This document shows, one piece after another, positions 1 to 64,000 of a DNA stretch of 64,000 nt. Each line of letters begins with the position of its first letter. Positions within the stretch are counted from its first letter, which is position 1. The stretch covers positions 72,338 to 136,337 of the forward strand of contig JAZDPX010000045.1 in assembly GCA_043797125.1 (NCBI GenBank), in the 5' to 3' direction. The notes below the pieces were generated by a model. That model had not been told where the DNA came from, did no database searches, and saw only the letters and a program-made list of their open reading frames with translations. The position numbers and the translations under genes are program-made. Origin of the DNA: Candidatus Omnitrophota bacterium (GTDB lineage: Bacteria > Omnitrophota > Gorgyraeia > JABMRG01 > JAFGKX01).

Positions 1-3000
1 TGCGTTGAGCACAAGAGGATACCTGCTTCCTGCTGTGTTATCTTTTCCTTCCAGCGTAGGAGCTTTTCCCACAAGCGCATTTACCTTTTCTTCCCTGGTG
101 CGAGTTTCCGCCATAAGCGTTTCTGCTTCCCTGAACATATTATCTAACTCAAACACCTTCTCGTAATGCGCCTTTACCTTATCAAGCCTGGTTTTTATAG
201 TGCTGTCTTGCAAATCGAGCTCTTTGGCCTTTTCAAGCTCGTGGGCTTTTTCAAAATATTCTTTTGCGCGCTTGAAATCTTCTTTGTCGCTTCTTGCCAA
301 TATATTCCAATCCTTATCTTTTAAAAGGGCCTCTGCCGCGTTGACATATGTTGTCTTAAGTTCATTTATTACGGGCTTGCCCTTGCAATGCTTAAAAGCT
401 TCTTCAAGAATCGTTACAGCTTCTGTAAAATGATTTTGTTGCGAATGCTGCTTTGCCTTATCTAAGAAAGCCTGCGCCGCCTTATCTATTATAACCCGGT
501 CCTCGGGTTTTACCTCAAGGGCCTTGCGGAAAAACTCAACAGCTGTATCAAGGTCTTTTGCGTCAAAAGCAGCCGTTCCTTCGTTTAAGCAAATTTTCGC
601 GATCTCATCTTTTAATATGGTGTTATCTGGATATTTTTTAAGCGTTGTTTCAATAATATTTATCTTCCCCCGGGCATCCGGCTCTGTCTCTGCTTTCTCT
701 AAACACTCCTGGATATGGCTGGCTTCTTCAAAAATACCCCCCACCACAGCCTTTAACTTCAAGATGGTTTCGTTGTCTGGCTCTATGCTGTGCAACATTG
801 ACAATATGCAATATTTCATTCGCACTGACGCTTTTTGCTTTTCTTTCTCGCCCTCTTTGCCTGAAATCTCTGAAAGCAAAAGCTCAAGCAGCTCTGCTGA
901 ATGCACATTGCCATATATAGAGCTGATAAATCGCATCGCTTCTTTTAGCTCCATATTCTCAAGGGTTTCTTTAAAGATATTCTCCAGCCTCGCCCTGGCT
1001 TCATCAGTCTTACCCTCCAACAGCTCTGTCGCCGCTAAATAAAAATCTGTCTCCAGCGCAAACTCCTTGCTAAAGCTTCCCTTTTGCGCCTGTTGTATAT
1101 AATATCGCGCCATGTTGTATTGTTCGCTTCTTATCGCTATTGTTATCCTTGCGCAATAACCCAAACATATGTCTTCTTCCTCCGCCGCTTTTGCAACAAG
1201 AAGGCCGCTGTGCTTTATTATTCTTTGTACGTTTTCCTCCCGCGGCGAATACCACTCATACGCCTCCAGCATCCTAACATGCAGCTTAGAAAATTGGCCG
1301 AATTTTTCCGCAATCTTTTCATACATTTCATTGAGCCGCTCATAGTCTTTGGCTTCTTCATAGATATCAAGCGCCTTCCAATACAGAAATTCTTCATCCG
1401 GGTAGGCCTTGATTGCCTCTTTTATCTCTGTTTCCGCTCCTTTATAATCGCCGAGTTCGCGTTTGCAGATTGCGCGCACAAGGCAATGCTGCGCATGAAG
1501 GCGTTTTTTCGTTTCTTCTTTCGATAAATCCAGCTCTATGCCCGGAAGGTCAAAGCTCTTCCTGCCATGGCCAAGCTGCGCAATAAAGCTTCTATCCTTT
1601 CTAAATTTTTCATACAAACTATCTTCTATTTTTCTGAAGCCATGCAAATCCTTATTTAATTTTATCCAGCGCGTCAGTTCCACGTCGTACTTGCCGAATA
1701 TCTGTCTTTGCAATATTCTCAAAAGGTGGTGCGGGTTTTTATGCCATTGGCCGTATTCCGGCCAGGCCTCTTTATCTTCATTTGCTATGGACAACAACGT
1801 CTCCGGCGAGATACGCGCCCGGCCTATCTCCTCAAACTCCTGCGAGCTGTCTTTCCTTGCGCGCACTATAATGGCCGCGTTCTCGCGGTCATAGACAAGT
1901 TCAAGCAGTTTCTGCCGTCCCGGTTCATAGCCTATAAAATAATGGCATAGCTCATGAAATAACGCCACCGGGTTACCTACGAGTTTCTCGTGTAAAACAA
2001 TGAGGTTGCGCTCATCGTTTAAGGCAAAGCCGAAAAGGTCTTTTATTAAATCGGCATAGGCGAAATTATATAAAGCCGGGGTTTCCTCGTAAAAATCCGT
2101 TATTTTAAAAACGAACTGTTTATCTTCCTCAAGCATAAGGCCTGCTTTTTCAACGGAGTCCCTTAGGGCTGTTTTTGGGTCGATTCCGGTCTTATTAAAA
2201 AAGAGCGTGCCTAAACTAACGACTTTTGTCGGCTCGCCTTCAATAATTTCGTCCGCGCCTACCGGCTTGCATATCTCTATCTTCGCCTGGTTTTTATCCG
2301 GTTTTGTGAATTTAAAGGTCTCCAGGATTAGCATCGTCTCCTTTCCTATCCTGCCGGCTATATTATCCGAAGTCGTGGTATCGTATTGCGGGAAGCCCAT
2401 ATTTTCATAATCTTTGCGGTCGATTTTGCTTATGCCCGATACATTGTCTATTCTAATAAATTCAGGCCTATTATCGGCTGGGCGCTGTTGTTCAACGAAT
2501 ATCATTTTTGCAATTTCCTGTAATCGCCCCTCTAAAGCCTGGGCTTTAGTGATGTTGTTTTTTGCAATATATTCTTTCAAATCGTTTTTTATAAGATCGA
2601 TATAGCCCTGTTTAAAATCCGCTGCCGCCTTTGCTGCTGCCGTAAACTGGTCATATTCATTGCGCGCGCCGCCGCCTTCAAGTTCTTTGTGCGTCTTTAT
2701 GCCAAAAATCAGCATTACCTGTTTGCCGTAAACCTTAACAGGCGCGAAAAGAATACGCAAATCCCCGGTCAGCCGGATAGCCCTTGGCACTACAGGTTCT
2801 TCTTTTGCGCCTATGCCGTATTTTATACCTTTGAAACCCGTCCTTTTTTTGCTTTGGATCTTACCAATGTTATTTCCCGTGCTGGAAATTTTTTTCAGAG
2901 CCTTAAAACATGACATTGCCAAGCGTTTATTTTTCTTGTCTATTACCAGACTTTTATATTGCGTCGCCGCTTCATCGTCAATAACCAGCTTGTATTTTGT

Positions 3001-6000
3001 TTCAGCTGTTTTTGCAACATCCGTCAAAGAACGTTCTGTTGCAATATGCTCCAGTATTTTCTTTTTGTTTTTTGTAACGGGCTTCTTTGCGTGTTGTGCG
3101 GTTGGGGTTTCTTCAAGCGCGCCTTTGGAAAAATTACCCACATAGATATCTGTAAGCTTTTCCTGCGCAATAACCTGCTCTTTTCTTATCTTTTCTCTTA
3201 GCTGCGTGTTTTGCTTTGGCAGCAATGCCTCCTGTATGCTTAATAGGAAATAGTGCGTTTTGTATTCTTGCGGCATATTTATAAGCCTGTTATTAAGCCT
3301 TGAGTAATTATCGCCAGCTATTTCTATTTTGCCTATCCCTTTAATTGTAATTGTAGCGCCTCCGCCTTGTTCTTTTTTCTCTACTTCGAATTCTATCTTG
3401 TAATATTTGCATACATATTCCTTTATTTCGTGCAGGAGAGCCAGCGGATATTCAAGGAGATTTTCATGCAGCACCAAGAGTTTATCTTTTGGTTCGGCGT
3501 GCCCAAAATAATCCAATGTTGGATGCTCCGCAGACGGTTTAAAGCTGCAGAATTCAGGCTTATCCTTTTCCGGGATATTTTTAAATAGCTCAAGAAACTT
3601 GCCCCATATTTCCTTGTCGCGTAGCGGGGTTTCTGCAAGCGCCTGGGCTGATCTCATTAATGTCTCAACGCGATTTTTATCAAGCGCTTTAATCTCAACC
3701 TGAGCTAATTCATAAGGCGCAAACCCATACCTTTCCAGTTCTATATCCTGTATGCTCAGGTATCTTTTGCCATTCCTATATATAATCCCCCTGGCGCCGC
3801 CCTTCTTACCGATTCGGGCGGAGGCGGGATTTCCTATTTTTACCTGCGGCTCAATAACAGATGATGTAATGGTTGCTTTCGCGCTGGCTGCTTTTACCTG
3901 GCCGCCTAGGGAATCCAGATAGCGAGGTACATAGCTTTCCGGTATGGTTACGGTAAAGGTTTCCTTTTCGCCTTCGCCATAGCAATCCAGTATTTTAATA
4001 TTTAACAGGTTGGCTATGCCTTGCGTCAGTTTTGATACTGCTTTCTGCTGAGCCCCTGTTAAATGATTATAATTGGTGTAAAGCTTTTCTTTTACATAAA
4101 CAAATTCTCCGCTTTCAAGATAAACACCGTGTAAAAGCACGAGTCCCAATGTATCCATTGCAGCATTTTTCGTAATTATAATCAACTCTTGGGCGTCGCC
4201 GATAAAGCTCGTCAGGCTGTGCTTGTTCTCACCCGCGGATGTGCTGCGTTGGCAATTGCCTTGCCCGCTTGCCCCATAACGGCCTATTTTTAATGTTTCC
4301 TTTAAATCAAAGCCCACTTCTGCGCTCACCGCTTCTTTCGACTTTTGTCTGCTTGTGGGTAATTTTTGTAAAGTCTTAAGTAACCCTATCATATCTGCTG
4401 CGATAATGGATTGGGGCTTATTCTGGCTTTGCAACATTTGATAAAGCGTATTAAGCCCTGTTATAATATCTGCAAGGCTGTTTTCACATCTCTCGTATAG
4501 TTTCCTGACTTCTTGTGCTTGCTCATCTAACGGGCACTGCTCAATAAGCCCTATTTCATCCATTATGCCCATTGCCTGCTTTGATATGCTGTTGTCTTTT
4601 ATTATATTTAACTTGCCCAGCAGCCCTATGGCGCCGTTGCGTTTGTTCTCGTCTAGGTTTTCCTTATCAAATCTTAACTTCTTAAGCTCATTTATGTCCT
4701 TGGAAAGTATGGCTTCTTTTAGCTGTACATCCGCGGCTCCAGCATAAAGATCTTTTAGTTTGTTTTCTAGTTTCTGTATGTCTTCTTCCGAAGCGACGCT
4801 GCTTTCCCTAAAGCTTGCGCTATATTCTCCTATATGGCGTTTATAGTTTTCAAAGTTAGTTTTAAACCATGCATCAAATATGCTAAGATTATCGTCTGGG
4901 GCCTCTGGGCTAGCTGTTTCTTTAAGTTTAGCCAGTTCACTAAATTTATCCCTTACATGATGCGGGGCCTGTTTGAATGCAAGTCTGTGCGAGGCTTTGT
5001 GCTCTATTATGCCTTGTGTTCCTTTTAAAAGGTATACCCTGGCTAGTTCGGTAAGCCTTGTGTAAGCTGCTTCACTTTCTTTGCTGTATGCTTGCCTAAA
5101 ATTAAACAAATCTACAAGAAAATCTGCGTCTGCAAGGGCTTCTGTGGCGTCGGAATGGAGTTTTCTTTTTGTTTTGCTAATTTCGCCTCCTAGCAGATCC
5201 GACAGGGAATCGCAGATAACCTCTTCAATTGATGTTTTGGAAGACGCTTCATCCATGTTGGTTAGATCCAGCCTAGCTATTTTCTGTGGGTCGTCAAGCA
5301 AATCAAGGCTGTGTTTATATTTGGCAATTAGCTCTAATTGATATATAAAAACTTTTGGCTCGCGGGATAGTTTAGAAAATAGGCCAATATAATTACATTT
5401 GTTTTCTATTTCTTGCAGGAGCGTTAGAATAGCGCTTAGTTTGCGCGATGCAGAAACCGTACTTGCGTCGTAATTATCAAATATTGTAGTAAGGTTGTAC
5501 AGATTCGCATCGCCGGGAAACAGTTGATACCACAACATAATTATTTCTAAAAAGTCGTGAATGAATTGTTTTTGCCGCTGGTAATCTCTCTGTTTGTTGA
5601 CTGAAACTAATAGCTTAAGTGTTTTACTTTCTGTTTTTGTCAACAAAGATATGCTCTCTTTCTTAAAACCTAAGCCATTTAAACAGGCCTCTGCCGCCCT
5701 GTAAGCCAGCTTGATACAGTCTTGTCGCGCAAATTGTTCATTCCAAAACCCTAAAAGCAATGCCTGAGAAAAAAGTTTTTGCGCTTTTGCCTTTTCTTTC
5801 TGGCGGGGCGCATCTAATAACTCTTTTAACTTTTTTGGCTCTGTAAAGCGTTTTATAAGCGCGGGAGTATGATTTGTAAAACTTGATAGAGCGAGAATAA
5901 AGTCTGCGTCAATCTTGGCCTCATCATAAGAATCAATAACATCTTCTATGGCATCCTTTGCCTTCTCAAAAAGCTTTGCATGCATCTGCGCTCCAGCAAG

Positions 6001-9000
6001 AATTACGCGTGCCTTAAGCTTGCTACTGCCGGAAATATCGTCTAAAGCCATTCGCGCTTTAAAAATGGTTGCCTCTGCTTCTTCTGTTAACCCTACAAGG
6101 GCCTGGGCAGTAGCAAGCTCTGCCAGCTTGTTAATATAAGAAGCGCGGCTTGTCGCATGCATAACGCCTTGCGCATCCTTAAGTGTGTTGATTGCGTCTT
6201 TTACTAAACCTTTTTCTACCTGCTTGGCAATAAGATTTATAAGCAATTCAAATTTATCGTTAGTATAATGCATTTTATCTATCATGTCCTTTACTTCATC
6301 AAGCAGGCCTGTTTGCATTTTGGCGCTGGCAATATCCGAGATGCTAACTCCGCCTGCGTTATGTTTGTCCATGGTGTATTTTGCATCATCAAAAAAACCT
6401 GCTCGTATCTGGGCCTTAACAAAATAGCCCCAGTGTGTTTCAACGCCATATGCCAAAACGCCCTTTGAATCCAAAAGGCTTTGCGCCTTGGCAAAGCTCT
6501 CTTTCGCTTCCTTTGTCAACCCTATCTGCGCTTGCGCAGCGCCAAGGTTTGCCCAACCTGTAGGCACATCTTCGAAATCAGCTGAATAAACAGGCTCTTC
6601 CTTTATAATATCCTTTGCCTCTTCAAGGGTGCTTTCTGCCTTTTCTGCCAAACCCTCTTTTGCCTGTTTAATAGCAAGCCTTATGAGTAGTGCAAATTTG
6701 CGCGAAGCATTAATAGTTTCATTTATATTATTTTTTGCGTCATCAAAAAGGCCTGTTTCTATTTGCGCGGCAGCAAGGCTCTCATAGCCTTCCTGTTTAA
6801 AAAGGCCTTCTTTGGTTTTAGCTAAAAGGTTTTCTGCTGCAATAATGGTTTTCTTTGCTTCTTCTTTCAAGCCTACTTGGGCTTGGGTAATGGCAAGCTC
6901 CGCAAGATAGCTAATTTTATATGTTATGCCATCGTTTTCTTCTATGGTGGTTTTTACATCATCAAAGGTTTTCTTTGCTTCCTCTTTTAGCCCGGCTTTG
7001 GCCTGAGCAATGGCAAGGTTTGTAAGGGTTTTAATTTTAGCTTCAGGCCTGGCAATTTTGTCAGCAGCAATTTTCAGCTTGCCAAACCAGCAACACGAAG
7101 AGTTGATTAAGGAAAGAATAGAAACGTCTTCAGCGGGGGGGTTCTGTTTATGTTGTATTTTTCGTATAAGCTTTTTATCGCTATCTTTGAATATTTCTCT
7201 CTGAAGGGCCTTTAATAAATAATCTGATTCTTTTGGGTTTTTTAAGGCGATAGACAATGCTTCGCCCGTGATGTTTATTTCGGCTTTCTCTTTTTTGTCG
7301 CTATCCTCTACAACAATCTTATTTTTACCCCAGTGGCTATGTTTAAATTTTATCTTGAGCTTTCCTGCTTTGATAAGATACTTCATAAGTTCATGCCATG
7401 CTGCAATTGGTTCGTCTGCAAAATCTTCGTAAAGAGCAATAAGCCTATGTTCCGGCGAAGCAAAGCTGGTTAAGCCTTTTATAAGTTTGTTGTAAATGTA
7501 AAATTTAGGCTGTGCATATTGAAGCGGCCTGAACATAAAATAGAGCAACCAGTTACGCTCGCTGTCCTTAATTCCCAGCGCATCAATGCCCGCCTGCACC
7601 ATTCTTAAGGGATGATCCATTGTTCTTTGATAAAGGGTAAGGGTGCCTAGCTTTTCACCATACGCACTACCGGGAGCTCTTTCATACACGTCTACCATTG
7701 CTTCGCTCTCGTCATCTTTTATGAATTTTAACTGATTTATTTGTACATATGCCTTTTCCGTGCCAGCTTGTTGTTTTATTGCCTTTGTAAGCTTTTCGTC
7801 TGTTTCCCCCAGCGTCGCCTTGGCAAGGGCACGCAAATAATAATGGGTTTTGTTCTCTGGGTTTTGTCTTAATTTTATATTAAGCCATTCCAGTATAGGG
7901 GCTGGTAATTTTATTTTGGTAATCGACTTTAAAATATACAATTTTGATTTTGCGATAACAAGCGTATCATCCTGCAGTTTAAATTGTATGTTGTTGCTTT
8001 TGCATACATATTCCTCTATTTCATGCAATAGGGCATTGGGGTTGTTGAGAAGGTTTTTATAAAGCAGTATGGTGTTTTGTTCGGGTAAGGCTGTGCCGAA
8101 GGCATCTTCGATGAGGGTGTCGAATGTATAAAGCGCGGGAGGAGATTTCTCGCGCAGTTTGAGGAACATCTCAAGCAATTTCCTGTGCGCGGGCTTGTCT
8201 TTTATTAGGGTTTCAACTGCGGTTATCAGCGCCTTTAGCGTTTCATCGCTCTGAAGCTCTAATTTTACCGGATGCTTATCGCCTTTTAAGTCTTTTATGG
8301 TCGCTGTTTGCCGCGCAAGGTCTATTTCCGTAAACTCGCCGTCTTTGCCGATTTGGGCAACAGGGACAAGTTCTCTTGAGTTTTTGTAATTTTGCTCGGG
8401 CGCATCCAAATCAACCCTTAACACAAACTTGATGAAATCTTTCCCGGGCTGCGTATCCGCTTCTGCGGGGCTTTCAATTATTAAGCCCGCCTCCGCAAGG
8501 CGCTGTTGCTTCTTTAGTTTCGTCGCTTCGCTATCATCTTTTCTCGGCATAAGCAGCCAGTAGCTACCTTGCGCATCCGGGGTTGAGTCAAATATAATCT
8601 TAATGTCCTTTTCATATTTTTCTTTAAACATCTTTGCCGTGCCGCGAATAGACTTAAAAAGTTCTTTCATAAGCGCGCCGGCGGCCTTTCCTTTTTTATG
8701 CAAAACGGCAAAATCGGATATGCATACAATTTCTTCTTCTCTTTCTTTATCATAACCGACATGCGCAATTACATAACCGAGAAGTTTGCCGTCCTTAAAA
8801 TAACCTAAGCTTAAATTTTTCCTTCTTTCACCTTTTAATGCCTCATTATACATAATCCCAAGCAATTCCATTTCTATGCCTGCTATGTGGTTGCCGCCTA
8901 ATGCTATGTCTTTAAAAGCCTTGCTTTCAATATACGATATCTCAAGGAGATCTTCCGGGCTTAACGGTTTAACTCCGTTAAGCTCTTTTGCCGGGGTTGG

Positions 9001-12000
9001 CTTGTAGCTGTCTTCTATGGGAAGAAAGTTTACCGTGCTATCGGCCTTATCGGAATAGACATTAAGGATTTGTGTTAAAAAATAGTTGTCAAGCTTGCCG
9101 TCCAAACTGTGTAAAAATTTGGAATGGCGTGTTCCTACAATTACCTTGCTCTTGTTTATGGGCCTGCCCCTTAGTGTTGTGCCGCGCTCTTCGAAATATT
9201 CTTTGAAAAATTTTATATAAGCTGTTTCTACAATTTTTTCCGCCATTTTATTGCTGGACGCGAAATTTGCGTCTCCTTCTACATTGTCTAATGATATATA
9301 AACTTCTTTTGATATTTTGTCCATAAAGTCGCTGCCGAATAATTTTTCCGCGTCAAAAAGATCTCTTAGTTTTTCTATTGCTTCGTCATACTGGCTTGGG
9401 TTTATACTTGATGGCGCTACGCTTTTTATTATCTCCTCGAGCTCTGATATGCGCCTTGTAATTTCTCTGTCTGCTGTAACTACGCTTGTAGCTAAAATTT
9501 TGTTGTATCTGATTCCGTCTGCACTAGCCGTTTCTTTGGATAAGATTAAAATTTGTGAGTTTGGGTTAAAAATATAATGGGTATTCTTACCCGAGCTAAG
9601 CGACATGCAGTTAGATAATTCGCTGCCTGTCATGATTGTGTCCGGGTCGGATTTTCGCATTAGGCTTATTGTGTAGCGCGGTAAGATAAGGCCGCATCCC
9701 TTGAGTTCTTCAACGCCAAATTTTGCGTTTTTGGTTTGATCAACAATAGTGCCAAAAGTGGTCTGCCCTTTTTGAAGCAGGGTAAGTATTTTATTAATGC
9801 CGTTTGCGGTCCCGTTGGTCTGGGTTTTATAATCATCCGACTCCTGCTTTTGCTTAAAATATTTTACTAAAACTTCTCTTAATATGCCCTCTTCTGCACC
9901 ATAGCTTGCTAAACGTTGCAATAAAGAACCGCCTTTTATTGTCTTTATTTCTGTATCCACGTCGCTAATATCTATTGTGGTTGAAAGCGGCTGTAGTACC
10001 TGCAGGTGGTCGTATTTGCCAAGGATCAAGCCTAAAAGCAGCTCTTCGGCGCCAATATCAACGTATTCTAACTCTAAAAGCCGGCTGATTTTTTTGATAT
10101 GATTTGACAGCGGGACATTTGTATCTTCGAGATCCAGAAATTCTCTTGGATCCAATATCATTTTTTCTATGGTCTTTGAATACCCGCTTTTTACTGCCTG
10201 GTGAGTAAGCAGTTTATGATAATAAGCATAGATTTTTCTCCCGTCCTCTGTCCCGGAGAAACGATATAAATTAAGCGCTTTTTCGAGATCATTTGCCCCT
10301 ATTATGCTTATCAGCATCTCCAATCTTTGAAACTGCTCCCAGCTTTCAAGGAATCTGTTTTTTTCTAACAGCTCTATTTTCAGCTCTTTAAATGCTTGGT
10401 TGTCTAGCTCTATAGATCTTATTTCCTCTCTCCAGTTTCCATGTTTTTCTTTCAGGTCGCAAGCTGCTTTAACTATTTGCCAAAACTGAACATGGCTCGG
10501 GGGGGCATTATTGCCCGGGCTTGATTCACTCGCAACCTGTATAAATACATTGTTAATAAATAGGGTTTTCTCGCTCTTTTTCTTCTTGTCTTCTTGTTTG
10601 TCTTCCAGCGCGTTCATAAAAAGTTCTATATGTTCAAAAATCGATTGGTGGTTGTTATCGAGAAGCATAATATCCATGGCTCTCTTTTTATCTCTAGAGT
10701 CTATATATTGCAGCAGCCTTTGCGCCGGGATTGTTTGCATGCCGCGCATGAAACTTTCTATTGATGCCGTAAAATTGCTAAGCTCTCTTGGCAGTCGTTT
10801 TATAACAATCTCAAGGAACCTCTTAAGGTTGGATTTTTCGAAGCGCTGCCCTAACTCCAAAAGGCCCGGGACGGCTTCCTTTGCTTGGGCGCCATACATC
10901 TTCGGCATTTCCTCCGTTAATAATTGCTCTGTTTGCTCTATGCTTGCGCCGGCTTTAATCATTTTTATTACTAAGTCGCAAACATTAATCCCGTATTTAC
11001 ACGAAGGCAGTTTGATAAACAATAGCTCTATTAATTTCGATGCTGCCGGATCGCTGCTTGCCAGGTTTATTGCTTTATTAATTTCCCGGCTTAAATCGTC
11101 TTGCCCGGGGCCTTTTTCGCAGGTAACGCTGCTATATTCATGCGGCAGCCAGCGCGTCAACATTAACTCTATTGTATTCGTCGCTCCAAAATCATCAAGC
11201 TGTTGTTTTAGCGCTGAACGGATTTTGCTTATCTGCTCTGAACCCGCTATATTGCCTAAAATCTTTATTGTTTCCAATGAAGTGCTTTTATCCGCAGATG
11301 CAAAATTCTCCAGGCACTCTTGGATAGCGCTTATGCTCACGCCTGTTTTTAGCATCTGCAATATAGCGTTTAGTATCTCGTGAGAATTGTTGTCGTATTT
11401 TAGGAACACTTTAAACAGTAACGGGTCTATTGTTTTAGCTTTTGCCTTTTCTTCGCTCGCTTTGCCTGTTAATGCGTTAAGGTGGTTTCTCAGCTCAGTA
11501 ACTATTTTCGCGATTGCATCTGATTCTGCCAGTTCTTCTATCAATTCTATTGTTTTGGCGGTTGTATCCAGGTGGGGATTCGGCGTTTCCAATAAAAATT
11601 CTGCCGTGCTTTCGAAACTGAATCCTGCCTCCGATATAATGCTCCCTGCGGCTTTTGCTATTCTATAGAAGTTTTTGCCGTACAGCTTCGGCAGCTTAAA
11701 TAACAGGAAATCTATTACTTTTGTTTTCGCTTCTTCTTCGCCAAGCCGGGTGCTCAATTTTGCGCTGATTTTATCAATTATATCTAATGCCGCTATTTGT
11801 TCCAGTAGTGGCGCTGTTTCATACGCGCTAACGTGGTCGTAAAAGGGCATCTCAGATAATATTAGCTCCGTTGTTTTCGCCTTTGCTTTTTCTTCGCCAA
11901 TTAGCTTGCCCAATTTTTCCGCTATTTTGTTGATTACGCCTGAGCCTGTTATTTCTCCCAGGCCTTCTGCAACTTCGTATGCGTACACATGCGCGCGCAT

Positions 12001-15000
12001 CGCTACGTCACTCGTTTCGTTGCGGCCTGAGGGGCCCTGGAATTGCCGGCATAGGGGGTCGGTTTGGAGCCTAAAAAATAACAGCTCTGCTAATTTTGCC
12101 CTTGCTTCCTTCTCGCTAACCAACCAGTTTAATTTTGTCGCTATTTTATCTATTATGTCTGAACTCGCTATTTTTTCCAAAGTCTCTACGGCATCGGCAA
12201 ACCTGTCGGCATAATCATAATTATCCGGCATCTGGAAAAATAATAAATCAATGACCCTGGCTATTGTCTTGCTGCTGCCTGTTGGCTTCAGTTTTTCTAT
12301 CTTGTCCGCTATTTTATATATTGCCCCACTGTCTAGGATTTTATTAAATTTTTGCACCTTTCCGTATGTGCCTTGGTTTTCGAGGAACAAATTTTTAACT
12401 TTAGTTATTTCTGCTCCGCGCCACACCAGCCCGGCCGCTGCTTTAGCTGCCTCAACAGGAATCTCTCTGTATTTAAGCGGTATCTCACAAAATAACAGCA
12501 TTATCAGCGCCTTGGCGTCTTCGTCTCCTTTTTCATACGCAAAAGGGGTATCAGAACAAGGCAGTGTTGTTAGGTCTGTTTTGTCGCGCGGGGATATTAA
12601 TCCGTAGCGCTTTATTTCCGATTCTGCGATTCTACTTACCGATTTTGCGAGGCGTTCATTGCCTTTAAGGCCTATAGTAAAAATTGTTTTAATCTCTTCA
12701 AACCTGACTCCCAGTTTTATAAGCTGTAATATTGTTTCTCCAATTTTTATTTCGTCCATTAGCGCGTAACGTTGCACGAGTTCAGACCATGCCGTTTCGT
12801 ATGCATACGACCACCCATACTCTGTGTCTTTGTCGTTACCTATAAGGCCTATGGCCCTAAAGGCCTTATCTTTATTCATAGAATAATCTGGCAGACTCGC
12901 TTCTTCCGGGGCTTCTTCCGCGGGTATTGTCCTGTTTATATCGTGATACAACAAAACAAGGTCATATATAAACAACGACTCTACCGCCCCTTTGCTTATA
13001 TTCTCTTTTGCCGCGTCTTTCGCGGCTGATACTATTTTATCGGCTACCCCGCTTTTAATTAAACCGACCGCTCGTATCCCAGCTTGCTCTATAATACGGG
13101 CTGCGAGAGATGTGTTTCCCCGGCATTGTATGGGCCATTTTTCTCCGATTGCGCGTTCAATAATTTCTATATCAATGCCTCCTTTTGCCATAATCGCTGC
13201 TGCTTTTATGGCGCCGATCATATAATAGCAAAGGTCGGCATTGTTATATTGTTGAGGGATCGTATCCATTAATAAGCTGCGTATTTTGTCTATGCCTATT
13301 CTGCTCTCAGCCATCGCTACTGCTGTGGTTGCTGCCATATCTGCCGTTAGCATATCTTGATACCGCAGTGGGATCTCTTTTGTTAACAATTTTTTAGCCT
13401 CTTCGGCGTTAACACCGCAATCTGCCATACGCCCTGCGAGGCCCCTTGTCTCGATGCTTGCTGCGATATCAGCTACTAATCGATATTCCTCTTTTTTATC
13501 AACAGGCCTTTGGTCTGGCAGATATTCTTTTATCCAAGAGGGCGCTTTTGCCTTGGAGAAATTTCCTGCGTATAGGATGTTTGCTTTCTGCCAATTGTTA
13601 AATTTGGACGCAATTTTTGTTATTTTGTCGATGCGCGAACCTCTATCTACTAATTCCGCGTATCCTAAATTTTCGATTAGTTTGGGCATTAATGTTTCCT
13701 GGTTAGAAAACGCAAGATACGGCATAGTTTCTGCAATAAGCTCTGCCGCCAAAATATCCATCATCCCCGGGCCCATATCTTTTCTTGTGCTTCCTCTATA
13801 ACTATAGCTAAGGCAGGAACATGCCTGCTCAAGCAGAAATAGCTTAAGTTCATCATCTTCTAACCGGCGAAGGGAATTTTTGCAAAGCCACAAGCCGATT
13901 TCTCTTTCCCTGGGACCAGGGTTATCAGAGCCGCGCGTGTTGTATGTTAATAACGGTTTCACCATTTCAAAGAGTTCTTCCATTGTTGTTTGGTCATTAA
14001 TATGCGGAAGAATTTGTTTAAGGACATATGCGCCTCTGGGCACGCTCACATCCCCTTCCTCTGTTTTTGCCAAAACATCTTCGTTTCTTGTCTGTGAATA
14101 ATATACCCTTAGCCCTTTCTTTACCCCGCCGAGGAAATCCCGCTTAATGGCTTCGTTGTGCCTGTCCAGCGCTTTGGCAATAATTCTTATCATATTTGTA
14201 TAATAGATTTTGTTCATCTCGCCCGGAGAAAATATTTTATGCATAATTTCATCCAATATTTTTCTTTTGCCCTCTGCCCCAAAGCGAGAAATTATATCGT
14301 AAATCAGATCATAATCTTCCTCTTCGAGAGCTCTTGCATCAAGCAATATATCCCAGATGTCTTCGATTATAACCTGATTGTTTTCTGCAAGTAAATTTTT
14401 AACATCATTTTTGCTTTTTGTCGGGGCGTTTCCCGGTAATATTTTCAAAAATCGTAACAGTTTTGTTTTTAGGCTGGTCTGGTTATTGACACACCTAAAA
14501 ACATCCTTTGCCTCTTGCGCGTTCCTTTCCAGGTACCATTTAAACTCAAGCCAGGACATGTCTTCTTTAATGCCGGCTAGTATTTTTAGTTTTGCAGCGT
14601 GCCTGTTGATGTCTTCTTTGTCGTAATAATATATGCTGGGGCCGATGAAATGCTGGTTTGCTAAAATATAATCTCCAAACGTATATTTATCCAGTATGTG
14701 AACGAGCCTGACCGGGCCTATCCCGGGGGTGTTTTCGATTTTTATTTCGTCAATTTGTTTGCCGCGATATTCTGCTGTTTCTTCTTCCGCGCCTCTCGGG
14801 AAAAACATCGCCTTTTCTTCCAGCCGTTTAAGCAGGGCCTGGTTGTGTGCGATGTCTTTATGCTCAAGTTTTGGGGCCAAAATATGCTTTGCTTCTTCAA
14901 GCAAAAGGCGCGCTATATCTGTATCATCGATGTCTGCGCTGAGAAGCAGATTTTGCCCAATCCATATTGCCCTATCGTCTTTTCTGCTAACGCCTCGCCT

Positions 15001-18000
15001 TGCGTGAGCTATGGGCCCCCCGCGATAAAGCCTGAAACTATTTTTTACTACGATAATATCGATTTTTTTACCGACCCGGATTAGTTCTTCGCGGGCCTGA
15101 TCTTCTTTCAGCCCCAGTTTATCTGCCATGGTTTTTACATCAAAACCTTCGAGTTCGGCAGTGCGGTGAATTTTCCCCCGCACGCGCCCAAGTCTTTCTT
15201 GCATGTGGTTTTCCCACCAATCATATATATTAATTCTATACATTCTGTTTTCATCTATTATCTTCTTAAGCTCTTCGTTGCTCACTTCGTGTACGAGCTC
15301 TTTATCCGCCATGTCGGGAGATTCTTCCCGGCCGAGGCGCAATGCCGCCCAAAGCATGCGAATCCTCCTCCAAAGCCTAAGCCATGCTCCGCCAATCTGT
15401 GTCATCAGCGTGCCTGCTATGGCAATGCCGCTTGCGTTTGGCTTATTCGCGCTTATCTCCTTTGCAACTTCGCTCTTTTTTGGCTCTCCGGTTTTTTCTA
15501 CAATGCCTGTTTCTTCAAGAAATTCCGCGCCTGCGGGCGGCCACTGAGCGTTGTAGATTCCGTTGCCGTGCGTGCCTGTGCCGATTTTACCGACTATGTC
15601 AGTGCCGTATTCTTTCAAGTAGGGGACAGAATTACCTGTGCAGTATTGCAAATAGGTTCCAACTTCTATTTCCTCTTCTGTAAGCCTGGCTGTATCATAT
15701 CCATGCCTTTTAACTTCTTTTATAAAATTATCCCTGTCTTCGAGAAGGAGCGCACCATGCGCTATAAGAGCGTCTTTTGGGCTTAAGAATGTGCCTAGCG
15801 GGAAGTTATCCCCTGCCTCATTGTTATAGGTTGTTCCGCCCCTTACAAAACCTTTGTAATTTTGCGGCAGGAATCCCTTTTTCCTTAACCGCTCTTCAGA
15901 TTCTCCAAACCTATCCAAGCCAAGCGGGAGGGCAATATGGAAAACAGTTTCTTCGCCTGCGATACAATCTTGGGCAAACGCAATGTAGCCTTCGGCGAAT
16001 GCCGCGCTTATAAAATAACTTAAATCAATATCTATCCCGTTTTCTGCCATTTGCTTATGCGCCTCAAGCAGCGGATAAACGACTTCGGGCATGCAAAGAT
16101 ACAAAAGGATCTTTTGCGGCGCTCGGTTATATTTTGCTTCGATGTCCTGTCTTATCTTTTTAACTTTATCCGTGCCGATTAAATCAATGCTCTTATTAAC
16201 AACAGCCATAACTCCAGGGCTATTTACCCCCGGCTCGAATTGCATATAAGGCAGGGCTTTTTTAAAATCATCTTTGAATACCCCTAATGCTTTGTTTTTG
16301 ATTTCGTCAGGAGCGGGGTTTTCGTCGGAGGCAAGGATTAAAAGGCTATCTGCTACAGAATAATAAAAGTGGTTTTTAACATCATTGCTTTTTAGAATAT
16401 CTATTAGCGTGCCCAAAACGCTGATTTTGCCTTGTTCTGCAGCATAACGCAAGCCATAAGAGGCAACTGTAGCGCCCATAGAAACTAATTTACGCAGTGT
16501 TTTATAAATATTTGGGTTATCAATATCTATAAGAACTCTGAGGGCAGCAAAATCAAAGTCCTGATTTTTGCCTTCTGCGGTGGGATTTATCAATACATCT
16601 GTATCCATATATTTTAAAAGCTGCCGCATTTTTGCATCGTCTTTAAGGTCCGCGCTTGCTGCCCTTATTGTGGCCCAGGCATTGCCTTTCAGGATTAAAT
16701 TAATAAGCTCCCCCCGAGCAGCAACATTGCCTGCGTTAACCATAGTCGCTAAGGCGTTTGCAGAAGGGCTGTCTGTAAAAAGATGTTCTAAGGCAATATT
16801 TTCTGCAAACTTATCCGGGTTAATCTCTTTTAAAGCCTGTTTAGCGGTCTTCCTGGCTCTGCCATAGGTTGCATTTTCTAAAACAGATACAGCCTCTGCC
16901 TCCCCTAAGTTGCCTAACTTAACAAGGCAGGAAAAAGCTGTGGGGTTATCAAAGCCTGTTAGTTTATCAATCCAATAAATGGCATCTAACTTATTGGGTG
17001 TGTATTTAAGAAGTGGTGCGGCGTCAATCTGTTTTAATTTTTCTTCGATATACCCAGAACCGCCTCTGGCCATATCAATTAAGCTCCCCATGATGCCCAA
17101 GCTAATCATTGGCTCGGTATCTGCTCTCTCATAGTATAAATTAATAAGGTCATCCGCTGCTTGTGCGTCTTCGGCAGCGCGTTTGAGCAAATCAGTTATG
17201 TCTTTGTCCAGCATCGGCACATTGCTAATAGAAACAGGGGCTGTTTTACTCAACGAGGCTTGCGGCTTTTTATTAAAATATTGGTCTATTCTCTTTAGCG
17301 TTTCGTCGGGATTGCGTACTAGATATGTGAGGGCAGCGAATATCCCTGCGCCTATTATAAATATCTTTACAAATGGATTCTTCAACATGCTTTCTGCCAT
17401 ATCCGCTTCGCATATTGTCGCAGGAAGAGGCTCGCGTAATGCCTTGGCTGCTCTGTTAAGTTTGCGCTGCAGCCCTTTGCTATGAGAAATAATTTTATGG
17501 TCTGCGTAGGGGTCAAGAATATGCTTTGCTTCTTCCAGAAGCAGAAGCGCTATATCTTCGTCTGTGATTTTTTCGCTTGCGAAGAGCTTCTCCCCAAGCC
17601 ATATGGCTGTGTCACCTTTTTTAGAGACTCCGCGCCTTGTGTGCGCGTATGGGCCTTCGTGGTGGAGGGTCAGGCGGTTCTTTACTATAATGACGTTTAT
17701 TGGTTGTGCAATTTGAATTAGTCTTTGGCGGATTTGGTCTTGGGTAAGGTTTAGTTTTTTGGCAAGTTTTTTTACGTTTAGGGCATCGCTATTAGCAACA
17801 GCTTCGAGCGCTTCAGGTGAGCGTATACGTACAAGCGCCCTATGAACAGCTTTCTTCTGTTTCTCATCTGCTTCGTGCGAAATCTCTTTCTTCACCATGT
17901 CCGGGGACTGCCCGGGTTTCTTGCCCGTCTTCAAAACATCCTTTATCACCTTTACGGGACTACGCAGAAAATACTTTAAGCTAATACCTGCGGGCAGAGA

Positions 18001-21000
18001 TTTCATAAATGCGTCTGCGTTTTTGTAGGGCCTGTTTTCAGGCGCCATTTTGCTGAATATTACATCTAAAATTTCCCTGGCGCTCATGCCGTTGGTAAGA
18101 TAGCCTGTTTTCTTAAAAAACATCGCGGGTAGCATATGTTCATTGCCTTTTGTTTTTATCCCCAAGTCTGTCGCTATAAGGCCGTATAGAAGATCCTTAT
18201 AGGTTTTTTTATCTATTTTGCATTCTTCAACAGCGCCGACATCGATTAGATAGACCTTTATCTTCCCATCTTTTCTTACTATTCTGAAATTCCCGCCGTG
18301 CGGGTCAGCAAGATAAAGGCCTTTGCCAAACAACTGAACCATTAAAAAGTCAAATATTGTCTTTTTTAACTTTATAAGCTCTGCCTCTGTAAAACCCGCT
18401 TTGGCCTTAAGTTCTTCTTTGTTGTCTAAATCGCTGCCTGCAATTTTTTCCGCGTAAAGCACCGTCTCGGTGGAGTCTTCTCTTATTTTTGGGACTAAAA
18501 ATTCTATTTTTTCGCCCGAAGAAAACTTGTAGCCATTCTCTTTGTTTATTTCTGCAAGCTGCTTTTCCAGCTTCTTTGTGTTTTCTATTTCTCTCTTAAA
18601 GTCCGCGTCCCTTCCCAGGCCTTCCGATGCCCTGCTTTCAAACCCGTGCGGGATTTTTAACCCTTTCTTTCTTAATGAAGTGCATACGCGCCTGAAGAAG
18701 GCTGTCTCCTCATCTAAATAGTGCTGGACATCCGGCCTCTTAATTTTCAGGGCAAGCTCTTCATTGTTATAATCTTCGGCCTCAAAGACAATTTTTATCT
18801 TTGCCGAGCCCAGCGGTTTTCCTATTCTTTTTATCTTGCCCTGCTGGTTTGTGTTTTTAAGTGTTTCAAACGCCACTTTTTTGGTTAATGGGTTTGCTTT
18901 TGAAGACAGTGCGGCAAAGGCGTTTCTTAAAGCCTGCGGAATCCTCACATCCTCCGAAAAAACGAGAATCTGCGCAACCTGTATGCCTATAACATCCAGC
19001 GATTCCATAACCTTCGGAATGATTTCATAATACGCATGGCTGGTTTGGCCTTCCTGTTTTAATAAAAAGGCAAAGTTTACAAACAGGGCCTTGACAACCT
19101 TAAGCCTTTTTGCGCCATCAGCTTCTTGCATAATGGTTAAAAATATCTTTTTTAAATCCCCCTGCTTTATGTCCTTGCCCAGTTCTGTCTTTTTTATAAT
19201 AAAATTGTATACTGTATCGATAAGTTTCATAAAAATCTTCTCATTTTTTAATATACCGTCTTTGCCTAAAAACATCTCCCCGATGAGAAGCTCTCTTGTG
19301 CCTTCTCCGGCATGCGGATAGGCCGCGCTTGGTGATATGGAATAAATATCTTTTAAGGGCTCAAAGGACACACCCAGAAGTTCCTCGTATTCCCGCATGA
19401 ATAGTGGCATTTGGCTTATCCCCGCTATCCACAGAACAAAATCCTTCTTTTCCTCGCACGACATCCGCTCAAATAAAACCTTGAATTTCTCCTCATAGTA
19501 AACATTCTTAATCTTGTCTTCGTCATCCAAAATACCCTTTTTCTCCGCATAGAATAGGCCTGATATCTGTTCATATTCCTGGAACGTCTCGACCTTTTCT
19601 AAAACGCTTTTTAAAATGTCATCGCGCGAGTAGCTCTGGTCGGGGAAATACTTTTTGATTAACTCTATCTCATCATTTATATGCATATCGGGCTTAAGGG
19701 CCTTTTCCAGTTCCAGCGCCTTCAGGGAATACTTGTCTCTAAAATAGGCATTATAGAATTCCCCTAGCAGATTTTGCAGATGTATAACTTTTTCTGTTTC
19801 GCTAATGCCTATATCGCTTAGTACGTTTTCTGCTATCATCTCAAGGTATTTGTCTCTTAGTGGCTGCGAGCGCGGCAGCAGGCTAAGAATATAATTTATC
19901 TTGCCCTCAACGGCTATCTCTGCTTCTATTTTAGCTTCTATATTTTGCTCAAGAGCCGTTGCTATGGCTGCGTCCGGTTGGGCAAGCTTTTGCTGGTGGT
20001 TAAAATCAAAATAAAATATCCCGATTTTCGAAACACCAGCGTGTTTTCTTTTCCTTGCAATATATGACAGAATGGCCTTTCTTAAAAAAATCAGTTCCGC
20101 GTTAGTATAAATTACTCCTATTATCTCCTCCAAATAGTAATTTTTAATAAGCGGAACAAATGCTGCTATTTTGCCGGCTTCTAACGCCTCTTGGGCGCCT
20201 TCGGTGTCTAAGCCTTTTTTATCCATGATTTTTTTAATTTTCTTTACATATCTGCTTTTTAAAAAGTTGTGTTCAAAAAGCCATAATTCAGCCGGGGATA
20301 TTGACAAGTTAAACAGGTTCGCTAAAATAGAAACGTACCCACTGGTTTTCTCGTAAACATATTTGGTTTTCCTAACAACGTAGTCAAGAAAAGCGTGCCT
20401 TTTTTTCCCTCGCAGCTCTTTTAGATAGGTTTTAATCGTTTCTTTTAGCGCTAAATGAACATACGCGCCCACACCTATACCGCCTTCTTTATCTCCCTTT
20501 GCCTTTCTCTGCAGATAAAGAAAAAGGCTCGCGTTTGTTGTAGCAAGTTTATCATCCGAAACCATATGCGGTAATACTTGTTCGAGCTTTTTCATAAATT
20601 CTTTGTCTTCTTTTGCGATTTCATTGAACGATTGCAGATCATACGGATTAAGCTGCTGGTGGTTCTTTTTAATCTCTCTTGCCAATAATGAAAAAAGGAC
20701 AAAATTTCTAAAATAACTTGGGGGAAGTTGCTTGAGCGTAATTTTAATAAGGCCTTCAAAACTTATGCTTGAGTTTAGAATAAAGCCGAATAACCCTTCG
20801 AAGAAATCCTGCCTGCTTCCTGCAAAATCTGTTCTGTCCCCGTAAAAGGGGAGGTTGAACATCTTTTGAAAAAACGGTTCATATTGCATGGAAAATGCTG
20901 TGTTTGGGTTTGCTTTCTTTTCCGTCATGCTAATATTGGACTCCAAACGATCCCTGCCTGCTTTTGAAAGAGGGTTTTTTCTCTTGAATTGTTTTTGCCC

Positions 21001-24000
21001 TAAGTCCAGTTTGTAGCATAGCTCATCCAGCTTTTCCTTTGTTGCTGGGGTGCCTATGGTCTCAAAAAACACCCTTATGCATAAAGGCAGGATAACTTCT
21101 GACGGCTCTGTTACATTTTGCATGCCATCAACTAAGAATGATGTTTCAAATATATCTCTGCCGGAAAAGGCCCGTAAATCAACTTTCTTTTTAGGCGTTA
21201 AGTTATATTTCTCTTTATATAGTTTTGCTAAGTATGCGCTATTTAAAAATTCAACTAATACCCTTCTGTCCTTTATGCCCCTTGCCTTGTATGCATCAAA
21301 AAGGTCTTTTGTTAAGAGTCCGCCGCTGTTAAAAAAACGTATCATAATCTTTGTTTGCTGGCCTAGAGTGTTTGGGTTTACCTCTATGCCAGCTTGTTTA
21401 AAAATTTCTATTAGCTGTTTATCAAATGCTTCGGGCGTGGGAACGCAGCTTTTAAGTTCGTATAACAGCCTTTCTGATAGCGCCATGGGGGTTGTTGCGT
21501 GTTTATTGGATGAATAATAATACTGCAAAAGCTGCTCTAGTGTGTTTATGCGTTCTTCTTTGGCTTTTGGCTCTTTCCAAAAATCAAACATCATAATAAT
21601 GGTTTCGTCCAAGTTCCATGGGAGGGTGGCGCTCAAAAACAGATCCAATAACTGCGTTTTGCCTGTTTTTAATTCCTCCAAAGCATCTGTTGCTATTGTT
21701 TCATAAATCATTTTTTTATCAGCTTTATCTGTTATGCGCTCCAGCATCTTTGCAAAAAAGGTCTCCATGGATTTTTTGTCGAGGCTTTCCTCGCGATAGT
21801 GTTTGTATAAAAATTCAAAAACCGTTTTGCGCACGGCCGTTCTGGAATAAACCAAAAACGGATATTTCATAAGAAAATCAGCTTTTGCTTTATTGTCTAA
21901 TCCTGTATCTTCTAAAAGCCTGTTCGTTAATAAAGAAAGATCGTTGAAGCCGACTAAAAGCCCCTCTTGCCTGCTCGCGGTTGTCATAATGTCTTCCCAG
22001 TCTTGCCATGAAAGCTTATCGCTTATAGCAAAGGCCCCTTCCCAAATAAATTCTATATAAGTAAGCAGGGACTCCCCGACAAAAGAAAACGTAATGGTAT
22101 CCTGGGGCATTAGAAAGTTCTGCGCTGTTTGCAGATATGCGATTATGTCGTTTTTGTTGTTCAGCTTTCCTTTTAATGTATTTTTAAGCCGATTTTCCAA
22201 TATTTCCCGGAAGATACGCCTACTATCATCATGCCTTGAAGAGTGCTGAGAAGGCTTCGTTTCTATTTGGGGCCATGAATCTTTAAGAAGCTTAAATTTT
22301 ACCATTTCCGCCATTGTCGTGCCAAGGCTTTGTTTTATTGTCGCGAAGAAATTTTTATAATCCTGCCTTAATTGCGCATATTTTTGCTGCGTAAGTATTG
22401 TGTCGTAAACTCCATATGCCTCGGGCCTCATGCGTTTAAATGTGAAAACTTTGTACGGCGTAGGAGGGGTTATGTCCTCAAGAAGAAGCTTGGTTATATC
22501 CTGGTAATCATCGTTGTTGCCGCATATTAACGCGAAAATCAAAGCCGGCAGATAATGCTTCTCATTATCTTTTGTGGTTATGTCGTTCGGGACTGCTTTT
22601 AACGCGCTATCAAGGCCCTCAACTAATATTTCAAAAATATGCTCTGGAAAAGACGCGGCTTTCTCCAATAGTTGTGTCAGCTCATTTATGTTTTTTACCG
22701 AGTAAGAGCTCTCTATTGTTTCCAGCAGCAGCGTTTTATTGGATAGCTGCCCTAGGGCCTTTTGTGAAAATAGATGTTTTGTCTTTGTGTTTATCCAGTT
22801 ACTGCTGTCTAAAATTTCTTTTATCAACTTAATCCTTTTCTCATCCGGAAGGTGCACGTCAATTAAATCAACCGCTGTTCTAAGAAGATCCGGGAGTTTA
22901 TCCAGCTTGCTTAATATATCAAAGGTCTTGGCAGCTTCTAAGACATTGTAGCTTGCTGAGTTCATTAGCGTCAAAGCCCAGACATCTGCGTCTATTTCCT
23001 GCGCAAATTTTTCTTTAAGGGTGGTCCCCTTTCCTTGGACCATGTGCCGTATCTCGTGCGCCAGAATAAAGGCTATTACGTCTTTGGTTAAGCATTCGTT
23101 TTTCTGGAAATGCTTTAAAAGCCCCAGGGAAATGCATACAATTTTATGGTTGGTGATAGTAAATGCCGTTACCTCATCTGTTTCTAACAGATATAGCGCT
23201 GCGTCGGCCCATTCTTTTCCTGTTAAATGGGCGCAGAGCTTCTGAAATATCTCGTTGATTTCTTGATAAAGGCCGGAAAACGGCGAGGCTTCGCCATCTT
23301 CTATAAGACAGTGCATTCTCTTCAAAATATCTATTGTGGACCTTTTTCCATTTGCATCGGTGGCAGCAGTTAATCCTGCTATATCTACATCTTCAGGCAA
23401 GTCTGGTGAGCGTATTCGCGTAGGCGCCTTAGGAGCATCTCTTGGGCCTTTTTCTTCTTTGGTAATTGTGTATGTTTCTCTTTTGTCCAGCACGCTCTTA
23501 AGCTCTTCGTTGCGCTCCTGGTGCGGGATCTGTTTCTTGGCCATATCCGGGGATTGCTCTGGGTTACCAGTTTGCAGCGTTGTAGCGCGGGCAGGCTGCC
23601 CAACAACTATTTCTAATTTGTAGTCCTTAAGATCCAGTGGCACTAACAGCGCCTCGCCCAACGCAGGCACAGGGAAGTTTTTCTCTTCTGTTTCTGTTGG
23701 AGGAAGCCACATAAGGTCAAACTGGCCCCTAATTTCAACATTTGCGTTTATTCCTGCGGCCTTAAAGCGCCTAACCATGTATCTATATTGCTTTTTGACT
23801 GCTTCATCTACATGTGCCCTAAATTCCTCTCGCGACTCTTCTGGAATATTAAACATTTCGTACAGCGGGTTATATACGTCCTTCCACCCAAGCACCGCGG
23901 CTCTTTCCTCGCGGCCCGTATAATTAGAAAACTCTGCCGAGCTGCCTATACGCGCAAACGTGCCTTCCATGCCGCTTGCTGCGTCTGTGTCATAAACAAG

Positions 24001-25326
24001 CTCGCATTGTTCGGATGATAAATTGCCTTTAAACATATGCCGAGTTTCATATGCCATGTTGTTATATTTAATAACCGGCATAACAGATTCCATGACCCCT
24101 GAGTCTAACCCCGGCGTTGCAATATCTCTTATTGTAGATATAATATCAACTGCGTAGGCAATATTTGTGTCTATAAGAATCTTTGCTATGTGCTGGTTGT
24201 TGTTCTCTATAATGCTGACTCCTCCGGCGCCTGCTAATTTGCGTTTGCACTCTTCTATAACCGAGGTTTCTGTTGTTATAACTATTCTGCCGGATTGCTC
24301 CTTATCTAAAAAGAAGATCCCGTGGCCCCTCGCCCTACGATTCGGTTTGTACACCAAGGGCAATGCAATATCGCCCCAAAGCGCCCTCTTTATTGTGTCT
24401 TTAAAGTCTTTGATGTCTGCCGGGTTTACAAAAAGTGCATTTTGCCCGTCGTCGTCTCCAAACGTGACAAAAAATTCCGGCTGCTGAATTGGGCCGCTTC
24501 TAAAAAAGTTTCTCTGCTGGTATTTATGATTAAATCTATTTCGCATTTGTAGAAACGTAAGCCGCATAGCTGGCGGCAGGTTTGGGAAGGGGTTTGAGAT
24601 CTTCTCTGTCTGCGGAATCTGTTTCTTGGGCGTTTTTAGCACAATCTTGTTTAAAGGGATGCTCGGCTCGTATGCTGTTTTGCCTGTCGTTTCCCCGCTT
24701 ATGGCTTCTGCGCTCTCGCCCCGGCCTTTTTCTGTTTTTGCGTTAATCGCTTCTTCAAAAAGGTCTTGCACGTTTTCATTTTCGCACGCAAGCGGCGCAG
24801 CAAGGCTGCTTTGCATCGCCGTCATAATATCCCCATAGCCCGGCAATGCGCCTTGCATTCTTTGCTCATAAAGCCTCTCGCAGTCGCCATCTCCGAGATT
24901 TGGGCATATTACGATATAGGAGATGTCTTTTTGCTTTAAGATATTTGTTATCGCGCGGGTATGGAAGCCGCCTGTTACCAACACGCTTTTTACGCTACCG
25001 GTTCTATCCATCGCTCGCAATGTGTTTTCAATTAACGCAACGTCTCTTTTTGTGGCTAATTCGTAATATTCTTTTGCGTTGTTTATCGCTTCCTGGTTTA
25101 TCTGCGTTGTTAAAATATAAGGATTTATGGACAGGCCGCATTCCGGCATGTGTTTGCTTAAAAATGTTTTTATGTTAGCTATGTTTGTGTGTTCTGTGTC
25201 ATTATTAATGGAGGCGAGGCGCTCGTTGGTGAGTTTAAGCGAAAATAAATCGTTAAGCAGATTTATTGCTTTTGAGAATTTAACAAGCTCGCGCTGGGTG
25301 TTGTTTTGAGAAATGGCGGTAAGCAT
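1..25326 (-). CDS. giant multidomain protein, 3'-partial (continues beyond left window edge); >8,400 codons in window; helical-repeat arrays, M48-like HEXXH module, internal duplications
   Basis: Minus-strand frame with codon starts at positions congruent to 1 mod 3 is open at every hand-translated site. Sites checked: 1-300, 3361-3615, 6541-6720, 11701-11991, 14881-15183, 23011-23253, 23821-24559, 25258-25510. The provided track lists no long minus ORF in 1..25262, as expected for a frame open to the window edge. The plus-strand ORFs here are low-complexity antisense artefacts. First in-frame ATG (reverse complement) is at 25324-25326, and an in-frame TAG lies just upstream at ~25499-25501. 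Confidence 0.6.
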   Translation of the reverse strand, partial: MLTAISQNNTQRELVKFSKAINLLNDLFSLKLTNERLASINNDTEHTNIANIKTFLSKHMPECGLSINPYILTTQINQEAINNAKEYYELATKRDVALIENTLRAMDRTGSVKSVLVTGGFHTRAITNILKQKDISYIVICPNLGDGDCERLYEQRMQGALPGYGDIMTAMQSSLAAPLACENENVQDLFEEAINAKTEKGRGESAEAISGETTGKTAYEPSIPLNKIVLKTPKKQIPQTEKISNPFPNLPPAMRLTFLQMRNRFNHKYQQRNFFRSGPIQQPEFFVTFGDDDGQNALFVNPADIKDFKDTIKRALWGDIALPLVYKPNRRARGHGIFFLDKEQSGRIVITTETSVIEECKRKLAGAGGVSIIENNNQHIAKILIDTNIAYAVDIISTIRDIATPGLDSGVMESVMPVIKYNNMAYETRHMFKGNLSSEQCELVYDTDAASGMEGTFARIGSSAEFSNYTGREERAAVLGWKDVYNPLYEMFNIPEESREEFRAHVDEAVKKQYRYMVRRFKAAGINANVEIRGQFDLMWLPPTETEEKNFPVPALGEALLVPLDLKDYKLEIVVGQPARATTLQTGNPEQSPDMAKKQIPHQERNEELKSVLDKRETYTITKEEKGPRDAPKAPTRIRSPDLPEDVDIAGLTAATDANGKRSTIDILKRMHCLIEDGEASPFSGLYQEINEIFQKLCAHLTGKEWADAALYLLETDEVTAFTITNHKIVCISLGLLKHFQKNECLTKDVIAFILAHEIRHMVQGKGTTLKEKFAQEIDADVWALTLMNSASYNVLEAAKTFDILSKLDKLPDLLRTAVDLIDVHLPDEKRIKLIKEILDSSNWINTKTKHLFSQKALGQLSNKTLLLETIESSYSVKNINELTQLLEKAASFPEHIFEILVEGLDSALKAVPNDITTKDNEKHYLPALIFALICGNNDDYQDITKLLLEDITPPTPYKVFTFKRMRPEAYGVYDTILTQQKYAQLRQDYKNFFATIKQSLGTTMAEMVKFKLLKDSWPQIETKPSQHSSRHDDSRRIFREILENRLKNTLKGKLNNKNDIIAYLQTAQNFLMPQDTITFSFVGESLLTYIEFIWEGAFAISDKLSWQDWEDIMTTASRQEGLLVGFNDLSLLTNRLLEDTGLDNKAKADFLMKYPFLVYSRTAVRKTVFEFLYKHYREESLDKKSMETFFAKMLERITDKADKKMIYETIATDALEELKTGKTQLLDLFLSATLPWNLDETIIMMFDFWKEPKAKEERINTLEQLLQYYYSSNKHATTPMALSERLLYELKSCVPTPEAFDKQLIEIFKQAGIEVNPNTLGQQTKIMIRFFNSGGLLTKDLFDAYKARGIKDRRVLVEFLNSAYLAKLYKEKYNLTPKKKVDLRAFSGRDIFETSFLVDGMQNVTEPSEVILPLCIRVFFETIGTPATKEKLDELCYKLDLGQKQFKRKNPLSKAGRDRLESNISMTEKKANPNTAFSMQYEPFFQKMFNLPFYGDRTDFAGSRQDFFEGLFGFILNSSISFEGLIKITLKQLPPSYFRNFVLFSLLAREIKKNHQQLNPYDLQSFNEIAKEDKEFMKKLEQVLPHMVSDDKLATTNASLFLYLQRKAKGDKEGGIGVGAYVHLALKETIKTYLKELRGKKRHAFLDYVVRKTKYVYEKTSGYVSILANLFNLSISPAELWLFEHNFLKSRYVKKIKKIMDKKGLDTEGAQEALEAGKIAAFVPLIKNYYLEEIIGVIYTNAELIFLRKAILSYIARKRKHAGVSKIGIFYFDFNHQQKLAQPDAAIATALEQNIEAKIEAEIAVEGKINYILSLLPRSQPLRDKYLEMIAENVLSDIGISETEKVIHLQNLLGEFYNAYFRDKYSLKALELEKALKPDMHINDEIELIKKYFPDQSYSRDDILKSVLEKVETFQEYEQISGLFYAEKKGILDDEDKIKNVYYEEKFKVLFERMSCEEKKDFVLWIAGISQMPLFMREYEELLGVSFEPLKDIYSISPSAAYPHAGEGTRELLIGEMFLGKDGILKNEKIFMKLIDTVYNFIIKKTELGKDIKQGDLKKIFLTIMQEADGAKRLKVVKALFVNFAFLLKQEGQTSHAYYEIIPKVMESLDVIGIQVAQILVFSEDVRIPQALRNAFAALSSKANPLTKKVAFETLKNTNQQGKIKRIGKPLGSAKIKIVFEAEDYNNEELALKIKRPDVQHYLDEETAFFRRVCTSLRKKGLKIPHGFESRASEGLGRDADFKREIENTKKLEKQLAEINKENGYKFSSGEKIEFLVPKIREDSTETVLYAEKIAGSDLDNKEELKAKAGFTEAELIKLKKTIFDFLMVQLFGKGLYLADPHGGNFRIVRKDGKIKVYLIDVGAVEECKIDKKTYKDLLYGLIATDLGIKTKGNEHMLPAMFFKKTGYLTNGMSAREILDVIFSKMAPENRPYKNADAFMKSLPAGISLKYFLRSPVKVIKDVLKTGKKPGQSPDMVKKEISHEADEKQKKAVHRALVRIRSPEALEAVANSDALNVKKLAKKLNLTQDQIRQRLIQIAQPINVIIVKNRLTLHHEGPYAHTRRGVSKKGDTAIWLGEKLFASEKITDEDIALLLLEEAKHILDPYADHKIISHSKGLQRKLNRAAKALREPLPATICEADMAESMLKNPFVKIFIIGAGIFAALTYLVRNPDETLKRIDQYFNKKPQASLSKTAPVSISNVPMLDKDITDLLKRAAEDAQAADDLINLYYERADTEPMISLGIMGSLIDMARGGSGYIEEKLKQIDAAPLLKYTPNKLDAIYWIDKLTGFDNPTAFSCLVKLGNLGEAEAVSVLENATYGRARKTAKQALKEINPDKFAENIALEHLFTDSPSANALATMVNAGNVAARGELINLILKGNAWATIRAASADLKDDAKMRQLLKYMDTDVLINPTAEGKNQDFDFAALRVLIDIDNPNIYKTLRKLVSMGATVASYGLRYAAEQGKISVLGTLIDILKSNDVKNHFYYSVADSLLILASDENPAPDEIKNKALGVFKDDFKKALPYMQFEPGVNSPGVMAVVNKSIDLIGTDKVKKIRQDIEAKYNRAPQKILLYLCMPEVVYPLLEAHKQMAENGIDIDLSYFISAAFAEGYIAFAQDCIAGEETVFHIALPLGLDRFGESEERLRKKGFLPQNYKGFVRGGTTYNNEAGDNFPLGTFLSPKDALIAHGALLLEDRDNFIKEVKRHGYDTARLTEEEIEVGTYLQYCTGNSVPYLKEYGTDIVGKIGTGTHGNGIYNAQWPPAGAEFLEETGIVEKTGEPKKSEVAKEISANKPNASGIAIAGTLMTQIGGAWLRLWRRIRMLWAALRLGREESPDMADKELVHEVSNEELKKIIDENRMYRINIYDWWENHMQERLGRVRGKIHRTAELEGFDVKTMADKLGLKEDQAREELIRVGKKIDIIVVKNSFRLYRGGPIAHARRGVSRKDDRAIWIGQNLLLSADIDDTDIARLLLEEAKHILAPKLEHKDIAHNQALLKRLEEKAMFFPRGAEEETAEYRGKQIDEIKIENTPGIGPVRLVHILDKYTFGDYILANQHFIGPSIYYYDKEDINRHAAKLKILAGIKEDMSWLEFKWYLERNAQEAKDVFRCVNNQTSLKTKLLRFLKILPGNAPTKSKNDVKNLLAENNQVIIEDIWDILLDARALEEEDYDLIYDIISRFGAEGKRKILDEIMHKIFSPGEMNKIYYTNMIRIIAKALDRHNEAIKRDFLGGVKKGLRVYYSQTRNEDVLAKTEEGDVSVPRGAYVLKQILPHINDQTTMEELFEMVKPLLTYNTRGSDNPGPREREIGLWLCKNSLRRLEDDELKLFLLEQACSCLSYSYRGSTRKDMGPGMMDILAAELIAETMPYLAFSNQETLMPKLIENLGYAELVDRGSRIDKITKIASKFNNWQKANILYAGNFSKAKAPSWIKEYLPDQRPVDKKEEYRLVADIAASIETRGLAGRMADCGVNAEEAKKLLTKEIPLRYQDMLTADMAATTAVAMAESRIGIDKIRSLLMDTIPQQYNNADLCYYMIGAIKAAAIMAKGGIDIEIIERAIGEKWPIQCRGNTSLAARIIEQAGIRAVGLIKSGVADKIVSAAKDAAKENISKGAVESLFIYDLVLLYHDINRTIPAEEAPEEASLPDYSMNKDKAFRAIGLIGNDKDTEYGWSYAYETAWSELVQRYALMDEIKIGETILQLIKLGVRFEEIKTIFTIGLKGNERLAKSVSRIAESEIKRYGLISPRDKTDLTTLPCSDTPFAYEKGDEDAKALIMLLFCEIPLKYREIPVEAAKAAAGLVWRGAEITKVKNLFLENQGTYGKVQKFNKILDSGAIYKIADKIEKLKPTGSSKTIARVIDLLFFQMPDNYDYADRFADAVETLEKIASSDIIDKIATKLNWLVSEKEARAKLAELLFFRLQTDPLCRQFQGPSGRNETSDVAMRAHVYAYEVAEGLGEITGSGVINKIAEKLGKLIGEEKAKAKTTELILSEMPFYDHVSAYETAPLLEQIAALDIIDKISAKLSTRLGEEEAKTKVIDFLLFKLPKLYGKNFYRIAKAAGSIISEAGFSFESTAEFLLETPNPHLDTTAKTIELIEELAESDAIAKIVTELRNHLNALTGKASEEKAKAKTIDPLLFKVFLKYDNNSHEILNAILQMLKTGVSISAIQECLENFASADKSTSLETIKILGNIAGSEQISKIRSALKQQLDDFGATNTIELMLTRWLPHEYSSVTCEKGPGQDDLSREINKAINLASSDPAASKLIELLFIKLPSCKYGINVCDLVIKMIKAGASIEQTEQLLTEEMPKMYGAQAKEAVPGLLELGQRFEKSNLKRFLEIVIKRLPRELSNFTASIESFMRGMQTIPAQRLLQYIDSRDKKRAMDIMLLDNNHQSIFEHIELFMNALEDKQEDKKKKSEKTLFINNVFIQVASESSPGNNAPPSHVQFWQIVKAACDLKEKHGNWREEIRSIELDNQAFKELKIELLEKNRFLESWEQFQRLEMLISIIGANDLEKALNLYRFSGTEDGRKIYAYYHKLLTHQAVKSGYSKTIEKMILDPREFLDLEDTNVPLSNHIKKISRLLELEYVDIGAEELLLGLILGKYDHLQVLQPLSTTIDISDVDTEIKTIKGGSLLQRLASYGAEEGILREVLVKYFKQKQESDDYKTQTNGTANGINKILTLLQKGQTTFGTIVDQTKNAKFGVEELKGCGLILPRYTISLMRKSDPDTIMTGSELSNCMSLSSGKNTHYIFNPNSQILILSKETASADGIRYNKILATSVVTADREITRRISELEEIIKSVAPSSINPSQYDEAIEKLRDLFDAEKLFGSDFMDKISKEVYISLDNVEGDANFASSNKMAEKIVETAYIKFFKEYFEERGTTLRGRPINKSKVIVGTRHSKFLHSLDGKLDNYFLTQILNVYSDKADSTVNFLPIEDSYKPTPAKELNGVKPLSPEDLLEISYIESKAFKDIALGGNHIAGIEMELLGIMYNEALKGERRKNLSLGYFKDGKLLGYVIAHVGYDKEREEEIVCISDFAVLHKKGKAAGALMKELFKSIRGTAKMFKEKYEKDIKIIFDSTPDAQGSYWLLMPRKDDSEATKLKKQQRLAEAGLIIESPAEADTQPGKDFIKFVLRVDLDAPEQNYKNSRELVPVAQIGKDGEFTEIDLARQTATIKDLKGDKHPVKLELQSDETLKALITAVETLIKDKPAHRKLLEMFLKLREKSPPALYTFDTLIEDAFGTALPEQNTILLYKNLLNNPNALLHEIEEYVCKSNNIQFKLQDDTLVIAKSKLYILKSITKIKLPAPILEWLNIKLRQNPENKTHYYLRALAKATLGETDEKLTKAIKQQAGTEKAYVQINQLKFIKDDESEAMVDVYERAPGSAYGEKLGTLTLYQRTMDHPLRMVQAGIDALGIKDSERNWLLYFMFRPLQYAQPKFYIYNKLIKGLTSFASPEHRLIALYEDFADEPIAAWHELMKYLIKAGKLKIKFKHSHWGKNKIVVEDSDKKEKAEINITGEALSIALKNPKESDYLLKALQREIFKDSDKKLIRKIQHKQNPPAEDVSILSLINSSCCWFGKLKIAADKIARPEAKIKTLTNLAIAQAKAGLKEEAKKTFDDVKTTIEENDGITYKISYLAELAITQAQVGLKEEAKKTIIAAENLLAKTKEGLFKQEGYESLAAAQIETGLFDDAKNNINETINASRKFALLIRLAIKQAKEGLAEKAESTLEEAKDIIKEEPVYSADFEDVPTGWANLGAAQAQIGLTKEAKESFAKAQSLLDSKGVLAYGVETHWGYFVKAQIRAGFFDDAKYTMDKHNAGGVSISDIASAKMQTGLLDEVKDMIDKMHYTNDKFELLINLIAKQVEKGLVKDAINTLKDAQGVMHATSRASYINKLAELATAQALVGLTEEAEATIFKARMALDDISGSSKLKARVILAGAQMHAKLFEKAKDAIEDVIDSYDEAKIDADFILALSSFTNHTPALIKRFTEPKKLKELLDAPRQKEKAKAQKLFSQALLLGFWNEQFARQDCIKLAYRAAEACLNGLGFKKESISLLTKTESKTLKLLVSVNKQRDYQRQKQFIHDFLEIIMLWYQLFPGDANLYNLTTIFDNYDASTVSASRKLSAILTLLQEIENKCNYIGLFSKLSREPKVFIYQLELIAKYKHSLDLLDDPQKIARLDLTNMDEASSKTSIEEVICDSLSDLLGGEISKTKRKLHSDATEALADADFLVDLFNFRQAYSKESEAAYTRLTELARVYLLKGTQGIIEHKASHRLAFKQAPHHVRDKFSELAKLKETASPEAPDDNLSIFDAWFKTNFENYKRHIGEYSASFRESSVASEEDIQKLENKLKDLYAGAADVQLKEAILSKDINELKKLRFDKENLDENKRNGAIGLLGKLNIIKDNSISKQAMGIMDEIGLIEQCPLDEQAQEVRKLYERCENSLADIITGLNTLYQMLQSQNKPQSIIAADMIGLLKTLQKLPTSRQKSKEAVSAEVGFDLKETLKIGRYGASGQGNCQRSTSAGENKHSLTSFIGDAQELIIITKNAAMDTLGLVLLHGVYLESGEFVYVKEKLYTNYNHLTGAQQKAVSKLTQGIANLLNIKILDCYGEGEKETFTVTIPESYVPRYLDSLGGQVKAASAKATITSSVIEPQVKIGNPASARIGKKGGARGIIYRNGKRYLSIQDIELERYGFAPYELAQVEIKALDKNRVETLMRSAQALAETPLRDKEIWGKFLELFKNIPEKDKPEFCSFKPSAEHPTLDYFGHAEPKDKLLVLHENLLEYPLALLHEIKEYVCKYYKIEFEVEKKEQGGGATITIKGIGKIEIAGDNYSRLNNRLINMPQEYKTHYFLLSIQEALLPKQNTQLREKIRKEQVIAQEKLTDIYVGNFSKGALEETPTAQHAKKPVTKNKKKILEHIATERSLTDVAKTAETKYKLVIDDEAATQYKSLVIDKKNKRLAMSCFKALKKISSTGNNIGKIQSKKRTGFKGIKYGIGAKEEPVVPRAIRLTGDLRILFAPVKVYGKQVMLIFGIKTHKELEGGGARNEYDQFTAAAKAAADFKQGYIDLIKNDLKEYIAKNNITKAQALEGRLQEIAKMIFVEQQRPADNRPEFIRIDNVSGISKIDRKDYENMGFPQYDTTTSDNIAGRIGKETMLILETFKFTKPDKNQAKIEICKPVGADEIIEGEPTKVVSLGTLFFNKTGIDPKTALRDSVEKAGLMLEEDKQFVFKITDFYEETPALYNFAYADLIKDLFGFALNDERNLIVLHEKLVGNPVALFHELCHYFIGYEPGRQKLLELVYDRENAAIIVRARKDSSQEFEEIGRARISPETLLSIANEDKEAWPEYGQWHKNPHHLLRILQRQIFGKYDVELTRWIKLNKDLHGFRKIEDSLYEKFRKDRSFIAQLGHGRKSFDLPGIELDLSKEETKKRLHAQHCLVRAICKRELGDYKGAETEIKEAIKAYPDEEFLYWKALDIYEEAKDYERLNEMYEKIAEKFGQFSKLHVRMLEAYEWYSPREENVQRIIKHSGLLVAKAAEEEDICLGYCARITIAIRSEQYNMARYYIQQAQKGSFSKEFALETDFYLAATELLEGKTDEARARLENIFKETLENMELKEAMRFISSIYGNVHSAELLELLLSEISGKEGEKEKQKASVRMKYCILSMLHSIEPDNETILKLKAVVGGIFEEASHIQECLEKAETEPDARGKINIIETTLKKYPDNTILKDEIAKICLNEGTAAFDAKDLDTAVEFFRKALEVKPEDRVIIDKAAQAFLDKAKQHSQQNHFTEAVTILEEAFKHCKGKPVINELKTTYVNAAEALLKDKDWNILARSDKEDFKRAKEYFEKAHELEKAKELDLQDSTIKTRLDKVKAHYEKVFELDNMFREAETLMAETRTREEKVNALVGKAPTLEGKDNTAGSRYPLVLNA
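5900..7060 (-). other. array of ~36-40-aa alpha-helical hairpin repeats (TPR-like) within the giant ORF
   Basis: Translation of 6541-6720 gives ...FALLIRLAIKQAKEGLAEKAESTLEEAKDIIKEE.... The DNA periodicity (gcctctgcttcttc...gggcctgggc motifs) recurs across ~5.9-7.1 kb. Confidence 0.5.
11400..12300 (-). other. HEAT/armadillo-like ~55-aa helical repeats within the giant ORF (recurrent GEE[EK]AKAK / IDKI..KL motif)
   Basis: Translation of 11701-11991 gives ...AEKLGKLIGEEKAKAKTTELILSEMPFYDHVSAYETAPLLEQIAALDIIDKISAKLSTRLGEEEAKTKVIDFLL.... The DNA repeats visibly (ttcttcttcgccaa / ttttcgcc motifs). Confidence 0.45.
23044..23058 (-). other. HEIRH (HEXXH) zinc-metallopeptidase motif inside the giant ORF, with upstream NAF-like and GLL elements in an M48/HtpX-like arrangement
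   Basis: Careful translation of 23011-23253 gives ...EVTAFTITNHKIVCISLGLLKHFQKNECLTKDVIAFILAHEIRHMVQGKG. Confidence 0.5.
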
Positions 25327-26477
25327 TTTCTCTTGCGCTGCTTCGATTTCTTCGAAAAGCGCAAGGTGGTCGATGCGCTTGGAGAGCGCAAGGTAGTCGA
25401 TGTAGGCGAATAAATCATTGTGGGCTGTGGGCTGTGGGCTGTGGGCTTGTTGGCTGGTGACTTTGTGACCTGGTGACCTGGTGACTCCGCCAGTCCTGCT
25501 AGATAACTATAAAATTCCTCGTCCGTTATTTTGCCCAGCTTAAATTCCAAGCTTTTCGAGAGAAGCTCCTGTAATTTATCTTTCTCGAGGGTTTCTGAAA
25601 GTTCCTTTATCAACGCCTCCCTTTGTTCCTGGGCTTTGTTAAAATCTATTGCCTTCTCTTTTTCGACAAGCGCGATGAATGCCTGCAAATTTTTATATTT
25701 TGTTAAATCTGTTTTTGCTTTGTTGGAATATTTTTCTAATTGCTGGGCGTATTCTGAAAGCGTGATCGTTTTGTTGCTGTAATCATCGTTTGCCCTGTCA
25801 AGCGCAAGCATATCCTTTGCGTACGCTTCGGCTTTTAGCCTGTTTAAATCCGACCTTAAAAGCGCCGCGAAAGAAATTACATCCTGCTTGTTTAGCTGGT
25901 ATTTTTTATTACAATCAAGATGTTCAAGGTATAAGCCTCTATCCTCAACGCCTGTAGGCACTAAATATTTATCCCTGTTGGTTATCTTGTAAAATTCCGC
26001 CCCTGTAAAAAGCGCTGTTTTTACAAATGCTTGCGCAACCTGCTTTTTTCTTTCTGTATCCGGGAATTTATCGTAAAAGGATGTATCAAGCTCTCCGGAG
26101 GCGCCTTCAAGGCATAAAAGATGAAGGTTGTGCTTTTGCGCCAGGTTATCTATTATGCCTGCTATGTTAAATTGGGCGCAAGCATCCGCATGGCGGTCCT
26201 GGATGTGGACAATTAACTTTTGCTGGCTGCCTTTATATGTTTCTAAGACTCTGCCGTGTTTTTGGGATACTGACAAATCCAGCGGCGTAAGCGCAAGGCC
26301 GGTTTCTGCTTCTTTTGTTTCTTCATTAACATATCTTTGCGCGTGGGAGGTTTTCTTAAACAGGGTCTGGCCGTCAAAGCCGTAAGCAGGCGTGTTTGTT
26401 GTGAGAAAACATATTATTAGTATTATTGAGATAATCCTAATAATAAATTTCTTATGAGGCTTATGTACGTCTATCAT
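25263..26477 (-). CDS. signal-anchored secreted/membrane module (404 aa); probable 5' portion of the giant gene, separated from it by a frameshift inside a heptamer repeat
   Basis: ATG at 26477 with N-terminal hydrophobic helix (MIDVHKPHKKFIIRIISIILIICFLTTNTPAYG). Protein-like sequence continues until the repeat tract at 25420-25489. After the tract, this frame becomes low-complexity junk while the giant frame becomes protein-like. Confidence 0.55.
   Translation of the reverse strand: MIDVHKPHKKFIIRIISIILIICFLTTNTPAYGFDGQTLFKKTSHAQRYVNEETKEAETGLALTPLDLSVSQKHGRVLETYKGSQQKLIVHIQDRHADACAQFNIAGIIDNLAQKHNLHLLCLEGASGELDTSFYDKFPDTERKKQVAQAFVKTALFTGAEFYKITNRDKYLVPTGVEDRGLYLEHLDCNKKYQLNKQDVISFAALLRSDLNRLKAEAYAKDMLALDRANDDYSNKTITLSEYAQQLEKYSNKAKTDLTKYKNLQAFIALVEKEKAIDFNKAQEQREALIKELSETLEKDKLQELLSKSLEFKLGKITDEEFYSYLAGLAESPGHQVTKSPANKPTAHSPQPTMIYSPTSTTLRSPSASTTLRFSKKSKQRKRKCLPPFLKTTPSASLLNSQKQ
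25420..25489. repeat. (GTGGGCT)4 heptanucleotide tandem repeat followed by degenerate 7/8-mer units (TGGTGAC-like); coding phase changes here
   Basis: Four perfect GTGGGCT copies at 25420-25447, then tgttggc, tggtgac, tttgtgac, ctggtgac, ctggtgac. Both reading frames through the tract encode AHSPQPT-like peptide. Confidence 0.8.
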
Positions 26478-26567
26478 ATCTTTTACTTTTTAAAACATTT
26501 AATTAGTAGATGCAAAAATAGAGGGCTTTTACACCCCTTCCCCTTTTCATTGCCTTTATGTGTTATA

Positions 26568-26596
26568 ATTATACACTACAATAGGCTATTTGTCAA
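26568..26596 (-). promoter_or_regulatory. sigma70-type promoter for the giant gene (TTGACA-17 bp-TATAAT on the minus strand)
   Basis: Reverse complement reads cTTGACAaatagcctattgtagtgTATAATtataac. The -35 is at 26591-26596 and the -10 at 26568-26573, about 90 nt upstream of the ATG at 26477. Confidence 0.55.
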
Positions 26597-26782
26597 GAGG
26601 TTATGGCAATGTTTGCCTGATAAATCAGGCAACTACATTGTTTTGGTTTATAACAAGAAAGCGAGATGGTGGGAAATGTTGCGTATCTTGCCGAAGCAAC
26701 TATGCCAAGTGAAGCTTTTGCTTATAATCTGATGGCTGTGCCACGAACCCGAGCCTTAGCTTTTCTTGCGGCGAGTGGTTCG

Positions 26783-26860
26783 TGGCGTCCCCAACCGGAT
26801 TCGAACCGGTGTCGAGGGCTTGAAAAGCCCTTGTCCTAGGCCAGGCTAGACGATGGGGAC
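26783..26860 (-). tRNA. tRNA-Glu (anticodon UUC)
   Basis: Reverse complement is GTCCCCATCGTCTAGCCTGGCCTAGGACAAGGGCTTTTCAAGCCCTCGACACCGGTTCGAATCCGGTTGGGGACGCCA. It folds as a cloverleaf, closely resembles E. coli tRNA-Glu, and encodes the CCA. Confidence 0.85.
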
Positions 26861-26904
26861 GCGGAAAAGTTCAAAATTCAAAATGTAAAATTCAAAATTC
26901 TTCT

Positions 26905-29334
26905 TTACTCTTCTTCTGCAAAGACGCTGGCGACCGCAGAGACGGTGTCGTTTCCTTTAAGCGATATTGCCCTTACTCCTTGCGTGGAGCGGCCTGTTGT
27001 TCTTATGTCTTTTACGGGGGTGCGCACTATCATGCCTTGCTGCGTAATTATCATAATTTCGTCGCCGTCTTTTACGCTTTTAATCGCGACAACAGGGCCG
27101 TTTTTAGCGGAAATTTTTAAATTTATAATGCCTTTGCCGCCCCTGCTTTGTGTCCTGTATTCTGAAAGCTCGCTTCTTTTCCCGAAGCCTTTTTTGGTCA
27201 CTGTCAGAAGGGTCGCGTCTGTTCTTACAACCTCCATGCCCACAACAGAATCCTTTGGCCCCAGCTTAATACCTCTTACTCCCCGCGCCGCCCTGCCCAT
27301 TTCTCTTATGTTTGTTTCTTTAAAGCGCAGGCTTTTGCCTGCCTCGGAAGCAAGAACAACTTCTTCTTTGCCGTCCGTTAAAAGCACGCGCTCCAGGATA
27401 TCGTCCTTGTCAAGGCCAATAGCTATTATACCTGCCTTGCGCGGGTTAGCAAACACTGACAGGTTCACCCTTTTCACGTTGCCCTTTTTTGTGACCATCA
27501 TAAGAAAGCGCTTGTCATCGAATTCCTTTACCGGCACAAACGTTGTTATGTTTTCTCCCTTTTCAAGCTGCACAAGATTCACTATCGCCTTGCCCCTTGT
27601 TGTTCTGCCTGCCTGCGGTATCTCGTGGACCTTAAGCCAATACGCCTTGCCTTTGTCCGTAAAAAATAATATGTATTCATGCGTTGACGCTATAAACAGG
27701 TGCTCTATAAAATCTTCGTCCTTTAGCGCCGCTCCAGCTATACCCTTGCCGCCCCTGTTTTGTTTTCTGTATGAGCTGACAGGCAGCCTTTTTATATATC
27801 CGGAGTGGCTTATTGTAATCACAACGTCCTCTTCCTTGATCAGATCTTCTATCTCAAGGTCTTCCGGCGCTGCGACAATATCTGTCCTTCTTTCGTCCGC
27901 GTATTTTTCTTTAATCGCGAGGATTTCTTCTCTTATAATAGCCAGCACCTTTTTCTCGCTCTTTAAAATAGACTGGTAATATTCTATCTTTTTGATAAGT
28001 TCAAGATACTCCGCCTCTATCTTGGAGCGCTCCAGTGCGGTAAGCCGCTGTAACTGCATCTCCAATATTGCCTGCGCCTGCTTATCGGACAAATCAAAGT
28101 TTTCCATCAGGGCAATTTTTGCCTCCGGCGTGCTTTTCGAGGCCCTGATTGTTTTAATAATTTTCTCTATGTGGTCAAGCGCGATTTTTAAGCCTTCAAG
28201 TATGTGCGCCCTTGCCTGCGCTTTTGCCAATTCAAATTTTGTTCGTCTTGTTACCACTTCTTTTCTGTGGTCGATGTAAACATCTATTGCCTGGCGAAGG
28301 TTCAGCATTTTGGGCTGGTTTTTAACTAAGGCCAGCATAATAACGCCAAAGGTTTCCGCAAGCTGTGTGTGTTTGTAAAGCTGGTTCAGTATAAGCTGCG
28401 CCGGGTAGTCGCGTTTTATGTCCACCACTATGCGCATGCCGTCTTTGTCGGATTCGTCTCTTACGTCTGAAATGCCTTCTACTTTTTTCTCTTCTGCAAG
28501 CTCTGCTATGGCTGCGATGATGTTCGCTTTGTTGGTCTGGTATGGGATCTCTGTTACTATTATGGATTCCTTACCGCCTTTTTGCGTCTCAATATTCGCC
28601 TTGGCGTGCAATTTAAGCGAACCCCTTCCCGTAAGGTATGCGTCCTTTATCCCGTCTCTGCCGCATATCAGTGCGCCTGTCGGGAAATCCGGGCCTTTGA
28701 TAATTTTCATAAGGTCCTTTATTTCAACGCCGGGTTCGTCAATAACCTTTACAACGCCGTCAACAACCTCGCCCAAGTTGTGCGGCGGGACGTTTGTGGC
28801 CATGCCCACAGCAATGCCGCTTGAGCCGTTTATTAAAAGGTTGGGAAGCACAGAGGGAAGAACTGTCGGTTCCTGCATGGTATCGTCAAAGTTGGGCACA
28901 AAATCTACGGTCTCTTTGTCTATGTCCTGCAAGGTTTCTTCGGCAATAGCCGCCATGCGCGCCTCTGTATATCTCATGGCCGCCGGCGAGTCTCCGTCGA
29001 CCGATCCAAAATTCCCCTGTCCGTCAACTAACGGATATCGCAGCGAGAAATCCTGCACCATCCTTACAAGCGCGTCATAAACCGACATATCTCCGTGCGG
29101 GTGGTAGCGGCCGAGGCAGTCTCCGACTATTCTCGCGCACTTTTTGTAGGGCTTGCTGTGCTGCAGAGACAAATCATTCATTGTAAATAAAATGCGCCTG
29201 TGTACGGGTTTTAGCCCGTCGCGGGCATCCGGCAAAGCCCTGCCCACAATAACGCTCATCGCGTATGTAATATAAGAATCTTTTATTTCCTCTTCAATCC
29301 GCCTTGGTTCTATGCGTTCGTTTTTTGTGTACAT
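26905..29334 (-). CDS. gyrA: DNA gyrase subunit A
   Basis: 809-aa ORF with canonical GyrA N-terminus (ITYAMSVIVGRALPDARDGLKPVHRR) and C-terminal beta-pinwheel repeats. Lies downstream of gyrB. Confidence 0.95.
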   Translation of the reverse strand: MYTKNERIEPRRIEEEIKDSYITYAMSVIVGRALPDARDGLKPVHRRILFTMNDLSLQHSKPYKKCARIVGDCLGRYHPHGDMSVYDALVRMVQDFSLRYPLVDGQGNFGSVDGDSPAAMRYTEARMAAIAEETLQDIDKETVDFVPNFDDTMQEPTVLPSVLPNLLINGSSGIAVGMATNVPPHNLGEVVDGVVKVIDEPGVEIKDLMKIIKGPDFPTGALICGRDGIKDAYLTGRGSLKLHAKANIETQKGGKESIIVTEIPYQTNKANIIAAIAELAEEKKVEGISDVRDESDKDGMRIVVDIKRDYPAQLILNQLYKHTQLAETFGVIMLALVKNQPKMLNLRQAIDVYIDHRKEVVTRRTKFELAKAQARAHILEGLKIALDHIEKIIKTIRASKSTPEAKIALMENFDLSDKQAQAILEMQLQRLTALERSKIEAEYLELIKKIEYYQSILKSEKKVLAIIREEILAIKEKYADERRTDIVAAPEDLEIEDLIKEEDVVITISHSGYIKRLPVSSYRKQNRGGKGIAGAALKDEDFIEHLFIASTHEYILFFTDKGKAYWLKVHEIPQAGRTTRGKAIVNLVQLEKGENITTFVPVKEFDDKRFLMMVTKKGNVKRVNLSVFANPRKAGIIAIGLDKDDILERVLLTDGKEEVVLASEAGKSLRFKETNIREMGRAARGVRGIKLGPKDSVVGMEVVRTDATLLTVTKKGFGKRSELSEYRTQSRGGKGIINLKISAKNGPVVAIKSVKDGDEIMIITQQGMIVRTPVKDIRTTGRSTQGVRAISLKGNDTVSAVASVFAEEE

Positions 29335-29353
29335 TTTCTATGCATCCTGTCTT

Positions 29354-31930
<2,577 letters not shown>

Positions 31931-31957
31931 TTATCCTTTAACCTTACGCTTTACACT

Positions 31958-32272
31958 TTACGCTTTTTCTACTTCCCCGGCCCTGAACCGTATTTTTTTA
32001 ATCTTGTCGCTTTTTAATAGCGCTGCCATGTTTTTGATCAGCTCGCTTTCTTTTGTGCGCAGTTGGTATATCCACATTGTGCTGTCCACATTTATCACAA
32101 GGTCGTTGTTTCTTATAAGCGCTGGGCTGCTATGTTTTGCCGCCTGCTCACCTGCGGCCTTGCGCCAGGCGTCATATATGTCATATTTGCCGGTGTTCGC
32201 TGTCTTGTCTATGCCGCCTATCACTTCCTTTACAGCGTCACTTATATGCGATGGTTTCTTATACTGCCTCAT
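31958..32272 (-). CDS. DUF721 / DciA-like small protein
   Basis: 104-aa ORF between dnaN and gyrB. Pattern W..A.G...A.H..P......L.V.V.S..W..EL matches DUF721 proteins typically found at this locus. Confidence 0.55.
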   Translation of the reverse strand: MRQYKKPSHISDAVKEVIGGIDKTANTGKYDIYDAWRKAAGEQAAKHSSPALIRNNDLVINVDSTMWIYQLRTKESELIKNMAALLKSDKIKKIRFRAGEVEKA

Positions 32273-32276
32273 GTCT

Positions 32277-33374
32277 TCATGCTATCTGCATAGGCAAAAC
32301 AACGTACAAATAATCCTCTTGGTCTTTTACCATGGCCGGCTTTTCCGCTCCCTGGAACTCTATGTTAAGCTCGTCCTGCTTTATGTTCTTTAGCCCCTCT
32401 AAAAGGTAGGTCGGGTTAAACCCTATGAAAAATTCTGCCCCCACATAACTACACCCCAGCTCTTCTTTTGCTTCGCCTATGTTTGGTGCAATCTTCGAGA
32501 CAACAACCTTGTCCTTAAAAACATCCAGCCTGATGGCCTGGGAATCCGGGGTGGTTAACAGCGCGGCCCTTTTTATGGCCAGCAAAAACTTTTCTTTCTC
32601 TATCGTTAATATGTCTTTATATTGCTTTGGTATTGCCTGCTCGTAGTTTGGAAACTCGCCCTCTATCAGCCTTGATATTATCCTTGTTTCGTTAATATTA
32701 AACATGGCCTGGTTTTCGTCGAAAGAAATGGTTGCTTGGCCCTCTGTTCCCAACATTTTGCTTATCTCTTGTATTGTTTTTGACGGCACAACCACTTTTA
32801 TGTTCAGGCCCTTTGGCAGCGGTGTTTGTTTTTTAATAATTGCCAGCCTTCTTCCGTCTGTGGCAACCATGGTTGTTGTGTCGTTGTTCAATATAAACAG
32901 TATTCCGTTTAAAATATACCTTGTTTCGTCGCGGCTGGTCGCAAACACCGTTCTTGCCAACATCTCTTTTAGGGTGTTTTGTGGGATTGTGAGTTTGTTT
33001 TTGTTTGTGTGTGTTGGTAGTTTAGGAAACTCTTCTTTTGGTATCCCGATTATTTTAAAAAATGTGTTTTTGCACTCTATATTAATTGTGTTGTTCTTTT
33101 TTGTTGTAATTTTTACCTCGTCTTCGGGCAGCTCTTTTATAATGTCTGTGAATTTCTTTGCCGGTATTGTAATGGCGCCGTCCTCTATTACCTCTGTTTT
33201 TATTGCCTCTGTGATGCCTATGTCAAGGTCTGTGGCGATTAATTCCAAAAACCCACCTTCTTTTGTTTGTATTAATATGTTTGATAGTATTGGTAGTGTG
33301 TTTTTTTGTGTTACCACTCCAATCACCCGTTGCAATCCCCCAAGCAAATCTTGCTTATTCACTTTTATTATCAT
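32277..33374 (-). CDS. dnaN: DNA polymerase III beta sliding clamp
   Basis: 365-aa ORF with typical three-domain beta-clamp sequence. Lies immediately downstream of dnaA. Confidence 0.9.
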   Translation of the reverse strand: MIIKVNKQDLLGGLQRVIGVVTQKNTLPILSNILIQTKEGGFLELIATDLDIGITEAIKTEVIEDGAITIPAKKFTDIIKELPEDEVKITTKKNNTINIECKNTFFKIIGIPKEEFPKLPTHTNKNKLTIPQNTLKEMLARTVFATSRDETRYILNGILFILNNDTTTMVATDGRRLAIIKKQTPLPKGLNIKVVVPSKTIQEISKMLGTEGQATISFDENQAMFNINETRIISRLIEGEFPNYEQAIPKQYKDILTIEKEKFLLAIKRAALLTTPDSQAIRLDVFKDKVVVSKIAPNIGEAKEELGCSYVGAEFFIGFNPTYLLEGLKNIKQDELNIEFQGAEKPAMVKDQEDYLYVVLPMQIA

Positions 33375-33460
33375 GTCATCTCCCCTACTATTAAGTTATA
33401 TATAATATAAATCTAGTAGTACTATTAATAAAGCGTGTGTATATGTGGATATCTTGGTAA

Positions 33461-34810
33461 CTATTTGTTGTTTTTAATGTTATACACAATTTTATCTATG
33501 GATTCTTTTATGTTTTTGTTGTTTATGACCTCTTTTTTTATTTTTTCGTGCGCGTGCAGTATTGTGGTGTGGTCTTTTCCGCCAAACAGGTTTCCTATCT
33601 CTGGGAACGAGTTATCGGTCAGCTCTCTAGATAAATACATGGCGACCTGGCGCGGAAGCGCGACGCTTTTTGTTCTTCTTTTACTTTTTATCTCCGCCAC
33701 GCTTATATTAAAATACTCAGACACAGCCTTTTGTATGGATTTAATAGATATTTCCTTGTTTTCTTCTGCCGCAACCTCTTTTAAAACCTCCTTGGTCATA
33801 TCCAGATCTATGGTTTTGCCTATCAAAGAAGAAAACGCGACAACCCTTATTAGGGCCCCCTCCAATTCTCGTATGTTTGTCTTAACTTTTTCCGCAACAT
33901 AAACAACAACGTCGTCAGGCACGCTTATAATCTCTTTTTCGGATTTTTTCTTTAAAATAGCCACCCTTGTTTCAAAGTCAGGCGCCTGTATATCCGTAAC
34001 AAGGCCCCACTCAAAACGCGAAACCAGCCTTTTTTCCAAAGAAAGGATCTCTTTGGGTGGGCGGTCGCTCGACACAACAATTTGTTTGTGCGCATCGTAC
34101 AGGGTGTTGAATGTGTGAAAAAACTCTTCCTGGGTGGCTTCCTTGCCGGCAATAAAGTGTATATCGTCTATTAAGAGAACATCCTGCTCGCGGTATTGTT
34201 CGCGGAATTTTAACATGGTCCTGTTTTGCAGCGCGCTAATCAGCTGGTTTGTGAATTTTTCGCTGGATATGTATGTAACCTTAAGCCGGGGGAGATTTTT
34301 AATTATATGTTGTCCAATTGCCTGCATAAGGTGGGTTTTTCCAAGCCCTACCCCGCCGTAAATAAACAACGGGTTATATGACTTTGCCGGCGATTCTGCC
34401 ACAGCCATAGACGCGGCATGCGCAAAGCGGTTGCTAGGCCCAACCACAAACTCCTCAAAGGAATACCTGGCGTTAAAACGCACTCCTGGCTGGATAAGGC
34501 GCTCAAAAGGCTTGGTAAAAAAACCAAGGCCCCTTTTCTCCTTTTGTTTTGCGTCGTCACTAACAGCGCCCCCCTTAGCAATGGTTATCTCGAAGTCAAG
34601 GGGCCCGCCGGCCGCACTCGTTACGGCCTTTTTAATGACCTCGCTATAATGCTCAGAAAGCCATGTTTTAAAAAACGCGTTGGGCGCCTCAATAATAAGC
34701 CTCCCGTCCGCAAGAGAAACCTGCTTTATGGGCAAAAACCACGTTTCATAGCCCTGCGGGCTTACTTCCTGCTTTATCTGCTTTAAGGCGCCGTCCCAAA
34801 GGTTTTCCAC
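33461..34810 (-). CDS. dnaA: chromosomal replication initiator DnaA
   Basis: 449-aa ORF with Walker A (GGVGLGKTHL), AAA+ sensor motifs and a C-terminal DnaA-box-binding HTH domain. Confidence 0.95.
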   Translation of the reverse strand: MENLWDGALKQIKQEVSPQGYETWFLPIKQVSLADGRLIIEAPNAFFKTWLSEHYSEVIKKAVTSAAGGPLDFEITIAKGGAVSDDAKQKEKRGLGFFTKPFERLIQPGVRFNARYSFEEFVVGPSNRFAHAASMAVAESPAKSYNPLFIYGGVGLGKTHLMQAIGQHIIKNLPRLKVTYISSEKFTNQLISALQNRTMLKFREQYREQDVLLIDDIHFIAGKEATQEEFFHTFNTLYDAHKQIVVSSDRPPKEILSLEKRLVSRFEWGLVTDIQAPDFETRVAILKKKSEKEIISVPDDVVVYVAEKVKTNIRELEGALIRVVAFSSLIGKTIDLDMTKEVLKEVAAEENKEISIKSIQKAVSEYFNISVAEIKSKRRTKSVALPRQVAMYLSRELTDNSFPEIGNLFGGKDHTTILHAHEKIKKEVINNKNIKESIDKIVYNIKNNK

Positions 34811-35012
34811 TTACACACCCCTTTTTAGCTATTCACAACTTATCCACAGCAATATTTAAGCGCGCGGACACGCGTAATTAACGCGGGGCATATTATAACA
34901 GAACAAAAATTCTTTTTCAAGCAAAATTTTCCGACGGAAAAATTAAAAATTTTTCCTTGACTGGGGAGTTTTATGTGTTATACTCGTATAACCGCACAAC
35001 AAAGGGTGTAAA
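34811..35012. promoter_or_regulatory. candidate oriC / dnaA promoter region with a perfect DnaA box TTATCCACA (34841-34849), a near-match CTATTCACA, and an AT-rich DUE-like tract
   Basis: Lies between divergent dnaA and rpmH. Sequence aaaattctttttcaagcaaaattttccgacggaaaaattaaaaattttt follows the boxes. Confidence 0.5.
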
Positions 35013-35150
35013 ATGAAAAAAAATCTAACATTAAAATCTAACCGGAAAAGAAAATATAAACACGGGTTCAGAAGAAGAATGTCCACCAAAACAGGAAGGC
35101 GTGTCCTGGCAAGGCGCAGACAAAAAGGGCGCAAAATCCTGTCTGTATAA
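35013..35150 (+). CDS. rpmH: 50S ribosomal protein L34
   Basis: Encodes [45 protein letters not shown], not listed in the provided track. Confidence 0.9.
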
Positions 35151-35182
35151 AACAAGCCCGCACAAACCCGCCGGCAAAACAG

Positions 35183-35392
35183 GTGAAAAATCTTTTAATC
35201 TGCGCAATAAAGTTTTATCGTTGTTGTCTGCGGACACACTTGGCCCCTGCGTGTAAATACCACCCGACGTGTTCCGAATACGCAATTGAAGCCATAAAAA
35301 CAAAAGGAGCCCTGCGGGGCTGTGCCATTGCAGCGTGGCGGCTTTTAAGATGCAATCCGTTTTCAAAAGGAGGCTATGATCCTGTAGGATAA
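35183..35392 (+). CDS. yidD: membrane protein insertion efficiency factor YidD
   Basis: 69-aa ORF with the conserved YHPTCSEYAIEAI...CNPF... core. Confidence 0.85.
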   Translation: MKNLLICAIKFYRCCLRTHLAPACKYHPTCSEYAIEAIKTKGALRGCAIAAWRLLRCNPFSKGGYDPVG

Positions 35393-35396
35393 AATT

Positions 35397-37013
35397 ATGG
35401 ATTCTCAAAGCAGGCTTTTAATAGCAGTAGCGCTTTCAGTGGCTGTGCTTGTTATTTACCAGGCAAAGCACCAGCCCGCTAACCGTATCACAACCGTATC
35501 ACAGCAGCAAAAGGCAGATACGGTTTCTGCTTCTGCAAACGAAACAATCGGCGGCTCAGACACACTAAAACAAGCAAGGCCCGGCACAACAGACTCGATT
35601 GAAAACCAAGCGCTCAAGATCGAGTTAACCAGCGACGGCGCCAGAATTAGGCAGATATGGCTAAAAAATTATAAAGACACAAAAACAAACGAACCAACGC
35701 AAATGCTTGACAGCAGGATTACAGACGCGTTGTTTACCGGGCCGCTATTGACAGAAGACATGTTTTTGCAGCAGGACAAGGCACAGCAGTGGGAAGTTGC
35801 AGAAAAAAGGACAGATTACATAAAATACACGTTTGGCGGGAGAGAAGGCGTTGTCGCTGCAAAAGAGATTTTTTTCCACAACACAAACTATGGCATAGCG
35901 TTACGGCTTAGCATCGCAAACAAGGCAGATATCTCCACCCCAGTAAAATATAAAATTTTGGGAGGTTCAGGTTTTTTAATTAAACAAGCAGGAGATGCAA
36001 ATTTTCTTGGCGCAGATATTAAAATCGGGCAGGATGCAATGAGGCTAAACCCGAGAAAATATCTTAATGATAAGCCTGCCATTTTTTATAATAGCCCGAC
36101 ATGGATATCAATGCGAGGCAGATATTTTTCATTGGCGCTCGAACCAAAACAGCAGGAGCAGGCGTGCTTTATTGAAAAGGAAGACGACAAACACGCGCGA
36201 ATGGGCATCGTTGTGGGCCCGACCACGCTTAAGCCAGGAGAAACGGTTACAAACGAATTTGTATTATATGCTGGTCCAAACGACACAGACCAGATAAAGA
36301 AGGTTTCTGCTAACATGGAAGATGTAATCACATATGGTAAGCTAACCCCAATCAGCATGATGCTGCTTAAGCTGTTACGGTTTTTTAATGGTGTTGTCAA
36401 TAATTATGGGTTGTCTATAATTATGCTGGTTGCGTTGACAAGCCTTGTGCTTTTCCCGCTGACAGGCAAAGGCCTAAGATCAATGAAGGAAATGCAGCAG
36501 CTGCAACCGGAAATAGAAGAGCTGAGAAAAGAGCATAAAAACAACCCCCAAAAACTGCAAAAGGAAATGATGGAGTTATATAAAAAGCACAAGATAAACC
36601 CGCTGGGGGGATGCCTGCCTATGTTTTTGCAGATGCCCGTGTTTATAGCCTTGTATCAGGTTTTAATGCGGTCTGTAGAGTTAAAAGGGGCAAGGTTTTT
36701 GTGGATTAAGGACCTATCAGAGCCGGACGCGGCTTTTAAGCTGCCGACAGCCATACCATTGCTGGGGCAATACATTAACATCTTGCCGCTATTAATGATC
36801 GGGGCTATGTTTTTGCAGCAGAAGATATCCCAGCCAAAAACAGGGCAAACAGAGCAACAAAAAATGATGGCTGTTATGATGCCGCTTATGTTTGGAATTA
36901 TGTTTTATAACCTGCCATCAGGCCTTGTGTTGTACTGGCTTACAAACACGGTTATAATGGTGTTTTTGCAGGAATTTGCATTAAAATCAACACCCTCGAC
37001 GAGCCACGCATAA
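35397..37013 (+). CDS. yidC: membrane protein insertase YidC
   Basis: 538-aa ORF with N-terminal TM, periplasmic domain and C-terminal 5-TM Oxa1 core (GGCLPMFLQMPVFIALY). Confidence 0.9.
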   Translation: MDSQSRLLIAVALSVAVLVIYQAKHQPANRITTVSQQQKADTVSASANETIGGSDTLKQARPGTTDSIENQALKIELTSDGARIRQIWLKNYKDTKTNEPTQMLDSRITDALFTGPLLTEDMFLQQDKAQQWEVAEKRTDYIKYTFGGREGVVAAKEIFFHNTNYGIALRLSIANKADISTPVKYKILGGSGFLIKQAGDANFLGADIKIGQDAMRLNPRKYLNDKPAIFYNSPTWISMRGRYFSLALEPKQQEQACFIEKEDDKHARMGIVVGPTTLKPGETVTNEFVLYAGPNDTDQIKKVSANMEDVITYGKLTPISMMLLKLLRFFNGVVNNYGLSIIMLVALTSLVLFPLTGKGLRSMKEMQQLQPEIEELRKEHKNNPQKLQKEMMELYKKHKINPLGGCLPMFLQMPVFIALYQVLMRSVELKGARFLWIKDLSEPDAAFKLPTAIPLLGQYINILPLLMIGAMFLQQKISQPKTGQTEQQKMMAVMMPLMFGIMFYNLPSGLVLYWLTNTVIMVFLQEFALKSTPSTSHA

Positions 37014-37041
37014 GCCAGTTTCACGAAACACGAACAAAAAT

Positions 37042-37248
37042 ATGAAGAAACACGAACAAGTTGAAACAGAAGCAAAAACAGTTGCGGAAGCCATAAAAAA
37101 GGCCCTCAAGATTTTAGGCGCAAGCAGGGATAGTGTTGACATTAAAATCCTGGCAGAGGGGGAAAGAGGGCTTTTTAATATGGAAGGTGCAAAGCCAGCC
37201 AGAATACGTGCCACGCTTAAAGACAAGCGCAGAAACAAACAAGATTAA
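37042..37248 (+). CDS. Jag/KhpB-like N-terminal domain protein (short, 68 aa; KH/R3H domains absent)
   Basis: Lies at the Jag position after yidC and has Jag_N-like sequence (TVAEAIKKALKILGASRDSVDIKILAEGERGLF). It is followed by a repeat-rich 224-nt spacer instead of KH/R3H coding sequence. Confidence 0.5.
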   Translation: MKKHEQVETEAKTVAEAIKKALKILGASRDSVDIKILAEGERGLFNMEGAKPARIRATLKDKRRNKQD

Positions 37249-37424
37249 TGCGCGTGTTAGAATACCAGAACATCAGAAAACCAGAGCGAGAACATCAGAA
37301 CATCAGAAGAACAGATAAATTCTAATAATCTGGTAATCTGATAATCCAGCTCCGATAATCTGATTATCAGATGCTCTATCTTCAGCATAAATACCATTAA
37401 GCACAAGGTGCACCTGTTGCAAAA

Positions 37425-37460
37425 TGTTCTTGACACTTAATCTTATATGTGTTAATTTAC
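37425..37460 (+). promoter_or_regulatory. putative sigma70 promoter for parAB (TTGACA...17 nt...TAATTT)
   Basis: ttgacacttaatcttatatgtgttaatttactatatat lies just upstream of the parA start. Confidence 0.4.
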
Positions 37461-37472
37461 TATATATATTAG

Positions 37473-38321
37473 ATGCGGCCTATGAAAATAATTTCAATAT
37501 GTAATCAAAAGGGCGGGGTTGGAAAAACAACTACCGCAATTAATCTTGCTGCATATTTAGCACAAGCCGGGTATAAGGTTCTGTTGATAGACTTAGATCC
37601 CCAGTCAAACACTACAAGTGGGTTGGGCATAACAAAAGAGAGCCTATCAAAGACAATATACAATGCGCTATTAGAACAAGCCTCGTTAGACGAAATAGTT
37701 ATTCCTACAAAAATCAACAACCTGTTTATCGCTCCATCCAACCTACAACTTACAGGAGCCCACGTCGAGTTAATAAACACAATTGGCAGAGAGTTTAAGC
37801 TTAAACAGTCCGTAGAACTAACGCAGAAACAATTTGACTATGTTTTTGTAGATTGCCCGCCGAGCCTAGGAATCCTGACTATAAACGCTTTGGTTGCGTC
37901 TAACAGCGCCCTGATACCGCTGCAGTGCGAATACTATGCAATGGAAGGATTAAGCCAGCTTCTTAGCACCATTGAGCTGGTAAGAAAAAATTTAAATCCC
38001 GGCCTGACAATAGAAGGTGTGTTGCTCACAATGGCAGATTATAGAACAAGGCTAACAACAGAAGTAATTGATGAGGCCAAGAAATTTTTGCAGGACAAGG
38101 TTTATACAGCCATAATCCCGCGGTCAATTAAACTTAGCGAAGCCCCGGGGTACGGGGAGCCTGCGATGACGTACGATAAAAGTTCACAGGGAGCGCTGTC
38201 ATACAAACAGCTGGCAGAGGAATTTATTTCTCGTAACCCTAACACCTACAAAGAGTTACAGCAAATTAATCTGCCAGAAACACAGCCGACAGCATCTGCT
38301 GTAGAAGCGCAAGGAGAATAA
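37473..38321 (+). CDS. parA: chromosome partitioning ATPase ParA/Soj
   Basis: Deviant Walker A motif KGGVGKTT. Alternative start at 37482. Confidence 0.9.
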   Translation: MRPMKIISICNQKGGVGKTTTAINLAAYLAQAGYKVLLIDLDPQSNTTSGLGITKESLSKTIYNALLEQASLDEIVIPTKINNLFIAPSNLQLTGAHVELINTIGREFKLKQSVELTQKQFDYVFVDCPPSLGILTINALVASNSALIPLQCEYYAMEGLSQLLSTIELVRKNLNPGLTIEGVLLTMADYRTRLTTEVIDEAKKFLQDKVYTAIIPRSIKLSEAPGYGEPAMTYDKSSQGALSYKQLAEEFISRNPNTYKELQQINLPETQPTASAVEAQGE

Positions 38322-38322
38322 A

Positions 38323-39162
38323 ATGGAAAAACGAAAAGCTTTAGGCAGAGGACTGCAAGCCCTAATTCCGGAAGCTGACACGAGACAGGAAGAAGCAATT
38401 TTATATCTTAACACAGCAGAGATATTGCCAAACAGATACCAGCCAAGGACAGATTTTAATCAGGAAAAACTGAACGAGTTAATGACATCCATAAAAGAAA
38501 AAGGCGTTGTGCAGCCGCTGCTTATAAGGCGCACAAGCGCGGGGTACGAGCTTATAGCGGGCGAAAGAAGGCTGCGCGCGCTGAAGGCCTTAGGCATAGA
38601 AAGGGCGCCGGCAATCTTGAAAGACGTCGACGATGTCGGAGCCATAGAGCTGGCGCTGATAGAAAACATACAAAGAGAAGGCTTAAACGCGGTCGAAGAA
38701 GCGCACGCCTATAAACAGCTAATAGACGAATTTCGTTTCACGCACGAAAGGCTAGCGCAGACAATAGGCAAGGACCGCACCACAATAACAAACACCCTGC
38801 GCCTTTTAAATTTGCCAACGCAGATACAGAGATATATTGCGGAAGGAAAAATAACCGCGGGCCACGCGCGGGCGATTTTAGCTGTCGGAGGACTGCAGCA
38901 ACAGCTTAACTTATGCGAGAAGATAATTAAGGGCGACCTGTCTGTGCGGGAAGCAGAATCATTAACAGGTCAAAAGCTAAAAAGACGGCCGGCGCAAGGC
39001 ACAACCAGAGATCCCCACACAATAGAGCAGGAAGAGATGCTGCAAAACGCCCTGGCAACAAAAGTAAGAATTCTGCAAGGCCCAAAAAGAGGCAGAATTA
39101 TAATAGAATATTATTCTACGGACGATCTGGAAAGAATAATCGGCAAAATAAAGAAAGCCTAA
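38323..39162 (+). CDS. parB: chromosome partitioning protein ParB/Spo0J
   Basis: ParB box (GERRLRA) and HTH. Translationally coupled to parA. Confidence 0.9.
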   Translation: MEKRKALGRGLQALIPEADTRQEEAILYLNTAEILPNRYQPRTDFNQEKLNELMTSIKEKGVVQPLLIRRTSAGYELIAGERRLRALKALGIERAPAILKDVDDVGAIELALIENIQREGLNAVEEAHAYKQLIDEFRFTHERLAQTIGKDRTTITNTLRLLNLPTQIQRYIAEGKITAGHARAILAVGGLQQQLNLCEKIIKGDLSVREAESLTGQKLKRRPAQGTTRDPHTIEQEEMLQNALATKVRILQGPKRGRIIIEYYSTDDLERIIGKIKKA

Positions 39163-39180
39163 CGCCGAAGATTAAAGGGG

Positions 39181-39293
39181 TTGACTTTTTTTCTTTATTT
39201 TATATAATAGTAACACTAGCACAGGGGACACCCTGCGGCACAAAAAATTTCTTGCACAAAAACAGCAGATTTTTTGTGCTGCAGAGTGTCCCC
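39181..39293 (+). promoter_or_regulatory. ndk promoter (TTGACT-16-TATAAT) followed by a ~25-bp-arm inverted repeat in the 5' leader
   Basis: The -35 is at 39181-39186 and the -10 at 39203-39208. The inverted-repeat arms are 39224-39248 (ggggacaccctgcggcacaaaaaat) and 39269-39293 (attttttgtgctgcagagtgtcccc). Confidence 0.45.
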
Positions 39294-39309
39294 ATCTGGG
39301 AGTTTTAAC

Positions 39310-39810
39310 ATGAACGAACCGACATTAATTTTAATAAAACCGGACGGCCTGGTAAAGTCCCTCACAGGTAATATATTGACCCGCCTATCAGAAACAAAGC
39401 TGGAGATAGTCGCAGCAAAAATTACCAGCGTTACGGATGAGCTTGCCCGCGAGCACTATAAGCACATGCAGGATAAGCCCTTTTTCGGCGAGCTTATTCA
39501 ATATCTTAAAGGAGAACTGCACAACAGGCGCAAGGTGTTGGCAATGGTGTATTACGGCGAGGGAGCGCTTGAAAAAGTGCGCGCCATAGCAGGGGCGACA
39601 AACCCCGAAGAGGCAGACTCGGTAAGCATAAGAGGCCAGTACGGCAGGATAACCACTAAAGGCATTTATGAAAACGTGATTCACGCCTCAAGCAATGCCC
39701 ATGAAGCGGAACGGGAGATCAAGCTTTGGTTTAACCCCCACGAGATAATAGTAGACCTTTATGCCACAAAAGTAACCTCGCGGGAAACCAAGGAAAGGGT
39801 GTGGAAATAA
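39310..39810 (+). CDS. ndk: nucleoside diphosphate kinase
   Basis: N-terminal ILIKPDG motif and NVIHASSN... core. The track ORF starts earlier; the ATG at 39310 follows the leader hairpin. Confidence 0.85.
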   Translation: MNEPTLILIKPDGLVKSLTGNILTRLSETKLEIVAAKITSVTDELAREHYKHMQDKPFFGELIQYLKGELHNRRKVLAMVYYGEGALEKVRAIAGATNPEEADSVSIRGQYGRITTKGIYENVIHASSNAHEAEREIKLWFNPHEIIVDLYATKVTSRETKERVWK

Positions 39811-40691
39811 TGCTGCGAAGCATGACCGGGTTTGGAAAAAGCGAAGCGGAAAACTCAAAAGCCAGAATCTACATAGAGATAAAAGCGGTAAACCACAAAT
39901 ATTTTGACTTAATGAACAAGCTCCCGCTTGGGTTTCTTTCTTTTGAGGACGGCATTAAAACAGCCCTGCAAAAGCACATAAGCCGCGGCAGGATAAACCT
40001 GTTTCTGGACTACGAAGACTTAAGCGGTAAAAACTCAAGCGCCCAAATAAACATGAAAACCGCCCGCAGGTATACGAAACTCTTAAAGGGCGTAAAAACC
40101 TCTCTTGGCCTCTCGGATGAGGTTACGCTGCAGCAGCTTATGTCGATGCCCGGGGTGCTGACTTATGGTTCCGGGAAACCGGACGCAAAACAGCTGTGGC
40201 CCCTTATAAAAAAAGTGCTGGATGATGCGGTAAAACAGCTTTTGGCGTCTAAGGAAGAGGAGGGCAAGGCGCTAAGAAAGCAGTTGGCCGGCATTTGTGA
40301 AAAAATTGAGGGCTCGCTTAAGATAATAAAACACCATTCCGCCGGGAGAAAAAAGGAACATAAAAAGAAACTGACAGCCATGATAAAAGGCGCTACAAAA
40401 TCTGACAGGATAATTAACAGGCAGAAGCTGGAAGAAGAGGTGGCTATTTTTGCCAGGAACTCCGACATTGCCGAAGAGACATGCAGGATAGACGCGCACA
40501 CAAAGGCCTTTAAAAGAGTGTTGTTTAATCATAAAGAAGTAGGCAGGCGGCTGGATTTTATCGCGCAGGAGATTTCCCGCGAAGCGAACACGATAGGCGC
40601 AAAGGCCAACAACGTTCAAATAGCAGGGGAAGTTATAAAAATAAAAAGCCACATAGAGAAGATAAGAGAACAGACGCAGAATGTCGAATAG
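39801..40691 (+). CDS. yicC: YicC-family stress-induced protein
   Basis: 296-aa ORF with YicC N- and C-terminal regions. Conserved yicC-gmk-rpoZ-coaBC synteny. Confidence 0.8.
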   Translation: MEIMLRSMTGFGKSEAENSKARIYIEIKAVNHKYFDLMNKLPLGFLSFEDGIKTALQKHISRGRINLFLDYEDLSGKNSSAQINMKTARRYTKLLKGVKTSLGLSDEVTLQQLMSMPGVLTYGSGKPDAKQLWPLIKKVLDDAVKQLLASKEEEGKALRKQLAGICEKIEGSLKIIKHHSAGRKKEHKKKLTAMIKGATKSDRIINRQKLEEEVAIFARNSDIAEETCRIDAHTKAFKRVLFNHKEVGRRLDFIAQEISREANTIGAKANNVQIAGEVIKIKSHIEKIREQTQNVE

Positions 40692-41286
40692 CAAAAAAAG
40701 AGGAAGGGTTTTTGTAATATCGGCCCCCTCAGGTTGCGGCAAGACAACTCTTTGCAACAGGCTGCGCAAAAGCGTACGACAGCTTTTACGTTCCGTGTCT
40801 TACACTACGCGCCCCCCAAGAAAAGGCGAACAAAGCGGCGTTGACTATAACTTTGTTTCCGCCAAACAGTTTAAAACGCTGTTAAAAGGGGGCAAATTTG
40901 TTGAGAGCGCCAGAGTCTTCGGCAGGCTTTACGGCACACCAGTCGGTCAGATTAAACAGGCGATAGCAGGACAAAAAGATATTTTGCTAAGCATAGACGT
41001 AAAAGGCGCGATGCAGATAAAAAGGCTTTTTGGTGAAAGAAGCGCGCTCATTTTTATATTGCCGCCGTCGGTGTCCGCGTTAAAAACGAGGCTTATGAAA
41101 AGGCACGCGGACTCAAAAAATGAGATCGAAAAAAGATTAAGAATAGCAAAAAAGGAAATGTCATATTTAAATAAATATGATTATGCTGTTGTAAACAATA
41201 AATTAAGCGAAGCCGTTGCGCAGCTTAAGGCAATTATAACAACGGAAAGGTTAAAAACAGGTAAAGACCATGTCAATAGTTACTAA
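40681..41286 (+). CDS. gmk: guanylate kinase
   Basis: P-loop GPSGCGKTT and SYTTRPPR motifs. Confidence 0.9.
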   Translation: MSNSKKRGRVFVISAPSGCGKTTLCNRLRKSVRQLLRSVSYTTRPPRKGEQSGVDYNFVSAKQFKTLLKGGKFVESARVFGRLYGTPVGQIKQAIAGQKDILLSIDVKGAMQIKRLFGERSALIFILPPSVSALKTRLMKRHADSKNEIEKRLRIAKKEMSYLNKYDYAVVNNKLSEAVAQLKAIITTERLKTGKDHVNSY

Positions 41287-41470
41287 ACAGGATTTGCTGG
41301 AAAGAGTGCCTTGTGTTTTCAAGCTGGTTGTCCTCGCGTCGCGAAGAGCCTTTGATATAAATGCCGGCGCGCCGACATTTATACATGAACTAAACGCAAA
41401 GGCTACGCACATTGCGCTCGAAGAAATCAAGGCCGGCAAGATTACATACAAAGAGATAATAGGCAAATGA
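41270..41470 (+). CDS. rpoZ: RNA polymerase omega subunit
   Basis: 66-aa ORF with RpoZ-like sequence in the expected position after gmk. Confidence 0.75.
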   Translation: MSIVTKQDLLERVPCVFKLVVLASRRAFDINAGAPTFIHELNAKATHIALEEIKAGKITYKEIIGK

Positions 41471-42015
41471 AGACGCAAAAGACGATATTGCTCGGCGTAA
41501 CAGCCAGCATAGCGGCATACAAGGCGTGCGAGATAATTAACCGGTTAAAACAGGCCGGTTTTAATGTAATAGCGTGCGTTACAAAAGACGCGCTGCATTT
41601 TATCACCCCGCTCACGCTGCAGGCGCTTTCAGGCAACAGGGTCTTTTGCGACATGTTTGAGCAGGTTGCGGAATGCAACCCCGCGCATATAAGCCTGGCC
41701 AAAAGAGCGGACCTTGTTTTAATAGCCCCGGCCACAGCGGATTGCATATCTAAAATGGCGTCGGGCATTTGCGATGATATATTAACCTGCGCGGTGGTTT
41801 CTACCAAGGCCCCGGTTTTAATAGCGCCCGCGATGAATGAGAATATGTACAAAAACAAGATTATACAGGCTAATATCGAAAAACTAAAACAGGCAGGCTT
41901 TCAATTTGTCGGGCCAAAAAAGGGGAGGCTTGCCTGTGGCGAATGGGGCGTGGGCCACATTGCGGATGTTTCCGAGATAATCAAGGAAACAAAAAAGATA
42001 TGCGCATTCTCATAA
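41467..42015 (+). CDS. coaC: phosphopantothenoylcysteine decarboxylase (flavoprotein; CoaC domain)
   Basis: Flavoprotein fold motifs (GVTASIAAYKA, PAMNENMY). Ends 16 nt after the start of the CoaB-domain ORF, in a different frame, next to an A6 run at 41991-41996. Confidence 0.8.
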   Translation: MKTQKTILLGVTASIAAYKACEIINRLKQAGFNVIACVTKDALHFITPLTLQALSGNRVFCDMFEQVAECNPAHISLAKRADLVLIAPATADCISKMASGICDDILTCAVVSTKAPVLIAPAMNENMYKNKIIQANIEKLKQAGFQFVGPKKGRLACGEWGVGHIADVSEIIKETKKICAFS

Positions 42016-42746
42016 CAGCAGGCCCCACCAGGGAATTTATTGACCCAGTGAGATATATCTCAAATTTATCGACGGGCAACATGGGGTACGCGATAGCAAG
42101 GCGCGCTAAAAACAAAAAGCATAAAGTTACCCTTGTGTCAGGCCCGGTTGGCCTTAAGCCACCGGAAGGTATCAGGGTTATCGAATGCGTTAGCGCAAAC
42201 GATATGTTCAGGGCGGTAAAAAAGGAATTTAAAAAAACAGATTGTCTGGTTATGTCCGCCGCGGTCAGCGATTTCAGGCCAGAGATAAAGCATAAAGAAA
42301 AGATAAAAAAGCAGAAGCCCCCCAACGGCAGAAAATTGGCGTTGGTGCAGACCCCAGACATACTCGCGTGGGCGGGCAAAAACAAGGCCGACAAAACAAT
42401 AGTCGGTTTTTGCTTAGAGACAAGCTCTTTGACGCAAAACGCGAAAAGAAAACTAGAGGAAAAAAACGCGGATATAATAGTAGCGAACCAAATAGATAAA
42501 AATTTTTCCGCATTTGGTTTCGGCAAGACAAAGGTTTTGGTAATTGGAAAAGGCGGCAGCGTCGAGAAAATCGGCCCTAGCACGAAAGAAAAAATAGCAG
42601 AAATTCTGCTCGAGAGAATAGAAAAACTTTGGCATAACGGCCGTTTCGCGGAGGCAAAGGTCCCTCACCCCGAAGCGCCGGGGTCCGGGACAAATTTTCC
42701 GAAAAATAAAGCCGTAGAAAATTTGGCGGCGTACCCAAGAGGCTAA
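42000..42746 (+). CDS. coaB: phosphopantothenate--cysteine ligase (CoaB domain)
   Basis: MRILITAGPTREFIDPVRYISNLSTGNMG matches the CoaB N-terminus. The 3' end reads into tRNA-Cys. One extra A in the A6 run would fuse it to coaC as a canonical CoaBC. Confidence 0.8.
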   Translation: MRILITAGPTREFIDPVRYISNLSTGNMGYAIARRAKNKKHKVTLVSGPVGLKPPEGIRVIECVSANDMFRAVKKEFKKTDCLVMSAAVSDFRPEIKHKEKIKKQKPPNGRKLALVQTPDILAWAGKNKADKTIVGFCLETSSLTQNAKRKLEEKNADIIVANQIDKNFSAFGFGKTKVLVIGKGGSVEKIGPSTKEKIAEILLERIEKLWHNGRFAEAKVPHPEAPGSGTNFPKNKAVENLAAYPRG

Positions 42747-42800
42747 GGGAAGAGTCTGCAAAACTCTGATGCAGCGGTTCGACTCCGCTCGCCGCCTCCA
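42725..42800 (+). tRNA. tRNA-Cys (anticodon GCA)
   Basis: GGCGGCGTACCCAAGAGGCTAAGGGAAGAGTCTGCAAAACTCTGATGCAGCGGTTCGACTCCGCTCGCCGCCTCCA. Anticodon loop CUGCAAA, U73 discriminator, encoded CCA. Confidence 0.8.
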
Positions 42801-42947
42801 GTTTTGCCCTAGCCAACATTAGGCAAAACTGCCCGAGGAGCCCCGAAGCACCGGGATGACGAGAGACAATGAGGAACACAAACATTAAGCCCCTCCGGCG
42901 CTCCCATAAAGTCGTGCCGTCGGGACAAAGTTTACTTCGTAAACTTT

Positions 42948-43024
42948 GGGCGGTTAGCTCAGTTGGTTAGAGTGCTTCCTTGACATGGAAGAGGTCACAG
43001 GTTCGAGCCCTGTACCGCCCACCA
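42948..43024 (+). tRNA. tRNA-Val (anticodon GAC)
   Basis: GGGCGGTTAGCTCAGTTGGTTAGAGTGCTTCCTTGACATGGAAGAGGTCACAGGTTCGAGCCCTGTACCGCCCACCA. Clean cloverleaf with A73 and encoded CCA. Confidence 0.9.
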
Positions 43025-43066
43025 GCTTGCACGAGCGTGGGTGCAGGCAAACTGTCCCGAGGAACG

Positions 43067-43086
43067 CCTGCCTGCCGGCAGGCAGG
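43067..43086. repeat. 20-bp perfect palindrome CCTGCCTGCCGGCAGGCAGG (REP-like family, copy 1), nested in a longer hairpin tgtccc...gggaca
   Basis: Same 20-mer at 46836-46855 and 53928-53947; degenerate copy at 53975-53994. Confidence 0.8.
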
Positions 43087-43099
43087 AAGCGACGAGGGA

Positions 43100-43393
43100 C
43101 ATTCATCAGTGGATATTAAACATTATTTCTACATAGCAAGATGCAACGATGGCTCTTTATATTCCGGCGCAACCAAAAACGTAGAAGCAAGAATTAATAG
43201 GCACAATCAAGGCAAGGGCGGTAAATACACTCGTGGCCGGAAACCCATAACGTTGGTTTACAAGGAAGAATTTAGCAGTTTGTTATTAGCGCGCAGGCGC
43301 GAAAGCGAAGTAAAGAGTTGGGGGCGTAAGAAGAAGGAAGAGCTTATTGAGGCGGCAGGTTTCCCTCGGCCTATGGCCTCGGGACTAATGTAG
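43100..43393 (+). CDS. small GIY-YIG nuclease-family protein (UPF0213/YhbQ-like); GTG start
   Basis: VDIKHYFYIARCNDGSLYSGATKNVEARINRHNQGKGGKYTRGRKPITLVY... matches GIY-YIG (YIG, YTRGRRP-like). The track ORF start at 42980 runs through tRNA-Val and is not credible. Confidence 0.7.
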   Translation, partial: HSSVDIKHYFYIARCNDGSLYSGATKNVEARINRHNQGKGGKYTRGRKPITLVYKEEFSSLLLARRRESEVKSWGRKKKEELIEAAGFPRPMASGLM

Positions 43394-43420
43394 CCTATAT
43401 AGAAGCAAAAGCTCCATTAG

Positions 43421-43441
43421 CGAGCCCTGTACCGCCCACCA
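43421..43441. repeat. 21-bp direct repeat of the tRNA-Val 3' end (CGAGCCCTGTACCGCCCACCA); att-like duplication bounding the GIY-YIG insert
   Basis: Identical to 43004-43024. Confidence 0.85.
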
Positions 43442-43492
43442 TCCGCCTTCGTGTATTGGGCTAGGTTCGTAGTAGATAGCCTTCGGCGGATT
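43442..43492. mobile_element. second copy of the MITE-like ~52-nt element (ATCCGCC...GGCGGAT), followed by ~130 nt with further inverted repeats (ttcgtagtagata / tatctactacgaa)
   Basis: Near-identical to 29374-29425, with one G/C difference. Confidence 0.6.
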
Positions 43493-43625
43493 TTAATCCG
43501 CCGCATGTTATCTGCTATGAACCGCAGAAGCAAAGTAGGCGGATGAGCCCGCCGTACGTTATCTACTACGAAGCTCAAAAGCCAGGAAGGCGGGCCAGAA
43601 AACAAAGCAGCTTTTTGCAGGGCGA

Positions 43626-44381
43626 GTGGTGAAATGGCAGACACGAAGGACTATTATGAAACGCGCTAGCGGCGATGAAACAAAATATAGCTTGCTATTT
43701 AAGAACAAACACTTTTGGTATTTAGTAGGCTTGGTTACCGCAGATGGTAGTTTGAGTAAAGACAAAAGGCATATAGATATTACCTCTAAAGATAAAAAGT
43801 ATTTAGAAGACTTGAAAACGTGTTTTAATTTAGATAATCGTGTTGCTATGAAGAACAAAAATAAGAAAAACGTAGCATACCGCATCCAACTAGGCAGTAA
43901 GCTCCTGTGGAACTTTTTATATTGTATAGGCTTAATGCCAAGAAAGACACACGAACTGATGTCGGTTAATGTCCCGGCAACCAAATTTAGAGATTTTTTG
44001 CGAGGGTTTATTGATGGCGACGGCAATATCCAGAGCTGGATAAATAATAGAAACGGGCACAGGCAATGGTCCTTAAGAATGAAAATTCTATCAGGCGCTT
44101 TTGCCAAATGGCTTTGTAAAGCAACAGAATATTATGTAGGAGCCAAAGGCCGCTTGCATCTTGAGAGCAAAGAAAACAGGCAAGACATATATGTGTTGAA
44201 GTTTGGCAAGCTTTCTGCGAGGCACATACTTAAAAGATGTTATTATAAAGGCGCTTTCGCATATTACAGAAAACGTAGCCTTGCGCTGCAATGTTTATCT
44301 AGCGAAACAGGTTGGTCAACGCATAGCAGCGTTTTAACAAAAGCGCCGGGATGCTGGAATTGGCATACAGTGCAGACTTAA
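43626..44381 (+). CDS. LAGLIDADG-family homing-endonuclease-like protein (two LAGLIDADG motifs)
   Basis: YLVGLVTADGSL and FLRGFIDGDGNI motifs. Alternative start at 43656. The ORF reads into tRNA-Leu and its TAA stop is the tRNA anticodon. Confidence 0.65.
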   Translation: MVKWQTRRTIMKRASGDETKYSLLFKNKHFWYLVGLVTADGSLSKDKRHIDITSKDKKYLEDLKTCFNLDNRVAMKNKNKKNVAYRIQLGSKLLWNFLYCIGLMPRKTHELMSVNVPATKFRDFLRGFIDGDGNIQSWINNRNGHRQWSLRMKILSGAFAKWLCKATEYYVGAKGRLHLESKENRQDIYVLKFGKLSARHILKRCYYKGAFAYYRKRSLALQCLSSETGWSTHSSVLTKAPGCWNWHTVQT

Positions 44382-44433
44382 AATCTGCTGGAGCTTAGTC
44401 TCCGTGTGGGTTCAAGTCCCACTCCCGGCACCA
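44345..44433 (+). tRNA. tRNA-Leu (anticodon UAA), long variable arm
   Basis: GCCGGGATGCTGGAATTGGCATACAGTGCAGACTTAAAATCTGCTGGAGCTTAGTCTCCGTGTGGGTTCAAGTCCCACTCCCGGCACCA. Anticodon stem gcaga/tctgc, loop CUUAAAA. Confidence 0.8.
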
Positions 44434-44594
44434 TGTACCACTTGCGTTTGCCTGTAGGTGGTACATGCCCCATACCGGAGCAAAAACGAAGTTTTTGCGA
44501 CTGGTATAGGGCAAACGCTCGGGTACATGGCACGCCATTTAATTTTTGTTAGGGTTCGTGGCGCGGCCACGCAAGTTTTAGAGAAGGATATATT

Positions 44595-46307
44595 ATGGAT
44601 CTCGAAACATTAAGACATAGCACGTCGCACGTACTGGCGCAGGCGGTGAAACAACTTTGGCCGGGCACAAAACTTGGCATAGGCCCTGCTATTGAAAACG
44701 GTTTTTATTATGATTTTGATAAAAAAGAGCCGTTTGTCCCGGAAGATTTGGAAAAAATAGAAAACCAGATGCGCAAAGTAATAAAAGAAGACCACAAATT
44801 TATAAGAAAAGAATTAAGCAAGCAGGATGCCATAAAACTTTTCAAGGGCATGGGCGAGAATTATAAGGGCGAGCTTATAAACGAAATTCCCGACGGGACA
44901 GTCAGTATTTACACAAGCGGAGATTTTACAGACCTTTGCCGCGGCCCGCACATTGAGTCGACGGGCAAGGTGAAAGCATTCGCGCTTACGCATATAGCGG
45001 GCGCTTATTGGCGCGGCAGCGAAAAAAACCAGATGCTGCAAAGAATATACGGCGCTGCCTTTGAAACCGAAAAAGAATTAAAACAACACCTTAACCTTAT
45101 AGAAGAGGCAAAGAAAAGGGATCATAGAAAAATCGGCAAGGAGCTAGGCTTTTTTATCGTCGACGAAGAAGCCGGCGCAGGAATAATAATATATAAGCCA
45201 AAAGGCGCAATGCTGCGCGACATAATAGAGACATGGGAGAAGAAAGAGCATTTACAGCGCGGCTACGAATTGGCCGTAGGCCCGCATATTCTTAAATCCG
45301 ATATATGGGTGCGCTCCGGCCATTACGATTATTATAAAGAGCACATGTACATATTTAATATTGAAGGCGCGGAATATGCGGTAAAGCCCATGAACTGTCC
45401 CGCGCACATACTTATATATAAATCGGAAACCAGAAGTTACCGCGATCTGCCCGTTAGGCTTTTTGAGCTGGGCACGGTATACAGGCACGAAAAAAGCGGC
45501 GTTCTGCACGGGCTTTTGAGGGCAAGGGGCTTTACTCAGGACGATGCCCACATATTTTGTTTGCCGTCGCAGGTTACAGAAGAGATAAAGGCGGTCATCG
45601 ATTTTGTGCTGTGCGCACTAAAGATATTCGGGTTTAATGATTATCAGGTTGAATTAAGCACCATGCCCGAAAAACACATAGGCGAAGACGCCGACTGGAA
45701 GCGCGCTACAGAAGCGCTCGAGGTTTCATTAAAAGAAAAAAATATCAAATATGATATTAATGAAGGAGACGGCGCATTTTACGGGCCAAAGATAGATATA
45801 AAATTAAAAGACGCGCTTGGCCGCGCGTGGCAATGCGCGACCATACAATGCGACTTTGCGCTTCCGGAAAGATTTGACCTTGCATATATTGATAAAGACG
45901 GCAACCAGCAGCGCCCAATAATGCTGCACAGGGTTATTCTCGGCAGCATGGAGAGGTTTATCGGCGCATTAATCGAACACTATGCCGGGGCGCTTCCTGT
46001 GTGGCTTTCACCGGAACAGGTGCTGGTTATGCCGATAACAGACAAGCAGGCGCAATACGCCGGCGCTGTGAACGAACAACTAAAACAGAACAATATCCGA
46101 AGCAGCGTAGATTTGCGCAACCAGACCATAGGATATAAAATAAGAGACGCGCAAAAAAAGAAAATACCTTACATGTTAATTATAGGAGAAAAAGAAAAGC
46201 TGGATAAAACCGTTTCTGTAAGAAGCCGCACAAACCCGGACGAAGGAAAATTTACAGTAGAGGATTTTATTAAAAAAATACAAAAGGAGGTGAATTCCTA
46301 TAAATAG
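44595..46307 (+). CDS. thrS: threonyl-tRNA synthetase (lacks N-terminal TGS domain)
   Basis: 570-aa ORF starting in the editing domain (RHSTSHVLAQAV), then class II core and anticodon-binding domain. Confidence 0.9.
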   Translation: MDLETLRHSTSHVLAQAVKQLWPGTKLGIGPAIENGFYYDFDKKEPFVPEDLEKIENQMRKVIKEDHKFIRKELSKQDAIKLFKGMGENYKGELINEIPDGTVSIYTSGDFTDLCRGPHIESTGKVKAFALTHIAGAYWRGSEKNQMLQRIYGAAFETEKELKQHLNLIEEAKKRDHRKIGKELGFFIVDEEAGAGIIIYKPKGAMLRDIIETWEKKEHLQRGYELAVGPHILKSDIWVRSGHYDYYKEHMYIFNIEGAEYAVKPMNCPAHILIYKSETRSYRDLPVRLFELGTVYRHEKSGVLHGLLRARGFTQDDAHIFCLPSQVTEEIKAVIDFVLCALKIFGFNDYQVELSTMPEKHIGEDADWKRATEALEVSLKEKNIKYDINEGDGAFYGPKIDIKLKDALGRAWQCATIQCDFALPERFDLAYIDKDGNQQRPIMLHRVILGSMERFIGALIEHYAGALPVWLSPEQVLVMPITDKQAQYAGAVNEQLKQNNIRSSVDLRNQTIGYKIRDAQKKKIPYMLIIGEKEKLDKTVSVRSRTNPDEGKFTVEDFIKKIQKEVNSYK

Positions 46308-46335
46308 AGACGCTAGGAAGACAAGGGTAAACCAA

Positions 46336-46815
46336 ATGATAAGGGTGCCGCAGATAAGAGTTATTGGCGCCGAAGGCGAACAGCTCGGCGTAATGCGCCC
46401 GGAAGAAGGACTAAGGCATGCGCAGGAGGCAGGCCTTGATTTGGTAGAAGTAGCGCCTTTAGCAAGCCCGCCTGTTTGCAGGATAATAGATTTCAGCAAA
46501 TACAAATACGACCAGGAGAAACAGGAAAAGGAGGCGCGCAAAAGGCAGCATGTAATAAAACTCAAAGAGATCAGGTTAAAGCCGGGCATAGAGGAGCACG
46601 ACTACAAGACCAAACTCGCTCATGCAAGAAAATTTTTAACAAAGGGCAACAAGGTAAAATGGTCGCTAATGTTCCGCGGCAGGGAGATGGCGCACACCGA
46701 GTTTGGACGCATTCTGCTTGATAGAATAATCCAGGACACAACCGATATAAGCGAAGTAGAAAGAGCTCCTCGTAAAGAGGGCCGGTTCATGTTCATGGTG
46801 TTGACGCCGAAATAA
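46336..46815 (+). CDS. infC: translation initiation factor IF-3
   Basis: IRVIGAEGEQLGVM...PVCRIIDF... An in-frame stop at 46315-46317 leaves ATG 46336 as the only start. Confidence 0.85.
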   Translation: MIRVPQIRVIGAEGEQLGVMRPEEGLRHAQEAGLDLVEVAPLASPPVCRIIDFSKYKYDQEKQEKEARKRQHVIKLKEIRLKPGIEEHDYKTKLAHARKFLTKGNKVKWSLMFRGREMAHTEFGRILLDRIIQDTTDISEVERAPRKEGRFMFMVLTPK

Positions 46816-46835
46816 ATGAAAAATTAAAAATTCAA

Positions 46836-46855
46836 CCTGCCTGCCGGCAGGCAGG
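46836..46855. repeat. REP-like palindrome CCTGCCTGCCGGCAGGCAGG (copy 2) within an AT-rich inverted-repeat spacer between infC and rpmI
   Basis: Exact 20-mer. Surrounding aaattcaaaat-type inverted repeats run from 46860 to 46950. Confidence 0.8.
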
Positions 46856-46968
46856 AATGTAAAATTGCAATTCAAAATTAAAAATTTGTACAATTTTGAA
46901 TTTTAAATTGTAATTTTGAATTTTTCATTTTACATTTTTAATTTATACGTCTGCACACAGGAGGAGTT

Positions 46969-47166
46969 ATGCCGAAACTTAAGACGAGGAAATCTATAGC
47001 GAAGAGGTTTAAGATAACGAAAACAGGAAAGGTCAAGTGCTCAAAGGCCTTCAAAGGCCACCTGCTTGGGCGAAAGAGCAGGAAGCGCAAAAGGGCGCTT
47101 TCAAGAGGCTCGGTTTTGAATAAAACAGACGCAAGGAAGATAAAGGCGATGTTGCCTTACGGATAG
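46969..47166 (+). CDS. rpmI: 50S ribosomal protein L35
   Basis: MPKLKTRKSIAKRFKITKTGKV... Confidence 0.9.
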   Translation: MPKLKTRKSIAKRFKITKTGKVKCSKAFKGHLLGRKSRKRKRALSRGSVLNKTDARKIKAMLPYG

Positions 47167-47182
47167 CGGATAGGAGCAAACA

Positions 47183-47542
47183 ATGGCAAAAGTAAAACAC
47201 GCAGTTGCAGCAAGAAGGCGCAGGAAAAAGGTATTTAAAAGAGCAAAAGGCTTTGTCGGCGGAAGGCGCAAGCTTTTACGCACAGCCAAGGAAACAATAA
47301 GGCGCGCAAAGGTCTACGCTTATAGGGACAGAAAAGTCAAAAAAAGAATGTTTAGAAGCCTCTGGATAGTGAGGATAAACGCAGCTTGCCGTGCGCACGG
47401 TATGAAATACTCGGAGTTTATCTCGGGGCTTAAAAAGGCAAATATTCTTTTGGATAGAAAGTCTTTGGCAGAGCTGGCGGTAAACAACAAAAGCGTATTT
47501 AATAAATTAGTAAGCACAGTAAAGGAAAATACTAAATCCTAA
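47183..47542 (+). CDS. rplT: 50S ribosomal protein L20
   Basis: [24 protein letters not shown]... Conserved infC-rpmI-rplT operon. Confidence 0.9.
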
Positions 47543-47645
47543 ACACTAAACTCTAAACAAACATAAAACACAAAACCTAAAACCGCGGTTTAGAAAATTT
47601 GAGTTTTGGATTTGTTTATAATTTAGAGTTTATAATCAATAAATT

Positions 47646-49049
47646 ATGAAAAAACTAAGCGCTTCTCAAATAGTATTGTTGAGTTTTTTGGCGGCTATTC
47701 TTTGCGGGGCAGGCCTTTTAATGCTGCCGGCCGCTTTGAAAGACGGCCAGAAAATTTCATTTATAGACAGCCTTTTTACATCTACCAGCGCCACTTGCGT
47801 CACAGGCCTTACCGTAAAGGATACAGGCACGTTTTTTTCCAATTTCGGCCAGGCAGTTATACTTTTATTTATACAATTAGGCGGGTTGGGCATAATGACA
47901 TTCTCGACTCTTTTTGCGGTTTTTCTGGGGCGCAAGATGACAATGTCGCAGAGCCTAAACACAAAAGATGCCTTGGGCGTCGACGGCATAGACGGCCTGA
48001 AGGAGCTAATTGTATATATTGTGCTCATAGCGTTTGGCATAGAGCTTATCGGCGCTGTCATATTATACCTTAGGCTGTCCGCAACCACGCAGCTTCCCTG
48101 TTTAAGCATGATAAAAAACGCCACATTTCACTCTGTTTCGGCATTCTGCAACGCGGGATTGTCTCTTTACCCGGACAACTTAACGTCATGGCGAAACGAC
48201 GCGATTCTCATGCTTACAATAATCGGCCTTATTATTATTGGGGGCCTCGGGTTTGTGGTGATACTTAATATGCCGAGGCTTAGATTCTATATACCGTTTT
48301 TTAGGGCGCGGAACCTAGCCCGCCAGGCGCAAAGCGGAATTAAAAACCCCCTTGTCCACAAGATAAACCTACAGACAAAAGTGGTGCTTTTGGTTACGGC
48401 TGTTTTATTATTAATCGGCACGGCAGCAGTGCTGCTTTTTGAGTATAATGGTACGCTGCAGGGCATGACATGGAAAGAGAAATTTTTAAGCGCGTTTTTT
48501 ACGGCTGTTACGCCGCGCACCGCGGGTTTTAATGTAATATCCACCGCGGGTCTGCAGGTGGCAACAAAGTTCTTAATTATAATTCTGATGTTCATCGGGG
48601 CTTCCCCGGGCTCCACCGGCGGCGGTATAAAAACAGTGACTCTGGCAGTGCTTATGACGGGTTTTTTCGCAATGCTTAAAAGCAGGGACAGGATATTTTT
48701 ATTTGGCAGGACAGTTACAAAGGACGCCTTCAGAAGGGCGGTGGCGGTTTTTGTATTGGCAGCAGGCCTGATAGCTGTCTCGACGCTGCTCTTGGCAATT
48801 ACAGAGAAGGCGTGCTCGGGGGCAAACGATTTTTTCTTAAATATGCTCTTTGAGACCACGTCAGCCTTTGGCACATGCGGGCTATCCGCAGATGTTACGC
48901 CGCAGCTAAGCGCGCTGGGAAAAATAATAATTATTATAACGATGTTTGTGGGCAGGGTAGGGCCCTTAACCGCAGCTTTGGCATTAGCAATGCGCCCGGA
49001 GAAAAAAATAGATTACTGTTATCCGGAAGAGAAAATAATGATTGGGTAA
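47646..49049 (+). CDS. TrkH/KtrB-family potassium transporter membrane subunit
   Basis: 467-aa polytopic protein with repeated pore-loop GxGG/GLS-like segments. Followed by an RCK-domain gene. Confidence 0.8.
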   Translation: MKKLSASQIVLLSFLAAILCGAGLLMLPAALKDGQKISFIDSLFTSTSATCVTGLTVKDTGTFFSNFGQAVILLFIQLGGLGIMTFSTLFAVFLGRKMTMSQSLNTKDALGVDGIDGLKELIVYIVLIAFGIELIGAVILYLRLSATTQLPCLSMIKNATFHSVSAFCNAGLSLYPDNLTSWRNDAILMLTIIGLIIIGGLGFVVILNMPRLRFYIPFFRARNLARQAQSGIKNPLVHKINLQTKVVLLVTAVLLLIGTAAVLLFEYNGTLQGMTWKEKFLSAFFTAVTPRTAGFNVISTAGLQVATKFLIIILMFIGASPGSTGGGIKTVTLAVLMTGFFAMLKSRDRIFLFGRTVTKDAFRRAVAVFVLAAGLIAVSTLLLAITEKACSGANDFFLNMLFETTSAFGTCGLSADVTPQLSALGKIIIIITMFVGRVGPLTAALALAMRPEKKIDYCYPEEKIMIG

Positions 49050-49127
49050 GCATGGGGCATGCCCCTCCAACGCTCCTGTTCGTCGCGTTGTCGGGGCAGT
49101 TTTAACTTCGTTAAAACTGGAGGCGCA

Positions 49128-49793
49128 ATGAGACAATTCGCTGTGATAGGGTTGGGCAGGTTTGGTTCAAGCGTGGCAAGGACATTGGCCCTAAAAGGGT
49201 GCCAGGTGCTTGCTGTTGACAGGGATGAAGACAAAATACAGGACATATCAGGTGTCGTGACGCAGGCAGTATGCCTTGACGCTACCGACGAGAAAGCGCT
49301 TAAGGCCGTAGGCGTGCAGCAGGTCGATATAGCCATAGTAAGCGTAGGCGACGATATTGAGGCAAGCATATTAATAGCATTGCTGCTGAAAGAAATGGGC
49401 ATAAAAGAAGTTATTGCAAAAGCAGTTACGCCACAGCAGGGCAAGGTTCTGGAAAAGATAGGCGTTGAAAAAATAATATTTGCCGAAAGAGACATGGGCG
49501 AGCGCCTGGCAAACGCGCTTACCTCCCCGAAAGTAACAGATTATCTTCAGCTGTCAGGCAATTGCGGCATAATAGAAATAACCCCGCCAAAAGAGTTTCT
49601 TGGCAAGACCCTTAAGCAGTTAAGCGTAAGGACGCAGTACAAGCTAAACATCGTGGCAATAAAGCGCAAAGACGAACAAGGCAAAGACGCGATTAATGTT
49701 GTTCCGCTGGCGGAAGAGAAAATCCGCGAAGGGGACATACTTTTAGTGGCCGGCGCAAACGAGGACATCGAAAAGTTAAAAGAAAAAGAATAA
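49128..49793 (+). CDS. TrkA/KtrA RCK-domain K+ uptake regulatory subunit (NAD-binding)
   Basis: MRQFAVIGLGRFG Rossmann motif plus RCK_C. ATG 49128 has a GGAGG Shine-Dalgarno. The track ORF starts earlier, at 49059. Confidence 0.8.
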   Translation: MRQFAVIGLGRFGSSVARTLALKGCQVLAVDRDEDKIQDISGVVTQAVCLDATDEKALKAVGVQQVDIAIVSVGDDIEASILIALLLKEMGIKEVIAKAVTPQQGKVLEKIGVEKIIFAERDMGERLANALTSPKVTDYLQLSGNCGIIEITPPKEFLGKTLKQLSVRTQYKLNIVAIKRKDEQGKDAINVVPLAEEKIREGDILLVAGANEDIEKLKEKE

Positions 49794-49802
49794 AAAGCCT
49801 GC

Positions 49803-50816
49803 ATGGAAAAGCAATTAAAAGAATTAAAAGAACAGGCGATTTCTGAAATAGAAAATGCCGCAGAGCCCGACGCGCTCGAACAAGTAAGGGTTAAATACCT
49901 AGGCAGAAAAGGCGAAATAGCCAAAATAACCAGCCAGATTCCGTCTATGCCGGAAGACCAAAAGCCGCTTATCGGTAAACTGGCAAACGAAATCAAAAAC
50001 ACCCTACTGGAAACAATCTCCAACAGAAAACAAACGCTTTCCCAACAAAGCTCCCAGCCATCCGGCGAAAAGATAGACCTCACTATGCCAGGTTATAATT
50101 TTAAAATAGGCCGCGCGCACCCGATAACCCAGACGCTCAATCAAATCTGCAGGGTGTTTAGAAATATGGGTTTTGCAGTTGTAGAAGGCCCGGAGATAGA
50201 GACAGAGCATAACAATTTCGAGGCCTTAAATATCCCGACGGATCACCCGTCGAGAGATGCCTTCGACACGTTTTATATTGAAAATGATATGCTTCTGCGA
50301 AGCCACACCTCGCCGGTGCAAGTAAGGTTCATGCAGGCGCACAAACCGCCTTTCGCGATTGTTGTCCCGGGCAAGGTTTACAGGCCTGACGCAGTTGACG
50401 CGTCGCATAGTTTTATGTTTTCGCAGGTAGAAGGGCTTATGGTAGATACCGGCGTGAACTTTTCGCACTTAAAAGGAGTGTTGCTTGAATTTGCAAAGCA
50501 GATTTTTGGCGAACAGATAAAGCTGCGTTTTAGGCCGCACTTTTTCCCGTTTACAGAACCGAGCGCCGAGGTGGATGTATCGTGCATTATCTGCAAAGGC
50601 GATGGCTGCAGCGTGTGTTCTAAAAAAGGCTGGCTTGAGATATTGGGGGCCGGCATGGTAGACCCTGCGGTTTTTGCGGTAGTGGGCATAGACAAGGAAA
50701 AATACACCGGATTTGCATTTGGCATGGGAGTCGAAAGAATCGCCATGCTTAAATACGGGATTAATGATATACGGTTGTTTTACGAGAATGATGTGAGATT
50801 CTTAGAGCAGTTTTAG
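49803..50816 (+). CDS. pheS: phenylalanyl-tRNA synthetase alpha subunit
   Basis: Class II motifs (FAIVVPGKVYRPD, GAGMVDP). Confidence 0.9.
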   Translation: MEKQLKELKEQAISEIENAAEPDALEQVRVKYLGRKGEIAKITSQIPSMPEDQKPLIGKLANEIKNTLLETISNRKQTLSQQSSQPSGEKIDLTMPGYNFKIGRAHPITQTLNQICRVFRNMGFAVVEGPEIETEHNNFEALNIPTDHPSRDAFDTFYIENDMLLRSHTSPVQVRFMQAHKPPFAIVVPGKVYRPDAVDASHSFMFSQVEGLMVDTGVNFSHLKGVLLEFAKQIFGEQIKLRFRPHFFPFTEPSAEVDVSCIICKGDGCSVCSKKGWLEILGAGMVDPAVFAVVGIDKEKYTGFAFGMGVERIAMLKYGINDIRLFYENDVRFLEQF

Positions 50817-50818
50817 CC

Positions 50819-52864
50819 ATGAAAATATCATACGAGTGGATAAGAGAATATGCCCCGACAAAAGTGCGGGCAGCAAACCTTGCGCAGATGCTTACAATGT
50901 GCGGGCAGGAAGTTACCGCGATAGAGCAAAAGGGCGATGATTTTATTTTTGACATAGAAGTTACCTCAAACCGGCCTGACTGCCTATGCCATATCGGCAT
51001 TGCAAGAGAAGTAGCTGCGATAACAGGCAAGAAACTAAAACTTCCTGCCTATAACATAAAATCTTGCTTTGGCAAAAAGATACCTAAGCCGCAAGTTATT
51101 GTAAAAGACGCGAACGCCTGCCCGCGCTACACAGCGCGCCTTATTGCGGGAGTTGAAGTGGCGCCTTCTCCGAAGTGGCTTATTAAAAAAATAGAATCCA
51201 TTGGGCTTCGCCCGGTAAACAATATAGTAGATATTACGAATTTTATTCTGTTTGAGACAGGCCACCCCCTGCACGCATTTGATTATGATAAACTCGGCGG
51301 CAAAAGCGTGATAGTCAGGATGGCAAAGGACGGCGAAGAGATAACAACAATCGATAATGTAAAAAGGAAATTAAAACCCCACACGCTGGTAATAGCGGAT
51401 TTGCAAAGGCCCGTGGCAATAGCAGGTGTTATGGGCGGCGCAAACACCGAAATCAGCCAGAATACGAAAAATATTTTGCTTGAGTCCGCTTATTTTGATC
51501 CGGTATCTATACGACGGACATCACGCCAGCTTGGCTTAAGCACAGATTCAAGCTATAGGTTTGAACGCGGCGTGGATCTTGTTAATGTGGCGCAGGCGTC
51601 TGACAGAGCGGCGTCCATGATCTGCGCTATAGCTAAAGGCAAAACACACAAAACACCGGTTGATATCGGCAAAAAAACTTTAAAGGCACCTGTTATAAAT
51701 TTAAGGCCGCAGAGGGTTAATTCGGTGTTAGGCGCAAAAATATCAAACCAGGCTATAAAGAAAAGTTTAGCGGCCGTCGGGTTTAAAGTATCCGACGCAA
51801 AATCCGCGATGAAGGTTATCGCTCCGTCTTTTAGAATAGCCGACGTAAAAAGAGAAGAAGATTTAATAGAGGAAATAGCCAGAATCTGGGGCTACGAATT
51901 CATACCGGTTGTATTGCCCAGGGCAATTATAACGGATGAAGAGTCGGCATTTAAAAGAAAAAAAGGCATAATTAGTTCTACGCAAGAGACGCTTGCGGCC
52001 CTTGGATTTACAGAGATATTGACATACAGCCTGATAAGCAAGGATGACATAGGCAAAACAGCCATACCGCAGATAAATGTTATACCTATACAAAATCCGC
52101 TAAGCGACCAGCAGGCTGTTATGCGAAACAGCCTGCTACCGGGCATGCTGAAGGCAATAGCTTATAATATTAACAGGGGCAATTCAAACTTAAGCCTGTT
52201 TGAATTTTCAAATATATATTTTAGGCACGCAGAAAATTTAAGCGAGCAGTTAAGCCTTATCATGGGTGCCTGCGGCGAGACAGAAGGCGACTGGAAAAGG
52301 CAAAGGCAAGAAAGAGACCTTTTTTATTTAAGAGGCGTATTAAAGACGCTCTTCGAAACAATGGCAGTCAATATTTATTTTGAGGAAACCCAGCACCCTA
52401 GCTTTGAGCTGGGCAAGACCCTTGCGATTATGAGCGGCAGCGAAATGCTTGGCACCGTAGGCGCAATAAGCCCGCAGGTCTTGGCAGCCATGGATATAAA
52501 ACAAAAAGTTTTTTGCGCGGAGATAAACACGCAAATTTTATTTAAAAACGCGCGCCTAGAAAAATATTATAAGCCTATAATTAAATTCCCCGGCGCGCAG
52601 AGAGATATTTCTGCATGTGTTGATAATGGAATCGCTTTTGAAGATATTTATAGGGCAGTTAAGCAGGCGGGGGGCCACATTATTAAAGATATAGAGCTTG
52701 TTGAGGAATACAAGGGCAAGCAGATTCAAGGCAGCCAGAGGGCGCTTTTGTTAAGAATAGCCTATCAGGCAAAAGAACGCACTCTTACGGAGCAGGAGAT
52801 AGAGCGGGCGCATAACGGAATCAGGGAGAAACTTAAAAAAGAATTTAACGCGCAATTACGTTAA
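50819..52864 (+). CDS. pheT: phenylalanyl-tRNA synthetase beta subunit
   Basis: 681-aa ORF with B3/B4, B5 and FDX-ACB-like segments. Coupled to pheS. Confidence 0.9.
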   Translation: MKISYEWIREYAPTKVRAANLAQMLTMCGQEVTAIEQKGDDFIFDIEVTSNRPDCLCHIGIAREVAAITGKKLKLPAYNIKSCFGKKIPKPQVIVKDANACPRYTARLIAGVEVAPSPKWLIKKIESIGLRPVNNIVDITNFILFETGHPLHAFDYDKLGGKSVIVRMAKDGEEITTIDNVKRKLKPHTLVIADLQRPVAIAGVMGGANTEISQNTKNILLESAYFDPVSIRRTSRQLGLSTDSSYRFERGVDLVNVAQASDRAASMICAIAKGKTHKTPVDIGKKTLKAPVINLRPQRVNSVLGAKISNQAIKKSLAAVGFKVSDAKSAMKVIAPSFRIADVKREEDLIEEIARIWGYEFIPVVLPRAIITDEESAFKRKKGIISSTQETLAALGFTEILTYSLISKDDIGKTAIPQINVIPIQNPLSDQQAVMRNSLLPGMLKAIAYNINRGNSNLSLFEFSNIYFRHAENLSEQLSLIMGACGETEGDWKRQRQERDLFYLRGVLKTLFETMAVNIYFEETQHPSFELGKTLAIMSGSEMLGTVGAISPQVLAAMDIKQKVFCAEINTQILFKNARLEKYYKPIIKFPGAQRDISACVDNGIAFEDIYRAVKQAGGHIIKDIELVEEYKGKQIQGSQRALLLRIAYQAKERTLTEQEIERAHNGIREKLKKEFNAQLR

Positions 52865-52904
52865 TAATTTAGCGTAGGAGCCGCCTCTGGCGGCGAACAA
52901 AATC

Positions 52905-53888
52905 ATGATAATCATTACAGGAGCGGCAGGATTCATAGGAAGCGCGGTTTGCTGGGGCCTTAATAAGAGGGGCAGGCGCAGCATAGTTGCTGTAGATGAG
53001 GCAAACCTGCCGGAAGATAAAAAGAAAAATCTAAAACCCCTGCAAATCGCAGAATACATAGACAAGGACAAGTTTATCAAGCAGATTAAAAGCGATTCCC
53101 TACAATTTGCTGCCGAGGCCATAATACACCTGGGGGCATGTTCGGATACTACGGAAACAGACGAGAAATTTTTAACTGAAAATAACTTTGAATACACAAA
53201 GGCCTTGTGCGAATATTGCGTAAAAAATAACACGCGCTTTATCTACGCATCAAGCGCGGCCACTTACGGCGACGGCTCGCAGGGCTATTGCGACGATGAA
53301 AACACAATTGACGCGCTTAAGCCGTTAAACTTTTACGCAGCATCAAAACAGAAGTTCGATCTGTGGGCGAGAGACAACAAGTTACTCGGCAGGATAGCCG
53401 GCTTAAAATATTTTAACGTATTCGGCCCCAACGAATACCACAAGGCCGACATGCGAAGCATTGTCTTAAAAGGCTATGAGCAGATAAAAACAACAGGTAA
53501 AATGCATTTGTTTAAATCGTACAAGCAGGGATTTGCGGACGGAGAGCAAAGAAGAGATTTCTTATACATAAAAGACGCTGTTAGCATGACTTTGTTTTTT
53601 TTAGACGATCCCGGCACATGCGGCATTTTTAATCTGGGTACAGGCACGGCAACCACCTACCACAACATTACAAAGGCTATATTCAAAGCGCTTAATAAGC
53701 CGCCTGCCATAGAATACATCGAGATGCCGGAGACGCTACAGCCGCGCTATCAGTATTTTACGCAGGCCGATATATCAAAACTTCGCGGCGCAGGATACGA
53801 CAAGCCGGTAACGCCAATCGAAGAGGCGATACGGGAATATGTTCAAGACTACCTTGTTAGCGGTGCCCGCCTTAGCAACGCTTTATAA
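52905..53888 (+). CDS. hldD: ADP-L-glycero-D-manno-heptose-6-epimerase (LPS inner-core heptose pathway)
   Basis: MIIITGAAGFIGSAV Rossmann motif and YASSAATYG catalytic motif of the extended SDR family. Confidence 0.8.
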   Translation: MIIITGAAGFIGSAVCWGLNKRGRRSIVAVDEANLPEDKKKNLKPLQIAEYIDKDKFIKQIKSDSLQFAAEAIIHLGACSDTTETDEKFLTENNFEYTKALCEYCVKNNTRFIYASSAATYGDGSQGYCDDENTIDALKPLNFYAASKQKFDLWARDNKLLGRIAGLKYFNVFGPNEYHKADMRSIVLKGYEQIKTTGKMHLFKSYKQGFADGEQRRDFLYIKDAVSMTLFFLDDPGTCGIFNLGTGTATTYHNITKAIFKALNKPPAIEYIEMPETLQPRYQYFTQADISKLRGAGYDKPVTPIEEAIREYVQDYLVSGARLSNAL

Positions 53889-53927
53889 CTAAAGGCTACC
53901 CCAGCGTTAATGACAAATAACAAAATC

Positions 53928-53994
53928 CCTGCCTGCCGGCAGGCAGGCAAAATCCAAATGAAATCCAAATGTCACCTGCCTGGCGGCAGGCAAG
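53928..53994. repeat. REP-like palindrome CCTGCCTGCCGGCAGGCAGG (copy 3, 53928-53947) plus a degenerate copy (53975-53994), followed by tgtcatt-type AT-rich repeats
   Basis: Exact 20-mer, then cctgcctggcggcaggcaag. Lies in the hldD-rarA spacer. Confidence 0.8.
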
Positions 53995-54115
53995 CATGAC
54001 AAACTTCAAAACAACAATTTTGTTATTTGATATTTGTAATTTGTCATTCATTTGTCATTTGTGCTTTGGCATTTGTCATTAACTTATAAAGCAAAATATT
54101 TTTATTACTTTTCAC

Positions 54116-54144
54116 TTGCGCTTACCAGGCCCCGGGATTATAAT
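54116..54144 (+). promoter_or_regulatory. sigma70 promoter TTGCGC-17-TATAAT driving a ~280-nt ORF-less leader/ncRNA upstream of rarA
   Basis: ttgcgcttaccaggccccgggattataat. No ORF of 60 aa or more lies between it and rarA. Confidence 0.45.
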
Positions 54145-54327
54145 AAAGATGTCCCTGCTGTGTGCGTGTTAAGACTGCGCGAAGTAAGAACCAACAAATT
54201 TATGCTGGGAGCCTGGTTTTAGATGTGGAGCGGCATGCTCTTTCAACAAGGAGAAACCACGAAGCATTTAACAGGGCACCCACCTAGTAAGAGGGTTCTG
54301 ATTACTTTGCAGCCTCACGCCATAAGC

Positions 54328-54402
54328 GGGGATTTTTAATGAGTACCCCCTGTTTTCTTTGTTTTCACAAAGAAAACAAAGAAGGGGGTACGAATTAATC
54401 CC
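54328..54402 (+). promoter_or_regulatory. long near-perfect hairpin (~30-bp stem, ACA loop) immediately 5' of the rarA start
   Basis: gggatttttaatgagtaccccctgttttctttgttttc ACA aagaaaacaaagaagggggtacgaattaatccc. Confidence 0.5.
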
Positions 54403-54430
54403 GAGCGAAGCGAGGGATCTTATCAATATG

Positions 54431-55780
54431 GATTTATTCCAAGCAACCACTCAAATTACAAGCCGCCTTCCTCTAGCTGCAAGAATGCGCCCGGCCACGC
54501 TAAAAGAATTTGTAGGCCAGGAGCATATTGCCGCAGAGGGCAAACTTCTGTCCAGGGCAATACAGGCAGATAAAATAACATCACTAATACTCTACGGCCC
54601 GCCCGGCGTAGGCAAAAACTGCCTTGCTATCATCATCAGCAACATCACCAAGGCGCATTTCGATGAGGTAAACGCCGTTACGTCTAATGTCGCCGAACTT
54701 CGCAACATTATTGAAGCGGCTAAAAACCGCCTAAAGACTACAGGCAAAAGGACAATCCTTTTTATCGACGAGATACACCGCTTTAACAAGGCGCAGCAGG
54801 ACGTGCTTATGCCTTATACGGAAAAAGGCGAAGTGATTTTAATAGGCGCGACAACGCATAACCCGTTTTTTTCAATAATAGCGCCGCTTATCTCCCGCTC
54901 CCTGGTCTTTGAATTAAAACCGCTTTCGCAGGACAATATTAAGGCCATTTTACAAAGGGCTGTTGATGACAAAGAAAACGGGCTCGGTAGCCATAAAATA
55001 AAAATAGAAAAAGAGGCGCTTGAGTTTCTGGCGAAAATCTGCGACGGAGATGCCCGGCGGGCGCTAAACGCGCTGGAGCTCGGGGGCCTGACGACAAAAC
55101 CCGCCAAAGACGGGTTTATTAACTACACGCTAAAAATCGCGCAAGAGTGCACGCAGAAAAAGGCGGTTGTATATGATAAGGATGAAGACAGCCATTACGA
55201 TACCATATCCGCTTTTATAAAATCAATGCGCGGCTCCGACCCTGACGCGGCGCTATACTGGCTCGCGAAGATGTTGTTTGCCGGCGAGGATCCGAGATTT
55301 ATCGCAAGAAGAATCGTAATATGCGCGGCCGAAGACGTAGGCAACGCTGACCCGCAGGCGCTGGTTTTGGCAAACGCCGCAATGCAGATATCGGAATTCG
55401 TCGGAATGCCGGAGGCGCGTATTCCGTTAGCGCAGGCAACTGTTTATATCGCCTGCGCGCCCAAATCAAACGCCGCATATATGGGAATAGAAAAAGCCCT
55501 TGCTGATGTTGAAAAAGGAAGGACCTTTGAAGTGCCTACGCATTTAAAAGACGCCAGCTATTACGGGGCAGAAAGATTGGGGCATGGCGAAGGATATAAA
55601 TACGCGCATTCTTACAAAGATCATTATGTTAAGCAGGAATATATTCCTAAAAAACAGATTTATTATGAGCCGACAGATATCGGTTACGAAAAAAAGATAA
55701 GGGAATATCTTGAAGGACTCAAGGCAGTGTCATTCCCGCGGAAGCGGGAATCCATAAACGATAGTTATCCACAACCGTAG
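54431..55780 (+). CDS. rarA: replication-associated recombination protein A (RarA/MgsA AAA+ ATPase)
   Basis: Walker A GPPGVGKN and MgsA C-terminal helical domain. Start MDLFQATT at 54431; the track's 54359 start lies inside the hairpin. Confidence 0.85.
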   Translation, partial: DLFQATTQITSRLPLAARMRPATLKEFVGQEHIAAEGKLLSRAIQADKITSLILYGPPGVGKNCLAIIISNITKAHFDEVNAVTSNVAELRNIIEAAKNRLKTTGKRTILFIDEIHRFNKAQQDVLMPYTEKGEVILIGATTHNPFFSIIAPLISRSLVFELKPLSQDNIKAILQRAVDDKENGLGSHKIKIEKEALEFLAKICDGDARRALNALELGGLTTKPAKDGFINYTLKIAQECTQKKAVVYDKDEDSHYDTISAFIKSMRGSDPDAALYWLAKMLFAGEDPRFIARRIVICAAEDVGNADPQALVLANAAMQISEFVGMPEARIPLAQATVYIACAPKSNAAYMGIEKALADVEKGRTFEVPTHLKDASYYGAERLGHGEGYKYAHSYKDHYVKQEYIPKKQIYYEPTDIGYEKKIREYLEGLKAVSFPRKRESINDSYPQP

Positions 55781-55804
55781 CGCAGGCTTAAGCCTGCGCT
55801 ACGG
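55765..55804 (+). repeat. DnaA-box-plus-hairpin element copy A (TTATCCACAACC GTAGCGCAGGCTT AAGCCTGCGCTAC GG), supplies the rarA stop codon
   Basis: 26-nt perfect palindrome GTAGCGCAGGCTTAAGCCTGCGCTAC preceded by TTATCCACA. Confidence 0.8.
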
Positions 55805-55834
55805 GTACCTAAATAGCGATAGGAGGAAACGCGC

Positions 55835-56050
55835 ATGAAAACTTTCATAGTCGTATTAATAGCAGCTGTAATAACAGCCGCCCTTTTCTTTAGCGTAAGC
55901 TCGTTAAAGGCAGAGCAAGGCGAACCCACGATAAAAGATCTGGCGAAACAGCTTGAGCAAGCGCTGCAGAATCAAGCAGACATTATTGCGAAGCTTGGCG
56001 AGATAAAAGAAGAGCTTAAGATTATCAAGGTAAGGTCAACCCTTCGCTAG
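55835..56050 (+). CDS. small membrane-anchored coiled-coil protein (71 aa)
   Basis: N-terminal TM helix (MKTFIVVLIAAVITAALFF) then an amphipathic helix. Good RBS (AGGAGG) upstream. Confidence 0.5.
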   Translation: MKTFIVVLIAAVITAALFFSVSSLKAEQGEPTIKDLAKQLEQALQNQADIIAKLGEIKEELKIIKVRSTLR

Positions 56051-56059
56051 AAACTCCAT

Positions 56060-56200
56060 TAAGAGGCCTCGGGACCGGTTTAGGGCGGGTCCTGTCTTGC
56101 CGAGCCGAAGCCCTTACCGCGCGCAAGCAAAGCTGAGCACGGTGAGGTGGCTCGGCAAGACACCCGCCTTTAATTATGGCCACCCCTCGGCCTGAAATTT
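56060..56200 (+). ncRNA. candidate structured RNA (possible 6S/ssrS-like) upstream of the MTHFS gene
   Basis: Long imperfect helix (gggcgggt/acccgcc and gtcttgccgagcc/ggctcggcaagac, 13 bp) enclosing a ~42-nt apical region. ssrS-ygfA(MTHFS) linkage is conserved in other bacteria. Confidence 0.3.
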
Positions 56201-56227
56201 CGTAAAACAAAAAAAATTCAAAGAGAT

Positions 56228-56315
56228 TGCTGAAATATTGTCAATGACGTAAAAATGGAATATTTCAGCAATCTCTCCTTTTACCATTGACAATCTAGTA
56301 TAAGCTATATATTAT
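56228..56315 (+). promoter_or_regulatory. perfect 18-bp inverted repeat (agagattgctgaaatatt / aatatttcagcaatctct) followed by sigma70 promoter TTGACA-17-TATTAT for the MTHFS-rny operon
   Basis: -35 at 56287-56292 and -10 at 56310-56315. The operator-like palindrome sits immediately upstream. Confidence 0.45.
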
Positions 56316-56354
56316 ACAACAAGGGGCAATTTCCCTTGACCCTAATAATATGAT

Positions 56355-56930
56355 ATGGTAAAATCTAATACTGCAATTTTGGAAAAGGTTAAAATCAGAA
56401 AGGAGATTTTAGCTAAACTGCGCGCTCAGAGCGCTTGCGACAGGCAGCGTAAAAGCGCACAGATTAAGGATAAGCTGTTTGCAGACAACGTTTTTAAATC
56501 GTGCGCCTGCGTCATGTTTTACGTCGCTAAAAATTATGAGGTTGATACGCAAGGCATGATAAAAGAGGCGCTTAAATTAGGTAAAAGGGTAGTAGTGCCA
56601 GTGACATCCGTTGGAGAAAAAAGGATAATTCCTTCTGAAATAAAAGACCCGGAAACAGAATTAGAAATCGGGCCGTTTGGAATAAAACAGCCAAAGTCAA
56701 AATATATGAGACCTGTGCCTGTAGAAGATATAAATATGGTGATAACCCCGGCAGTTGTATTTGATGATTTAGGCAACCGTATCGGACACGGCGCGGGCTA
56801 TTACGATAGCTTTTTAAAGACGCTACCACCGCCCACCCTTAGCGTAGGCCTGGCGTTTGATTTCCAAATTCTCAAGAAGGTCCCCTCCACCCCCTCGGAT
56901 GTTCCTGTCAAAAAGATAATCTTCGCATAA
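56355..56930 (+). CDS. 5-formyltetrahydrofolate cyclo-ligase (MTHFS)
   Basis: 191-aa ORF with the conserved GHGAGYYD motif. Confidence 0.8.
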
Positions 56931-56958
56931 ATACAACAACACAACGGAGGTAAAAGCC

Positions 56959-58533
56959 ATGTTACAAAACCTAACCCCCGCTGCGCTTATTCTCATTGCC
57001 TTAGTCTCATGGGTGGTTATATTTTTCTTGGGATATGCTGTTAGCAAATATTCCGGCAGAATGAAACTCGCCTCTTCAAGAGAAAAGGCCAAGACCATTC
57101 TAGAGCAGGCAAAAAAAGAAGCTGAGAACGCGCGCAAGGAAGCAGAGCTTGAAGTCAGGGACGCAAAGCTTAAGATGCGCTCTGATTTTGAGCAGGAAAC
57201 AAAAGACAGAAGGCAGGAATTAGCGGCATCGGAGAAAAGACTGACGCAAAAAGAGGAAAACCTAGACAGAAAAGTTGACCTCTTAGACGGAAAAGAGAGA
57301 AAACTTGGCGAGTCGGAGAAAGAACTCATTAGAAAACAACAGTCAATAGAAAGCGTGAAGTCCGAATTAGACCAGCTGCTTGTTAAGGAAAAAGAGCAAC
57401 TGCAGAGGATCACCAGGATGACCGCGGAAGAAGCGAAAAGAGAGCTGTTGGCAAGGACAGAAAAGGAAGTAAGACAGGAAACAGGCGCCATAATAAAGCG
57501 CGTGGAAGACGAGACAAAAGAACTCGCGGACAAAAAGGCGCGCAACATAATCAGCATGGCTATGCAAAGATGCGCCGCGGAGCACACCGCGGAATCAACA
57601 GTGAGCGTGGTAAGTCTGCCCAACGATGAAATGAAAGGCCGCATAATAGGCAGGGAAGGAAGAAATATCCGGGCCTTAGAAACAGCAGCAGGCGTTGATG
57701 TGATTGTTGATGATACTCCTGAGGCAGTTACATTATCCAGCTTCGATATGGTAAGAAGGGAAGTGGCGCGCATTTCTTTGGAGCGGCTGATAGAAGACGG
57801 GCGTATCCACCCCGGGCGCATAGAAGAAGTAGTTGAAAAAGTAAAAAAGGAAATGGAAATAACAATAAAAGATGAAGGCGAGAAGGCTGCCTTTGACCTT
57901 AACATCCACGGCCTGCATCCGGAAATAATAAAGCTCTTGGGCAGGTTAAAATACAGGACAAGCTACGGGCAAAACGTGTTGCAGCATTCAAAAGAAGCAG
58001 CTTATCTTATGGGAGTCTTGGCAAGCGAAGTAGGCCTTGATTTTAACCAGGCAAAAAGAATAGGCCTTTTGCATGATCTTGGAAAGGCAGTGTCTTACGA
58101 AGTGGAAGGACCGCACGCGAAAATAGGCGCTGACTTAGCAAGAAAATACAGAGAAACAGAGGCTGTTATACACGCGATAGAGGCACATCACCAGGACATA
58201 GAAGCCCGCTCTGTTTTTGCGGTGCTTGTGCAGGTGGCTGACGCCATAAGCGCTACACGCCCGGGAGCCCGACGGGAAACCCTGGAAAGCTATGTAAAGA
58301 GGCTCGAGACGCTAGAAGCAATAGCAGACTCGTTTAAAGGCGTAGCCAAGTCTTTCGCGATACAGGGAGGCAGAGAAGTAAGGATAATAGTTCAGCCTGA
58401 TAAATTAAACGAACTTGAGGCAATTACTTTGGCCCGCGATATAACCAAAAAGATAGAAGAGGGCCTGGAATATCCCGGCCAGATTAAAGTAACGGTGGTC
58501 AGGGAGACAAGGGCAGTGGAGTATGCTAAGTAG
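56959..58533 (+). CDS. rny: ribonuclease Y
   Basis: N-terminal TM, coiled coil, KH domain ([15 protein letters not shown]) and HD domain ([10 protein letters not shown]...LHDLGK). Confidence 0.9.
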
Positions 58534-58540
58534 TTAATGG

Positions 58541-58606
58541 TCTATAGTCTATAGTCAATAGTCTATGGGAATTGTTTAACCATTGACCATCGACCATTGA
58601 CTATAG
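58541..58606. repeat. ~66-bp imperfect palindrome in the rny-ymdB spacer (tggtctatagtc...gactatagacca, with internal tagtcaatag repeats)
   Basis: Outer arms are perfect 12-bp inverted repeats. Possible terminator/operator. Confidence 0.5.
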
Positions 58607-58625
58607 ACCAACATAGGAGTTTTTC

Positions 58626-59405
58626 GTGAACGTTTTATTAATCGGCGATATAACAGGCTCGCCGGGCAGGGAGGCGGTAAAGGCGCTTGTGCCCGGCTTA
58701 AAGAAGAAAGAAAAAATAGATTTTGTTATTGCTAACGCTGAAAACGCGGCAGGCGGAAGCGGCGTAACACCCGAGACTTGCAGCGAACTTCTGGATGCGG
58801 GAGTCAACGTGCTTACATCAGGCGACCACATATGGAAGCAAAAACAGGTCCTGGAAATAATCGGCACGGAAAAAAGACTGCTTCGCCCTGGCAATTATCC
58901 TGAAGGCGCCCCCGGTTCAGGCGCGGGCCTTTACGTCGCTGGAGATTTTTTAGTCGGCGTCATAAATGTGCAGGGCAGGGTGTTTATGGATCACATAGAT
59001 TGCCCGTTTAAAGCCGCAATGCGCTACGCGACAGAGCTGTCGAAAAAGACAAAGATTATTTTGGTGGATGTGCACGCGGAAGCAACAAGCGAAAAGATAG
59101 CCATTGGCTGGTATCTCGACGGGCTTGTATCCTGCGTATTCGGCACGCACACCCACGTGCAGACCGCTGACGATAAGATATTGCCGAAGGGCACCGCGTA
59201 TATAACAGATTTGGGGATGACAGGCCCGTTTGATTCCGTCATCGGCAGAAGAAAAGAACAGATATTGGAAAGATTCATCACGCGCATGCCCGTAAAATTT
59301 CAGGTCGCAGACAGCGACGTGCGCCTAAACGGCGCTATAGTTGATGTTGACGAGAAAACCGGCAAGGCCAGATCAATAAAAAGAGTTCAGATTGGAAAAG
59401 ATTAG
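58626..59405 (+). CDS. ymdB: YmdB-family metallophosphoesterase (TIGR00282-type)
   Basis: GDITGSPGR and GDHIW motifs. Conserved rny-ymdB linkage. GTG start. Confidence 0.8.
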   Translation: MNVLLIGDITGSPGREAVKALVPGLKKKEKIDFVIANAENAAGGSGVTPETCSELLDAGVNVLTSGDHIWKQKQVLEIIGTEKRLLRPGNYPEGAPGSGAGLYVAGDFLVGVINVQGRVFMDHIDCPFKAAMRYATELSKKTKIILVDVHAEATSEKIAIGWYLDGLVSCVFGTHTHVQTADDKILPKGTAYITDLGMTGPFDSVIGRRKEQILERFITRMPVKFQVADSDVRLNGAIVDVDEKTGKARSIKRVQIGKD

Positions 59406-60636
59406 CGGTATAGGCGCAAAAAAGAAGATATACACGGTAAGCGAGCTTACAAGAGAGATAAGGTTTATCTTAGAGAACAGCTTTCCTGCTGTGTGGGTCG
59501 AAGGAGAGGTTTCGAATTTTACAAGGCACAGCTCAGGCCACTGCTATTTAAGCCTTAAGGATTCTGAAAGCGTAATTTCATGCGTTATATTCAAAAATAT
59601 AGCAGACACTCTCAAGTTTGACATAAAAGACGGCGTTCGCTTAATCTGCTTTGGCAGGATAAGTCTTTATAATAAAAGAGGGCAGTATCAGTTTTATATT
59701 GAAGAAGCAGAACCAAAAGGCGTAGGGGCGTTGCAACTTGCCTTTGAGCAGCTTAAGGAAAAGCTGCAGAAACAAGGACTGTTTGACCAATCTCATAAAA
59801 GGGCCATACCTATTTTGCCAAGCAGGATAGGTGTTGTAACCTCCCCCACAGGCGCCGCAATAAAGGACATACTTAATGTAATAGGCAGGCGTTTCCCCAA
59901 TATGCATATAATTTTATATCCTGCCAAGGTTCAAGGAGACGGCGCAAGCCAAGAAGTCAAAGAAGGCATAGAAGCATTTAACCGCCTGAAAAACGTGGAT
60001 GTAATAATAGTCGGAAGGGGCGGCGGAAGCCTTGAGGATTTGTGGGCCTTTAATGAGGAAGTCTTGGCGCGCGCCATATACAATTCAGGCATACCAATAA
60101 TATCAGCGGTCGGCCACGAGATAGATTATACGATAGCTGACTTCGTAGCTGATTTAAGGGCGCCGACTCCGTCCGCTGCAGCTGAAATAGTCGCAGGCAA
60201 AAAAGAGGATTTCCTGAATAATATCGAGAATTTAAATCAGCGGCTAAAAAGCGCCCTGATGGCGGAATTAGATTCGGCAAAAAACAAATTAGAGGCATTA
60301 AAACAAAGATACGCGTTCAAACAGCCGCTTTTTTTAATTCAGCAGAATTTTCAGAGAACGGATGACCAGACAAAAGCCCTTAACCAGAACATAAACCATT
60401 TTTTGCAGGAAAAGCAGCACCAGCTGGACAATTTATCCAGCACCCTTAAGGCCCTTAATCCGACAGCGATTTTATCAAGAGGCTACAGCATTACGGCAAG
60501 GGCCGCAGACGGCAAGATAATCAAGGACGCCGAAGAATTAAACGAAGGCGACATCATAAAGACGCGATTGGCAAAGGGTGAGGTAGAGAGCAGGGTTGAG
60601 AAAAAGGACTTATCCACAACCGTAGCGGAGCCTTAA
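59392..60636 (+). CDS. xseA: exodeoxyribonuclease VII large subunit
   Basis: OB-fold N-terminus and catalytic core. The last eight codons and the TAA stop are encoded by a hairpin element. Confidence 0.85.
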   Translation: MEKISGIGAKKKIYTVSELTREIRFILENSFPAVWVEGEVSNFTRHSSGHCYLSLKDSESVISCVIFKNIADTLKFDIKDGVRLICFGRISLYNKRGQYQFYIEEAEPKGVGALQLAFEQLKEKLQKQGLFDQSHKRAIPILPSRIGVVTSPTGAAIKDILNVIGRRFPNMHIILYPAKVQGDGASQEVKEGIEAFNRLKNVDVIIVGRGGGSLEDLWAFNEEVLARAIYNSGIPIISAVGHEIDYTIADFVADLRAPTPSAAAEIVAGKKEDFLNNIENLNQRLKSALMAELDSAKNKLEALKQRYAFKQPLFLIQQNFQRTDDQTKALNQNINHFLQEKQHQLDNLSSTLKALNPTAILSRGYSITARAADGKIIKDAEELNEGDIIKTRLAKGEVESRVEKKDLSTTVAEP

Positions 60637-60649
60637 GGCTCCGCTACGG
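60610..60649 (+). repeat. DnaA-box-plus-hairpin element copy B (TTATCCACAACC GTAGCGGAGCCTT AAGGCTCCGCTAC GG)
   Basis: Same architecture as copy A, with compensatory gcaggc/gcctgc to ggagcc/ggctcc changes that keep the stem perfect. Confidence 0.8.
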
Positions 60650-60677
60650 TTACAATGACACAGATCAGGGGGGCGCG

Positions 60678-61009
60678 ATGAAAGAGAAGGAGCAGGATTT
60701 TGAAGGCGCGATAAAAAAGCTGGAAGATATTGTCGAGGAACTGGAAGGCGGGGATGTATCTCTCAGCGACGCTATCAAAAATATGAAGAGGGCATGAAGC
60801 TTTCCCAGCTTTGCACAAAAAAACTGCACGACATCCAAAAAAGGATAGAGGTGCTTGTAAAAGATTCATCCGGCAATCTCTCGGCAAGAGAATTCCAGGC
60901 GGAAAAAGCTCAGGAGTCTAAAGAGAGCAAGCCTGCCTATCCGGCAGGTAAACCCGCGCAGGATAAAAAGCAAAAGAAGTCGAAAGGGGCGGAGGGGCTT
61001 TTGTTTTGA
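60678..61009 (+). pseudogene. xseB: exodeoxyribonuclease VII small subunit, interrupted by a -1 frameshift at an A5 homopolymer (60776-60780)
   Basis: Frame 1 gives MKEKEQDFEGAIKKLEDIVEELEGGDVSLSDAIKN then MKRA*. The XseB consensus continues in the adjacent frame (YEEGMKLSQLCTKKLHDIQKRIEVL...). One extra A restores a single ORF. Confidence 0.7.
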
Positions 61010-61881
61010 AACCCGGCGCCTATTTAAAGAATAAACAAAGGCTGATAGACGACAAGTTAAACGCGCTTATTCCGGATGCAAAAAGTTTTCCGCCGCTGAT
61101 TTATCAGGCAATGCGCTACAGCATGGCAGACGGCAAAAGAATAAGGCCTATTCTTTGCATGGCCTGTGCTAAAATGTGCGCAGCCAGCGAAAAAGATTCT
61201 CTTCTTTGCGCCTGCGCAATTGAAATGATACATACGTATTCTCTGATACACGATGATCTGCCATGCATGGATAACGATGACTACAGAAGGGGCAGGCCTT
61301 CGTGTCATAAAAAATTCGATGAAGCAACGGCTGTTTTGGCCGGGGACGCATTAATGACGCTCGCTTATAATATATTGGCAGGCGCCACAAAAGGCCCCGG
61401 CATAAATAACCGTTTAATAAAAGTGCTGTCAGAGGCAACCGGCTCAAAAGGCATGATAGGCGGCCAGGTTGTGGACATAGGTTGCGCCCACAGCCCACAG
61501 CCCACCCCATACCATTCGCTTCGCTCAGGTACGGGGCAGGCAGCCCACAGACCAATGGATTTACCGACGATCGAGTACATAAACACCCATAAAACCGGCG
61601 CCTTGATAGCTGCCTCATGCAGGTTAGGCGCAATTATAGCGAGAGCCTCCAAGCGAAAAGAACAGGCAATTTTTAAATTCGGCGAATATATTGGATTTGC
61701 ATTTCAGGTTGTGGATGACATGCTGGATAACGAGGGCATGGCTAGGGTTATCGGTAAAAAGCGCTCGCATGTAAGGGCAAAAGATTTAATAGAAAAGGCA
61801 AAGGCCCAGCTTTCTACGTTTGGCAAAGATAAAAAGCCATTGCTGGATTTAGCGGATTTTATTTTAGAAAGAAAACAATAA
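61006..61881 (+). CDS. ispA: (2E,6E)-farnesyl/geranyl diphosphate synthase
   Basis: DDxxD motifs (LIHDDLPCMDNDDYRRG; VVDDMLD). xseB-ispA-dxs synteny. Contains a ~19-aa in-frame insertion carrying heptamer repeats. Confidence 0.85.
   Translation: MKPGAYLKNKQRLIDDKLNALIPDAKSFPPLIYQAMRYSMADGKRIRPILCMACAKMCAASEKDSLLCACAIEMIHTYSLIHDDLPCMDNDDYRRGRPSCHKKFDEATAVLAGDALMTLAYNILAGATKGPGINNRLIKVLSEATGSKGMIGGQVVDIGCAHSPQPTPYHSLRSGTGQAAHRPMDLPTIEYINTHKTGALIAASCRLGAIIARASKRKEQAIFKFGEYIGFAFQVVDDMLDNEGMARVIGKKRSHVRAKDLIEKAKAQLSTFGKDKKPLLDLADFILERKQ
61485..61507. repeat. GCCCACA heptamer tract (GCCCACAGCCCACAGCCCACCCC) inside ispA, part of a ~57-nt in-frame insertion translated as ...CAHSPQPTPYHSLRSGTGQAAHRPM...
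   Basis: Same heptamer, same encoded AHSPQPT peptide, as the giant-gene junction repeat at 25420-25447 (reverse complement). Confidence 0.7.
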
Positions 61882-61883
61882 GC

Positions 61884-63782
61884 ATGTTGCTCGATTCCAT
61901 AAATTCCCCTCAAGATTTACGCAAACTCGCGCAGGAAAAACTGCCGGAACTTGCCCATGAAATAAGAAGCTTTATCATAAAAACTGTTTCTGAAACAGGC
62001 GGGCATCTTGCCCCAAGCCTTGGGGCTGTGGATGTTATTATCAGCCTTCATTATTGCCTGAATACGCCGAAGGACACTATTGTGTGGGATGTAGGCCATC
62101 AGGCATACGCGCACAAGATATTAACCGAAAGAAGAGATAAATTTCATACGTTAAGGCAAAGAGACGGGATAAGCGGTTTTCCTAACGCGTTTGAATCGGA
62201 ATATGACGCGTTTACCGTCGGGCATGGTTCTACCTCTATATCCACCGCGTTAGGCATGGCAGCAGCCCGGCGCATAAAAAAGATAAAAGACAAGACAATC
62301 GCGTTTATAGGAGACGGTTCTTTGGGCGGGGGCATGGCGTTTGAGGCGCTAAATCACGCAGGCCAGCTGCAGGAAGACCTGCTTATTGTTTTAAATGACA
62401 ACGAGTTTTCGATATCGCGCAGCGTCGGAGCTTTCAGCAAATATTTAAACAGGGTCCTTACAAACCCCATATACAACCGCATAAGGACGCAGATGCAGGA
62501 TGTTGTAAAACGCATTCCCAAGGTTGGTTCAGCAACATTTAACGCGGCCAGAAAACTGGAAGAGGCGTTAAAAAATTTACTCGTACCCGGTATAATATTT
62601 GAAGAGATGGGCATAAGGTATTTTGGCCCGGTAGACGGACACAACATAAACGCGACGATAGGCCTGTTAAAAAATGTGATACCCATTAAAGGGCCGCGCA
62701 TAATTCACGTTGTTACAAAAAAAGGCAAAGGTTATGAGCTTGCGGAAAAATCACCCCACAGATTCCATGGCACCACGCCTTTTAATATAGACAGCGGCGA
62801 GAATAAAACTGCAAGCAGTTTTAGTTTTACAGACGCGTTCAGCCAGAAACTTATTGAGCTTGCAAGCTCAGACGATAAAATTATTGCCGTAACAGCAGCC
62901 ATGCCGGAAGGCACGGGCCTTGACGCGTTTCATGAAAAATTCCCAAACAGATTTTTTAATGTCGGCATAGCCGAAGAGCACGCCGTAGGCCTGGCAGCGG
63001 GCCTTGCAAAAAGCGCTCTTGTGCCTGTTGTCGCGATTTATTCCACATTTTTGCAGCGTTCATACGATCAGATAATACACGATGTGGCGCTGCAGAATTT
63101 GCATGTTGTGTTTTGCCTTGACAGGGCAGGCCTTGTGGGCGAGGACGGGCCTACGCATCACGGAAATTTCGATATAGCGTTTATGCGCCACGTCCCGAAT
63201 ATTGTATGTATGGCGCCAAAGGACCAGCAAGAACTCATGGATATGCTTGAATTCGCCATATACAAGGTTAAAGGCCCTGTGGCGATACGCTACCCCAGAG
63301 GTAGCGTGACCCAAAGACCAGGCAGCTCATCTAGTAGCGCAGGCTTAAGCCTGCGCTACTCTGGCGGAGCAGAGATTCAACTCGGCAAGGCAGAAGTTTT
63401 AAGAGAAGGCAAGCACGTAGCCATATTAACAATCGGCTCAATGGCACAAGCCTCTTTAGAAGCCGCTGATATTTTATCGGAATATAAGATTTCAGCCGAG
63501 GTTGTTAATATGAGATTTATAAAGCCTATCGATGAAGACCTCATGAGAAAGCTTTGCCAGCGCATAAGGCATATTGTTACTGTTGAGGACGGCTGCCTTA
63601 AATGCGGGTTTGGTTCGGCTATTCTTGAGACAATAAATAAATCAGGAATAAAAAATTTAAGCGTAGAAACCTTAGGCCTGCCGGATGAATTCATTACGCA
63701 TGGGAAAAAAGACCAGCTTCTTTCGGATTATGGCTTAGATGCAAAAGGCATCGCTTCGACGGTGAAGGCCTTATTAAAGTAA
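61884..63782 (+). CDS. dxs: 1-deoxy-D-xylulose-5-phosphate synthase
   Basis: TPP-binding GDG...N motif (IGDGSLGGGMAFEALN) and transketolase-like domains. Carries an in-frame palindrome insertion. Confidence 0.9.
   Translation: MLLDSINSPQDLRKLAQEKLPELAHEIRSFIIKTVSETGGHLAPSLGAVDVIISLHYCLNTPKDTIVWDVGHQAYAHKILTERRDKFHTLRQRDGISGFPNAFESEYDAFTVGHGSTSISTALGMAAARRIKKIKDKTIAFIGDGSLGGGMAFEALNHAGQLQEDLLIVLNDNEFSISRSVGAFSKYLNRVLTNPIYNRIRTQMQDVVKRIPKVGSATFNAARKLEEALKNLLVPGIIFEEMGIRYFGPVDGHNINATIGLLKNVIPIKGPRIIHVVTKKGKGYELAEKSPHRFHGTTPFNIDSGENKTASSFSFTDAFSQKLIELASSDDKIIAVTAAMPEGTGLDAFHEKFPNRFFNVGIAEEHAVGLAAGLAKSALVPVVAIYSTFLQRSYDQIIHDVALQNLHVVFCLDRAGLVGEDGPTHHGNFDIAFMRHVPNIVCMAPKDQQELMDMLEFAIYKVKGPVAIRYPRGSVTQRPGSSSSSAGLSLRYSGGAEIQLGKAEVLREGKHVAILTIGSMAQASLEAADILSEYKISAEVVNMRFIKPIDEDLMRKLCQRIRHIVTVEDGCLKCGFGSAILETINKSGIKNLSVETLGLPDEFITHGKKDQLLSDYGLDAKGIASTVKALLK
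63334..63359. repeat. 26-nt perfect palindrome GTAGCGCAGGCTTAAGCCTGCGCTAC inserted in-frame within dxs (translated SSAGLSLRYS)
   Basis: Identical to the hairpin of element copy A. Lies in a ~12-aa segment absent from E. coli Dxs, between RYPRG and the LGKAE region. Confidence 0.7.
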
Positions 63783-63783
63783 G

Positions 63784-63821
63784 TTATCCACAACCGTAGC
63801 GGAGCCTTAAGGCTCCGCTAC
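63784..63821 (+). repeat. DnaA-box-plus-hairpin element copy C, just 3' of the dxs stop
   Basis: TTATCCACAACCGTAGCGGAGCCTTAAGGCTCCGCTAC. Confidence 0.8.
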
Positions 63822-63828
63822 AGAAACT

Positions 63829-64000
63829 ATGAGCAAATTCAAAATTATCATAAACAAAGAACGATGCAAGGGTTGCGAACTTTGCGTGATTTTTTGCCCT
63901 AAGCAGGTTTTAAAAATAAGCAAGGAATTAAACAAAAAAGGCATTCATTTTGCAGAAACGGTAAACGAGAAAGACTGCACGGGATGTACGAACTGCGCGG
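63829..64000 (+). CDS. 4Fe-4S ferredoxin-domain protein, 5'-partial view (runs off right edge)
   Basis: MSKFKIIINKERCKGCELCVIFCP...DCTGCTNCA shows two CxxCxxCxxxCP-type cluster motifs. Confidence 0.6.
   Translation, partial: MSKFKIIINKERCKGCELCVIFCPKQVLKISKELNKKGIHFAETVNEKDCTGCTNCA

Follow-up and report, generated by a model that had tools for sequence, protein, structure and literature searches.

The window, by which we mean the whole 64,000-nucleotide stretch that was analysed, opens inside a giant minus-strand gene that adjoins the replication origin in the order dnaA-dnaN-gyrB-gyrA-tRNA-Glu-giant gene, a synteny shared with the Omnitrophota MAG JBAZLY010000003.1. The giant gene lies ~8 kb from dnaA and shares its direction of transcription with dnaA-dnaN-gyrB-gyrA, pointing away from where dnaA and yidC diverge; this arrangement and the composition skew suggest that its transcription is co-directional with replication. 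The neighbours are housekeeping genes, and the 38 kb of sequenced flank contain no secretion, pilus or CAZyme genes. The role in cell-cell interaction put forward in the initial annotation is an extrapolation from the literature only, and these neighbours are not those of a secretion or pilus locus. The 5' part of the gene has the following features.

26783..26860 (-): tRNA-Glu(UUC) between gyrA and the giant gene, a conserved synteny marker
26568..26596 (-): sigma-70-type promoter TTGACA-17-TATAAT (12/12, read from 26596 to 26568), ~90 nt upstream of ATG 26477
25263..26477 (-): 404-aa ORF with the signal peptide and the head's first half; 5' portion of the gene
26388..26450 (-): signal peptide or signal anchor at the N-terminus, aa 10-30 (Kyte-Doolittle 2.15)
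24715..26300 (-): conserved head of TIKI/TraB/ChaN/erythromycin-esterase fold, frame-corrected aa ~60-590, spanning the frameshift
25419..25485 (-): tract of tandem repeats where the two frames join, 8-mer and 7-mer arrays
1..25506 (-): stop-free giant frame, 8,502 codons, from the frame scan and codon statistics

The giant frame (lowest codon coordinate 1 mod 3) contains no stop in its 8,502 codons and exits the window at position 1; its 3' end and the C-terminus lie beyond. A single minus-strand frame open across ~25 kb in this phase, and an in-window protein of more than 8,400 aa, had been claimed from the first reading, and both claims hold, although the open frame starts at 25506 and not at 26477. 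By our own estimate from base composition (~5.7% expected stop triplets), the chance of such a run is ~1e-217, and the longest ORF in any other frame of the first 26 kb is at most 297 aa. In every one of nine 1,000-codon blocks the codon log-likelihood of the frame is above zero and above both off-frames, relative codon usage (RSCU) correlates with that of the window's housekeeping genes at r = 0.94, and GC1 > GC3 > GC2, as in those genes. The giant frame is a genuine native coding sequence. It is absent from the ORF list because that list omits ORFs running off the source.

The promoter, a perfect consensus as first reported, and ATG 26477 belong to the 404-aa ORF, which is in a different frame from the giant frame and overlaps it by ~240 nt. 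We conclude that 26477..1 (-) is one native gene of an uncultivated Omnitrophota bacterium. An alignment with 33 homologues is uninterrupted across the junction, which confirms that the secreted 404-aa module belongs to the giant gene. In a motif scan, both catalytic motifs of the head fall in one ORF at ~70 of 80 genome loci, and at none of the 80 is the head split between frames. The proposal of a single giant protein thus stands as to the gene, 404-aa module included, but as sequenced a frameshift breaks the ORF. A pair of independent genes, one for a secreted 404-aa protein and one for a cytoplasmic giant started internally (for example at ATG 25326), is extremely improbable. The first start codon of the giant frame comes only at codon 61, an ATG with a purine-rich AAGAGAAA ahead of it; however, the split would divide one domain that folds confidently and draws its beta-sheet core and its catalytic residues from both halves, every homologue is fused, and past ~codon 332 the 404-aa ORF is out-of-frame, low-complexity junk (its last ~70 aa) up to the stop.

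Programmed -1 (or +2) ribosomal frameshifting or transcriptional slippage, by which one mRNA would yield the 404-aa product and a rare full-length giant, also seems very unlikely. Both frames are open over the 240-nt overlap and an 'A AAG' single-tRNA slippage context (ACA AAG) is present, but the junction has no slippery site of the canonical X XXY YYZ type, its RNA is no more stably folded than shuffled sequence (z = 0.05), no homopolymer suits transcriptional slippage, no homologue uses such a device, and the short product would contain half of a catalytic domain.

The frames meet exactly at the two top-scoring tandem repeats in 27 kb, an 8-mer array (GTCACCAG, x4.0, 25454-25485) and a 7-mer array (CCCACAG, x5.3, 25419-25456). 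Neither unit is a multiple of 3, and a change of a single unit toggles the frame: with one 7-mer more or one 8-mer fewer, the promoter is followed by one ORF of at least 8,823 codons, in line with the more than 8,800 aa first estimated with the 404-aa module fused. The tract codes for ~15 extra linker residues that have no counterpart in the homologues, appear as an insertion in the alignment and are disordered in the predicted structure, in a loop of the head. As sequenced, the gene would be OFF, since the lineage-specific tract in this disordered loop shifts all downstream sequence out of frame. We suggest that the frameshift most likely reflects a real slipped-strand change in copy number and that the tract would act as a reversible ON/OFF switch of the contingency type, or would at least mark heterogeneity in the population; gaining one 7-mer or losing one 8-mer would turn the full ORF back on. 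Slipped-strand phase variation, in which a one-unit change toggles the frame, is familiar from the contingency loci of Neisseria, Haemophilus and Campylobacter surface-protein genes. The tract resembles these in its unit length, which 3 does not divide, and in its early position within the reading frame of a gene for a surface or exported protein; it differs in its few units and its two adjacent arrays of different periods, and the copy-number change here is predicted from one sequence. We know of no described phase variation in Omnitrophota, and the tract may be the first hint, within the searches made, of stochastic switching of such a costly gene.

Some observations speak against a switch. 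The arrays are short (three perfect 7-mers and two adjacent perfect 8-mers), which is low compared with classical phase-variable loci. The CCCACAG heptamer also occurs in frame within ispA, presumably an essential gene, and 7-mer arrays are common in spacers across the genome, so the tract may have arisen from a process that generates repeats throughout the genome rather than as a selected switch. No second copy of the locus was found in two metagenome scans.

An assembly or consensus artefact at the tract is a lesser but serious prospect. The gene would then really be one ORF of more than 8,820 codons, constitutively expressible, and its family and domains would be unaffected. The break lies exactly inside the repeats, the place at which a consensus call is least reliable, the 25.5 kb downstream are fully open with native codon usage, and 80/80 paralogous loci are unbroken. 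Yet the tract is only ~67 nt long and is spanned by ordinary reads, and the 146 homopolymers of at least 6 nt within ORFs are all in frame, so that consensus indel quality is high and random indel errors are rare in the assembly. An A6 run separating coaC from coaB, another candidate indel site, is accounted for by coaB's own ATG and SD-like motif. An error limited to the tract would itself most likely stem from real copy-number heterogeneity in the population. No second copy of the locus was found in two metagenome scans.

The gene could also be a young pseudogene, a costly giant that slippage knocked out recently and irreversibly, with no time yet for stops to accumulate; we judge this unlikely. 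The frameshift truncates the head ahead of its second catalytic His, and the cargo is very variable over the family. A positional orthologue (L060) has the head but no cargo, which shows the cargo to be dispensable in a relative. Against decay, there are no stops in 8,502 codons, the codon signal is undiminished in all nine blocks and the perfect promoter is still present; since a single repeat-unit change undoes the defect, 'irreversible' is hard to argue.

In the signal region a K/H-rich n-region precedes a hydrophobic core, and the model shows a helix at residues 6-27; signal and transmembrane calls were made by hydropathy analysis alone. The AF2 model of the head (pLDDT 82.8) is an alpha/beta fold with a parallel beta-sheet core, split by a ~290-aa helical insertion. 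D94-x-H96, E124 and H508 are invariant in the 33 aligned sequences. The catalytic set of the superfamily comprises two His and two Glu, arranged as E-x-H, E and H, with E3900-x-H3902, E3930 and H4030 as the counterparts in VvRRSP (PMC6254334). H96 and E124 are 28 residues apart, as in VvRRSP, the match being judged by motif order and spacing and not by residue-level superposition. The predicted set of acid-x-His, Glu and His thus appears intact, with Asp for the first Glu, a well-supported assignment from the sequence. This Asp sets the head apart from TIKI, TraB-PrgY, ChaN and erythromycin esterases (VvRRSP, HopBA1, EreC, ChaN), as do the ~290-aa insertion, the failure of curated sequence models to recognise it (no match in Pfam or NCBIfam models) and its fusion to thousands of cargo residues.

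The head defines a large Omnitrophota-specific family, in which a signal peptide and a conserved ~560-aa head are followed by variable cargo; this is shown or well supported by at least 472 confirmed loci, nearly all in Omnitrophota, whose complete ORFs range from 531 to 3,793 aa. Every named homologue of the head, and of the QIGK module described below, is from Candidatus Omnitrophota/Omnitrophica, so that the gene is, as first proposed, of Omnitrophota type. The closest subfamily keeps both ends, the head and a ~255-aa tail, and its paralogues carry a short inter-domain motif, K-x-S-S-[SA]-G; K-x-SSSG is absent from the window copy.

The cargo in the window copy amounts to at least 8,200 aa. 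Its non-repeated features (giant-frame numbering) are as follows.

17968..23529 (-): conserved core cargo, aa 660-2513, M48-like through ABC1-like, co-linear with four other loci (L063, L044, L065, L070)
22927..23253 (-): M48-like zincin module (PF01435), HEIRH at 23044-23058, QEIDAD downstream
18166..19077 (-): ABC1/UbiB-type atypical kinase-like domain (PF03109)
17314..17376 (-): only strong internal transmembrane helix, aa 2711-2731, by hydropathy
8155..10962 (-): block, aa 4849-5784, 39% identical to a 3,234-aa head protein (locus L001)
391..1476 (-): TPR repeats, aa ~8011-8372, from the Pfam search

The M48-like HEXXH module suspected from the start is borne out by a PF01435 match of 30.3 bits (cut-off 20.3) and HEIRH; the match covers only model positions 9-79 of 186. 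A complete M48 domain has a distal third zinc ligand and, as in HtpX/Ste24, is embedded in the membrane; here the only motif past the second His is QEIDAD, 16 residues on, and no transmembrane helices flank the module. The ABC1-like domain matches PF03109 with 85 bits (cut-off 22.9) and has the LALKIKRP, ADPHGGN and DVG motifs, in keeping with the catalytic Lys, D-x-H-x-G-N loop and DFG-like motif of such kinases. UbiB orthology was considered and rejected, as TIGR01982 gives 70.5 bits against an equivalog cut-off of 487.55; it is a domain relative and not UbiB. The signal peptide and single transmembrane helix would place this ATP-dependent domain outside the cytoplasm, but the topology is uncertain. 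The TPR-like arrays were likewise recovered, whereas the HEAT-like arrays of the initial annotation gave only sub-threshold TIP120 and Vir1p matches. Nor is the protein 'unannotatable': structure and profile searches recognise the TIKI fold of the head, an ABC1 kinase domain and a recurring module that is probably zincin-like. The duplicated modules first noticed are real.

7729..8361 (-): QIGK module copy 1, aa 5716-5926 (model pLDDT 92.2)
7108..7749 (-): QIGK module copy 2, aa 5920-6133
3139..3822 (-): QIGK module copy 3, aa 7229-7456
1609..2274 (-): QIGK module copy 4, aa 7745-7966, HELCH (HExxH) replacing HExxE
23386..23580 (-): '[QE]SPDMxKK' unit 1, a short copy, aa 643-707
17446..17991 (-): '[QE]SPDMxKK' block 2, aa 2506-2687, paralogous to aa 3372-3566
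14809..15393 (-): '[QE]SPDMxKK' block 3, aa 3372-3566
11692..12366 (-): ~100-aa unit duplicated in tandem, aa 4381-4480 and 4510-4605
6043..7221 (-): internal array of helical repeats in tandem, aa 6096-6488, weakly TPR-like judging from relatives

The locus reveals two conserved, previously unnamed building blocks. The TIKI-fold head places proteins of ordinary and of giant size in one evolutionary series, from 531 aa (head only) to more than 8,800 aa. The ~210-aa QIGK module ('QIGK...FHExxEY...HYLLRALQRE'), which folds confidently and has a metal-site-like H-E-x-x-[E/H], punctuates many large Omnitrophota proteins, with four copies in the giant and 90 in 63 other proteins, the named carriers being Omnitrophota. 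It matches no Pfam model and is probably zincin-like, HExxE and HExxH alternating at one position; the closest known systems are minimal zincins, namely the minigluzincins (selecase, projannalysin, proabylysin), M48/M56 catalytic cores and HExxH-domain oxygenases.

The recurrence of the QIGK module makes the question of polyprotein processing directly testable. The gene might encode a phase-variable, self-processing polyprotein: the tract would switch a giant precursor, and the TIKI-fold head and/or the QIGK mini-zincins would cut the exported precursor into separate envelope enzymes at boundary motifs, S|QIGK and [QE]SPDM here and K-x-S-S-[SA]-G in the closest paralogues. We regard this as quite improbable; were it true, Omnitrophota giant genes would be operon-like polyproteins and not single giant machines. 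MARTX and other modular multi-effector toxins are likewise very large secreted proteins whose ends are conserved (here in the closest subfamily) around a variable centre of enzyme cargo, with modules of protease type and short conserved motifs between domains (here K-x-S-S-[SA]-G, in the paralogues), but RTX or glycine-rich repeats, a CPD domain and adjacent T1SS genes are lacking here, and processing is purely hypothetical.

The protein would be exported or inserted by Sec and would form a membrane-anchored platform holding several hydrolase-type activities at the cell envelope, in keeping with the role proposed for other Omnitrophota giant proteins. Taken whole, an exported multi-domain envelope platform whose gene is currently OFF by its tract, likely through a slipped-strand switch or heterogeneity, is an explanation to which we give somewhat less than an even chance.

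Giant genes are a signature of Omnitrophota, and most of their sequence is uninterpreted. The size of the gene is itself not new, as giant genes are already well documented in the phylum (bioRxiv 10.1101/2023.11.21.568195; 10.64898/2026.06.07.730766). The 'Archaeovorin' type (West-Roberts et al. 2023) and the 'multi-enzyme' class (Nielsen & Lui 2026) share with our gene the phylum, a very long ORF, a signal peptide and transmembrane helix, unrelated enzyme-type domains among TPR/helical scaffold, internal domain repeats and a mostly Pfam-dark sequence. The in-window length of at least 8.8 kaa, the 3' end being outside the window, is under the catalogue thresholds of at least 10,000 aa (Nielsen & Lui 2026, 10.64898/2026.06.07.730766) and more than 30,000 aa (West-Roberts 2023, 10.1101/2023.11.21.568195). 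Catalogued members have, in most cases, a divergent SecA_DEAD domain, and they have an N-terminal C39 or S8 peptidase (10.1101/2023.11.21.568195; 10.64898/2026.06.07.730766), whereas a Pfam search of the whole in-window protein in two offset tilings gave no match to SecA_DEAD, C39 or S8. Domains of the glycosyltransferase, methyltransferase, NUDIX and dockerin kinds were not found here either. A term search of the Nielsen & Lui text (10.64898/2026.06.07.730766) gave no mention of ABC1, M48 or frameshift. The catalogued giants have about one transmembrane helix per 370-450 aa and are flanked by T2SS, pilus/T4P or GH genes; here there is one internal helix in 8.8 kaa, and the sequenced flank is housekeeping and origin-proximal. 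The TIKI-fold head at the N-terminus and the repeat-tract frameshift further distinguish the present gene from these giants.

On the minus strand, reverse-complement translation gives a single frame with 0 stops from 25506 to position 1, where it exits the window after 8,502 codons (the giant frame); in the other frames of the giant-gene region, no ORF exceeds 297 aa. By our own estimate from base composition (about 5.7% stop triplets per codon), the chance of such a stop-free frame is about 1e-217. Scored with a codon log-likelihood model whose training set was 12 of the window's housekeeping genes, the frame is positive and above both off-frames in 9/9 blocks of 1,000 codons, its RSCU correlates with that of the window housekeeping genes (r = 0.94), and its GC content per codon position shows the same pattern as theirs. 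The giant frame is genuine coding sequence, and it is missing from the ORF listing because ORFs running off the source are not listed. The initial annotation had reported one reading phase that stays open across 25 kb; this is correct for 25506..1, and the phase is not open up to 26477. The giant frame ends upstream at 25506 and its earliest ATG/GTG/TTG is codon 61 (25326). The features of the 5' region are as follows.

26596..26568, minus strand, perfect TTGACA-17-TATAAT promoter, upstream of the 404-aa ORF
ATG 26477 to stop 25263-25265, minus strand, 404-aa ORF, with a K/H-rich, hydrophobic signal-type N-terminal segment
25454-25485, minus strand, tandem repeat of the 8-mer GTCACCAG (x4.0), in the frame overlap
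25419-25456, minus strand, tandem repeat of the 7-mer CCCACAG (x5.3), in the frame overlap

The promoter that had been placed ahead of the giant ORF is indeed a perfect consensus, but it directly precedes the 404-aa ORF in another frame. The two arrays in the frame overlap have the top two tandem-repeat scores of the entire 27 kb. With the frameshift mended and residues counted from ATG 26477 (frame-corrected numbering), the protein finds 43 homologues, and all those with an organism name are from Omnitrophota. In the alignment, the homologues are continuous across the frame junction; nearly all of them have a linker some 15 residues shorter than the window's, and the surplus in the window is exactly what the repeats encode. 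A motif scan of 80 related genome loci places both catalytic motifs within one ORF in about 70, and not one of the 80 splits the head (the conserved N-terminal domain) between two frames. Gain of one 7-mer, loss of one 8-mer or gain of 1 nt yields a single ORF that starts at ATG 26477 and stays open for 8,823-8,828 codons, as far as the edge of the window, and the opposite changes lead to stops at codons 351-358. Because homologues run through the junction, no locus splits the head and single-unit changes restore the ORF, we conclude that 26477..1 is one ancestral gene and that a frameshift within the repeat tract interrupts the sequenced copy. The suggestion that the secreted 404-aa module is joined to the giant is thereby supported. 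The leader of about 90 nt between the promoter and ATG 26477 contains a hairpin (5 bp, 3 GC) with a T-run after it (26522-26537, minus strand), weakly resembling a terminator; such a hit is no more than the scan would yield by chance, and it has no match in Rfam.

Random sequencing error is an unlikely cause of the frame break, since all 146 homopolymers of at least 6 nt inside window ORFs (64 in the giant frame) are in frame and the break is not located at a homopolymer. Programmed frameshifting is also unlikely: the junction lacks an X XXY YYZ slippery site, and its RNA is no more stably folded than shuffled sequences (z = 0.05). Zero stops and intact codon bias across 25.5 kb make long-standing pseudogenisation unlikely. 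The remaining options are real slippage in the repeat tract, as a reversible switch or as population heterogeneity; a consensus artefact confined to the tract; and a very recent knockout of the giant gene. Two metagenome scans found no contig with the exact core of the tract and no close relatives of the protein. A selected switch should be viewed with caution, as the identical heptamer occurs in frame within ispA, and period-7 arrays, mostly intergenic, are about 8-fold enriched in the window (7 in 64 kb) compared to other Omnitrophota loci (15 in 1.13 Mb).

The ispA-like ORF (61006-61881, polyprenyl synthase) carries GCCCACA x2.9 at 61486-61505 (plus strand), as part of an insertion of about 17 aa, 'AHSPQPTPYHSLRSGTGQAAHRP', which directly precedes the conserved KTGAL motif and is bounded by a further AGCCCACAG copy. 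A small repeat-generating or insertion process landing in coding loops could be at work. The intergenic tandem arrays of period 7-8 have differing unit sequences.

26866-26900, intergenic array
31922-31966, intergenic array
37259-37346, intergenic array
46882-46944, intergenic array
47527-47647, intergenic array
54019-54080, intergenic array
58540-58610, intergenic array

A second suspicious spot is coaC/coaB (41467-42746, plus strand), where coaC (flavoprotein) ends at 42015 and the ATG of coaB (DFP) is at 42001, a 15-nt overlap at an A6 run. The overlap may be natural, between two separate genes, or may come from a homopolymer indel in a fused coaBC; the ATG and SD-like motif of coaB itself explain the junction adequately.

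The head (about 560 aa) has a TIKI/TraB/ChaN/erythromycin-esterase fold, with Q93, D94, H96, E124-G125, E161, R480, N487 and G505-G-F-H508-T invariant in the alignment. An AF2 model built from the homologue alignment (pLDDT 82.8, pTM 0.73) has the repeat-encoded loop, residues 336-351, disordered. Confirmed matches to the head in GTDB species genomes number at least 472 and come almost exclusively from Omnitrophota; a genome often has several, which are sometimes in tandem. Complete family ORFs in the genome loci range from 531 to 3,793 aa, 10 of them head-only; 9 further ORFs, truncated by the end of their locus, are at least 3,850 aa long and fall outside this range. The closest subfamily (45-46% identity) has in common a C-terminal tail of about 255 aa, which in the paralogues P0002-P0022 ends ...A-x-[AS]-[AQK]-A; as it is present in only 2/47 complete ORFs of the genome loci, we rejected the tail as a universal family feature. 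P0002-P0028, L001 and L002 carry this tail. Proteins of this subfamily carry 2-6 copies of an inter-domain motif, K-x-S-S-[SA]-G (K-[ATSP]-[SA]-S-[SA]-G in P0002-P0022), versus about 0.2 expected. The copies sit at apparent domain boundaries in P0002-P0022; a linker or a processing site is a possible role, and the motif has 0 occurrences in the window giant. Tandem head-family genes are found at L044 (2-16693) and L063 (2-11794), and likewise in L007, L019 and L074, with an ORF of more than 3,100 aa containing an M48-ABC1 core followed 200-270 nt on by a second head-bearing ORF.

The cargo (everything C-terminal of the head) was searched against Pfam and NCBIfam in two offset tilings. The M48-like HEXXH module noted initially is present as a zincin with HEIRH and QEIDAD (30.3 bits, partial model coverage), and the TPR-like arrays are recognised as C-terminal TPRs; the HEAT-like arrays gave only sub-threshold matches. 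An ABC1/UbiB-type kinase domain (85 bits) has the motifs LALKIKRP, ADPHGGN and DVG. It is not a UbiB orthologue. Beyond Pfam, NCBIfam gave only weak similarities to Lit and UbiB. The PDB sequence search with the entire protein returned TPR alone. There is only one strong internal TM helix, at giant-frame aa 2711-2731 (counted from 25506). A whole-protein self-BLAST had suggested no internal repeats, an artefact of HSP culling; tile-against-tile BLAST recovered internal duplications, in line with the duplicated modules first reported. The most informative is a unit of about 210 aa, the QIGK module, with four copies (giant-frame aa).

5716-5926, minus strand, QIGK module
5920-6133, minus strand, QIGK module
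7229-7456, minus strand, QIGK module
7745-7966, minus strand, QIGK module

With aa 5700-6899 as query, an exhaustive HMMER search brought up 230 relatives. Of the proteins fetched, 63 carry the module, with 90 copies in all; they are up to 7,703 aa long and typically have 2-4 copies 500-1,600 aa apart, and the carriers with names are Omnitrophota. Its conserved motifs are Q-I-G-K, SPP..YTF..LIEDLFGFA, ALH, FHExxEY and PHYLLRALQRE, with A114, H117 and E118 invariant; the fourth window copy and some relatives have HExxH in place of HExxE. No Pfam model matches the module, short stand-alone relatives included, and Foldseek against the PDB found nothing significant. The protein had been described as unannotatable as a whole, but the searches identify a TIKI-fold head, an ABC1 kinase domain and this recurrent, probably zincin-like module. 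A second recurring unit, starting [QE]SPDMxKK, has 3 copies. Word-indexed protein searches gave 0 matches for the last 2,000 aa and for the ABC1 region. Clear relatives came up in exhaustive HMMER and tblastn searches, so the negatives are due to the word index, and a reading of the cargo as orphan sequence is rejected; for lysine-/glutamate-rich helical proteins, such negatives are not evidence of orphan status. Co-linearity with family members in L065, L070, L063 and L044 extends over frame-corrected residues 1 to about 2,840 (head, M48, ABC1), and the 3,234-aa head protein of L001 is 39% identical to residues 5175-6110; the giant is therefore a conserved core to which further blocks have been added. 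Origin by fusing tandem family genes is unsupported, since no internal head or tail relics were found in the giant.

One native gene encodes a TIKI-fold head with conserved catalytic residues, M48-like and ABC1-like domains with their motifs, and repeated modules; its promoter is strong, and a repeat tract determines which frame is read. We suggest that the N-terminal signal would direct Sec-dependent export or anchoring, and that the protein could form an envelope platform bearing several hydrolase-type activities, in agreement with proposals for Omnitrophota giant proteins; repeat slippage would switch it ON and OFF. It is speculative that the protease-like modules of the polypeptide cut it into separate enzymes. 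The predicted topology is odd, in that the ATP-dependent ABC1-like domain would sit outside the cytoplasm.

Omnitrophota are well known for giant multi-domain proteins, with lengths of up to 85,804 aa and 147,155 aa, and in one dataset a protein of at least 10 kaa is found on 24-28% of contigs (bioRxiv 10.1101/2023.11.21.568195; 10.64898/2026.06.07.730766). Size by itself is unremarkable for the phylum, and the window gene fits this kind, with differences: SecA_DEAD, C39/S8 and sugar-enzyme domains are absent, TM helices are very few, and the gene begins with a TIKI-fold head, lies beside the likely origin among housekeeping genes and is broken within a repeat tract. Nielsen & Lui (10.64898/2026.06.07.730766) do not mention frameshift, phase variation, ABC1 or M48 in their text. 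Useful leads that can be tested are the head family, the punctuating QIGK module and the proposed repeat-tract switch.

Upstream of the giant gene, on the same strand, lie dnaA, dnaN, gyrB, gyrA and tRNA-Glu, so that its start is about 8 kb from dnaA; yidC, parA and parB diverge on the opposite strand. Composition skews change sign near 34-36 kb, and transcription of the giant gene would be co-directional with replication. The dnaA-yidC divergent spacer (about 34811-35396), near the switch in skew sign and with small direct repeats at 35020-35049 and 35152-35171, is the likely oriC. Housekeeping genes make up the remainder of the window, and genes for secretion, pili or glycoside hydrolases are absent. 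The only Rfam match was the tRNA upstream of the giant gene. An Omnitrophota MAG (L060, 2004-11593 of JBAZLY010000003.1) has the order dnaA-dnaN-gyrB-gyrA-tRNA-Glu(UUC)-head gene, as in the window. Its head gene encodes a stand-alone protein of 539 aa and seems to be a cargo-free positional orthologue; the next gene is glmS-like, as judged by the N-terminus MCGIVGY of its product. Elsewhere in the window, a 251-aa ORF at 43626-44381 (plus strand), flanked by tRNA-Val (42948-43024) and tRNA-Leu (44345-44433), has a LAGLIDADG-like domain (PF14528, E = 1.6e-10) and may be a free-standing homing-endonuclease-type gene.

What the first reader, a model, noticed from the sequence alone, without database searches (positions are those of the whole stretch)
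22950..24560. M48/HtpX-like HEXXH zincin module and adjacent enzyme-like globular segment embedded in the giant protein
Careful translation gives NAF-like ...GLL...AFILAHEIRH. This is the arrangement of M48 metallopeptidases (xNAFAT...GLL...AHExxH). It is followed C-terminally and preceded N-terminally by non-repetitive, globular-looking sequence (23821-24559), unlike the helical repeat arrays elsewhere. This suggests a catalytic head near the N-terminus of a mostly repeat-built protein, for example a self-processing or effector protease.
Basis: partly seen in the sequence, partly recalled or inferred. Interest (0 to 1): 0.6.

Follow-up and report, generated by a model that had tools for sequence, protein, structure and literature searches.

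The report
BepA-type M48 protease in giant protein
The flagged stretch really encodes a zinc protease domain of the M48 family (closest to E. coli BepA), next to a tubulin-tyrosine-ligase-like ATP-grasp domain, near the start of a giant (>8,800 aa) protein of an uncultivated Omnitrophota bacterium. It is a sound domain call in an unusual architecture, not a new kind of enzyme.

Summary
Observation confirmed, on the minus strand. One stop-free frame runs 25506→1 (≥8,502 aa, off the window). It encodes ...AFT(781)...GLL(795)...AFILAHEIRH(812-821)...QEIDAD(836-841)...HLPDEKR(885-891).

- **M48 call.** Pfam Peptidase_M48 scores above its cut-off. A profile of 25 homologous segments hits solved M48 structures: 3C37 at 2.8e-23 and BepA at 3e-17. 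An AF2 model (pLDDT 88) matches BepA and 3C37. H817, E818, H821, E837, D841 and R891 are invariant. The domain is soluble and BepA-like, not membrane-embedded HtpX.
- **Adjacent segment.** The "globular segment" (aa ~303-640) is an unmodelled ATP-grasp domain (pLDDT 91; best fold match tubulin tyrosine ligase). It also occurs as stand-alone proteins.
- **New context.**
  - The M48 domain heads a collinear ~1,800-aa block ending in an ABC1/UbiB kinase-like domain. This block recurs in Omnitrophota large proteins.
  - The gene really starts at 26477 with a signal/anchor segment. It is split in this assembly by a frameshift inside 7-nt and 8-nt tandem repeats.

The substrate is unknown, so self-processing versus trans-acting protease is unresolved. 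I rate it a new variant of a known kind, of moderate interest.

The parts
22792..23328 (-). M48 (BepA-type) zinc metallopeptidase catalytic domain, giant-frame aa ~727-905
   Evidence: Pfam PF01435: E=5.8e-7, 29.9 bits, cut-off 20.3. Profile A2 against PDB: 3C37 at 2.8e-23, BepA at 3e-17, HtpX at 7e-7. AF2 model pLDDT 88. Foldseek: BepA 6SAR at E=7.6e-6, probability 1.0.
23116..23166 (-). AFT...GLL motifs (aa 781-797), counterpart of the M48 'NAFA ... GLL' strand region
   Evidence: Read directly from the translation. Homologues carry NAFA/TAFA/KAFA at this position, and G795 is invariant. The region aligns to 'vnAFa...GLl' of 3C37 and BepA.
23044..23058 (-). HEIRH (aa 817-821): two zinc-binding His and the catalytic Glu
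   Evidence: H817, E818 and H821 are invariant in 25 homologous segments. The motif aligns with AHEIxH of 3C37 and BepA.
22984..23001 (-). QEIDAD (aa 836-841): third zinc ligand E837 in the E-x-x-A-D helix
   Evidence: E837 and D841 are invariant. The motif aligns with BepA 'NEQEAD' and 3C37 'EYENQAD'. BepA E201 is the third ligand (bioRxiv 10.1101/2020.07.07.192476).
22834..22854 (-). HLPDEKR (aa 885-891): M48 C-terminal H-P-x4-R motif. H885 is the counterpart of the BepA His-246 'histidine switch'.
   Evidence: H885 is conserved in at least 90% of sequences and R891 is invariant. The motif aligns with BepA 'THPLPESR'. The loop just before it (aa 872-883) has pLDDT below 50.
22552..22791 (-). 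Helical extension following the protease core (aa 906-985)
   Evidence: It is conserved in homologues, with phmmer coverage to aa ~979. It is modelled as helices at pLDDT above 90.
23329..23586 (-). Charged, Pro/Lys/Glu-rich linker between the ATP-grasp and M48 modules (aa 641-726)
   Evidence: No homologue aligns across it: modules B and C match independently. The composition is read. That it is disordered is an inference.
23587..24600 (-). ATP-grasp-fold, TTL-like domain ('module B', aa ~303-640).
   Evidence: It has 64 homologous cluster representatives among the top 150, both embedded and stand-alone. AF2 model: pLDDT 90.7, pTM 0.90. Foldseek top hit is TTL 4I55_F (E=8.6e-4, TM 0.43); all further confident hits are ATP-grasp enzymes. 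The profile hits TTLL7 at E=0.06 on the V-x-K-P-N..G.G motif. No Pfam or NCBIfam model matches.
24772..26450 (-). Conserved ~570-aa N-terminal module ('module A'), split between the 404-aa ORF and the giant frame
   Evidence: The joined sequence aligns end to end with residues 1-~570 of more than 80 large proteins, down to E=3e-159. The invariant residues are listed. No Pfam, NCBIfam or PDB sequence match was found.
26391..26447 (-). N-terminal hydrophobic signal/anchor segment (FIIRIISIILIICFLTTNT), preceded by KPHKK
   Evidence: Kyte-Doolittle 19-residue mean of 2.15. 37 of 39 homologues with complete N-termini have such a segment.
25419..25485 (.). 7-nt (x5.3) and 8-nt (x4) tandem repeats at the frame break between ORF 25263-26477 and the giant frame
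   Evidence: Detected by TRF. One extra 7-nt unit restores a single frame...KPTAHSPQPT|AHNDLFAY.... No slippery heptamer is present.
17845..23367 (-). Collinear conserved block M48 → ~1,300 aa helical region → ABC1 (aa 714-2554)
   Evidence: blastp gives 38.5% identity over 1,750 aa to P0009. P0020, P0062, P0025, P0035, P0005 and P0024 are also collinear. Pfam finds M48 plus ABC1 in P0009, P0020 and P0025.
18166..18819 (-). ABC1/UbiB atypical kinase-like domain (aa 2230-2447)
   Evidence: Pfam PF03109: E=4.5e-23, 82 bits.
17317..17373 (-). Second predicted transmembrane helix (aa 2712-2730, FVKIFIIGAGIFAALTYLV)
   Evidence: Kyte-Doolittle 19-residue mean of 2.16. It is the only other segment above 1.5 in the visible protein.

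Best explanation
**What it is.** Window 22792-23328 (minus strand) encodes a catalytically intact, soluble M48 zinc metallopeptidase domain of the BepA/3C37 type. It sits inside a giant multi-enzyme protein of an Omnitrophota bacterium.

**How the protease most likely works.**
- Shown by alignment: H817, H821 and E837 are the zinc ligands and E818 is the general base.
- Inferred from BepA: H885, at the end of a flexible loop, reversibly occupies the fourth zinc position. The domain would therefore be latent until that loop is displaced (the 'histidine switch').
- Inferred: extended polypeptide substrates dock on the AFT/GLL strand region.

**Architecture.** The order is: N-terminal signal/anchor, then a 570-aa conserved module, then a TTL-like ATP-grasp domain, a linker, the M48 domain, ~1,300 aa of helical sequence, an ABC1/UbiB kinase-like domain, a transmembrane helix, and at least 5,700 more residues.
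- The M48→ABC1 stretch is inherited as one block in related Omnitrophota proteins.
- The ATP-grasp domain is a separately mobile module.

**Role (weakly inferred).** I think the protease acts as a tethered, regulated trans-acting enzyme at the cell envelope. Its targets would be the cell's own or prey envelope or partner proteins. I think this more likely than a dedicated self-cleaving enzyme.
For: **Identity**
- Pfam M48 scores above its cut-off.
- The profile of 25 homologues hits 3C37 at 2.8e-23 across nearly the whole domain, BepA at 3e-17 and HtpX at 7e-7.
- The AF2 model has pLDDT 88 and pTM 0.85. Its eight best Foldseek hits are BepA and 3C37, at probability 1.0.

**Catalytic competence**
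- G795, H817, E818, H821, E837, D841 and R891 are invariant, and H885 is at least 90% conserved.

**Histidine switch**
- H885 aligns with BepA 'THP' His-246.
- The preceding loop is the only low-confidence part of the model.
- The BepA mechanism is described.

**Soluble type**
- No hydrophobic segment occurs between aa 1 and 2711 of the giant frame.

**Cassette**
- Collinear blastp blocks to seven or more proteins.
- M48 plus ABC1 in three homologues.

**Envelope location**
- The N-terminal signal-like segment is conserved in 37 of 39 homologues.
- BepA-type M48 enzymes are periplasmic.

**Lineage**
- GyrA is 67% identical to Omnitrophota MAGs.
- Homologues are named as Candidatus Omnitrophota proteins in NCBI.
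Against: - No activity, substrate or cleavage product is known.
- The HEXXH-to-Glu spacer is 16 residues, against about 60 in BepA. The active-site cleft may therefore differ.
- **Topology conflict.** If the N-terminal segment exports the chain, the ATP-grasp and ABC1 domains would lie outside the cytoplasm, where there is no ATP. If they are cytoplasmic, the BepA analogy for location fails.
- The gene is frame-shifted in this assembly. The protein may not be made from this allele.
- West-Roberts et al. propose that peptidase domains in Omnitrophota giants cut the giant itself. That idea is not excluded here.
Confidence: 0.7

Rival explanations
1. The M48 domain is a cis-acting maturase. It cuts the inter-module linkers of the giant polypeptide and releases the ATP-grasp, ABC1 and downstream modules as separate proteins.
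For: - Long charged linkers flank the module (aa 641-726).
- The same role has been proposed for C39 and S8 peptidase domains near the N-termini of Omnitrophota giant proteins (bioRxiv 10.1101/2023.11.21.568195).
- The module sits early in the chain.
Against: - No cleavage data exist.
- Solved relatives (BepA) act in trans on other proteins.
- The M48 domain is inherited together with ABC1 as an uninterrupted ~1,800-aa conserved block. That fits a unit that stays together better than a cutter of variable linkers.
- Many proteins of the same N-terminal-module family lack the M48 domain: 56 of the 150 representatives carry module A alone.
Confidence: 0.2
2. The domain is a non-catalytic binding or chaperone-like module. 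It keeps the M48 fold but does not cleave.
For: - BepA has a protease-independent chaperone-like function, and its crystal form is latent.
- The HEXXH-to-Glu spacer is unusually short (alignment).
Against: All metal-binding and catalytic residues are invariant across 25 homologues that share as little as 18-30% identity. That argues for selection on catalysis.
Confidence: 0.07
3. In this genome the whole gene is a pseudogene or is switched off. The frameshift at 25419-25485 separates the signal/anchor and the first 353 residues from the rest, so the M48 module is not produced.
For: - The two ORFs align as one continuous domain in more than 80 homologues.
- In the window they are in different frames.
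- No slippery site for ribosomal frameshifting is present.
Against: - 25.5 kb downstream of the break is still free of stops. That is implausible for an old pseudogene.
- The break lies exactly in 7-nt and 8-nt tandem repeats, where slippage or an assembly miscount by one unit would produce it. One extra unit restores the frame.
Confidence: 0.1
4. The HEXXH is a chance motif in helical filler sequence.
For: A second HEXXH (HELCH, aa 7851) elsewhere in the protein has no detectable family or PDB match. This shows that bare motifs do occur.
Against: Pfam, the PDB profile search, fold prediction and five co-linear family motifs all agree on M48.
Confidence: 0.01

Closest known systems
E. coli BepA (YfgC) and Geobacter sulfurreducens Q74D82 (PDB 3C37): soluble periplasmic M48 peptidases
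   Same: - The order of motifs is the same: NAFA-like strand, GLL, AHExxH, E-x-x-A-D and H-P-x4-R.
- The predicted fold is the same.
- The zinc ligands and the counterpart of His-246 are present.
- There are no transmembrane helices in the domain.
- The protein likewise has helical and TPR sequence elsewhere.
   Different: - It is embedded about 1,140 residues into a protein of more than 8,800 aa, rather than being a 250-490-aa protein.
- The HEXXH-to-Glu spacer is about 16 aa, against about 60.
- Asn of NAFA is replaced by Thr, and HP by HLP.
- It is covalently linked to an ABC1 kinase-like domain.
- Sequence identity in the structural alignments is only 14-20%.
HtpX / Ste24 / Oma1 (membrane-embedded M48 peptidases)
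   Same: The HEXXH and E-x-x-A-D catalytic core is shared. The HtpX fragment 3CQB matches at 7e-7.
   Different: - No transmembrane helices flank the domain.
- NCBIfam HtpX gives E=0.046 against a cut-off of 245 bits.
- Ste24 matches only at E=0.037.
Tubulin tyrosine ligase / TTLL and other ATP-grasp amidoligases (RimK, YheC/D): for the adjacent segment
   Same: - The predicted fold is shared. The best PDB match is TTL 4I55_F, followed by TTLL11, TTLL3, TTLL7 and TTLL6, biotin carboxylase and succinyl-CoA synthetase beta.
- The V-x-K-P-N..G.G motif aligns with TTLL7 'IVKPANGAMGHGI'.
- Acidic residues are conserved on the last two strands.
   Different: - No Pfam or NCBIfam ATP-grasp model reaches significance.
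- TM-score is only 0.43.
- The Asn of the usual E-x-N magnesium motif is not conserved.
- Many stand-alone members carry signal-like N-termini.
Giant multi-enzyme proteins of Omnitrophota ('Archaeovorins' and relatives; West-Roberts et al. 2023 preprint; 2026 preprint 10.64898/2026.06.07.730766)
   Same: - The lineage is the same.
- Shared features are giant size, an N-terminal signal/anchor, a peptidase domain in the N-terminal part, scattered enzyme domains and TPR/helical scaffolding.
   Different: The peptidases reported there are C39, S8 and signal peptidase II. Neither text mentions M48, ABC1 or UbiB. Of the hallmark Archaeovorin domains, none was detected in the visible 8,500 aa.
Plastoglobule / cyanoglobule pairing of ABC1 kinases with the M48 peptidase PGM48 (sll1280)
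   Same: ABC1-family kinases and a soluble M48 peptidase work side by side on one compartment (PMC12223511). Here the two domains sit in one polypeptide.
   Different: In plastoglobules they are separate proteins on lipid droplets. No homology beyond the family level was tested. The parallel is a lead, not evidence.

Membership tests
Peptidase family M48 (Pfam PF01435; MEROPS M48) | HEXXH on the active-site helix | tested here: met
   HEIRH is at aa 817-821. H, E and H are invariant in 25 homologues. The motif aligns to AHEIxH of 3C37 and BepA.
Peptidase family M48 (Pfam PF01435; MEROPS M48) | Third zinc ligand Glu in a downstream E-x-x-A-D helix (gluzincin) | tested here: met
   E837 in QEIDAD is invariant. 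It aligns with BepA E201 in 'EQEAD'. The spacing is unusually short, 16 aa after the second His.
Peptidase family M48 (Pfam PF01435; MEROPS M48) | Upstream NAFA-type strand and GLL motif | tested here: met
   The window has TAFT...GLL. Homologues have NAFA, TAFA or KAFA, and G795 is invariant.
Peptidase family M48 (Pfam PF01435; MEROPS M48) | C-terminal H-P-x4-R motif (counterpart of BepA His-246) | tested here: met
   The window has HLPDEKR. H885 is at least 90% conserved and R891 is invariant. The motif aligns to BepA THPLPESR.
Peptidase family M48 (Pfam PF01435; MEROPS M48) | Score above the curated family threshold | tested here: met
   29.9 bits against a gathering score of 20.3, although only profile positions 9-79 of 186 are matched. 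The profile-to-PDB match to 3C37 covers positions 35-218 of 290.
Peptidase family M48 (Pfam PF01435; MEROPS M48) | M48 fold | tested here: met
   The AF2 model has pLDDT 88. Foldseek gives BepA and 3C37 at probability 1.0, E down to 7.6e-6, TM 0.42-0.53.
Peptidase family M48 (Pfam PF01435; MEROPS M48) | Zinc-dependent endopeptidase activity | not testable with these tools
   Needs biochemistry.
HtpX subfamily (membrane-integrated M48) | Transmembrane helices flanking the catalytic domain, and an HtpX-level sequence match | tested here: not met
   No hydrophobic segment lies within about 1,800 residues of the domain. NCBIfam HtpX gives 13.1 bits against a cut-off of 245.
Lit (e14 phage-exclusion protease, NCBIfam NF007238) | Full-length match above the curated cut-off | tested here: not met
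   23.9 bits against a cut-off of 274. Only the HEXXH-to-E-x-x-A-D stretch matches (aa 810-859). PADLOC finds nothing.
ATP-grasp superfamily, TTL-like (adjacent segment) | ATP-grasp fold | tested here: met
   The model has pLDDT 90.7 and pTM 0.90. Every Foldseek hit with probability of at least 0.9 is an ATP-grasp enzyme. The best is TTL at E=8.6e-4, but TM is only 0.43.
ATP-grasp superfamily, TTL-like (adjacent segment) | ATP-binding Lys on the K-P strand followed by a Gly-rich loop | tested here: met
   V-x-K387-P-N..G.G is at least 90% conserved. It aligns with TTLL7 IVKPANGAMGHGI.
ATP-grasp superfamily, TTL-like (adjacent segment) | Mg-binding acidic residues (D/E ... E-x-N) on the last two strands | tested here: inconclusive
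   D597 (FDLMW) and E618 are at least 90% conserved and lie on the last two strands of the model. The Asn is not conserved. Equivalence to the TTL residues rests on my recollection of that family, not on a superposition.
ATP-grasp superfamily, TTL-like (adjacent segment) | Significant match to a curated ATP-grasp sequence model | tested here: not met
   The best matches are ATPgrasp_YheCD at E=0.093 and a carbamoyl-phosphate-synthase-like model at E=0.098.
ABC1/UbiB atypical kinase family (downstream partner domain) | Pfam PF03109 above threshold | tested here: met
   82.1 bits against a cut-off of 22.9, at aa 2230-2447. The domain is also present in P0009, P0020, P0062 and P0025.

The most novel reading that the evidence does not exclude
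The first ~3,000 residues form an exported, membrane-tethered enzyme 'head': an unknown 570-aa module, a TTL-like ligase, a latent M48 protease and an ABC1 kinase. The ATP-dependent parts of this head can only work inside a prey or host cell. Its production is toggled by slippage of the 7-nt repeat at 25419-25456, which would make this a phase-variable giant predation effector.
Probability: 0.1. Interest if true: 0.8.

Novelty: new variant of a known kind. Interest (0 to 1): 0.45.

Why it matters
Giant Omnitrophota proteins are thought to mediate predation or parasitism. Whether they act whole or are cut into pieces is still an open question.

- **A third protease type.** This locus adds a BepA-like M48 to the C39 and S8 peptidases already discussed for these proteins.
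- **A conserved cassette.** The M48 domain travels with an ABC1/UbiB kinase-like domain as one conserved ~1,800-aa block.
- **An unmodelled family.** The TTL-like ATP-grasp family beside it has no Pfam or NCBIfam model. It also occurs as small, often signal-bearing proteins.
- **Clear experimental handles.** These are the E818Q and H885A mutants, and the repeat count at the frame break.
- **An annotation correction.** NCBI names the relatives only 'AarF/UbiB family protein'. Automatic gene calling would also miss the true start of this gene.

Tried and rejected
- **Word-indexed protein search.** It found nothing with aa 301-960. With the module-B profile it returned only one of the profile's own members. 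The family is too divergent for that index; the exhaustive HMMER search was needed.
- **Genome-contig scan with the module.** No relatives found.
- **Synteny.** None of 80 gyrA loci, eight of them Omnitrophota, carries a relative of the giant protein within 10 kb.
- **Defence and phage libraries.** PADLOC found nothing, and PHROGs gave one weak hit of unknown function.
- **Lit match.** The NCBIfam Lit hit (E=2e-5) covers only the generic gluzincin active-site stretch, so I rejected it.
- **Module A as TraB/Tiki/ChaN.** I suspected this from the motifs IQDxH...LEG...KRD...GGFH.
- **-1 ribosomal frameshift at the ORF junction.** No X_XXY_YYZ site is present.
- **Gene neighbourhoods of five stand-alone ATP-grasp homologues.** There is no recurrent partner and no M48 nearby. 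The metagenome scan gave only four loci.
- **Domains fused to module B elsewhere.** They are heterogeneous: DUF7790, PfkB, HATPase_c and GNAT.
- **Second HEXXH (aa 7851).** No family or PDB match.
Full report
**1. What is at the coordinates**

The window carries a replication-origin neighbourhood. On the minus strand lie dnaA (33461-34810), dnaN, gyrB and gyrA (26905-29334). On the plus strand lie yidC, parA and parB. AT and GC skew change sign at about 34-35 kb.

Downstream of gyrA is a 404-aa ORF (25263-26477, minus). After it, a single stop-free frame runs from 25506 to base 1: 8,502 codons that run off the window. I number residues from 25506.

- AFT = aa 781-783.
- GLL = aa 795-797.
- AFILAHEIRH = aa 812-821, with HEIRH at 23044-23058.
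- The requested third ligand is present as QEIDAD (aa 836-841), with E837 at 22996-22998.
- The C-terminal family motif is HLPDEKR (aa 885-891, 22834-22854). It lies just below the finding's lower bound of 22950.

GyrA is 67% identical to Candidatus Omnitrophota MAGs. The closest relatives of the giant protein are also named as Omnitrophota proteins in NCBI.

**2. The M48 call**

- Pfam Peptidase_M48 matches aa 752-825 at E=5.8e-7, 29.9 bits against a gathering score of 20.3.
- NCBIfam gives only sub-threshold hits: Lit at 23.9 bits against 274, and HtpX at 13.1 bits against 245.
- The word-indexed homologue search found nothing. The exhaustive HMMER search of 1.84 billion representatives found 1,836 proteins at E≤1e-3.
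- I aligned the window's aa 716-985 with 24 homologous segments (A2). Invariant columns are G795, H817, E818, H821, E837, D841 and R891. H885 is at least 90% conserved.
- That profile hits PDB 3C37 ('Peptidase, M48 family') at 2.8e-23 over profile positions 35-218. It hits E. coli BepA (6AIT, 6SAR) at about 3e-17 and the HtpX fragment 3CQB at 7e-7.
- All five motifs are in register in the printed alignments: nAFa, GLl, AHEixH, E-x-x-AD and HP-x4-R.
- The AF2 model built from A2 has pLDDT 88.0 and pTM 0.85. Its eight best Foldseek matches in the PDB are BepA and 3C37, at probability 1.0 and E down to 7.6e-6.
- No hydrophobic helix lies anywhere between the start of the giant frame and aa 2712.

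The domain is therefore a soluble, BepA-type M48 rather than a membrane-embedded HtpX or Ste24 type.

**3. Mechanistic reading**

In BepA the zinc is held by H136, H140 and E201, with E137 as the base. His-246 sits at the end of a flexible loop and occupies the fourth zinc position. This keeps the enzyme latent, and H246A or loop deletion de-represses it (bioRxiv 10.1101/2020.07.07.192476).

By alignment, the window's H817, H821, E837, E818 and H885 are the counterparts of these residues. The only low-confidence stretch of the model is residues 157-168 (aa 872-883), the loop immediately before H885.

I infer a zinc endopeptidase that is auto-inhibited by H885. This is an inference, not a demonstration.

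One difference may alter the substrate cleft: the spacer between HEXXH and the Glu helix is 16 residues, against about 60 in BepA.

**4. The adjacent 'globular segment'**

The exhaustive search resolved the query into three independently conserved modules.

- It has 64 relatives among the top 150 representatives. Some are embedded at various positions in large proteins. Others are stand-alone proteins of 330-480 aa.
- Neither Pfam nor NCBIfam recognises any of them.
- The AF2 model built from alignment A1 is confident, with pLDDT 90.7 and pTM 0.90.
- Its best PDB match is tubulin tyrosine ligase (4I55_F, E=8.6e-4, probability 1.0, TM 0.43). Biotin-carboxylase domains, TTLL11, TTLL3, TTLL7 and TTLL6, and succinyl-CoA synthetase beta follow. 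All are ATP-grasp enzymes.
- The A1 profile's best PDB sequence hit is TTLL7, on the V-x-K-P-N..G.G motif (E=0.06).
- Conserved residues are K387, E473, E487, T488, R489, D597 and E618. D597 and E618 lie on the last two strands of the model.

I conclude it has an ATP-grasp fold and is TTL-like. Ligase activity is plausible but untested.

About half of the stand-alone members carry signal-like N-termini. Five stand-alone loci share no neighbour, and none has an M48 gene nearby.

**5. Surroundings that change the picture**

*(a) The true gene start.*
- I joined the 404-aa ORF to the giant frame at the repeat (...KPTAHSPQPT|AHNDLFAY...). The joined sequence aligns end to end (aa ~10-570) with residues 1-~570 of more than 80 large proteins, with E down to 3e-159.
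- The two ORFs are therefore one gene that starts at 26477 with a hydrophobic signal/anchor segment. 37 of 39 homologues have such a segment.
- The frame break lies in a 7-nt repeat (25419-25456, 5.3 copies) that abuts an 8-nt repeat (25454-25485, 4 copies). One extra 7-nt unit restores the frame.
- No slippery heptamer is present. The 25.5 kb downstream is still open.
- I read this as a repeat miscount or as genuine slippage, not as decay.

*(b) The M48→ABC1 block.*
- The M48 domain is the head of a collinear conserved block, aa 714-2554. The block ends in an ABC1/UbiB kinase-like domain (PF03109, E=4.5e-23, aa 2230-2447).
- P0009 is 38.5% identical over 1,750 aa. P0020, P0062, P0025, P0035, P0005 and P0024 are also collinear.
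- Pfam finds M48 and ABC1 about 1,450 aa apart in three homologues.
- A transmembrane helix follows at aa 2712-2730.

*(c) Architectures among the 150 representatives.*
- 'Module A ... M48' occurs 22 times and 'A ... ATP-grasp' five times. No other protein has A-B-C in this order.
- The ATP-grasp module is therefore a lineage-specific insertion here.

*(d) Internal repeats.*
- Only about 24% of the visible protein shows internal similarity, and the first ~2,700 aa show none.

**6. Unresolved**

- **Topology.** A conserved N-in signal/anchor predicts that aa 30 to ~3,040 of the joined protein is extracytoplasmic. That suits a BepA-like protease but not ATP-dependent ATP-grasp and ABC1 domains. 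Three possibilities remain: the segment does not translocate the chain, the chain is delivered into another cell, or those domains are not ATP-driven here. I could not test any of them.
- **Substrate.** It is unknown. West-Roberts et al. suggest that peptidases in these giants self-process. I rate that at 0.2. I prefer a regulated trans-acting role, because the solved relatives act in trans and because M48 is inherited welded to ABC1.
- **A lead only.** ABC1 kinases and the M48 peptidase PGM48 (sll1280) co-reside on plastoglobules and cyanoglobules (PMC12223511).

**7. Comparison, novelty and score**

- The M48 domain meets every sequence and fold criterion tested for M48, and fails the HtpX-subtype criteria.
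- The two Omnitrophota giant-protein preprints mention C39, S8 and signal-peptidase-II domains. Neither mentions M48, ABC1 or UbiB.
- NCBI names the relatives 'AarF/UbiB family protein', 'TPR protein' or 'protein kinase'.
- The enzyme kind is therefore known. What is new is the architecture: the M48-ABC1 cassette, an unmodelled TTL-like ATP-grasp family and an unmodelled 570-aa N-terminal module.
- My verdict is a new variant of a known kind, with interest 0.45.

Noticed in passing
window 25419-25485 (and ORF 25263-26477): The 404-aa ORF upstream and the giant frame are one gene. It is interrupted inside a 7-nt (x5.3) and an 8-nt (x4) tandem repeat. One more 7-nt unit restores the frame, and no slippery site is present. 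This is either an assembly miscount or slipped-strand phase variation.
   Followed up: partly
window 24772-26450 (minus): A conserved ~570-aa N-terminal module is shared by more than 80 large Omnitrophota-type proteins. Its invariant residues are D94, H96, Q102, E124, G125, E161, E178, R480 and G505-G-F-H508. It has no Pfam, NCBIfam or PDB sequence match. The motif pattern reminded me of TraB/Tiki/ChaN-type domains, but that is untested.
   Followed up: partly
window 17845-23367 (minus); ABC1 at 18166-18819; TM at 17317-17373: M48 and an ABC1/UbiB kinase-like domain form a collinear ~1,800-aa cassette that is conserved in at least seven other proteins. A transmembrane helix follows it. The ~1,300 aa between the two domains have no recognised family.
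   Followed up: partly
window 1942-1956 (minus), aa 7851-7855: A second HEXXH (ALFHELCHYF) lies in the C-terminal part, near TPR repeats. It has no Pfam or PDB match and may be chance.
   Followed up: partly
window 34810-35397: The intergenic region between divergent dnaA and yidC coincides with the sign change of AT and GC skew. It is probably the replication origin (oriC).
   Followed up: no
window 61486-61505 (+): The heptamer of the frame-break repeat (GCCCACA) occurs here 2.9 times, inside ORF 61006-61881. Three units make 21 nt, which stays in frame and would encode an AHSPQPT-like peptide.
   Followed up: no
giant aa 2441-2687 vs 3300-3566 (window ~17446-18186 and ~14809-15609, minus): This is the strongest internal duplication in the giant protein (34-49% identity, E=8e-36). 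The first copy starts right at the end of the ABC1 match.
   Followed up: no
loci L085-L090; proteins P0014, P0026, P0034, P0045, P0100, P0121, P0122, P0133: Stand-alone members of the TTL-like ATP-grasp family often begin with signal-peptide-like segments. They sit in gene-poorly-annotated neighbourhoods: one is next to radical-SAM and transglutaminase-core genes, another next to a SET-domain gene. No partner recurs.
   Followed up: partly
P0025: One close homologue of the M48-ABC1 block is labelled Elusimicrobiota rather than Omnitrophota. This could reflect lateral transfer or a mis-binned contig.
   Followed up: no

Follow-up and report, generated by a model that had tools for sequence, protein, structure and literature searches.

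The window analysed here, that is, the whole 64,000-nucleotide stretch of an Omnitrophota contig, contains a replication origin, with a turning point of both GC and AT skew near 35 kb. To the left of the origin, on the minus strand, lie dnaA-dnaN-gyrB-gyrA-tRNA-Glu and a giant gene whose start is some 8 kb from dnaA. To the right, rpmH-yidC-parAB and the later genes lie on the plus strand.

As assembled, the region of the giant gene comprises two minus-strand reading frames that overlap by 244 nt: an ORF of 404 aa, headed by a promoter and a putative signal peptide, and a very long open frame (Table 1). A preliminary description of this DNA gave the giant ORF as 25 kb, with a TAG just upstream of it. 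The TAG is indeed found at 25509..25507, and the frame is open from 25506 to base 1, but the length is a minimum, as the ORF leaves the window. The ATG at 25326 to which the same description pointed is the earliest start codon in the giant frame: no GTG or TTG start precedes it, the second start codon lies at 25149, and ATG 25326 is the sole candidate for independent initiation. A ribosome in the 404-aa frame would need to move by -1 (or +2) to stay in the giant gene. The giant frame, whose GC content is 42%, carries the C-terminal half of a head domain, followed by M48 peptidase-like, ABC1 kinase-like and TPR regions; it has one internal hydrophobic segment, and hardly any homologues exist for the body of the protein.

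Table 1. Features of the 404-aa ORF, the giant frame and the region in which they meet (positions are those of the window).
Feature	Position	Strand	Remarks
Sigma-70-type promoter, perfect TTGACA-17-TATAAT	26568..26596	(-)	12/12 consensus matches
Start codon and putative Sec-type signal peptide/anchor (MIDVHKPHKKFIIRIISIILIICFLTTNTPAYG)	26379..26477	(-)	From hydropathy, AlphaFold and homologues
404-aa ORF	26477..25263	(-)	Ends in TAA at 25265..25263
Homology-supported in-frame part of the 404-aa ORF	25488..26477	(-)	Ends ...FYSYLAGLA
TAG closing the giant frame on its 5' side	25507..25509	(-)	Frame full of stops further upstream
Interval in which the frame must change, 65 nt	25423..25487	(-)	Homology limits on both sides
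Octamer array GTCACCAG GTCACCAG GTCACAAA GTCACCAG	25454..25485	(-)	Period 8, 4.0 copies, third copy imperfect
Perfect heptamer array (AGCCCAC)4	25420..25447	(-)	A degenerate copy (AGCCAAC+A, 25455..25448) lies before it
Out-of-frame tail of the 404-aa ORF, 51 residues (MIYSPTSTTLRSPS...)	25263..25419	(-)	No homology
First ATG in the giant frame	25324..25326	(-)	60 codons after the TAG, inside a conserved domain
Giant open frame, 8,502 codons	1..25506	(-)	Continues past the left window edge

The promoter precedes the ATG at 26477 by about 90 nt and is the only strong promoter-like site in positions 25000..27000; the same scan found none that was strong just upstream of ATG 25326. The signal peptide or anchor is suggested by a Kyte-Doolittle hydrophobic peak at residues 7-34, by a helix at residues 9-27 in the AlphaFold model, and by a basic-hydrophobic-YA/YG N-terminal pattern that is common to the homologues.

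When the two frames are joined in silico, the fused N-terminus can be used as a query for related proteins. Such a search retrieved the 404-aa ORF itself, which the record MFH0732827.1, from a Candidatus Omnitrophota MAG, calls a hypothetical protein, and six homologues, of which P0002, P0003, P0004 and P0006 are unbroken across the junction. Species-representative genomes contain 318 loci that encode the module, the nearest relative having 46% identity, and in all 80 of the loci kept from this set one tblastn segment, in one frame, covers the junction. The smallest ORF with the module has 511 aa and consists of nothing else; the largest exceed 4,000 aa, an upper size bounded by the flanks that were fetched. 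The window's gene is the only one with a split module ORF; there is no such case among the related loci. An independent conserved C-terminus of the 404-aa ORF, which the preliminary description had named as an observation that would speak against its account, is absent: all 80 related loci match through the junction. It is strongly supported, therefore, that one gene, for a giant and probably Sec-exported protein, has been split into the 404-aa ORF and the frame of at least 8,502 codons. The module is thus a head that large Omnitrophota proteins commonly bear at the N-terminus.

The residues that are invariant in an alignment of 30 sequences fall on both sides of the junction: H91, I92, Q93, D94, H96, Q102, E124, G125, G176 and E178 upstream, and Y364, Y474, R480, G505, G506, H508, S522 and P528 downstream. 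The AlphaFold model of the head (mean pLDDT 75.5, pTM 0.60) places beta strands at residues 75-177 and 499-528, with a long helical insertion between them, and we infer from the model that the two groups of strands form one alpha/beta core. The in-frame part of the 404-aa ORF contains the signal peptide, the N-terminal half of this core and most of the helical insertion. Neither fragment alone is able to form the head domain. According to the model, the head would be an alpha/beta domain resembling those of the Tiki/TraB/ChaN/erythromycin-esterase superfamily, with a long helical insertion, that is cut in two by the frame change. It shares with that superfamily the predicted alpha/beta fold and His-rich invariant motifs in both the N- and C-terminal halves, and differs from it in that about 280 residues of helical insertion part the halves of the core. 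Pfam models for the superfamily match only below threshold: PF04187 in 4 of the 30 members (best E 0.016) and PF01963 in one (E 0.039). No member has a significant match to PF01963, PF04187 or PF05139, and the window protein has none at all; nor did a profile search against PDB sequences or a Foldseek search with the head domain return any match. The domain is newly defined here, as a widespread, unannotated, Tiki/TraB-like head, found at the 318 loci, on Omnitrophota proteins whose lengths run from about 500 aa to over 4,000 aa.

Homology also locates the change of frame. In the frame of the 404-aa ORF, it stops at 25488 (FYSYLAGLA); in the giant frame, it starts at 25422 (HNDLFAYIDY...). The earlier observations that the 404-aa ORF is protein-like up to the repeat and junk beyond it, and that the giant frame is protein-like from the repeat onward, both agree with these limits, the 51 tail residues of the former being free of homology. 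The 65-nt interval that remains is made up wholly of a compound microsatellite. Were an indel to strike at random in some 26.5 kb of gene, its chance of landing in 25487..25423 would be only about 0.3%, and we therefore take a change in the number of repeat units to be the cause. That the frame break lies inside the microsatellite, with the two ORFs being one gene, is close to certain. Relative to the homologues, the residues encoded by the arrays form an insertion of 13-15 aa in a variable linker, and the AlphaFold model shows the repeat-coded residues 335-352 as a loop, its pLDDT being below 50.

On the plus strand, positions 25420..25447 read (GTGGGCT)4; as the genes are on the minus strand, the coding sequence is (AGCCCAC)4. 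TRF calls this tract with period 7 and 5.3 copies, rather than the four perfect ones, because of the degenerate copy upstream. The tract was the central claim of the preliminary description, and it is present at the frame switch far beyond chance expectation. It is the sole perfect SSR in the 64-kb window (units of 1-9 nt, three or more copies, 16 nt or longer), whereas 200 first-order Markov simulations gave no perfect SSR of 21 nt or more with a unit of at least 4; and the 14-mer AGCCCACAGCCCAC, allowing up to 2 mismatches, has 6 matches versus 0.27 expected. In 1.13 Mb of related loci there are only 3 perfect SSRs, none inside the module ORF and none with a unit of 7, and a 12-mer of the heptamer tract occurs nowhere in 81 Omnitrophota loci. 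The octamer array, which was overlooked earlier, abuts the heptamer tract, and its unit of 8 is not a multiple of 3 either. The compound array thus consists of (GTCACCAG)~4 followed by (AGCCCAC)4 and spans 66 nt (25485..25420), the heptamer part accounting for 28 nt. The heptamer tract is long enough for a published in-silico cut-off, under which 6-10-mers count as candidate phase-variable SSRs from 3 copies upward (PMC5084427), but its four copies are at the low end of tract lengths, and passing the cut-off says nothing of the rate of switching.

We next ask which copy numbers rejoin the two frames in silico. As had been claimed, 5 or 2 heptamer copies place the signal-anchored module in frame with the giant ORF: a gain of one heptamer yields a fused ORF of 8,828 aa, and a loss of two yields one of 8,821 aa, each open to the window edge. 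The loss of one octamer has the same effect, with a fused ORF of 8,823 aa that is likewise open to the window edge. When octamer and heptamer numbers are tabulated against each other, one third of the states are open to the window edge, at 8,816-8,835 aa, and the closed states stop after 346-416 aa. From the assembled state, 2 of the 4 possible single-unit slips rejoin the frames. The two arrays can also offset each other, a gain of 7 nt and a gain of 8 nt summing to 15 nt. The only routes to a perfect four-copy array of 7-mers pass through states that are out of frame or through steps of 7 and 8 nt that compensate each other, which would imply past toggling. The only N-terminal signal peptide sits upstream of the tract, and it is accordingly strongly supported that export of the giant protein depends on the tract, as the preliminary description proposed.

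It is conceivable that the four-copy allele is functional as it stands, either through a programmed frameshift or by producing a 404-aa secreted stub together with a giant protein initiated at ATG 25326. The frame overlap of 244 nt leaves room for the former. Programmed -1 frameshifting and transcriptional slippage were both rejected, however, as the overlap contains no X_XXY_YYZ slippery site and no homopolymer of 5 or more, and no stimulatory structure: shuffled versions of the region fold better than the region itself (z = +1.93). As for initiation at ATG 25326, many real genes in the window have an upstream region no stronger than the one found here (AAGAGAAA); indeed, we discarded its weak Shine-Dalgarno sequence as an argument against this start, since the real window genes mostly lack a strong one. 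On the other hand, the giant frame offers no start codon close to where the 404-aa ORF ends, which makes translational coupling unlikely; the product of ATG 25326 would lack an export signal and contain only the C-terminal half of the domain; and none of the 80 homologues is organised in this way. We regard a functional four-copy allele as very improbable indeed.

A second possibility is that the frame break is an artefact of sequencing, assembly or consensus calling, and that the real allele is in frame, with 5 heptamers, for example. Tandem repeats are classic sites for miscalled copy numbers, the consensus of a MAG may mix strains, and the assembled allele is exactly one unit away from one that is in frame. 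The quality of the rest of the window, on the contrary, is high. About 27 other genes fit Pfam models well, most of them at full length, and none looks frameshifted (dnaA, dnaN, gyrB, gyrA, yidC, parA, parB, ndk, yicC, gmk, coaC, coaB, thrS, infC, trkH, trkA, pheS, pheT, an epimerase gene, mgsA, the 5-FTHF cyclo-ligase gene, rny, ymdB, xseA, ispA and dxs); together with a giant frame that is unbroken over 25.5 kb, this is unlike indel-prone long-read data. The coaC/coaB region (41467..42746) was considered as a second frameshift, and hence as a sign of poor assembly, and was rejected: these are two separate overlapping genes, each with its own start, the ATG of coaB at about 42000 overlapping the stop of coaC. 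Moreover, an error of a whole 7-nt unit is atypical of base calling. In de Bruijn assembly, the copy number of a repeat that is shorter than the reads and k-mers is read directly, and both the 28-nt tract and the 66-nt array are shorter than typical reads and final assembly k-mers. The frame break is thus likely to be genuine, and an artefact quite unlikely.

Other tandem arrays in this genome bear on how the tract arose. Arrays of 7, 8 and 14 nt are unusually plentiful here, most of them in spacers; period-7 arrays occur at 6.25 per 100 kb, as compared with 0.89 in the 1.13 Mb of related loci. Spacer arrays face each other in pairs, forming long periodic hairpins with z down to -5.0. The 20-nt sequence GCCCACAGCCCACAGCCCAC also occurs in frame in the FPP synthase gene (61485..61505), where it contributes to an 18-aa stretch that solved structures lack. 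Cyanobacterial genomes contain short tandemly repeated repetitive (STRR) heptamers, which are dispersed and mostly intergenic. This genome resembles them in having dispersed 7-nt tandem arrays at many, mostly intergenic, sites. It is unlike them in that the unit differs from site to site, except for GCCCACA at two sites; in that many arrays are paired as inverted repeats that form periodic hairpins; and in that two arrays are inside genes. There is no relation to cyanobacteria.

At the junction site itself, an array is absent from 79 of the 80 homologues. The sole carrier is the closest homologue, the locus L003 that encodes P0002, which has a degenerate heptamer array of its own (AATTACC x5.3), in frame, in the same linker. 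About 0.35 arrays of this type are expected by chance over 79 loci (P ~0.3), so that L003 is suggestive only, and we set it aside as proof of a conserved switch site. Metagenomes were also scanned for (AGCCCAC)4. The tract occurs in more than 120 unrelated contigs, with GC contents of 36-69% and 4-14 copies, many at contig ends, and none of these contigs encodes a relative of the giant protein; the heptamer is a generic microsatellite, and we discarded the scan as uninformative about the gene. A search of JGI metagenome contigs with the fused protein found no conspecific DNA. There are no exact-protein records elsewhere for the 404-aa ORF, GyrA or DnaN, and the 90% clusters of the 404-aa ORF and GyrA are singletons, both from one contig of 142,845 bp.

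These arrays cut both ways. A genome-wide habit favours an accident, and arrays in tolerant loops also persist. The locus may have undergone a recent non-adaptive inactivation, by one slippage in a chance microsatellite, which would make the giant ORF a young pseudogene. The mechanistic evidence, namely the restoring changes and the homology-bounded interval, is identical for inactivation and for a switch. Since 7/8-nt arrays are common in the spacers and found in the FPP synthase gene as well, the genome is evidently prone to them, and selection need not be invoked to explain one more in a tolerant loop. The copy number is only 4; many proven phase-variable loci have more, and the switching rate increases with copy number. 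No second perfect SSR occurs in the 64-kb window, which thus gives no sign of a multi-gene phasome, and the rarity of the array among the homologues also fits an accident. Finally, the giant ORF's product was not found in a database of 5.8 billion proteins (queried with 200 to 1,109 aa), which would fit the depositors, or PGAP, having treated the gene as a pseudogene. Against these points stands the condition of the gene. All 8,502 downstream codons are still open, at 42% GC, so that any inactivation must be very recent, and the perfect consensus promoter has been kept. The array is perfect, which indicates recent expansion. Since 2 of the 4 single-unit slips would revert the break, even an accident would act as a reversible switch. 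We consider simple inactivation improbable, if by no means far-fetched.

The reading that we prefer is that the locus is a hypermutable phase-variation ON/OFF switch, caught OFF in the dominant genotype of the sampled population. To judge by its sequence, the chances of this seem to us about even. Under such a mechanism, slipped-strand gain or loss of one repeat unit at replication would change the frame within an array that encodes what is probably a disordered, lineage-specific loop of the head domain. The assembled allele would be OFF: on the transcript from the promoter at 26596..26568, translation would halt after 404 aa, giving a product in which the signal peptide and one half of the head domain are followed by 51 nonsense residues. 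The giant frame would then remain untranslated, or be translated from the internal ATG 25326 without an export signal and with half of the head. A gain of one heptamer, or a loss of two heptamers or of one octamer, would turn the gene ON, with a fused ORF of at least 8,821-8,828 aa. We infer, further, that the tract slips in vivo often enough to be of use and in both directions, and that some cells are ON.

SSR frameshift switches are a well-known class, and the window gene belongs to it by its form, in an unusual host and an unusually large gene. In contingency loci, reversible switching occurs at 100 to 10,000 times the basal rate (PMC11868660). Such loci are found in Neisseria, Haemophilus and Campylobacter; the closest parallel is pglE of Neisseria meningitidis, in which phase variation occurs by a coding heptanucleotide repeat (PMC7157529). 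The window gene shares with them a repeat whose unit is not a multiple of 3, located in the 5' part of a gene with an exported or surface product, such that a slip of one unit would toggle between full-length and truncated frames and one third of copy numbers are ON. It differs in several respects. It is known from one consensus sequence, with a tract of only 4 copies; the gated gene is at least 26.5 kb; adjacent arrays of 8 and 7 nt make the ON/OFF states two-dimensional; there is no other such locus in the 64 kb; and the host is a free-living or episymbiotic uncultivated member of the Omnitrophota, rather than a host-adapted pathogen.

Giant genes of Omnitrophota have been reported by West-Roberts et al. 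2023 (bioRxiv 10.1101/2023.11.21.568195) and in a 2026 preprint (10.64898/2026.06.07.730766), neither of which mentions frameshifts, phase variation or tandem repeats. The window gene shares with those genes the phylum, as given by the NCBI name of the source MAG, a very long single reading frame, a signal peptide at the N-terminus and the lack of any Pfam domain in the N-terminal region; the window also resembles those genomes in that the genes of a replichore keep to one strand and dnaA lies at the origin. In contrast, the window gene starts about 8 kb from dnaA, as opposed to about 100 kb; some 8,800 aa of it are seen before the ORF runs off the window, whereas the preprints stress proteins of more than 30,000 aa; and the near absence of homologues for its body counts as a further difference.

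A more far-reaching proposal is also more tentative. It holds that a costly exported giant protein (a gene of at least 26.5 kb, beside oriC, with a perfect promoter) is gated by slipped-strand phase variation in Omnitrophota, by means of a compound 8-mer/7-mer counter in a disordered loop of the head domain, and that an active process of heptamer-array formation also made the intergenic hairpins and the in-frame AHSPQPT-type peptide in FPP synthase. Taken as a whole, this seems to us possible but doubtful.

Even if the frame break is a mutation or an error, it has a practical consequence. Gene callers render such a gene as a 404-aa 'hypothetical protein' and a giant frame without an export signal; because they split the gene, and because the protein database lacks the giant product, such split loci will be misclassified when the topology and length of giant proteins in MAGs are surveyed. 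If, instead, the gating proposal is true, this would be the first contingency locus described in Omnitrophota, and giant proteins reported without a signal peptide may be OFF alleles. Giant-gene biology would become testable, with ON/OFF ratios readable from metagenomic reads. Contingency loci would reach beyond host-adapted pathogens, and an uncultivated bacterium that is probably predatory or episymbiotic would be using the cheapest known bet-hedging device for a protein of more than 8,800 residues.

The giant-frame product (1-25506, minus strand) was not found in a protein database of 5.8 billion sequences, searched with queries of 200-1,109 residues. Beyond the head domain, that is, the Tiki/TraB/ChaN/erythromycin-esterase-like N-terminal module, the giant protein is almost without homologues: there are two weak matches, which cover about 12% of the query at 33-38% identity. 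Pfam matches in the giant frame are limited to stretches of M48 peptidase-like, ABC1 kinase-like and TPR sequence.

The closest homologue, P0002 (46% identity), is encoded at the related locus L003, which has its own heptamer array, in frame and in the same linker as the AGCCCAC tract of the giant gene. The unit of this array, AGTTACC, is similar to the octamer of the array abutting the tract, AGGTCACC. At the level of the family of related loci that carry the module, the L003 array does not reach significance (P about 0.3).

The window itself contains a further heptamer array, inside the FPP synthase gene, and this array is identical to the giant-gene tract over 20 nt, on the opposite strand. 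It is in frame and lies inside an insertion of ~18 amino acids (part of the stretch CAHSPQPTPYHSLRSGTGQAAHRP). FPP synthases of solved structure, 7my6 among them, lack this insertion. A partial second copy of the array follows; the remainder of the insertion is unique within the window.

Just downstream of the tract there is also an imperfect direct repeat. Since homologues share the two-fold peptide pattern that it encodes, it is an old internal duplication and lies outside the proposed ON/OFF switch.

Only about 8 kb separates the start of the giant gene from dnaA, which lies in the region of the chromosomal replication origin. To the left of the origin lie dnaA, dnaN, gyrB and gyrA, and to the right an rpmH-like small ORF (about 35013), yidC, parA and parB. 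The sign of the GC/AT skew switches at about 35 kb, and on either side of the origin virtually all genes point in the direction of replication.

Elsewhere in the window, we considered a second frameshift at coaC/coaB and rejected it: these are separate genes, overlapping by about 16 nt, with the coaB ATG at about 42000, whereas coaBC is usually fused. A LAGLIDADG-type homing-endonuclease ORF is flanked by tRNA-Val and tRNA-Leu, with thrS downstream.

Coordinates of the features discussed (window positions, except for L003)
Feature	Position	Strand	Details
Degenerate heptamer array, L003 (JABMRG010000133.1)	L003:6084-6120		AATTACC GATTACC AATTACC AGTTACT AGTTACC
FPP synthase gene	61006-61881	+	
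Array within FPP synthase gene	61485-61505	+	GCCCACA x2.9
Second partial copy of that array	61542-61555		AGCCCACAGACCAA
27-nt direct repeat	25343-25396		70% identity; YLALSKRID / HLALFEEIE
Replication origin region	about 33461-35400		
dnaA	34810-33461	-	
coaC and coaB	41467-42746	+	Flavoprotein domain; DFP domain
tRNA-Val	42948-43024		
LAGLIDADG-type ORF	43626-44381	+	PF14528, E 1.6e-10
tRNA-Leu	44345-44433		
6S RNA	54149-54336	+	Rfam RF00013, 85.4 bits
Spacer arrays	58538-58610; 37268-37368; 46853-46940; 47547-47633; 54019-54080; 26866-26900; 31922-31966		

Immediately past one heptamer-array region lies a 6S RNA, with an mgsA-like gene downstream of it.

In intergenic spacers of the window, 7-, 8- or 14-mers are repeated in degenerate tandem arrays. 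Several of these arrays pair up as inverted repeats and form long hairpins in which mismatches recur periodically (z-scores of the RNA fold: -5.0, -4.3, -3.4 and -3.0). The density of period-7 arrays in the window is ~7 times that of related Omnitrophota loci (1.13 Mb), and the spacer arrays are reminiscent of the STRR heptamers of cyanobacteria.

Follow-up and report, generated by a model that had tools for sequence, protein, structure and literature searches.

What has placed two nuclease genes of different families between tRNA-Val and tRNA-Leu(UAA), each next to a piece of a tRNA gene? The interval lies in a window of 64 kb from an uncultured Omnitrophota bacterium, the whole stretch of DNA that was analysed, and shows the gene order Cys-Val-GIY-LAGL-Leu-thrS, in which GIY and LAGL stand for a predicted GIY-YIG nuclease gene and a predicted LAGLIDADG endonuclease gene (Table 1). 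The NCBI proteins P0001 and P0121 are identical to proteins of the source metagenome-assembled genome, and P0121, which has been annotated by NCBI, is 100% identical to the GIY-YIG protein of the window. The closest ThrS in metagenomes is only 65% identical, and no close relative of the source genome was found there. A scan for promoters and terminators gave no more matches than shuffled sequence.

The two tRNA-adjoining nuclease families and the leftover tRNA pieces point to selfish DNA that may land on conserved tRNA genes. In the reading that we favour, with a probability of roughly 60%, they are two independent free-standing homing-type nuclease genes, each specialised on tRNA genes and each lying beside a partial tRNA copy left by insertion. 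The partial tRNA duplications are then best read as repair scars. Nuclease activity, cleavage positions and repair route we infer for both genes.

Table 1. Features of the interval from tRNA-Cys to tRNA-Leu(UAA), in window coordinates
Feature	Position	Strand	Evidence
tRNA-Cys(GCA)	42725-42800	+	ARAGORN; Rfam tRNA, 57.9 bits
tRNA-Val(GAC), intact	42948-43024	+	ARAGORN; Rfam, 69.1 bits
Direct repeat, left copy, CGAGCCCTGTACCGCCCACCA	43004-43024	+	Last 21 nt of tRNA-Val
GIY-YIG cassette interior, 396 nt	43025-43420	+	Full-length homology to the L166 cassette
REP-like palindrome, 47 nt, GTCCCGAGG...CGACGAGGGAC, upstream of the GIY-YIG ORF	43054-43100	.	Sequence reading; fold
GIY-YIG nuclease gene (predicted), 94 aa, GTG start	43109-43393	+	Pfam PF01541, E=1.3e-17
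Direct repeat, right copy, displaced tRNA-Val 3' end	43421-43441	+	Repeat search
Array of three TCCGCC...GGCGGA hairpin modules	43442-43617	.	Inverted repeats I1, I2
Relic tRNA-Leu 5' half, positions 1-33, 33 nt	43620-43652	+	nhmmer, E=7.9e-5; sequence inspection
Free-standing single-chain LAGLIDADG endonuclease gene (predicted), 241 aa from ATG	43656-44381	+	Pfam PF14528
tRNA-Leu(UAA), intact resident gene	44345-44433	+	ARAGORN; Rfam, 53.2 bits

The GIY-YIG cassette at tRNA-Val

The 21 nt that form the end of tRNA-Val, starting at C56 in the TΨC loop and finishing with the CCA end, are found exactly twice in the repeat search (100% identity), the copies lying 396 nt apart, as had been noticed in the first-pass annotation. 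An exact repeat of this length within 2.5 kb is not expected by chance, with a roughly estimated probability of the order of 1e-6. The insert between the copies consists of a hairpin (43025-43048), the palindrome, the ORF, an imperfect hairpin (around 43363-43383) and a junction ending in ...CATTAG, which confirms the GIY-YIG gene and the REP palindrome that had been described in it. The other ORFs of at least 30 aa in the cassette are short overlapping frames, the Pfam match being to the GIY-YIG ORF. The cassette contains neither an integrase nor an integrase fragment, and its 396 nt are too small for an ORF of recombinase size.

The GIY-YIG protein matches PDB entry 1zg2 (BH0048) over residues 3-87 (E=3.6e-20) and 1ywl (EF2693) with E=7e-16. 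Its PF01541 core comprises residues 4-76 of 94, and residues Y8, Y18, R28, H32 and E65 are invariant in the alignment (A3). The proteins that match it best consist of a bare UPF0213 domain of 96-107 aa, and like UPF0213/YhbQ proteins it has about 90 residues with a GIY-YIG core only; no C-terminal DNA-binding domain of the I-TevI/Seg type is present in the 94 residues. As judged from its sequence, the protein is a predicted bare catalytic domain of the UPF0213/YhbQ type. Of the two homing-endonuclease families that had been proposed for this interval, the GIY-YIG member thus retains the catalytic core but lacks the DNA-binding extension of classical homing enzymes. UPF0213 proteins are widely distributed and, to our knowledge, are not known as mobile. 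A literature search, weak on subscription journals, gave no description of tRNA-linked or repeat-flanked UPF0213 genes.

Eight GIY-YIG loci were compared, the window and seven related loci, and in seven of the eight, the window included, the gene lies directly 3' of a tRNA. The cassette of L166, located at tRNA-Val(UAC) in a different gene context, is homologous to that of the window from end to end, including the noncoding ends (alignment A2), and is flanked by a repeat that matches in 20 of 21 nt and starts at the same T-loop base. In L170, where the gene also follows a tRNA, the repeat starts in the T-loop and comprises about 16 nt and a further block downstream. In both L166 and L170 a palindrome-like hairpin, YCCCGAG...GAGGGR, precedes the ORF. 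In L062 an intact tRNA-Val together with the GIY-YIG gene interrupts an older tRNA-Val at the T-stem/loop, with a repeat of about 69 nt, while in L069, L169 and L172 the gene is situated directly 3' of the tRNA and a repeat is absent. This comparison supports the view that the insert may behave as a mobile cassette of very small size that occupies the 3' end of a tRNA gene.

The insert had earlier been explained by site-specific integration that left a remnant or a small mobile cassette. The small cassette finds its counterpart in L166, and site-specific integration is one of two possible explanations of the repeat. The 21-bp repeat could be the work of a tyrosine integrase supplied in trans, in which case the cassette would be a mini-element unable to move by itself, or what is left of a larger island, and the GIY-YIG gene would be cargo and not the enzyme of mobility. 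As in the attL and attR sites of tyrosine-integrase islands, the repeat covers the tRNA 3' end from the T-loop and an intact tRNA is restored on one side; the segment from the TΨC loop to the 3' end is reportedly one of the crossover sublocations of tRNA-targeting integrases. In addition, similar tRNA repeats surround inserts of 115-350 nt without a GIY-YIG gene, at tRNA-Val, Asp, Gly and Leu (L014, L038, L050, L070, L073 and L077), which favours an integrase and, for the first five of these loci, also counts against homing. Unlike such islands, however, the insert measures just 396 bp and contains a single nuclease gene and no trace of an integrase. Moreover, the end-to-end homology of the window and L166 cassettes implies that the 400-bp unit itself recurs, and the repeat varies in length between loci, which is easier to reconcile with repair than with a crossover core of fixed size. 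An integrase origin is therefore considered somewhat unlikely.

In the favoured homing model, the GIY-YIG enzyme, or a partner, would make a break within the TΨC loop of the tRNA gene, by analogy with phage T4 SegB. Copying of the rest of the tRNA together with the cassette from a donor would restore the tRNA and push the old 21-nt 3' end downstream, and we propose that this displaced tRNA-Val end is what forms the direct repeat. Further points against this model are that the bare 94-aa protein differs from SegB and I-TevI in having no DNA-binding domain and comes from the widespread UPF0213 family, and that repeats from the T-loop to the tRNA 3' end are a classical signature of tyrosine integrases too.

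The LAGLIDADG family in the tRNA-Cys/tRNA-Leu(UAA) spacer

The second ORF is matched in two stretches by LAGLIDADG_3 (PF14528, E=1.6e-10) and contains the motifs LVGLVTADG and LRGFIDGDG, of which the catalytic aspartates, D30 and D122, are invariant across 40 homologues. Its AF2 model (pLDDT 89.7) displays an αββαββα double-domain fold. In a Foldseek search of the PDB the best match of the model is I-Tsp061I (E=8e-12, TM 0.71), and the top 50 matches all have the LAGLIDADG fold, being mostly homing enzymes or intein endonuclease domains, together with WhiA and the bI3 maturase; the best match by sequence, 2dch (E=6e-15), likewise points to the I-Tsp061I/I-DmoI enzymes. The earlier identification of a two-motif LAGLIDADG ORF is thus upheld for a conserved protein that has kept its catalytic aspartates and is predicted to fold like monomeric homing endonucleases. 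I-Tsp061I and I-DmoI are single-chain LAGLIDADG endonucleases encoded in archaeal rRNA introns. The window protein resembles them in carrying two LAGLIDADG motifs in one chain, but shows only about 19% identity, and its gene is bacterial, flanked by tRNA genes and located outside introns.

The family comprises 202 homologues, with relatives in 189 species-level genomes. The best 80 loci, from Omnitrophota, Patescibacteria and a few others, were inspected, and in about 70 of the 80 the gene is wedged between tRNA-Cys(GCA) and tRNA-Leu(UAA), the ATG most often 6-20 nt after tRNA-Cys and the stop a median of 7 nt before tRNA-Leu(UAA). The same two tRNA genes are separated in E. coli by a 12-nt spacer, between cysT and leuZ(UAA). 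Residence in the tRNA-Cys/tRNA-Leu(UAA) spacer is a trait of the LAGLIDADG family as a whole, and the same site is used in several phyla. A literature search, thin on subscription journals, gave nothing on LAGLIDADG genes in bacterial tRNA-Cys/Leu spacers, and a search of phage vectors in IMG/VR returned only distant relatives with at most 35% identity.

Comparison of the tRNA interval among ThrS relatives reveals that presence of the gene at the fixed Cys-Leu(UAA) site is polymorphic. The spacer is occupied in L092, empty and only 39 nt long in L136, and in L088 consists of 321 nt full of REP-like hairpins with no detectable LAGLIDADG remnant. In L095 it holds a degenerate relic, WYVVGVGATDGCL, the sole degenerate copy seen. 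Every stage through which a selfish gene is expected to pass can be seen in this family: empty site, relic and intact copies. The earlier suggestion of a hotspot for selfish DNA holds in so far as this is a selfish-DNA site; a purely local co-occurrence does not, the LAGLIDADG gene being a family resident and the inspected GIY-YIG relatives usually lying just 3' of a tRNA.

Under the homing model, the LAGLIDADG enzyme would act on alleles that lack the gene, cutting them within or beside tRNA-Leu, with the surroundings of the anticodon loop as the most probable place. Repair from a gene-bearing allele would then insert the gene, and the two conserved tRNA genes would provide the homology arms. 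It counts against this model that the resident tRNA-Leu genes beside the ORF are intact, their immunity to cleavage being left without explanation, and that within Omnitrophota LAGLIDADG identity follows ThrS identity (Spearman 0.49; mean identities of 56% and 65%). No pair of genomes is much more alike in LAGLIDADG than in ThrS, so that no sign of recent horizontal homing is seen and the gene seems to be passed on mainly by vertical descent.

The correlation with ThrS and the nearly equal conservation of the two proteins would also suit a gene that the host has domesticated within its tRNA operon, where it would be passed on vertically and no longer be mobile; its product might, for instance, bind DNA or RNA. 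The constant position in most loci and the single degenerate copy agree with such a role, but the distribution is patchy, ThrS relatives including both empty sites and a truncated relic, and this patchiness argues against it, as does the occupation of the same site across different phyla. Both catalytic aspartates are invariant, whereas they are commonly lost in maturases and in LAGLIDADG derivatives of the WhiA type. Also at odds with domestication is that relic tRNA-Leu fragments are tied to non-canonical upstream neighbours (see below). Domestication is accordingly an unlikely alternative.

The tRNA-Leu relic and group I introns

Right before the start codon of the LAGLIDADG ORF lies a relic tRNA-Leu 5' half, overlooked in the first-pass annotation, which ends at U33, immediately before the anticodon. 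It was detected with a dedicated nhmmer profile of 77 tRNA-Leu(UAA) 5' halves, whereas an Rfam search for truncated tRNAs on 43560-43655 gave no match to it. The acceptor strand of the relic, GGGCGAG, finds no pairing partner in the 3' end of the resident tRNA-Leu, which indicates that the relic is not a 5' exon.

Relics of a tRNA-Leu 5' part upstream of the ORF are present in the window and in L027, L050, L060, L075, L033, L007 and L024. They occur in five of six loci in which another gene than tRNA-Cys is the upstream neighbour, as against three of 68 with tRNA-Cys (Fisher p=2e-5). Their end positions vary from 20 to 33, so that no single break point is defined. In the window lineage, tRNA-Val instead of tRNA-Cys upstream would have provided repair homology on one side only, and it is proposed that such one-sided homology left the old tRNA-Leu 5' half (1-33) stranded before the ORF.

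Both tRNA fragments might instead be debris of a local rearrangement, in which a Cys-LAGL-Leu-Val-GIY block was duplicated in tandem and partly deleted, with no mobility involved. The order Cys-LAGL-Leu-Val-GIY-thrS in L069, to be set against that of the window, could be taken as a trace of such events, and the two fragments would lie close together if the hairpin array were removed. The relic (GGGCGAG...), however, is strongly unlike the resident tRNA-Leu (GCCGGGA...), and this divergence implies that it did not arise by a recent duplication within the locus. The cassette with its repeat recurs in the unrelated context of L166, and the order Cys-Val-(relic)-LAGL-Leu of the window is common to L027, L050 and L060. 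We regard a rearrangement of this kind as highly improbable.

A bolder version of homing, which we offer tentatively as a possible but not the leading explanation, holds that both units are minimal self-contained cassettes, each composed of a nuclease gene and a fragment of its own target tRNA that acts as a portable homology arm. With an intact tRNA on one side and a fragment on the other, such a cassette could be transferred to every copy of that tRNA gene, regardless of the genome and of the neighbouring genes, once the tRNA gene had been broken at the TΨC loop by the GIY-YIG enzyme or at the anticodon loop by the LAGLIDADG enzyme. If true, these cassettes would represent an undescribed kind of bacterial mobile element that lives on the most conserved sequences, and the tRNA-Leu group I intron might have the LAGLIDADG family as its free-standing partner or as a precursor.

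Such an intron, the classical one of the anticodon loop, splits tRNA-Leu in L030, L040 and L049 at the position where the window relic ends (U33), and in all three the LAGLIDADG gene lies upstream of the split tRNA. The LAGLIDADG gene adjoins an intron-bearing tRNA-Leu in these related loci but not in the window. There, Rfam detected three tRNAs and no match to Intron_gpI in 42400-44900 (E<=10), and ARAGORN, run in intron mode with introns of up to 1200 nt, found no split tRNA. Together with the unpaired relic, these searches led us to reject a group I intron in the tRNA-Leu of the window.

Relation to known homing systems

Phage T4 SegB is a free-standing GIY-YIG homing endonuclease encoded in the T4 tRNA gene cluster; it recognises the conserved TΨC stem-loop (GGTTCRANTCC) and spreads with the neighbouring tRNA genes (PMC2330249). 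The window cassette is similar in that a GIY-YIG gene lies among tRNA genes and in that repeat and break points begin in the TΨC loop; in L062, tRNA-Val and the GIY-YIG gene likewise seem to spread jointly. It differs in that the gene, known from sequence, is bacterial and chromosomal and encodes a bare UPF0213-type domain, and in that a repeat of the tRNA 3' end bounds the cassette. If mobile by its own nuclease, the 400-bp cassette would be among the smallest autonomous DNA elements, and its mobility would provide a role for part of the uncharacterised UPF0213/YhbQ family.

In collaborative homing the target of an endonuclease coincides with the insertion site of an intron, and the known cases of intronless or collaborative homing come from protein-coding genes of phages, with enzymes of the HNH, GIY-YIG or other types (review PMC3984707). 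The LAGLIDADG gene of the window likewise lies free beside its presumed target gene, but differs in encoding a LAGLIDADG enzyme, in being part of a bacterial tRNA operon and in that most loci, including the window, have no intron. The loci in which the gene adjoins an intron-bearing tRNA-Leu therefore offer a natural test system for the collaborative-homing route to mobile introns.

Free-standing homing endonucleases are known chiefly from phages and organelles. The cysT-leuZ junction is an ancient tRNA-Cys/tRNA-Leu(UAA) pair and among the most conserved gene junctions of bacteria, and the LAGLIDADG family appears to have colonised it in genomes that are mostly uncultured. Both enzymes, if active, would be new meganucleases with tRNA genes as targets, and the partial tRNA copies left behind may be the origin of some of the unusual tRNA fragments that metagenome-assembled genomes contain.

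The 5' half of tRNA-Leu encodes the final 12 codons of the LAGLIDADG ORF together with its stop, and the TAA stop at 44379-44381 coincides with the anticodon, at gene position 35 according to ARAGORN. The ORF may have lost its own stop and would then run 34 nt into the tRNA until it meets the TAA. The overlap reported earlier is therefore real. A special meaning of the stop on the anticodon was rejected, as it is found in only five of 81 loci (in 53 the ORF ends 0-46 nt ahead of the tRNA, and in 12 it continues across the entire tRNA) and the tRNA-encoded tail is predicted by AF2 to be disordered.

The array between the cassette and the relic had been described as a copy of a MITE-like element, a description that the window supports weakly: it is an array of hairpins, and its sole further match in the 64 kb consists of 51 nt at 29374-29424, flanked by a 20-bp duplication.

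Layout of the tRNA-Cys to thrS interval

The two exact copies of the tRNA-Val 3' end are separated by a 396-nt insert which, besides the small GIY-YIG gene and a palindrome, holds a short hairpin and an imperfect hairpin overlapping the end of the ORF. The last 12 codons of the LAGLIDADG ORF fall within the 5' half of the tRNA-Leu gene resident there, and the TAA stop codon of the ORF is the anticodon. The repeat, the insert and the anticodon stop had all been described in the first-pass annotation; on the anatomy of the tRNAs, repeat and ORFs, that description is therefore confirmed in every important point. Its reading of the interval as an islet of selfish elements is largely right, with corrections such as the incidental character of the anticodon stop and the bare domain of the GIY-YIG protein. 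The 33-nt relic tRNA-Leu half was absent from it.

Features of the tRNA-Cys to thrS interval and its upstream flank
Feature	Position	Strand	Remarks
coaBC-like gene pair			upstream of the three tRNA genes
CoaB-like ORF	41943-42746		stop-less up to tRNA-Cys, crosses a REP-like hairpin, ends 22 nt inside the tRNA
tRNA-Cys(GCA)	42725-42800	+	ARAGORN and Rfam in agreement
tRNA-Val(GAC)	42948-43024	+	ARAGORN and Rfam in agreement
21-nt repeat, left copy	43004-43024		CGAGCCCTGTACCGCCCACCA; last 21 nt of tRNA-Val
Palindrome, 47 nt	43054-43100		inside the GIY-YIG cassette
GIY-YIG ORF, 94 aa	43109-43393		single ORF noted in the cassette; Pfam GIY-YIG E=1.3e-17
21-nt repeat, right copy	43421-43441		exact copy of the tRNA-Val 3' end
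Hairpin array, 176 nt	43442-43617		three TCCGCC...GGCGGA modules
Relic tRNA-Leu 5' half, 33 nt	43620-43652		GGGCGAGTGGTGAAATGGCAGACACGAAGGACT; profile E=7.9e-5
LAGLIDADG ORF	43656-44381		ATG at 43656, three bases past the relic
tRNA-Leu(UAA)	44345-44433	+	ARAGORN and Rfam in agreement
thrS	start 44595		downstream of tRNA-Leu(UAA)

We estimate a probability of about 0.9 that both genes of the interval come from nuclease families linked to tRNAs and carry insertion scars, the LAGLIDADG gene showing presence/absence polymorphism in addition. That both are homing-type elements, active now or recently, is considered probable at a clearly lower level of confidence, and what is proposed below for specific sites of cleavage and routes of repair is tentative and could well prove wrong. 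The superfamilies of the two proteins are known ones, and phages offer well-known examples of free-standing homing endonucleases. A literature search covering few subscription journals returned no description of a cross-phylum LAGLIDADG family in the bacterial cysT-leuZ spacer, of relic tRNA halves or a tRNA-Leu intron pairing linked to LAGLIDADG genes, or of a 400-bp GIY-YIG/UPF0213 cassette that has tRNA 3'-end repeats on either side. The CoaB-like ORF is a second ORF in the window that terminates within a tRNA.

The LAGLIDADG family at the tRNA-Cys/tRNA-Leu(UAA) site

A protein search yielded 202 homologues of the LAGLIDADG protein, mostly 36-50% identical to it; the only ones above 50% are a short fragment and the identical protein from NCBI. 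A relative was detected in 189 genomes (scan of one genome per species), and the best 80 of these 189 loci were inspected. The majority are from Omnitrophota, a count that includes MAGs labelled Planctomycetia, which we reassigned by interpreting the labels ourselves. Patescibacteria account for several (Saccharibacteria and the Andersen-, Giovannoni-, Doudna-, Sungii- and Taylorbacteria groups), Armatimonadota for one, and the labels Deltaproteobacteria or Pseudomonadota for a few. In almost every one of these 80 loci the ORF lies between tRNA-Cys(GCA) and tRNA-Leu(UAA), its ATG most often only 6-20 nt from the end of tRNA-Cys. The order in E. coli K-12 is glyW, cysT, a 12-nt spacer and leuZ(UAA); the Cys-Leu(UAA) pairing is ancient.

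Among 81 loci, the window included, the ORF stops 0-46 nt upstream of tRNA-Leu (median 7) in 53, on the anticodon in five (the window and the related loci L006, L047, L077 and L080), elsewhere within the tRNA in seven and past it in 12, the whole tRNA being read through; three loci have a group I intron within tRNA-Leu, and in one the contig ends. From this census, the stop on the anticodon is taken as the outcome of one reading frame after loss of the native stop. A designed overlap was rejected, given the five cases and the low confidence of the tRNA-encoded tail (residues 229-241), the sole part of the structure model so affected.

The first-pass annotation had called this ORF endonuclease-like, and there is evidence from sequence and model that it encodes an intact putative endonuclease. 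A catalytic Asp is present in both motifs (LVGLVTADG and LRGFIDGDG), and D30 and D122 are invariant across 40 diverse homologues. The AlphaFold model is confident (pLDDT 89.7, pTM 0.86). Among PDB entries, archaeal I-Tsp061I, an intron-encoded enzyme, matches the protein best; the next hits are for the most part further LAGLIDADG homing enzymes and endonuclease domains of inteins, and WhiA and the bI3 maturase rank lower.

Site occupancy was compared in contigs with the ThrS closest to that of the window. The empty site that the first-pass annotation had proposed looking for in related genomes is found in L136, where 39 nt separate tRNA-Cys from tRNA-Leu. Locus L088 is also without the gene, hairpins filling its 321-nt spacer, the site in L092 is occupied, and L095 (3636-3896) has a 261-nt Cys-Leu spacer with a truncated pseudogene, in which the first motif WYVVGVGATDGCL is kept and the rest deleted. 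These empty, intact and decayed states match what the homing-endonuclease gene cycle, in the model of Goddard and Burt, is said to predict.

The LAGLIDADG and ThrS identities are correlated (Spearman 0.49 for 48 loci; means 56% versus 65%), and no pair among these 48 loci is far closer in LAGLIDADG than in ThrS. Both results speak against recent transfer, and inheritance of the gene thus appears largely vertical on the scale sampled; the protein may have a domesticated role. The window protein is unusually divergent (41-49%, versus 64-71% for ThrS), with all invariant residues kept.

Relic tRNA-Leu halves and the tRNA-Leu intron

In the window relic, a class II tRNA can be recognised from its acceptor strand through the D arm to the anticodon-stem strand; the fragment ends exactly at U33. 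The profile used for relics was built from 77 resident tRNA-Leu(UAA) 5' halves. Similar fragments directly upstream of the ORF measure ∼33 nt in L027 and L060, 24 nt in L024, 22 nt in L050 and 20-23 nt in L033, L075 and L007, in which the D-loop ATG (GGA-ATG-GCA) is the start codon of the ORF. In each case the fragment differs in sequence from the downstream resident tRNA-Leu. Fragments occur in 5 of the 6 loci with tRNA-Val or tRNA-Thr instead of tRNA-Cys upstream, versus 3 of the 68 with tRNA-Cys (Fisher p=2e-5). The simplest reading is that the relic is left over from one-sided repair. With both conserved flanks present, the LAGLIDADG gene would be copied in cleanly; with a different upstream flank, repair would be homologous on the tRNA-Leu side only, and the broken tRNA-Leu 5' half of the recipient would stay behind.

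In L030 (1081-1450), L040 (4668-5030) and L049 (4636-4970) a group I intron interrupts tRNA-Leu(UAA) (Rfam RF00028, 65-77 bits), the 5' exon being closely preceded by the LAGLIDADG gene. By inspection, the intron is located between U33 and U34, which we take to be shifted one base in the 5' direction from the site classically occupied in cyanobacteria; the 5' exon ends in GGGACT, the intron in CATG, and the 3' exon starts with TAAAATCCC. The end of the window relic coincides with this position. The arrangement has the same layout as collaborative homing in phages, where a free-standing endonuclease is found beside an ORF-less intron at the likely target (PMC3984707). Because of this layout at the relic and intron position, the anticodon loop would most likely be the region of cleavage, a proposal qualified by the shorter relics, which end at other positions, and by the resident tRNA-Leu genes beside the ORF, which are intact and would have to be immune to cleavage.

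Extra tRNA-Cys-like 3' portions, on which ARAGORN makes no tRNA call, are present between tRNA-Cys and the ORF in L016, L041, L048, L054, L077 and L082, some with 40-65-nt hairpin inserts in the T-loop and several with the common motif GAGTCGAAGGACAAAAC.

The GIY-YIG cassette and tRNA 3'-end repeats

The GIY-YIG protein is a bare domain of the UPF0213/YhbQ type (PDB 1zg2, E=3.6e-20; 1ywl), and its catalytic residues are conserved in the alignment. Unlike classical GIY-YIG homing enzymes it has no DNA-binding extension, and thus lacks one of their defining traits. The contexts of relatives 28-64% identical were inspected in seven other loci. In L166, between V-ATPase genes and tRNA-Asp, the order is tRNA-Val(UAC), hairpin, GIY-YIG gene, hairpin and CGAGACCTGCACCGCCtACCA, the last matching the tRNA 3' end at 20 of 21 nt and having the same T-loop start base as the window repeat. 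The alignment of the L166 and window cassettes spans their full length, with the noncoding ends and the junction of CAT(T/C)AG with CGAG. In L170 the gene follows a tRNA, and the bounding repeat begins within the T-loop and continues, after a break, in the downstream flank. In L062 (4352-4910) an older tRNA-Val is present as two partial, overlapping copies that enclose an intact tRNA-Val and the gene; both partial copies have the same 42-nt hairpin insert in the D loop, and the upstream one is broken at the T-stem/T-loop boundary. The gene is found directly 3' of tRNA-Val in L069, of a tRNA 3' end in L169 and of tRNA-Ser in L172, each time with no repeat; in L171 it is not 3' of any same-strand tRNA. 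Repeat-less relatives in a different context, which the first-pass annotation had named as a sign of coincidence, were thus one part of a mixed outcome; since tRNA linkage and repeat both recur, the repeat is not coincidental.

A repeat that spans a tRNA from its T-loop to its 3' end is a classical att signature, and the cassette repeat, which has this layout, fits an integrase acting in trans, as do like repeats flanking 115-350-nt inserts devoid of a GIY-YIG gene in L014, L038, L050, L070, L073 and L077. However, the variable repeat length and the structure of L062 favour a nuclease-driven route, in which a break in the TΨC loop would be repaired from a donor, the repair copying the rest of the tRNA together with the cassette and displacing the old 21-nt end. 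We rank this nuclease-driven route somewhat above an integrase in trans. A direct precedent is T4 SegB, a GIY-YIG homing enzyme in a tRNA cluster with the TΨC stem-loop GGTTCRANTCC as recognition element (PMC2330249). A genuine difficulty for the nuclease-driven route is the bare domain of 94 aa.

The GIY-YIG-less inserts are hairpin-rich and hold no protein gene. They are bracketed by repeats of 14-24 nt copied from a tRNA 3' end (Val, Asp, Gly or Leu); almost all of these repeats begin in or at the T-loop, and in L050 (3317-3770) the tRNA-Val end stands in three successive copies. The inserts may represent decayed cassettes or else a group of miniature elements targeted to tRNAs.

A 51-55-nt hairpin module at 29354-29448 of the window is 98% identical to the start of the array at 43442. 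It is bounded by an exact 20-bp direct repeat, TTATACGTCCAGCCTCTTTA, a duplication of the 3' end, with the stop codon, of a gene on the minus strand, presumably gyrB-like by hand translation. The module seems to insert with a ∼20-bp target duplication, similar in length to the tRNA-Val repeat. REP-like palindromes (YCCCGAG...CGAGGGR) surround the window tRNAs (42660-42700, 42830-42880, 42900-42930 and the one inside the cassette), lie by tRNA genes in many Omnitrophota loci and come right after tRNA-Cys in L007, L020, L028 and L051; they may be processing/termination signals or a dispersed repeat family.
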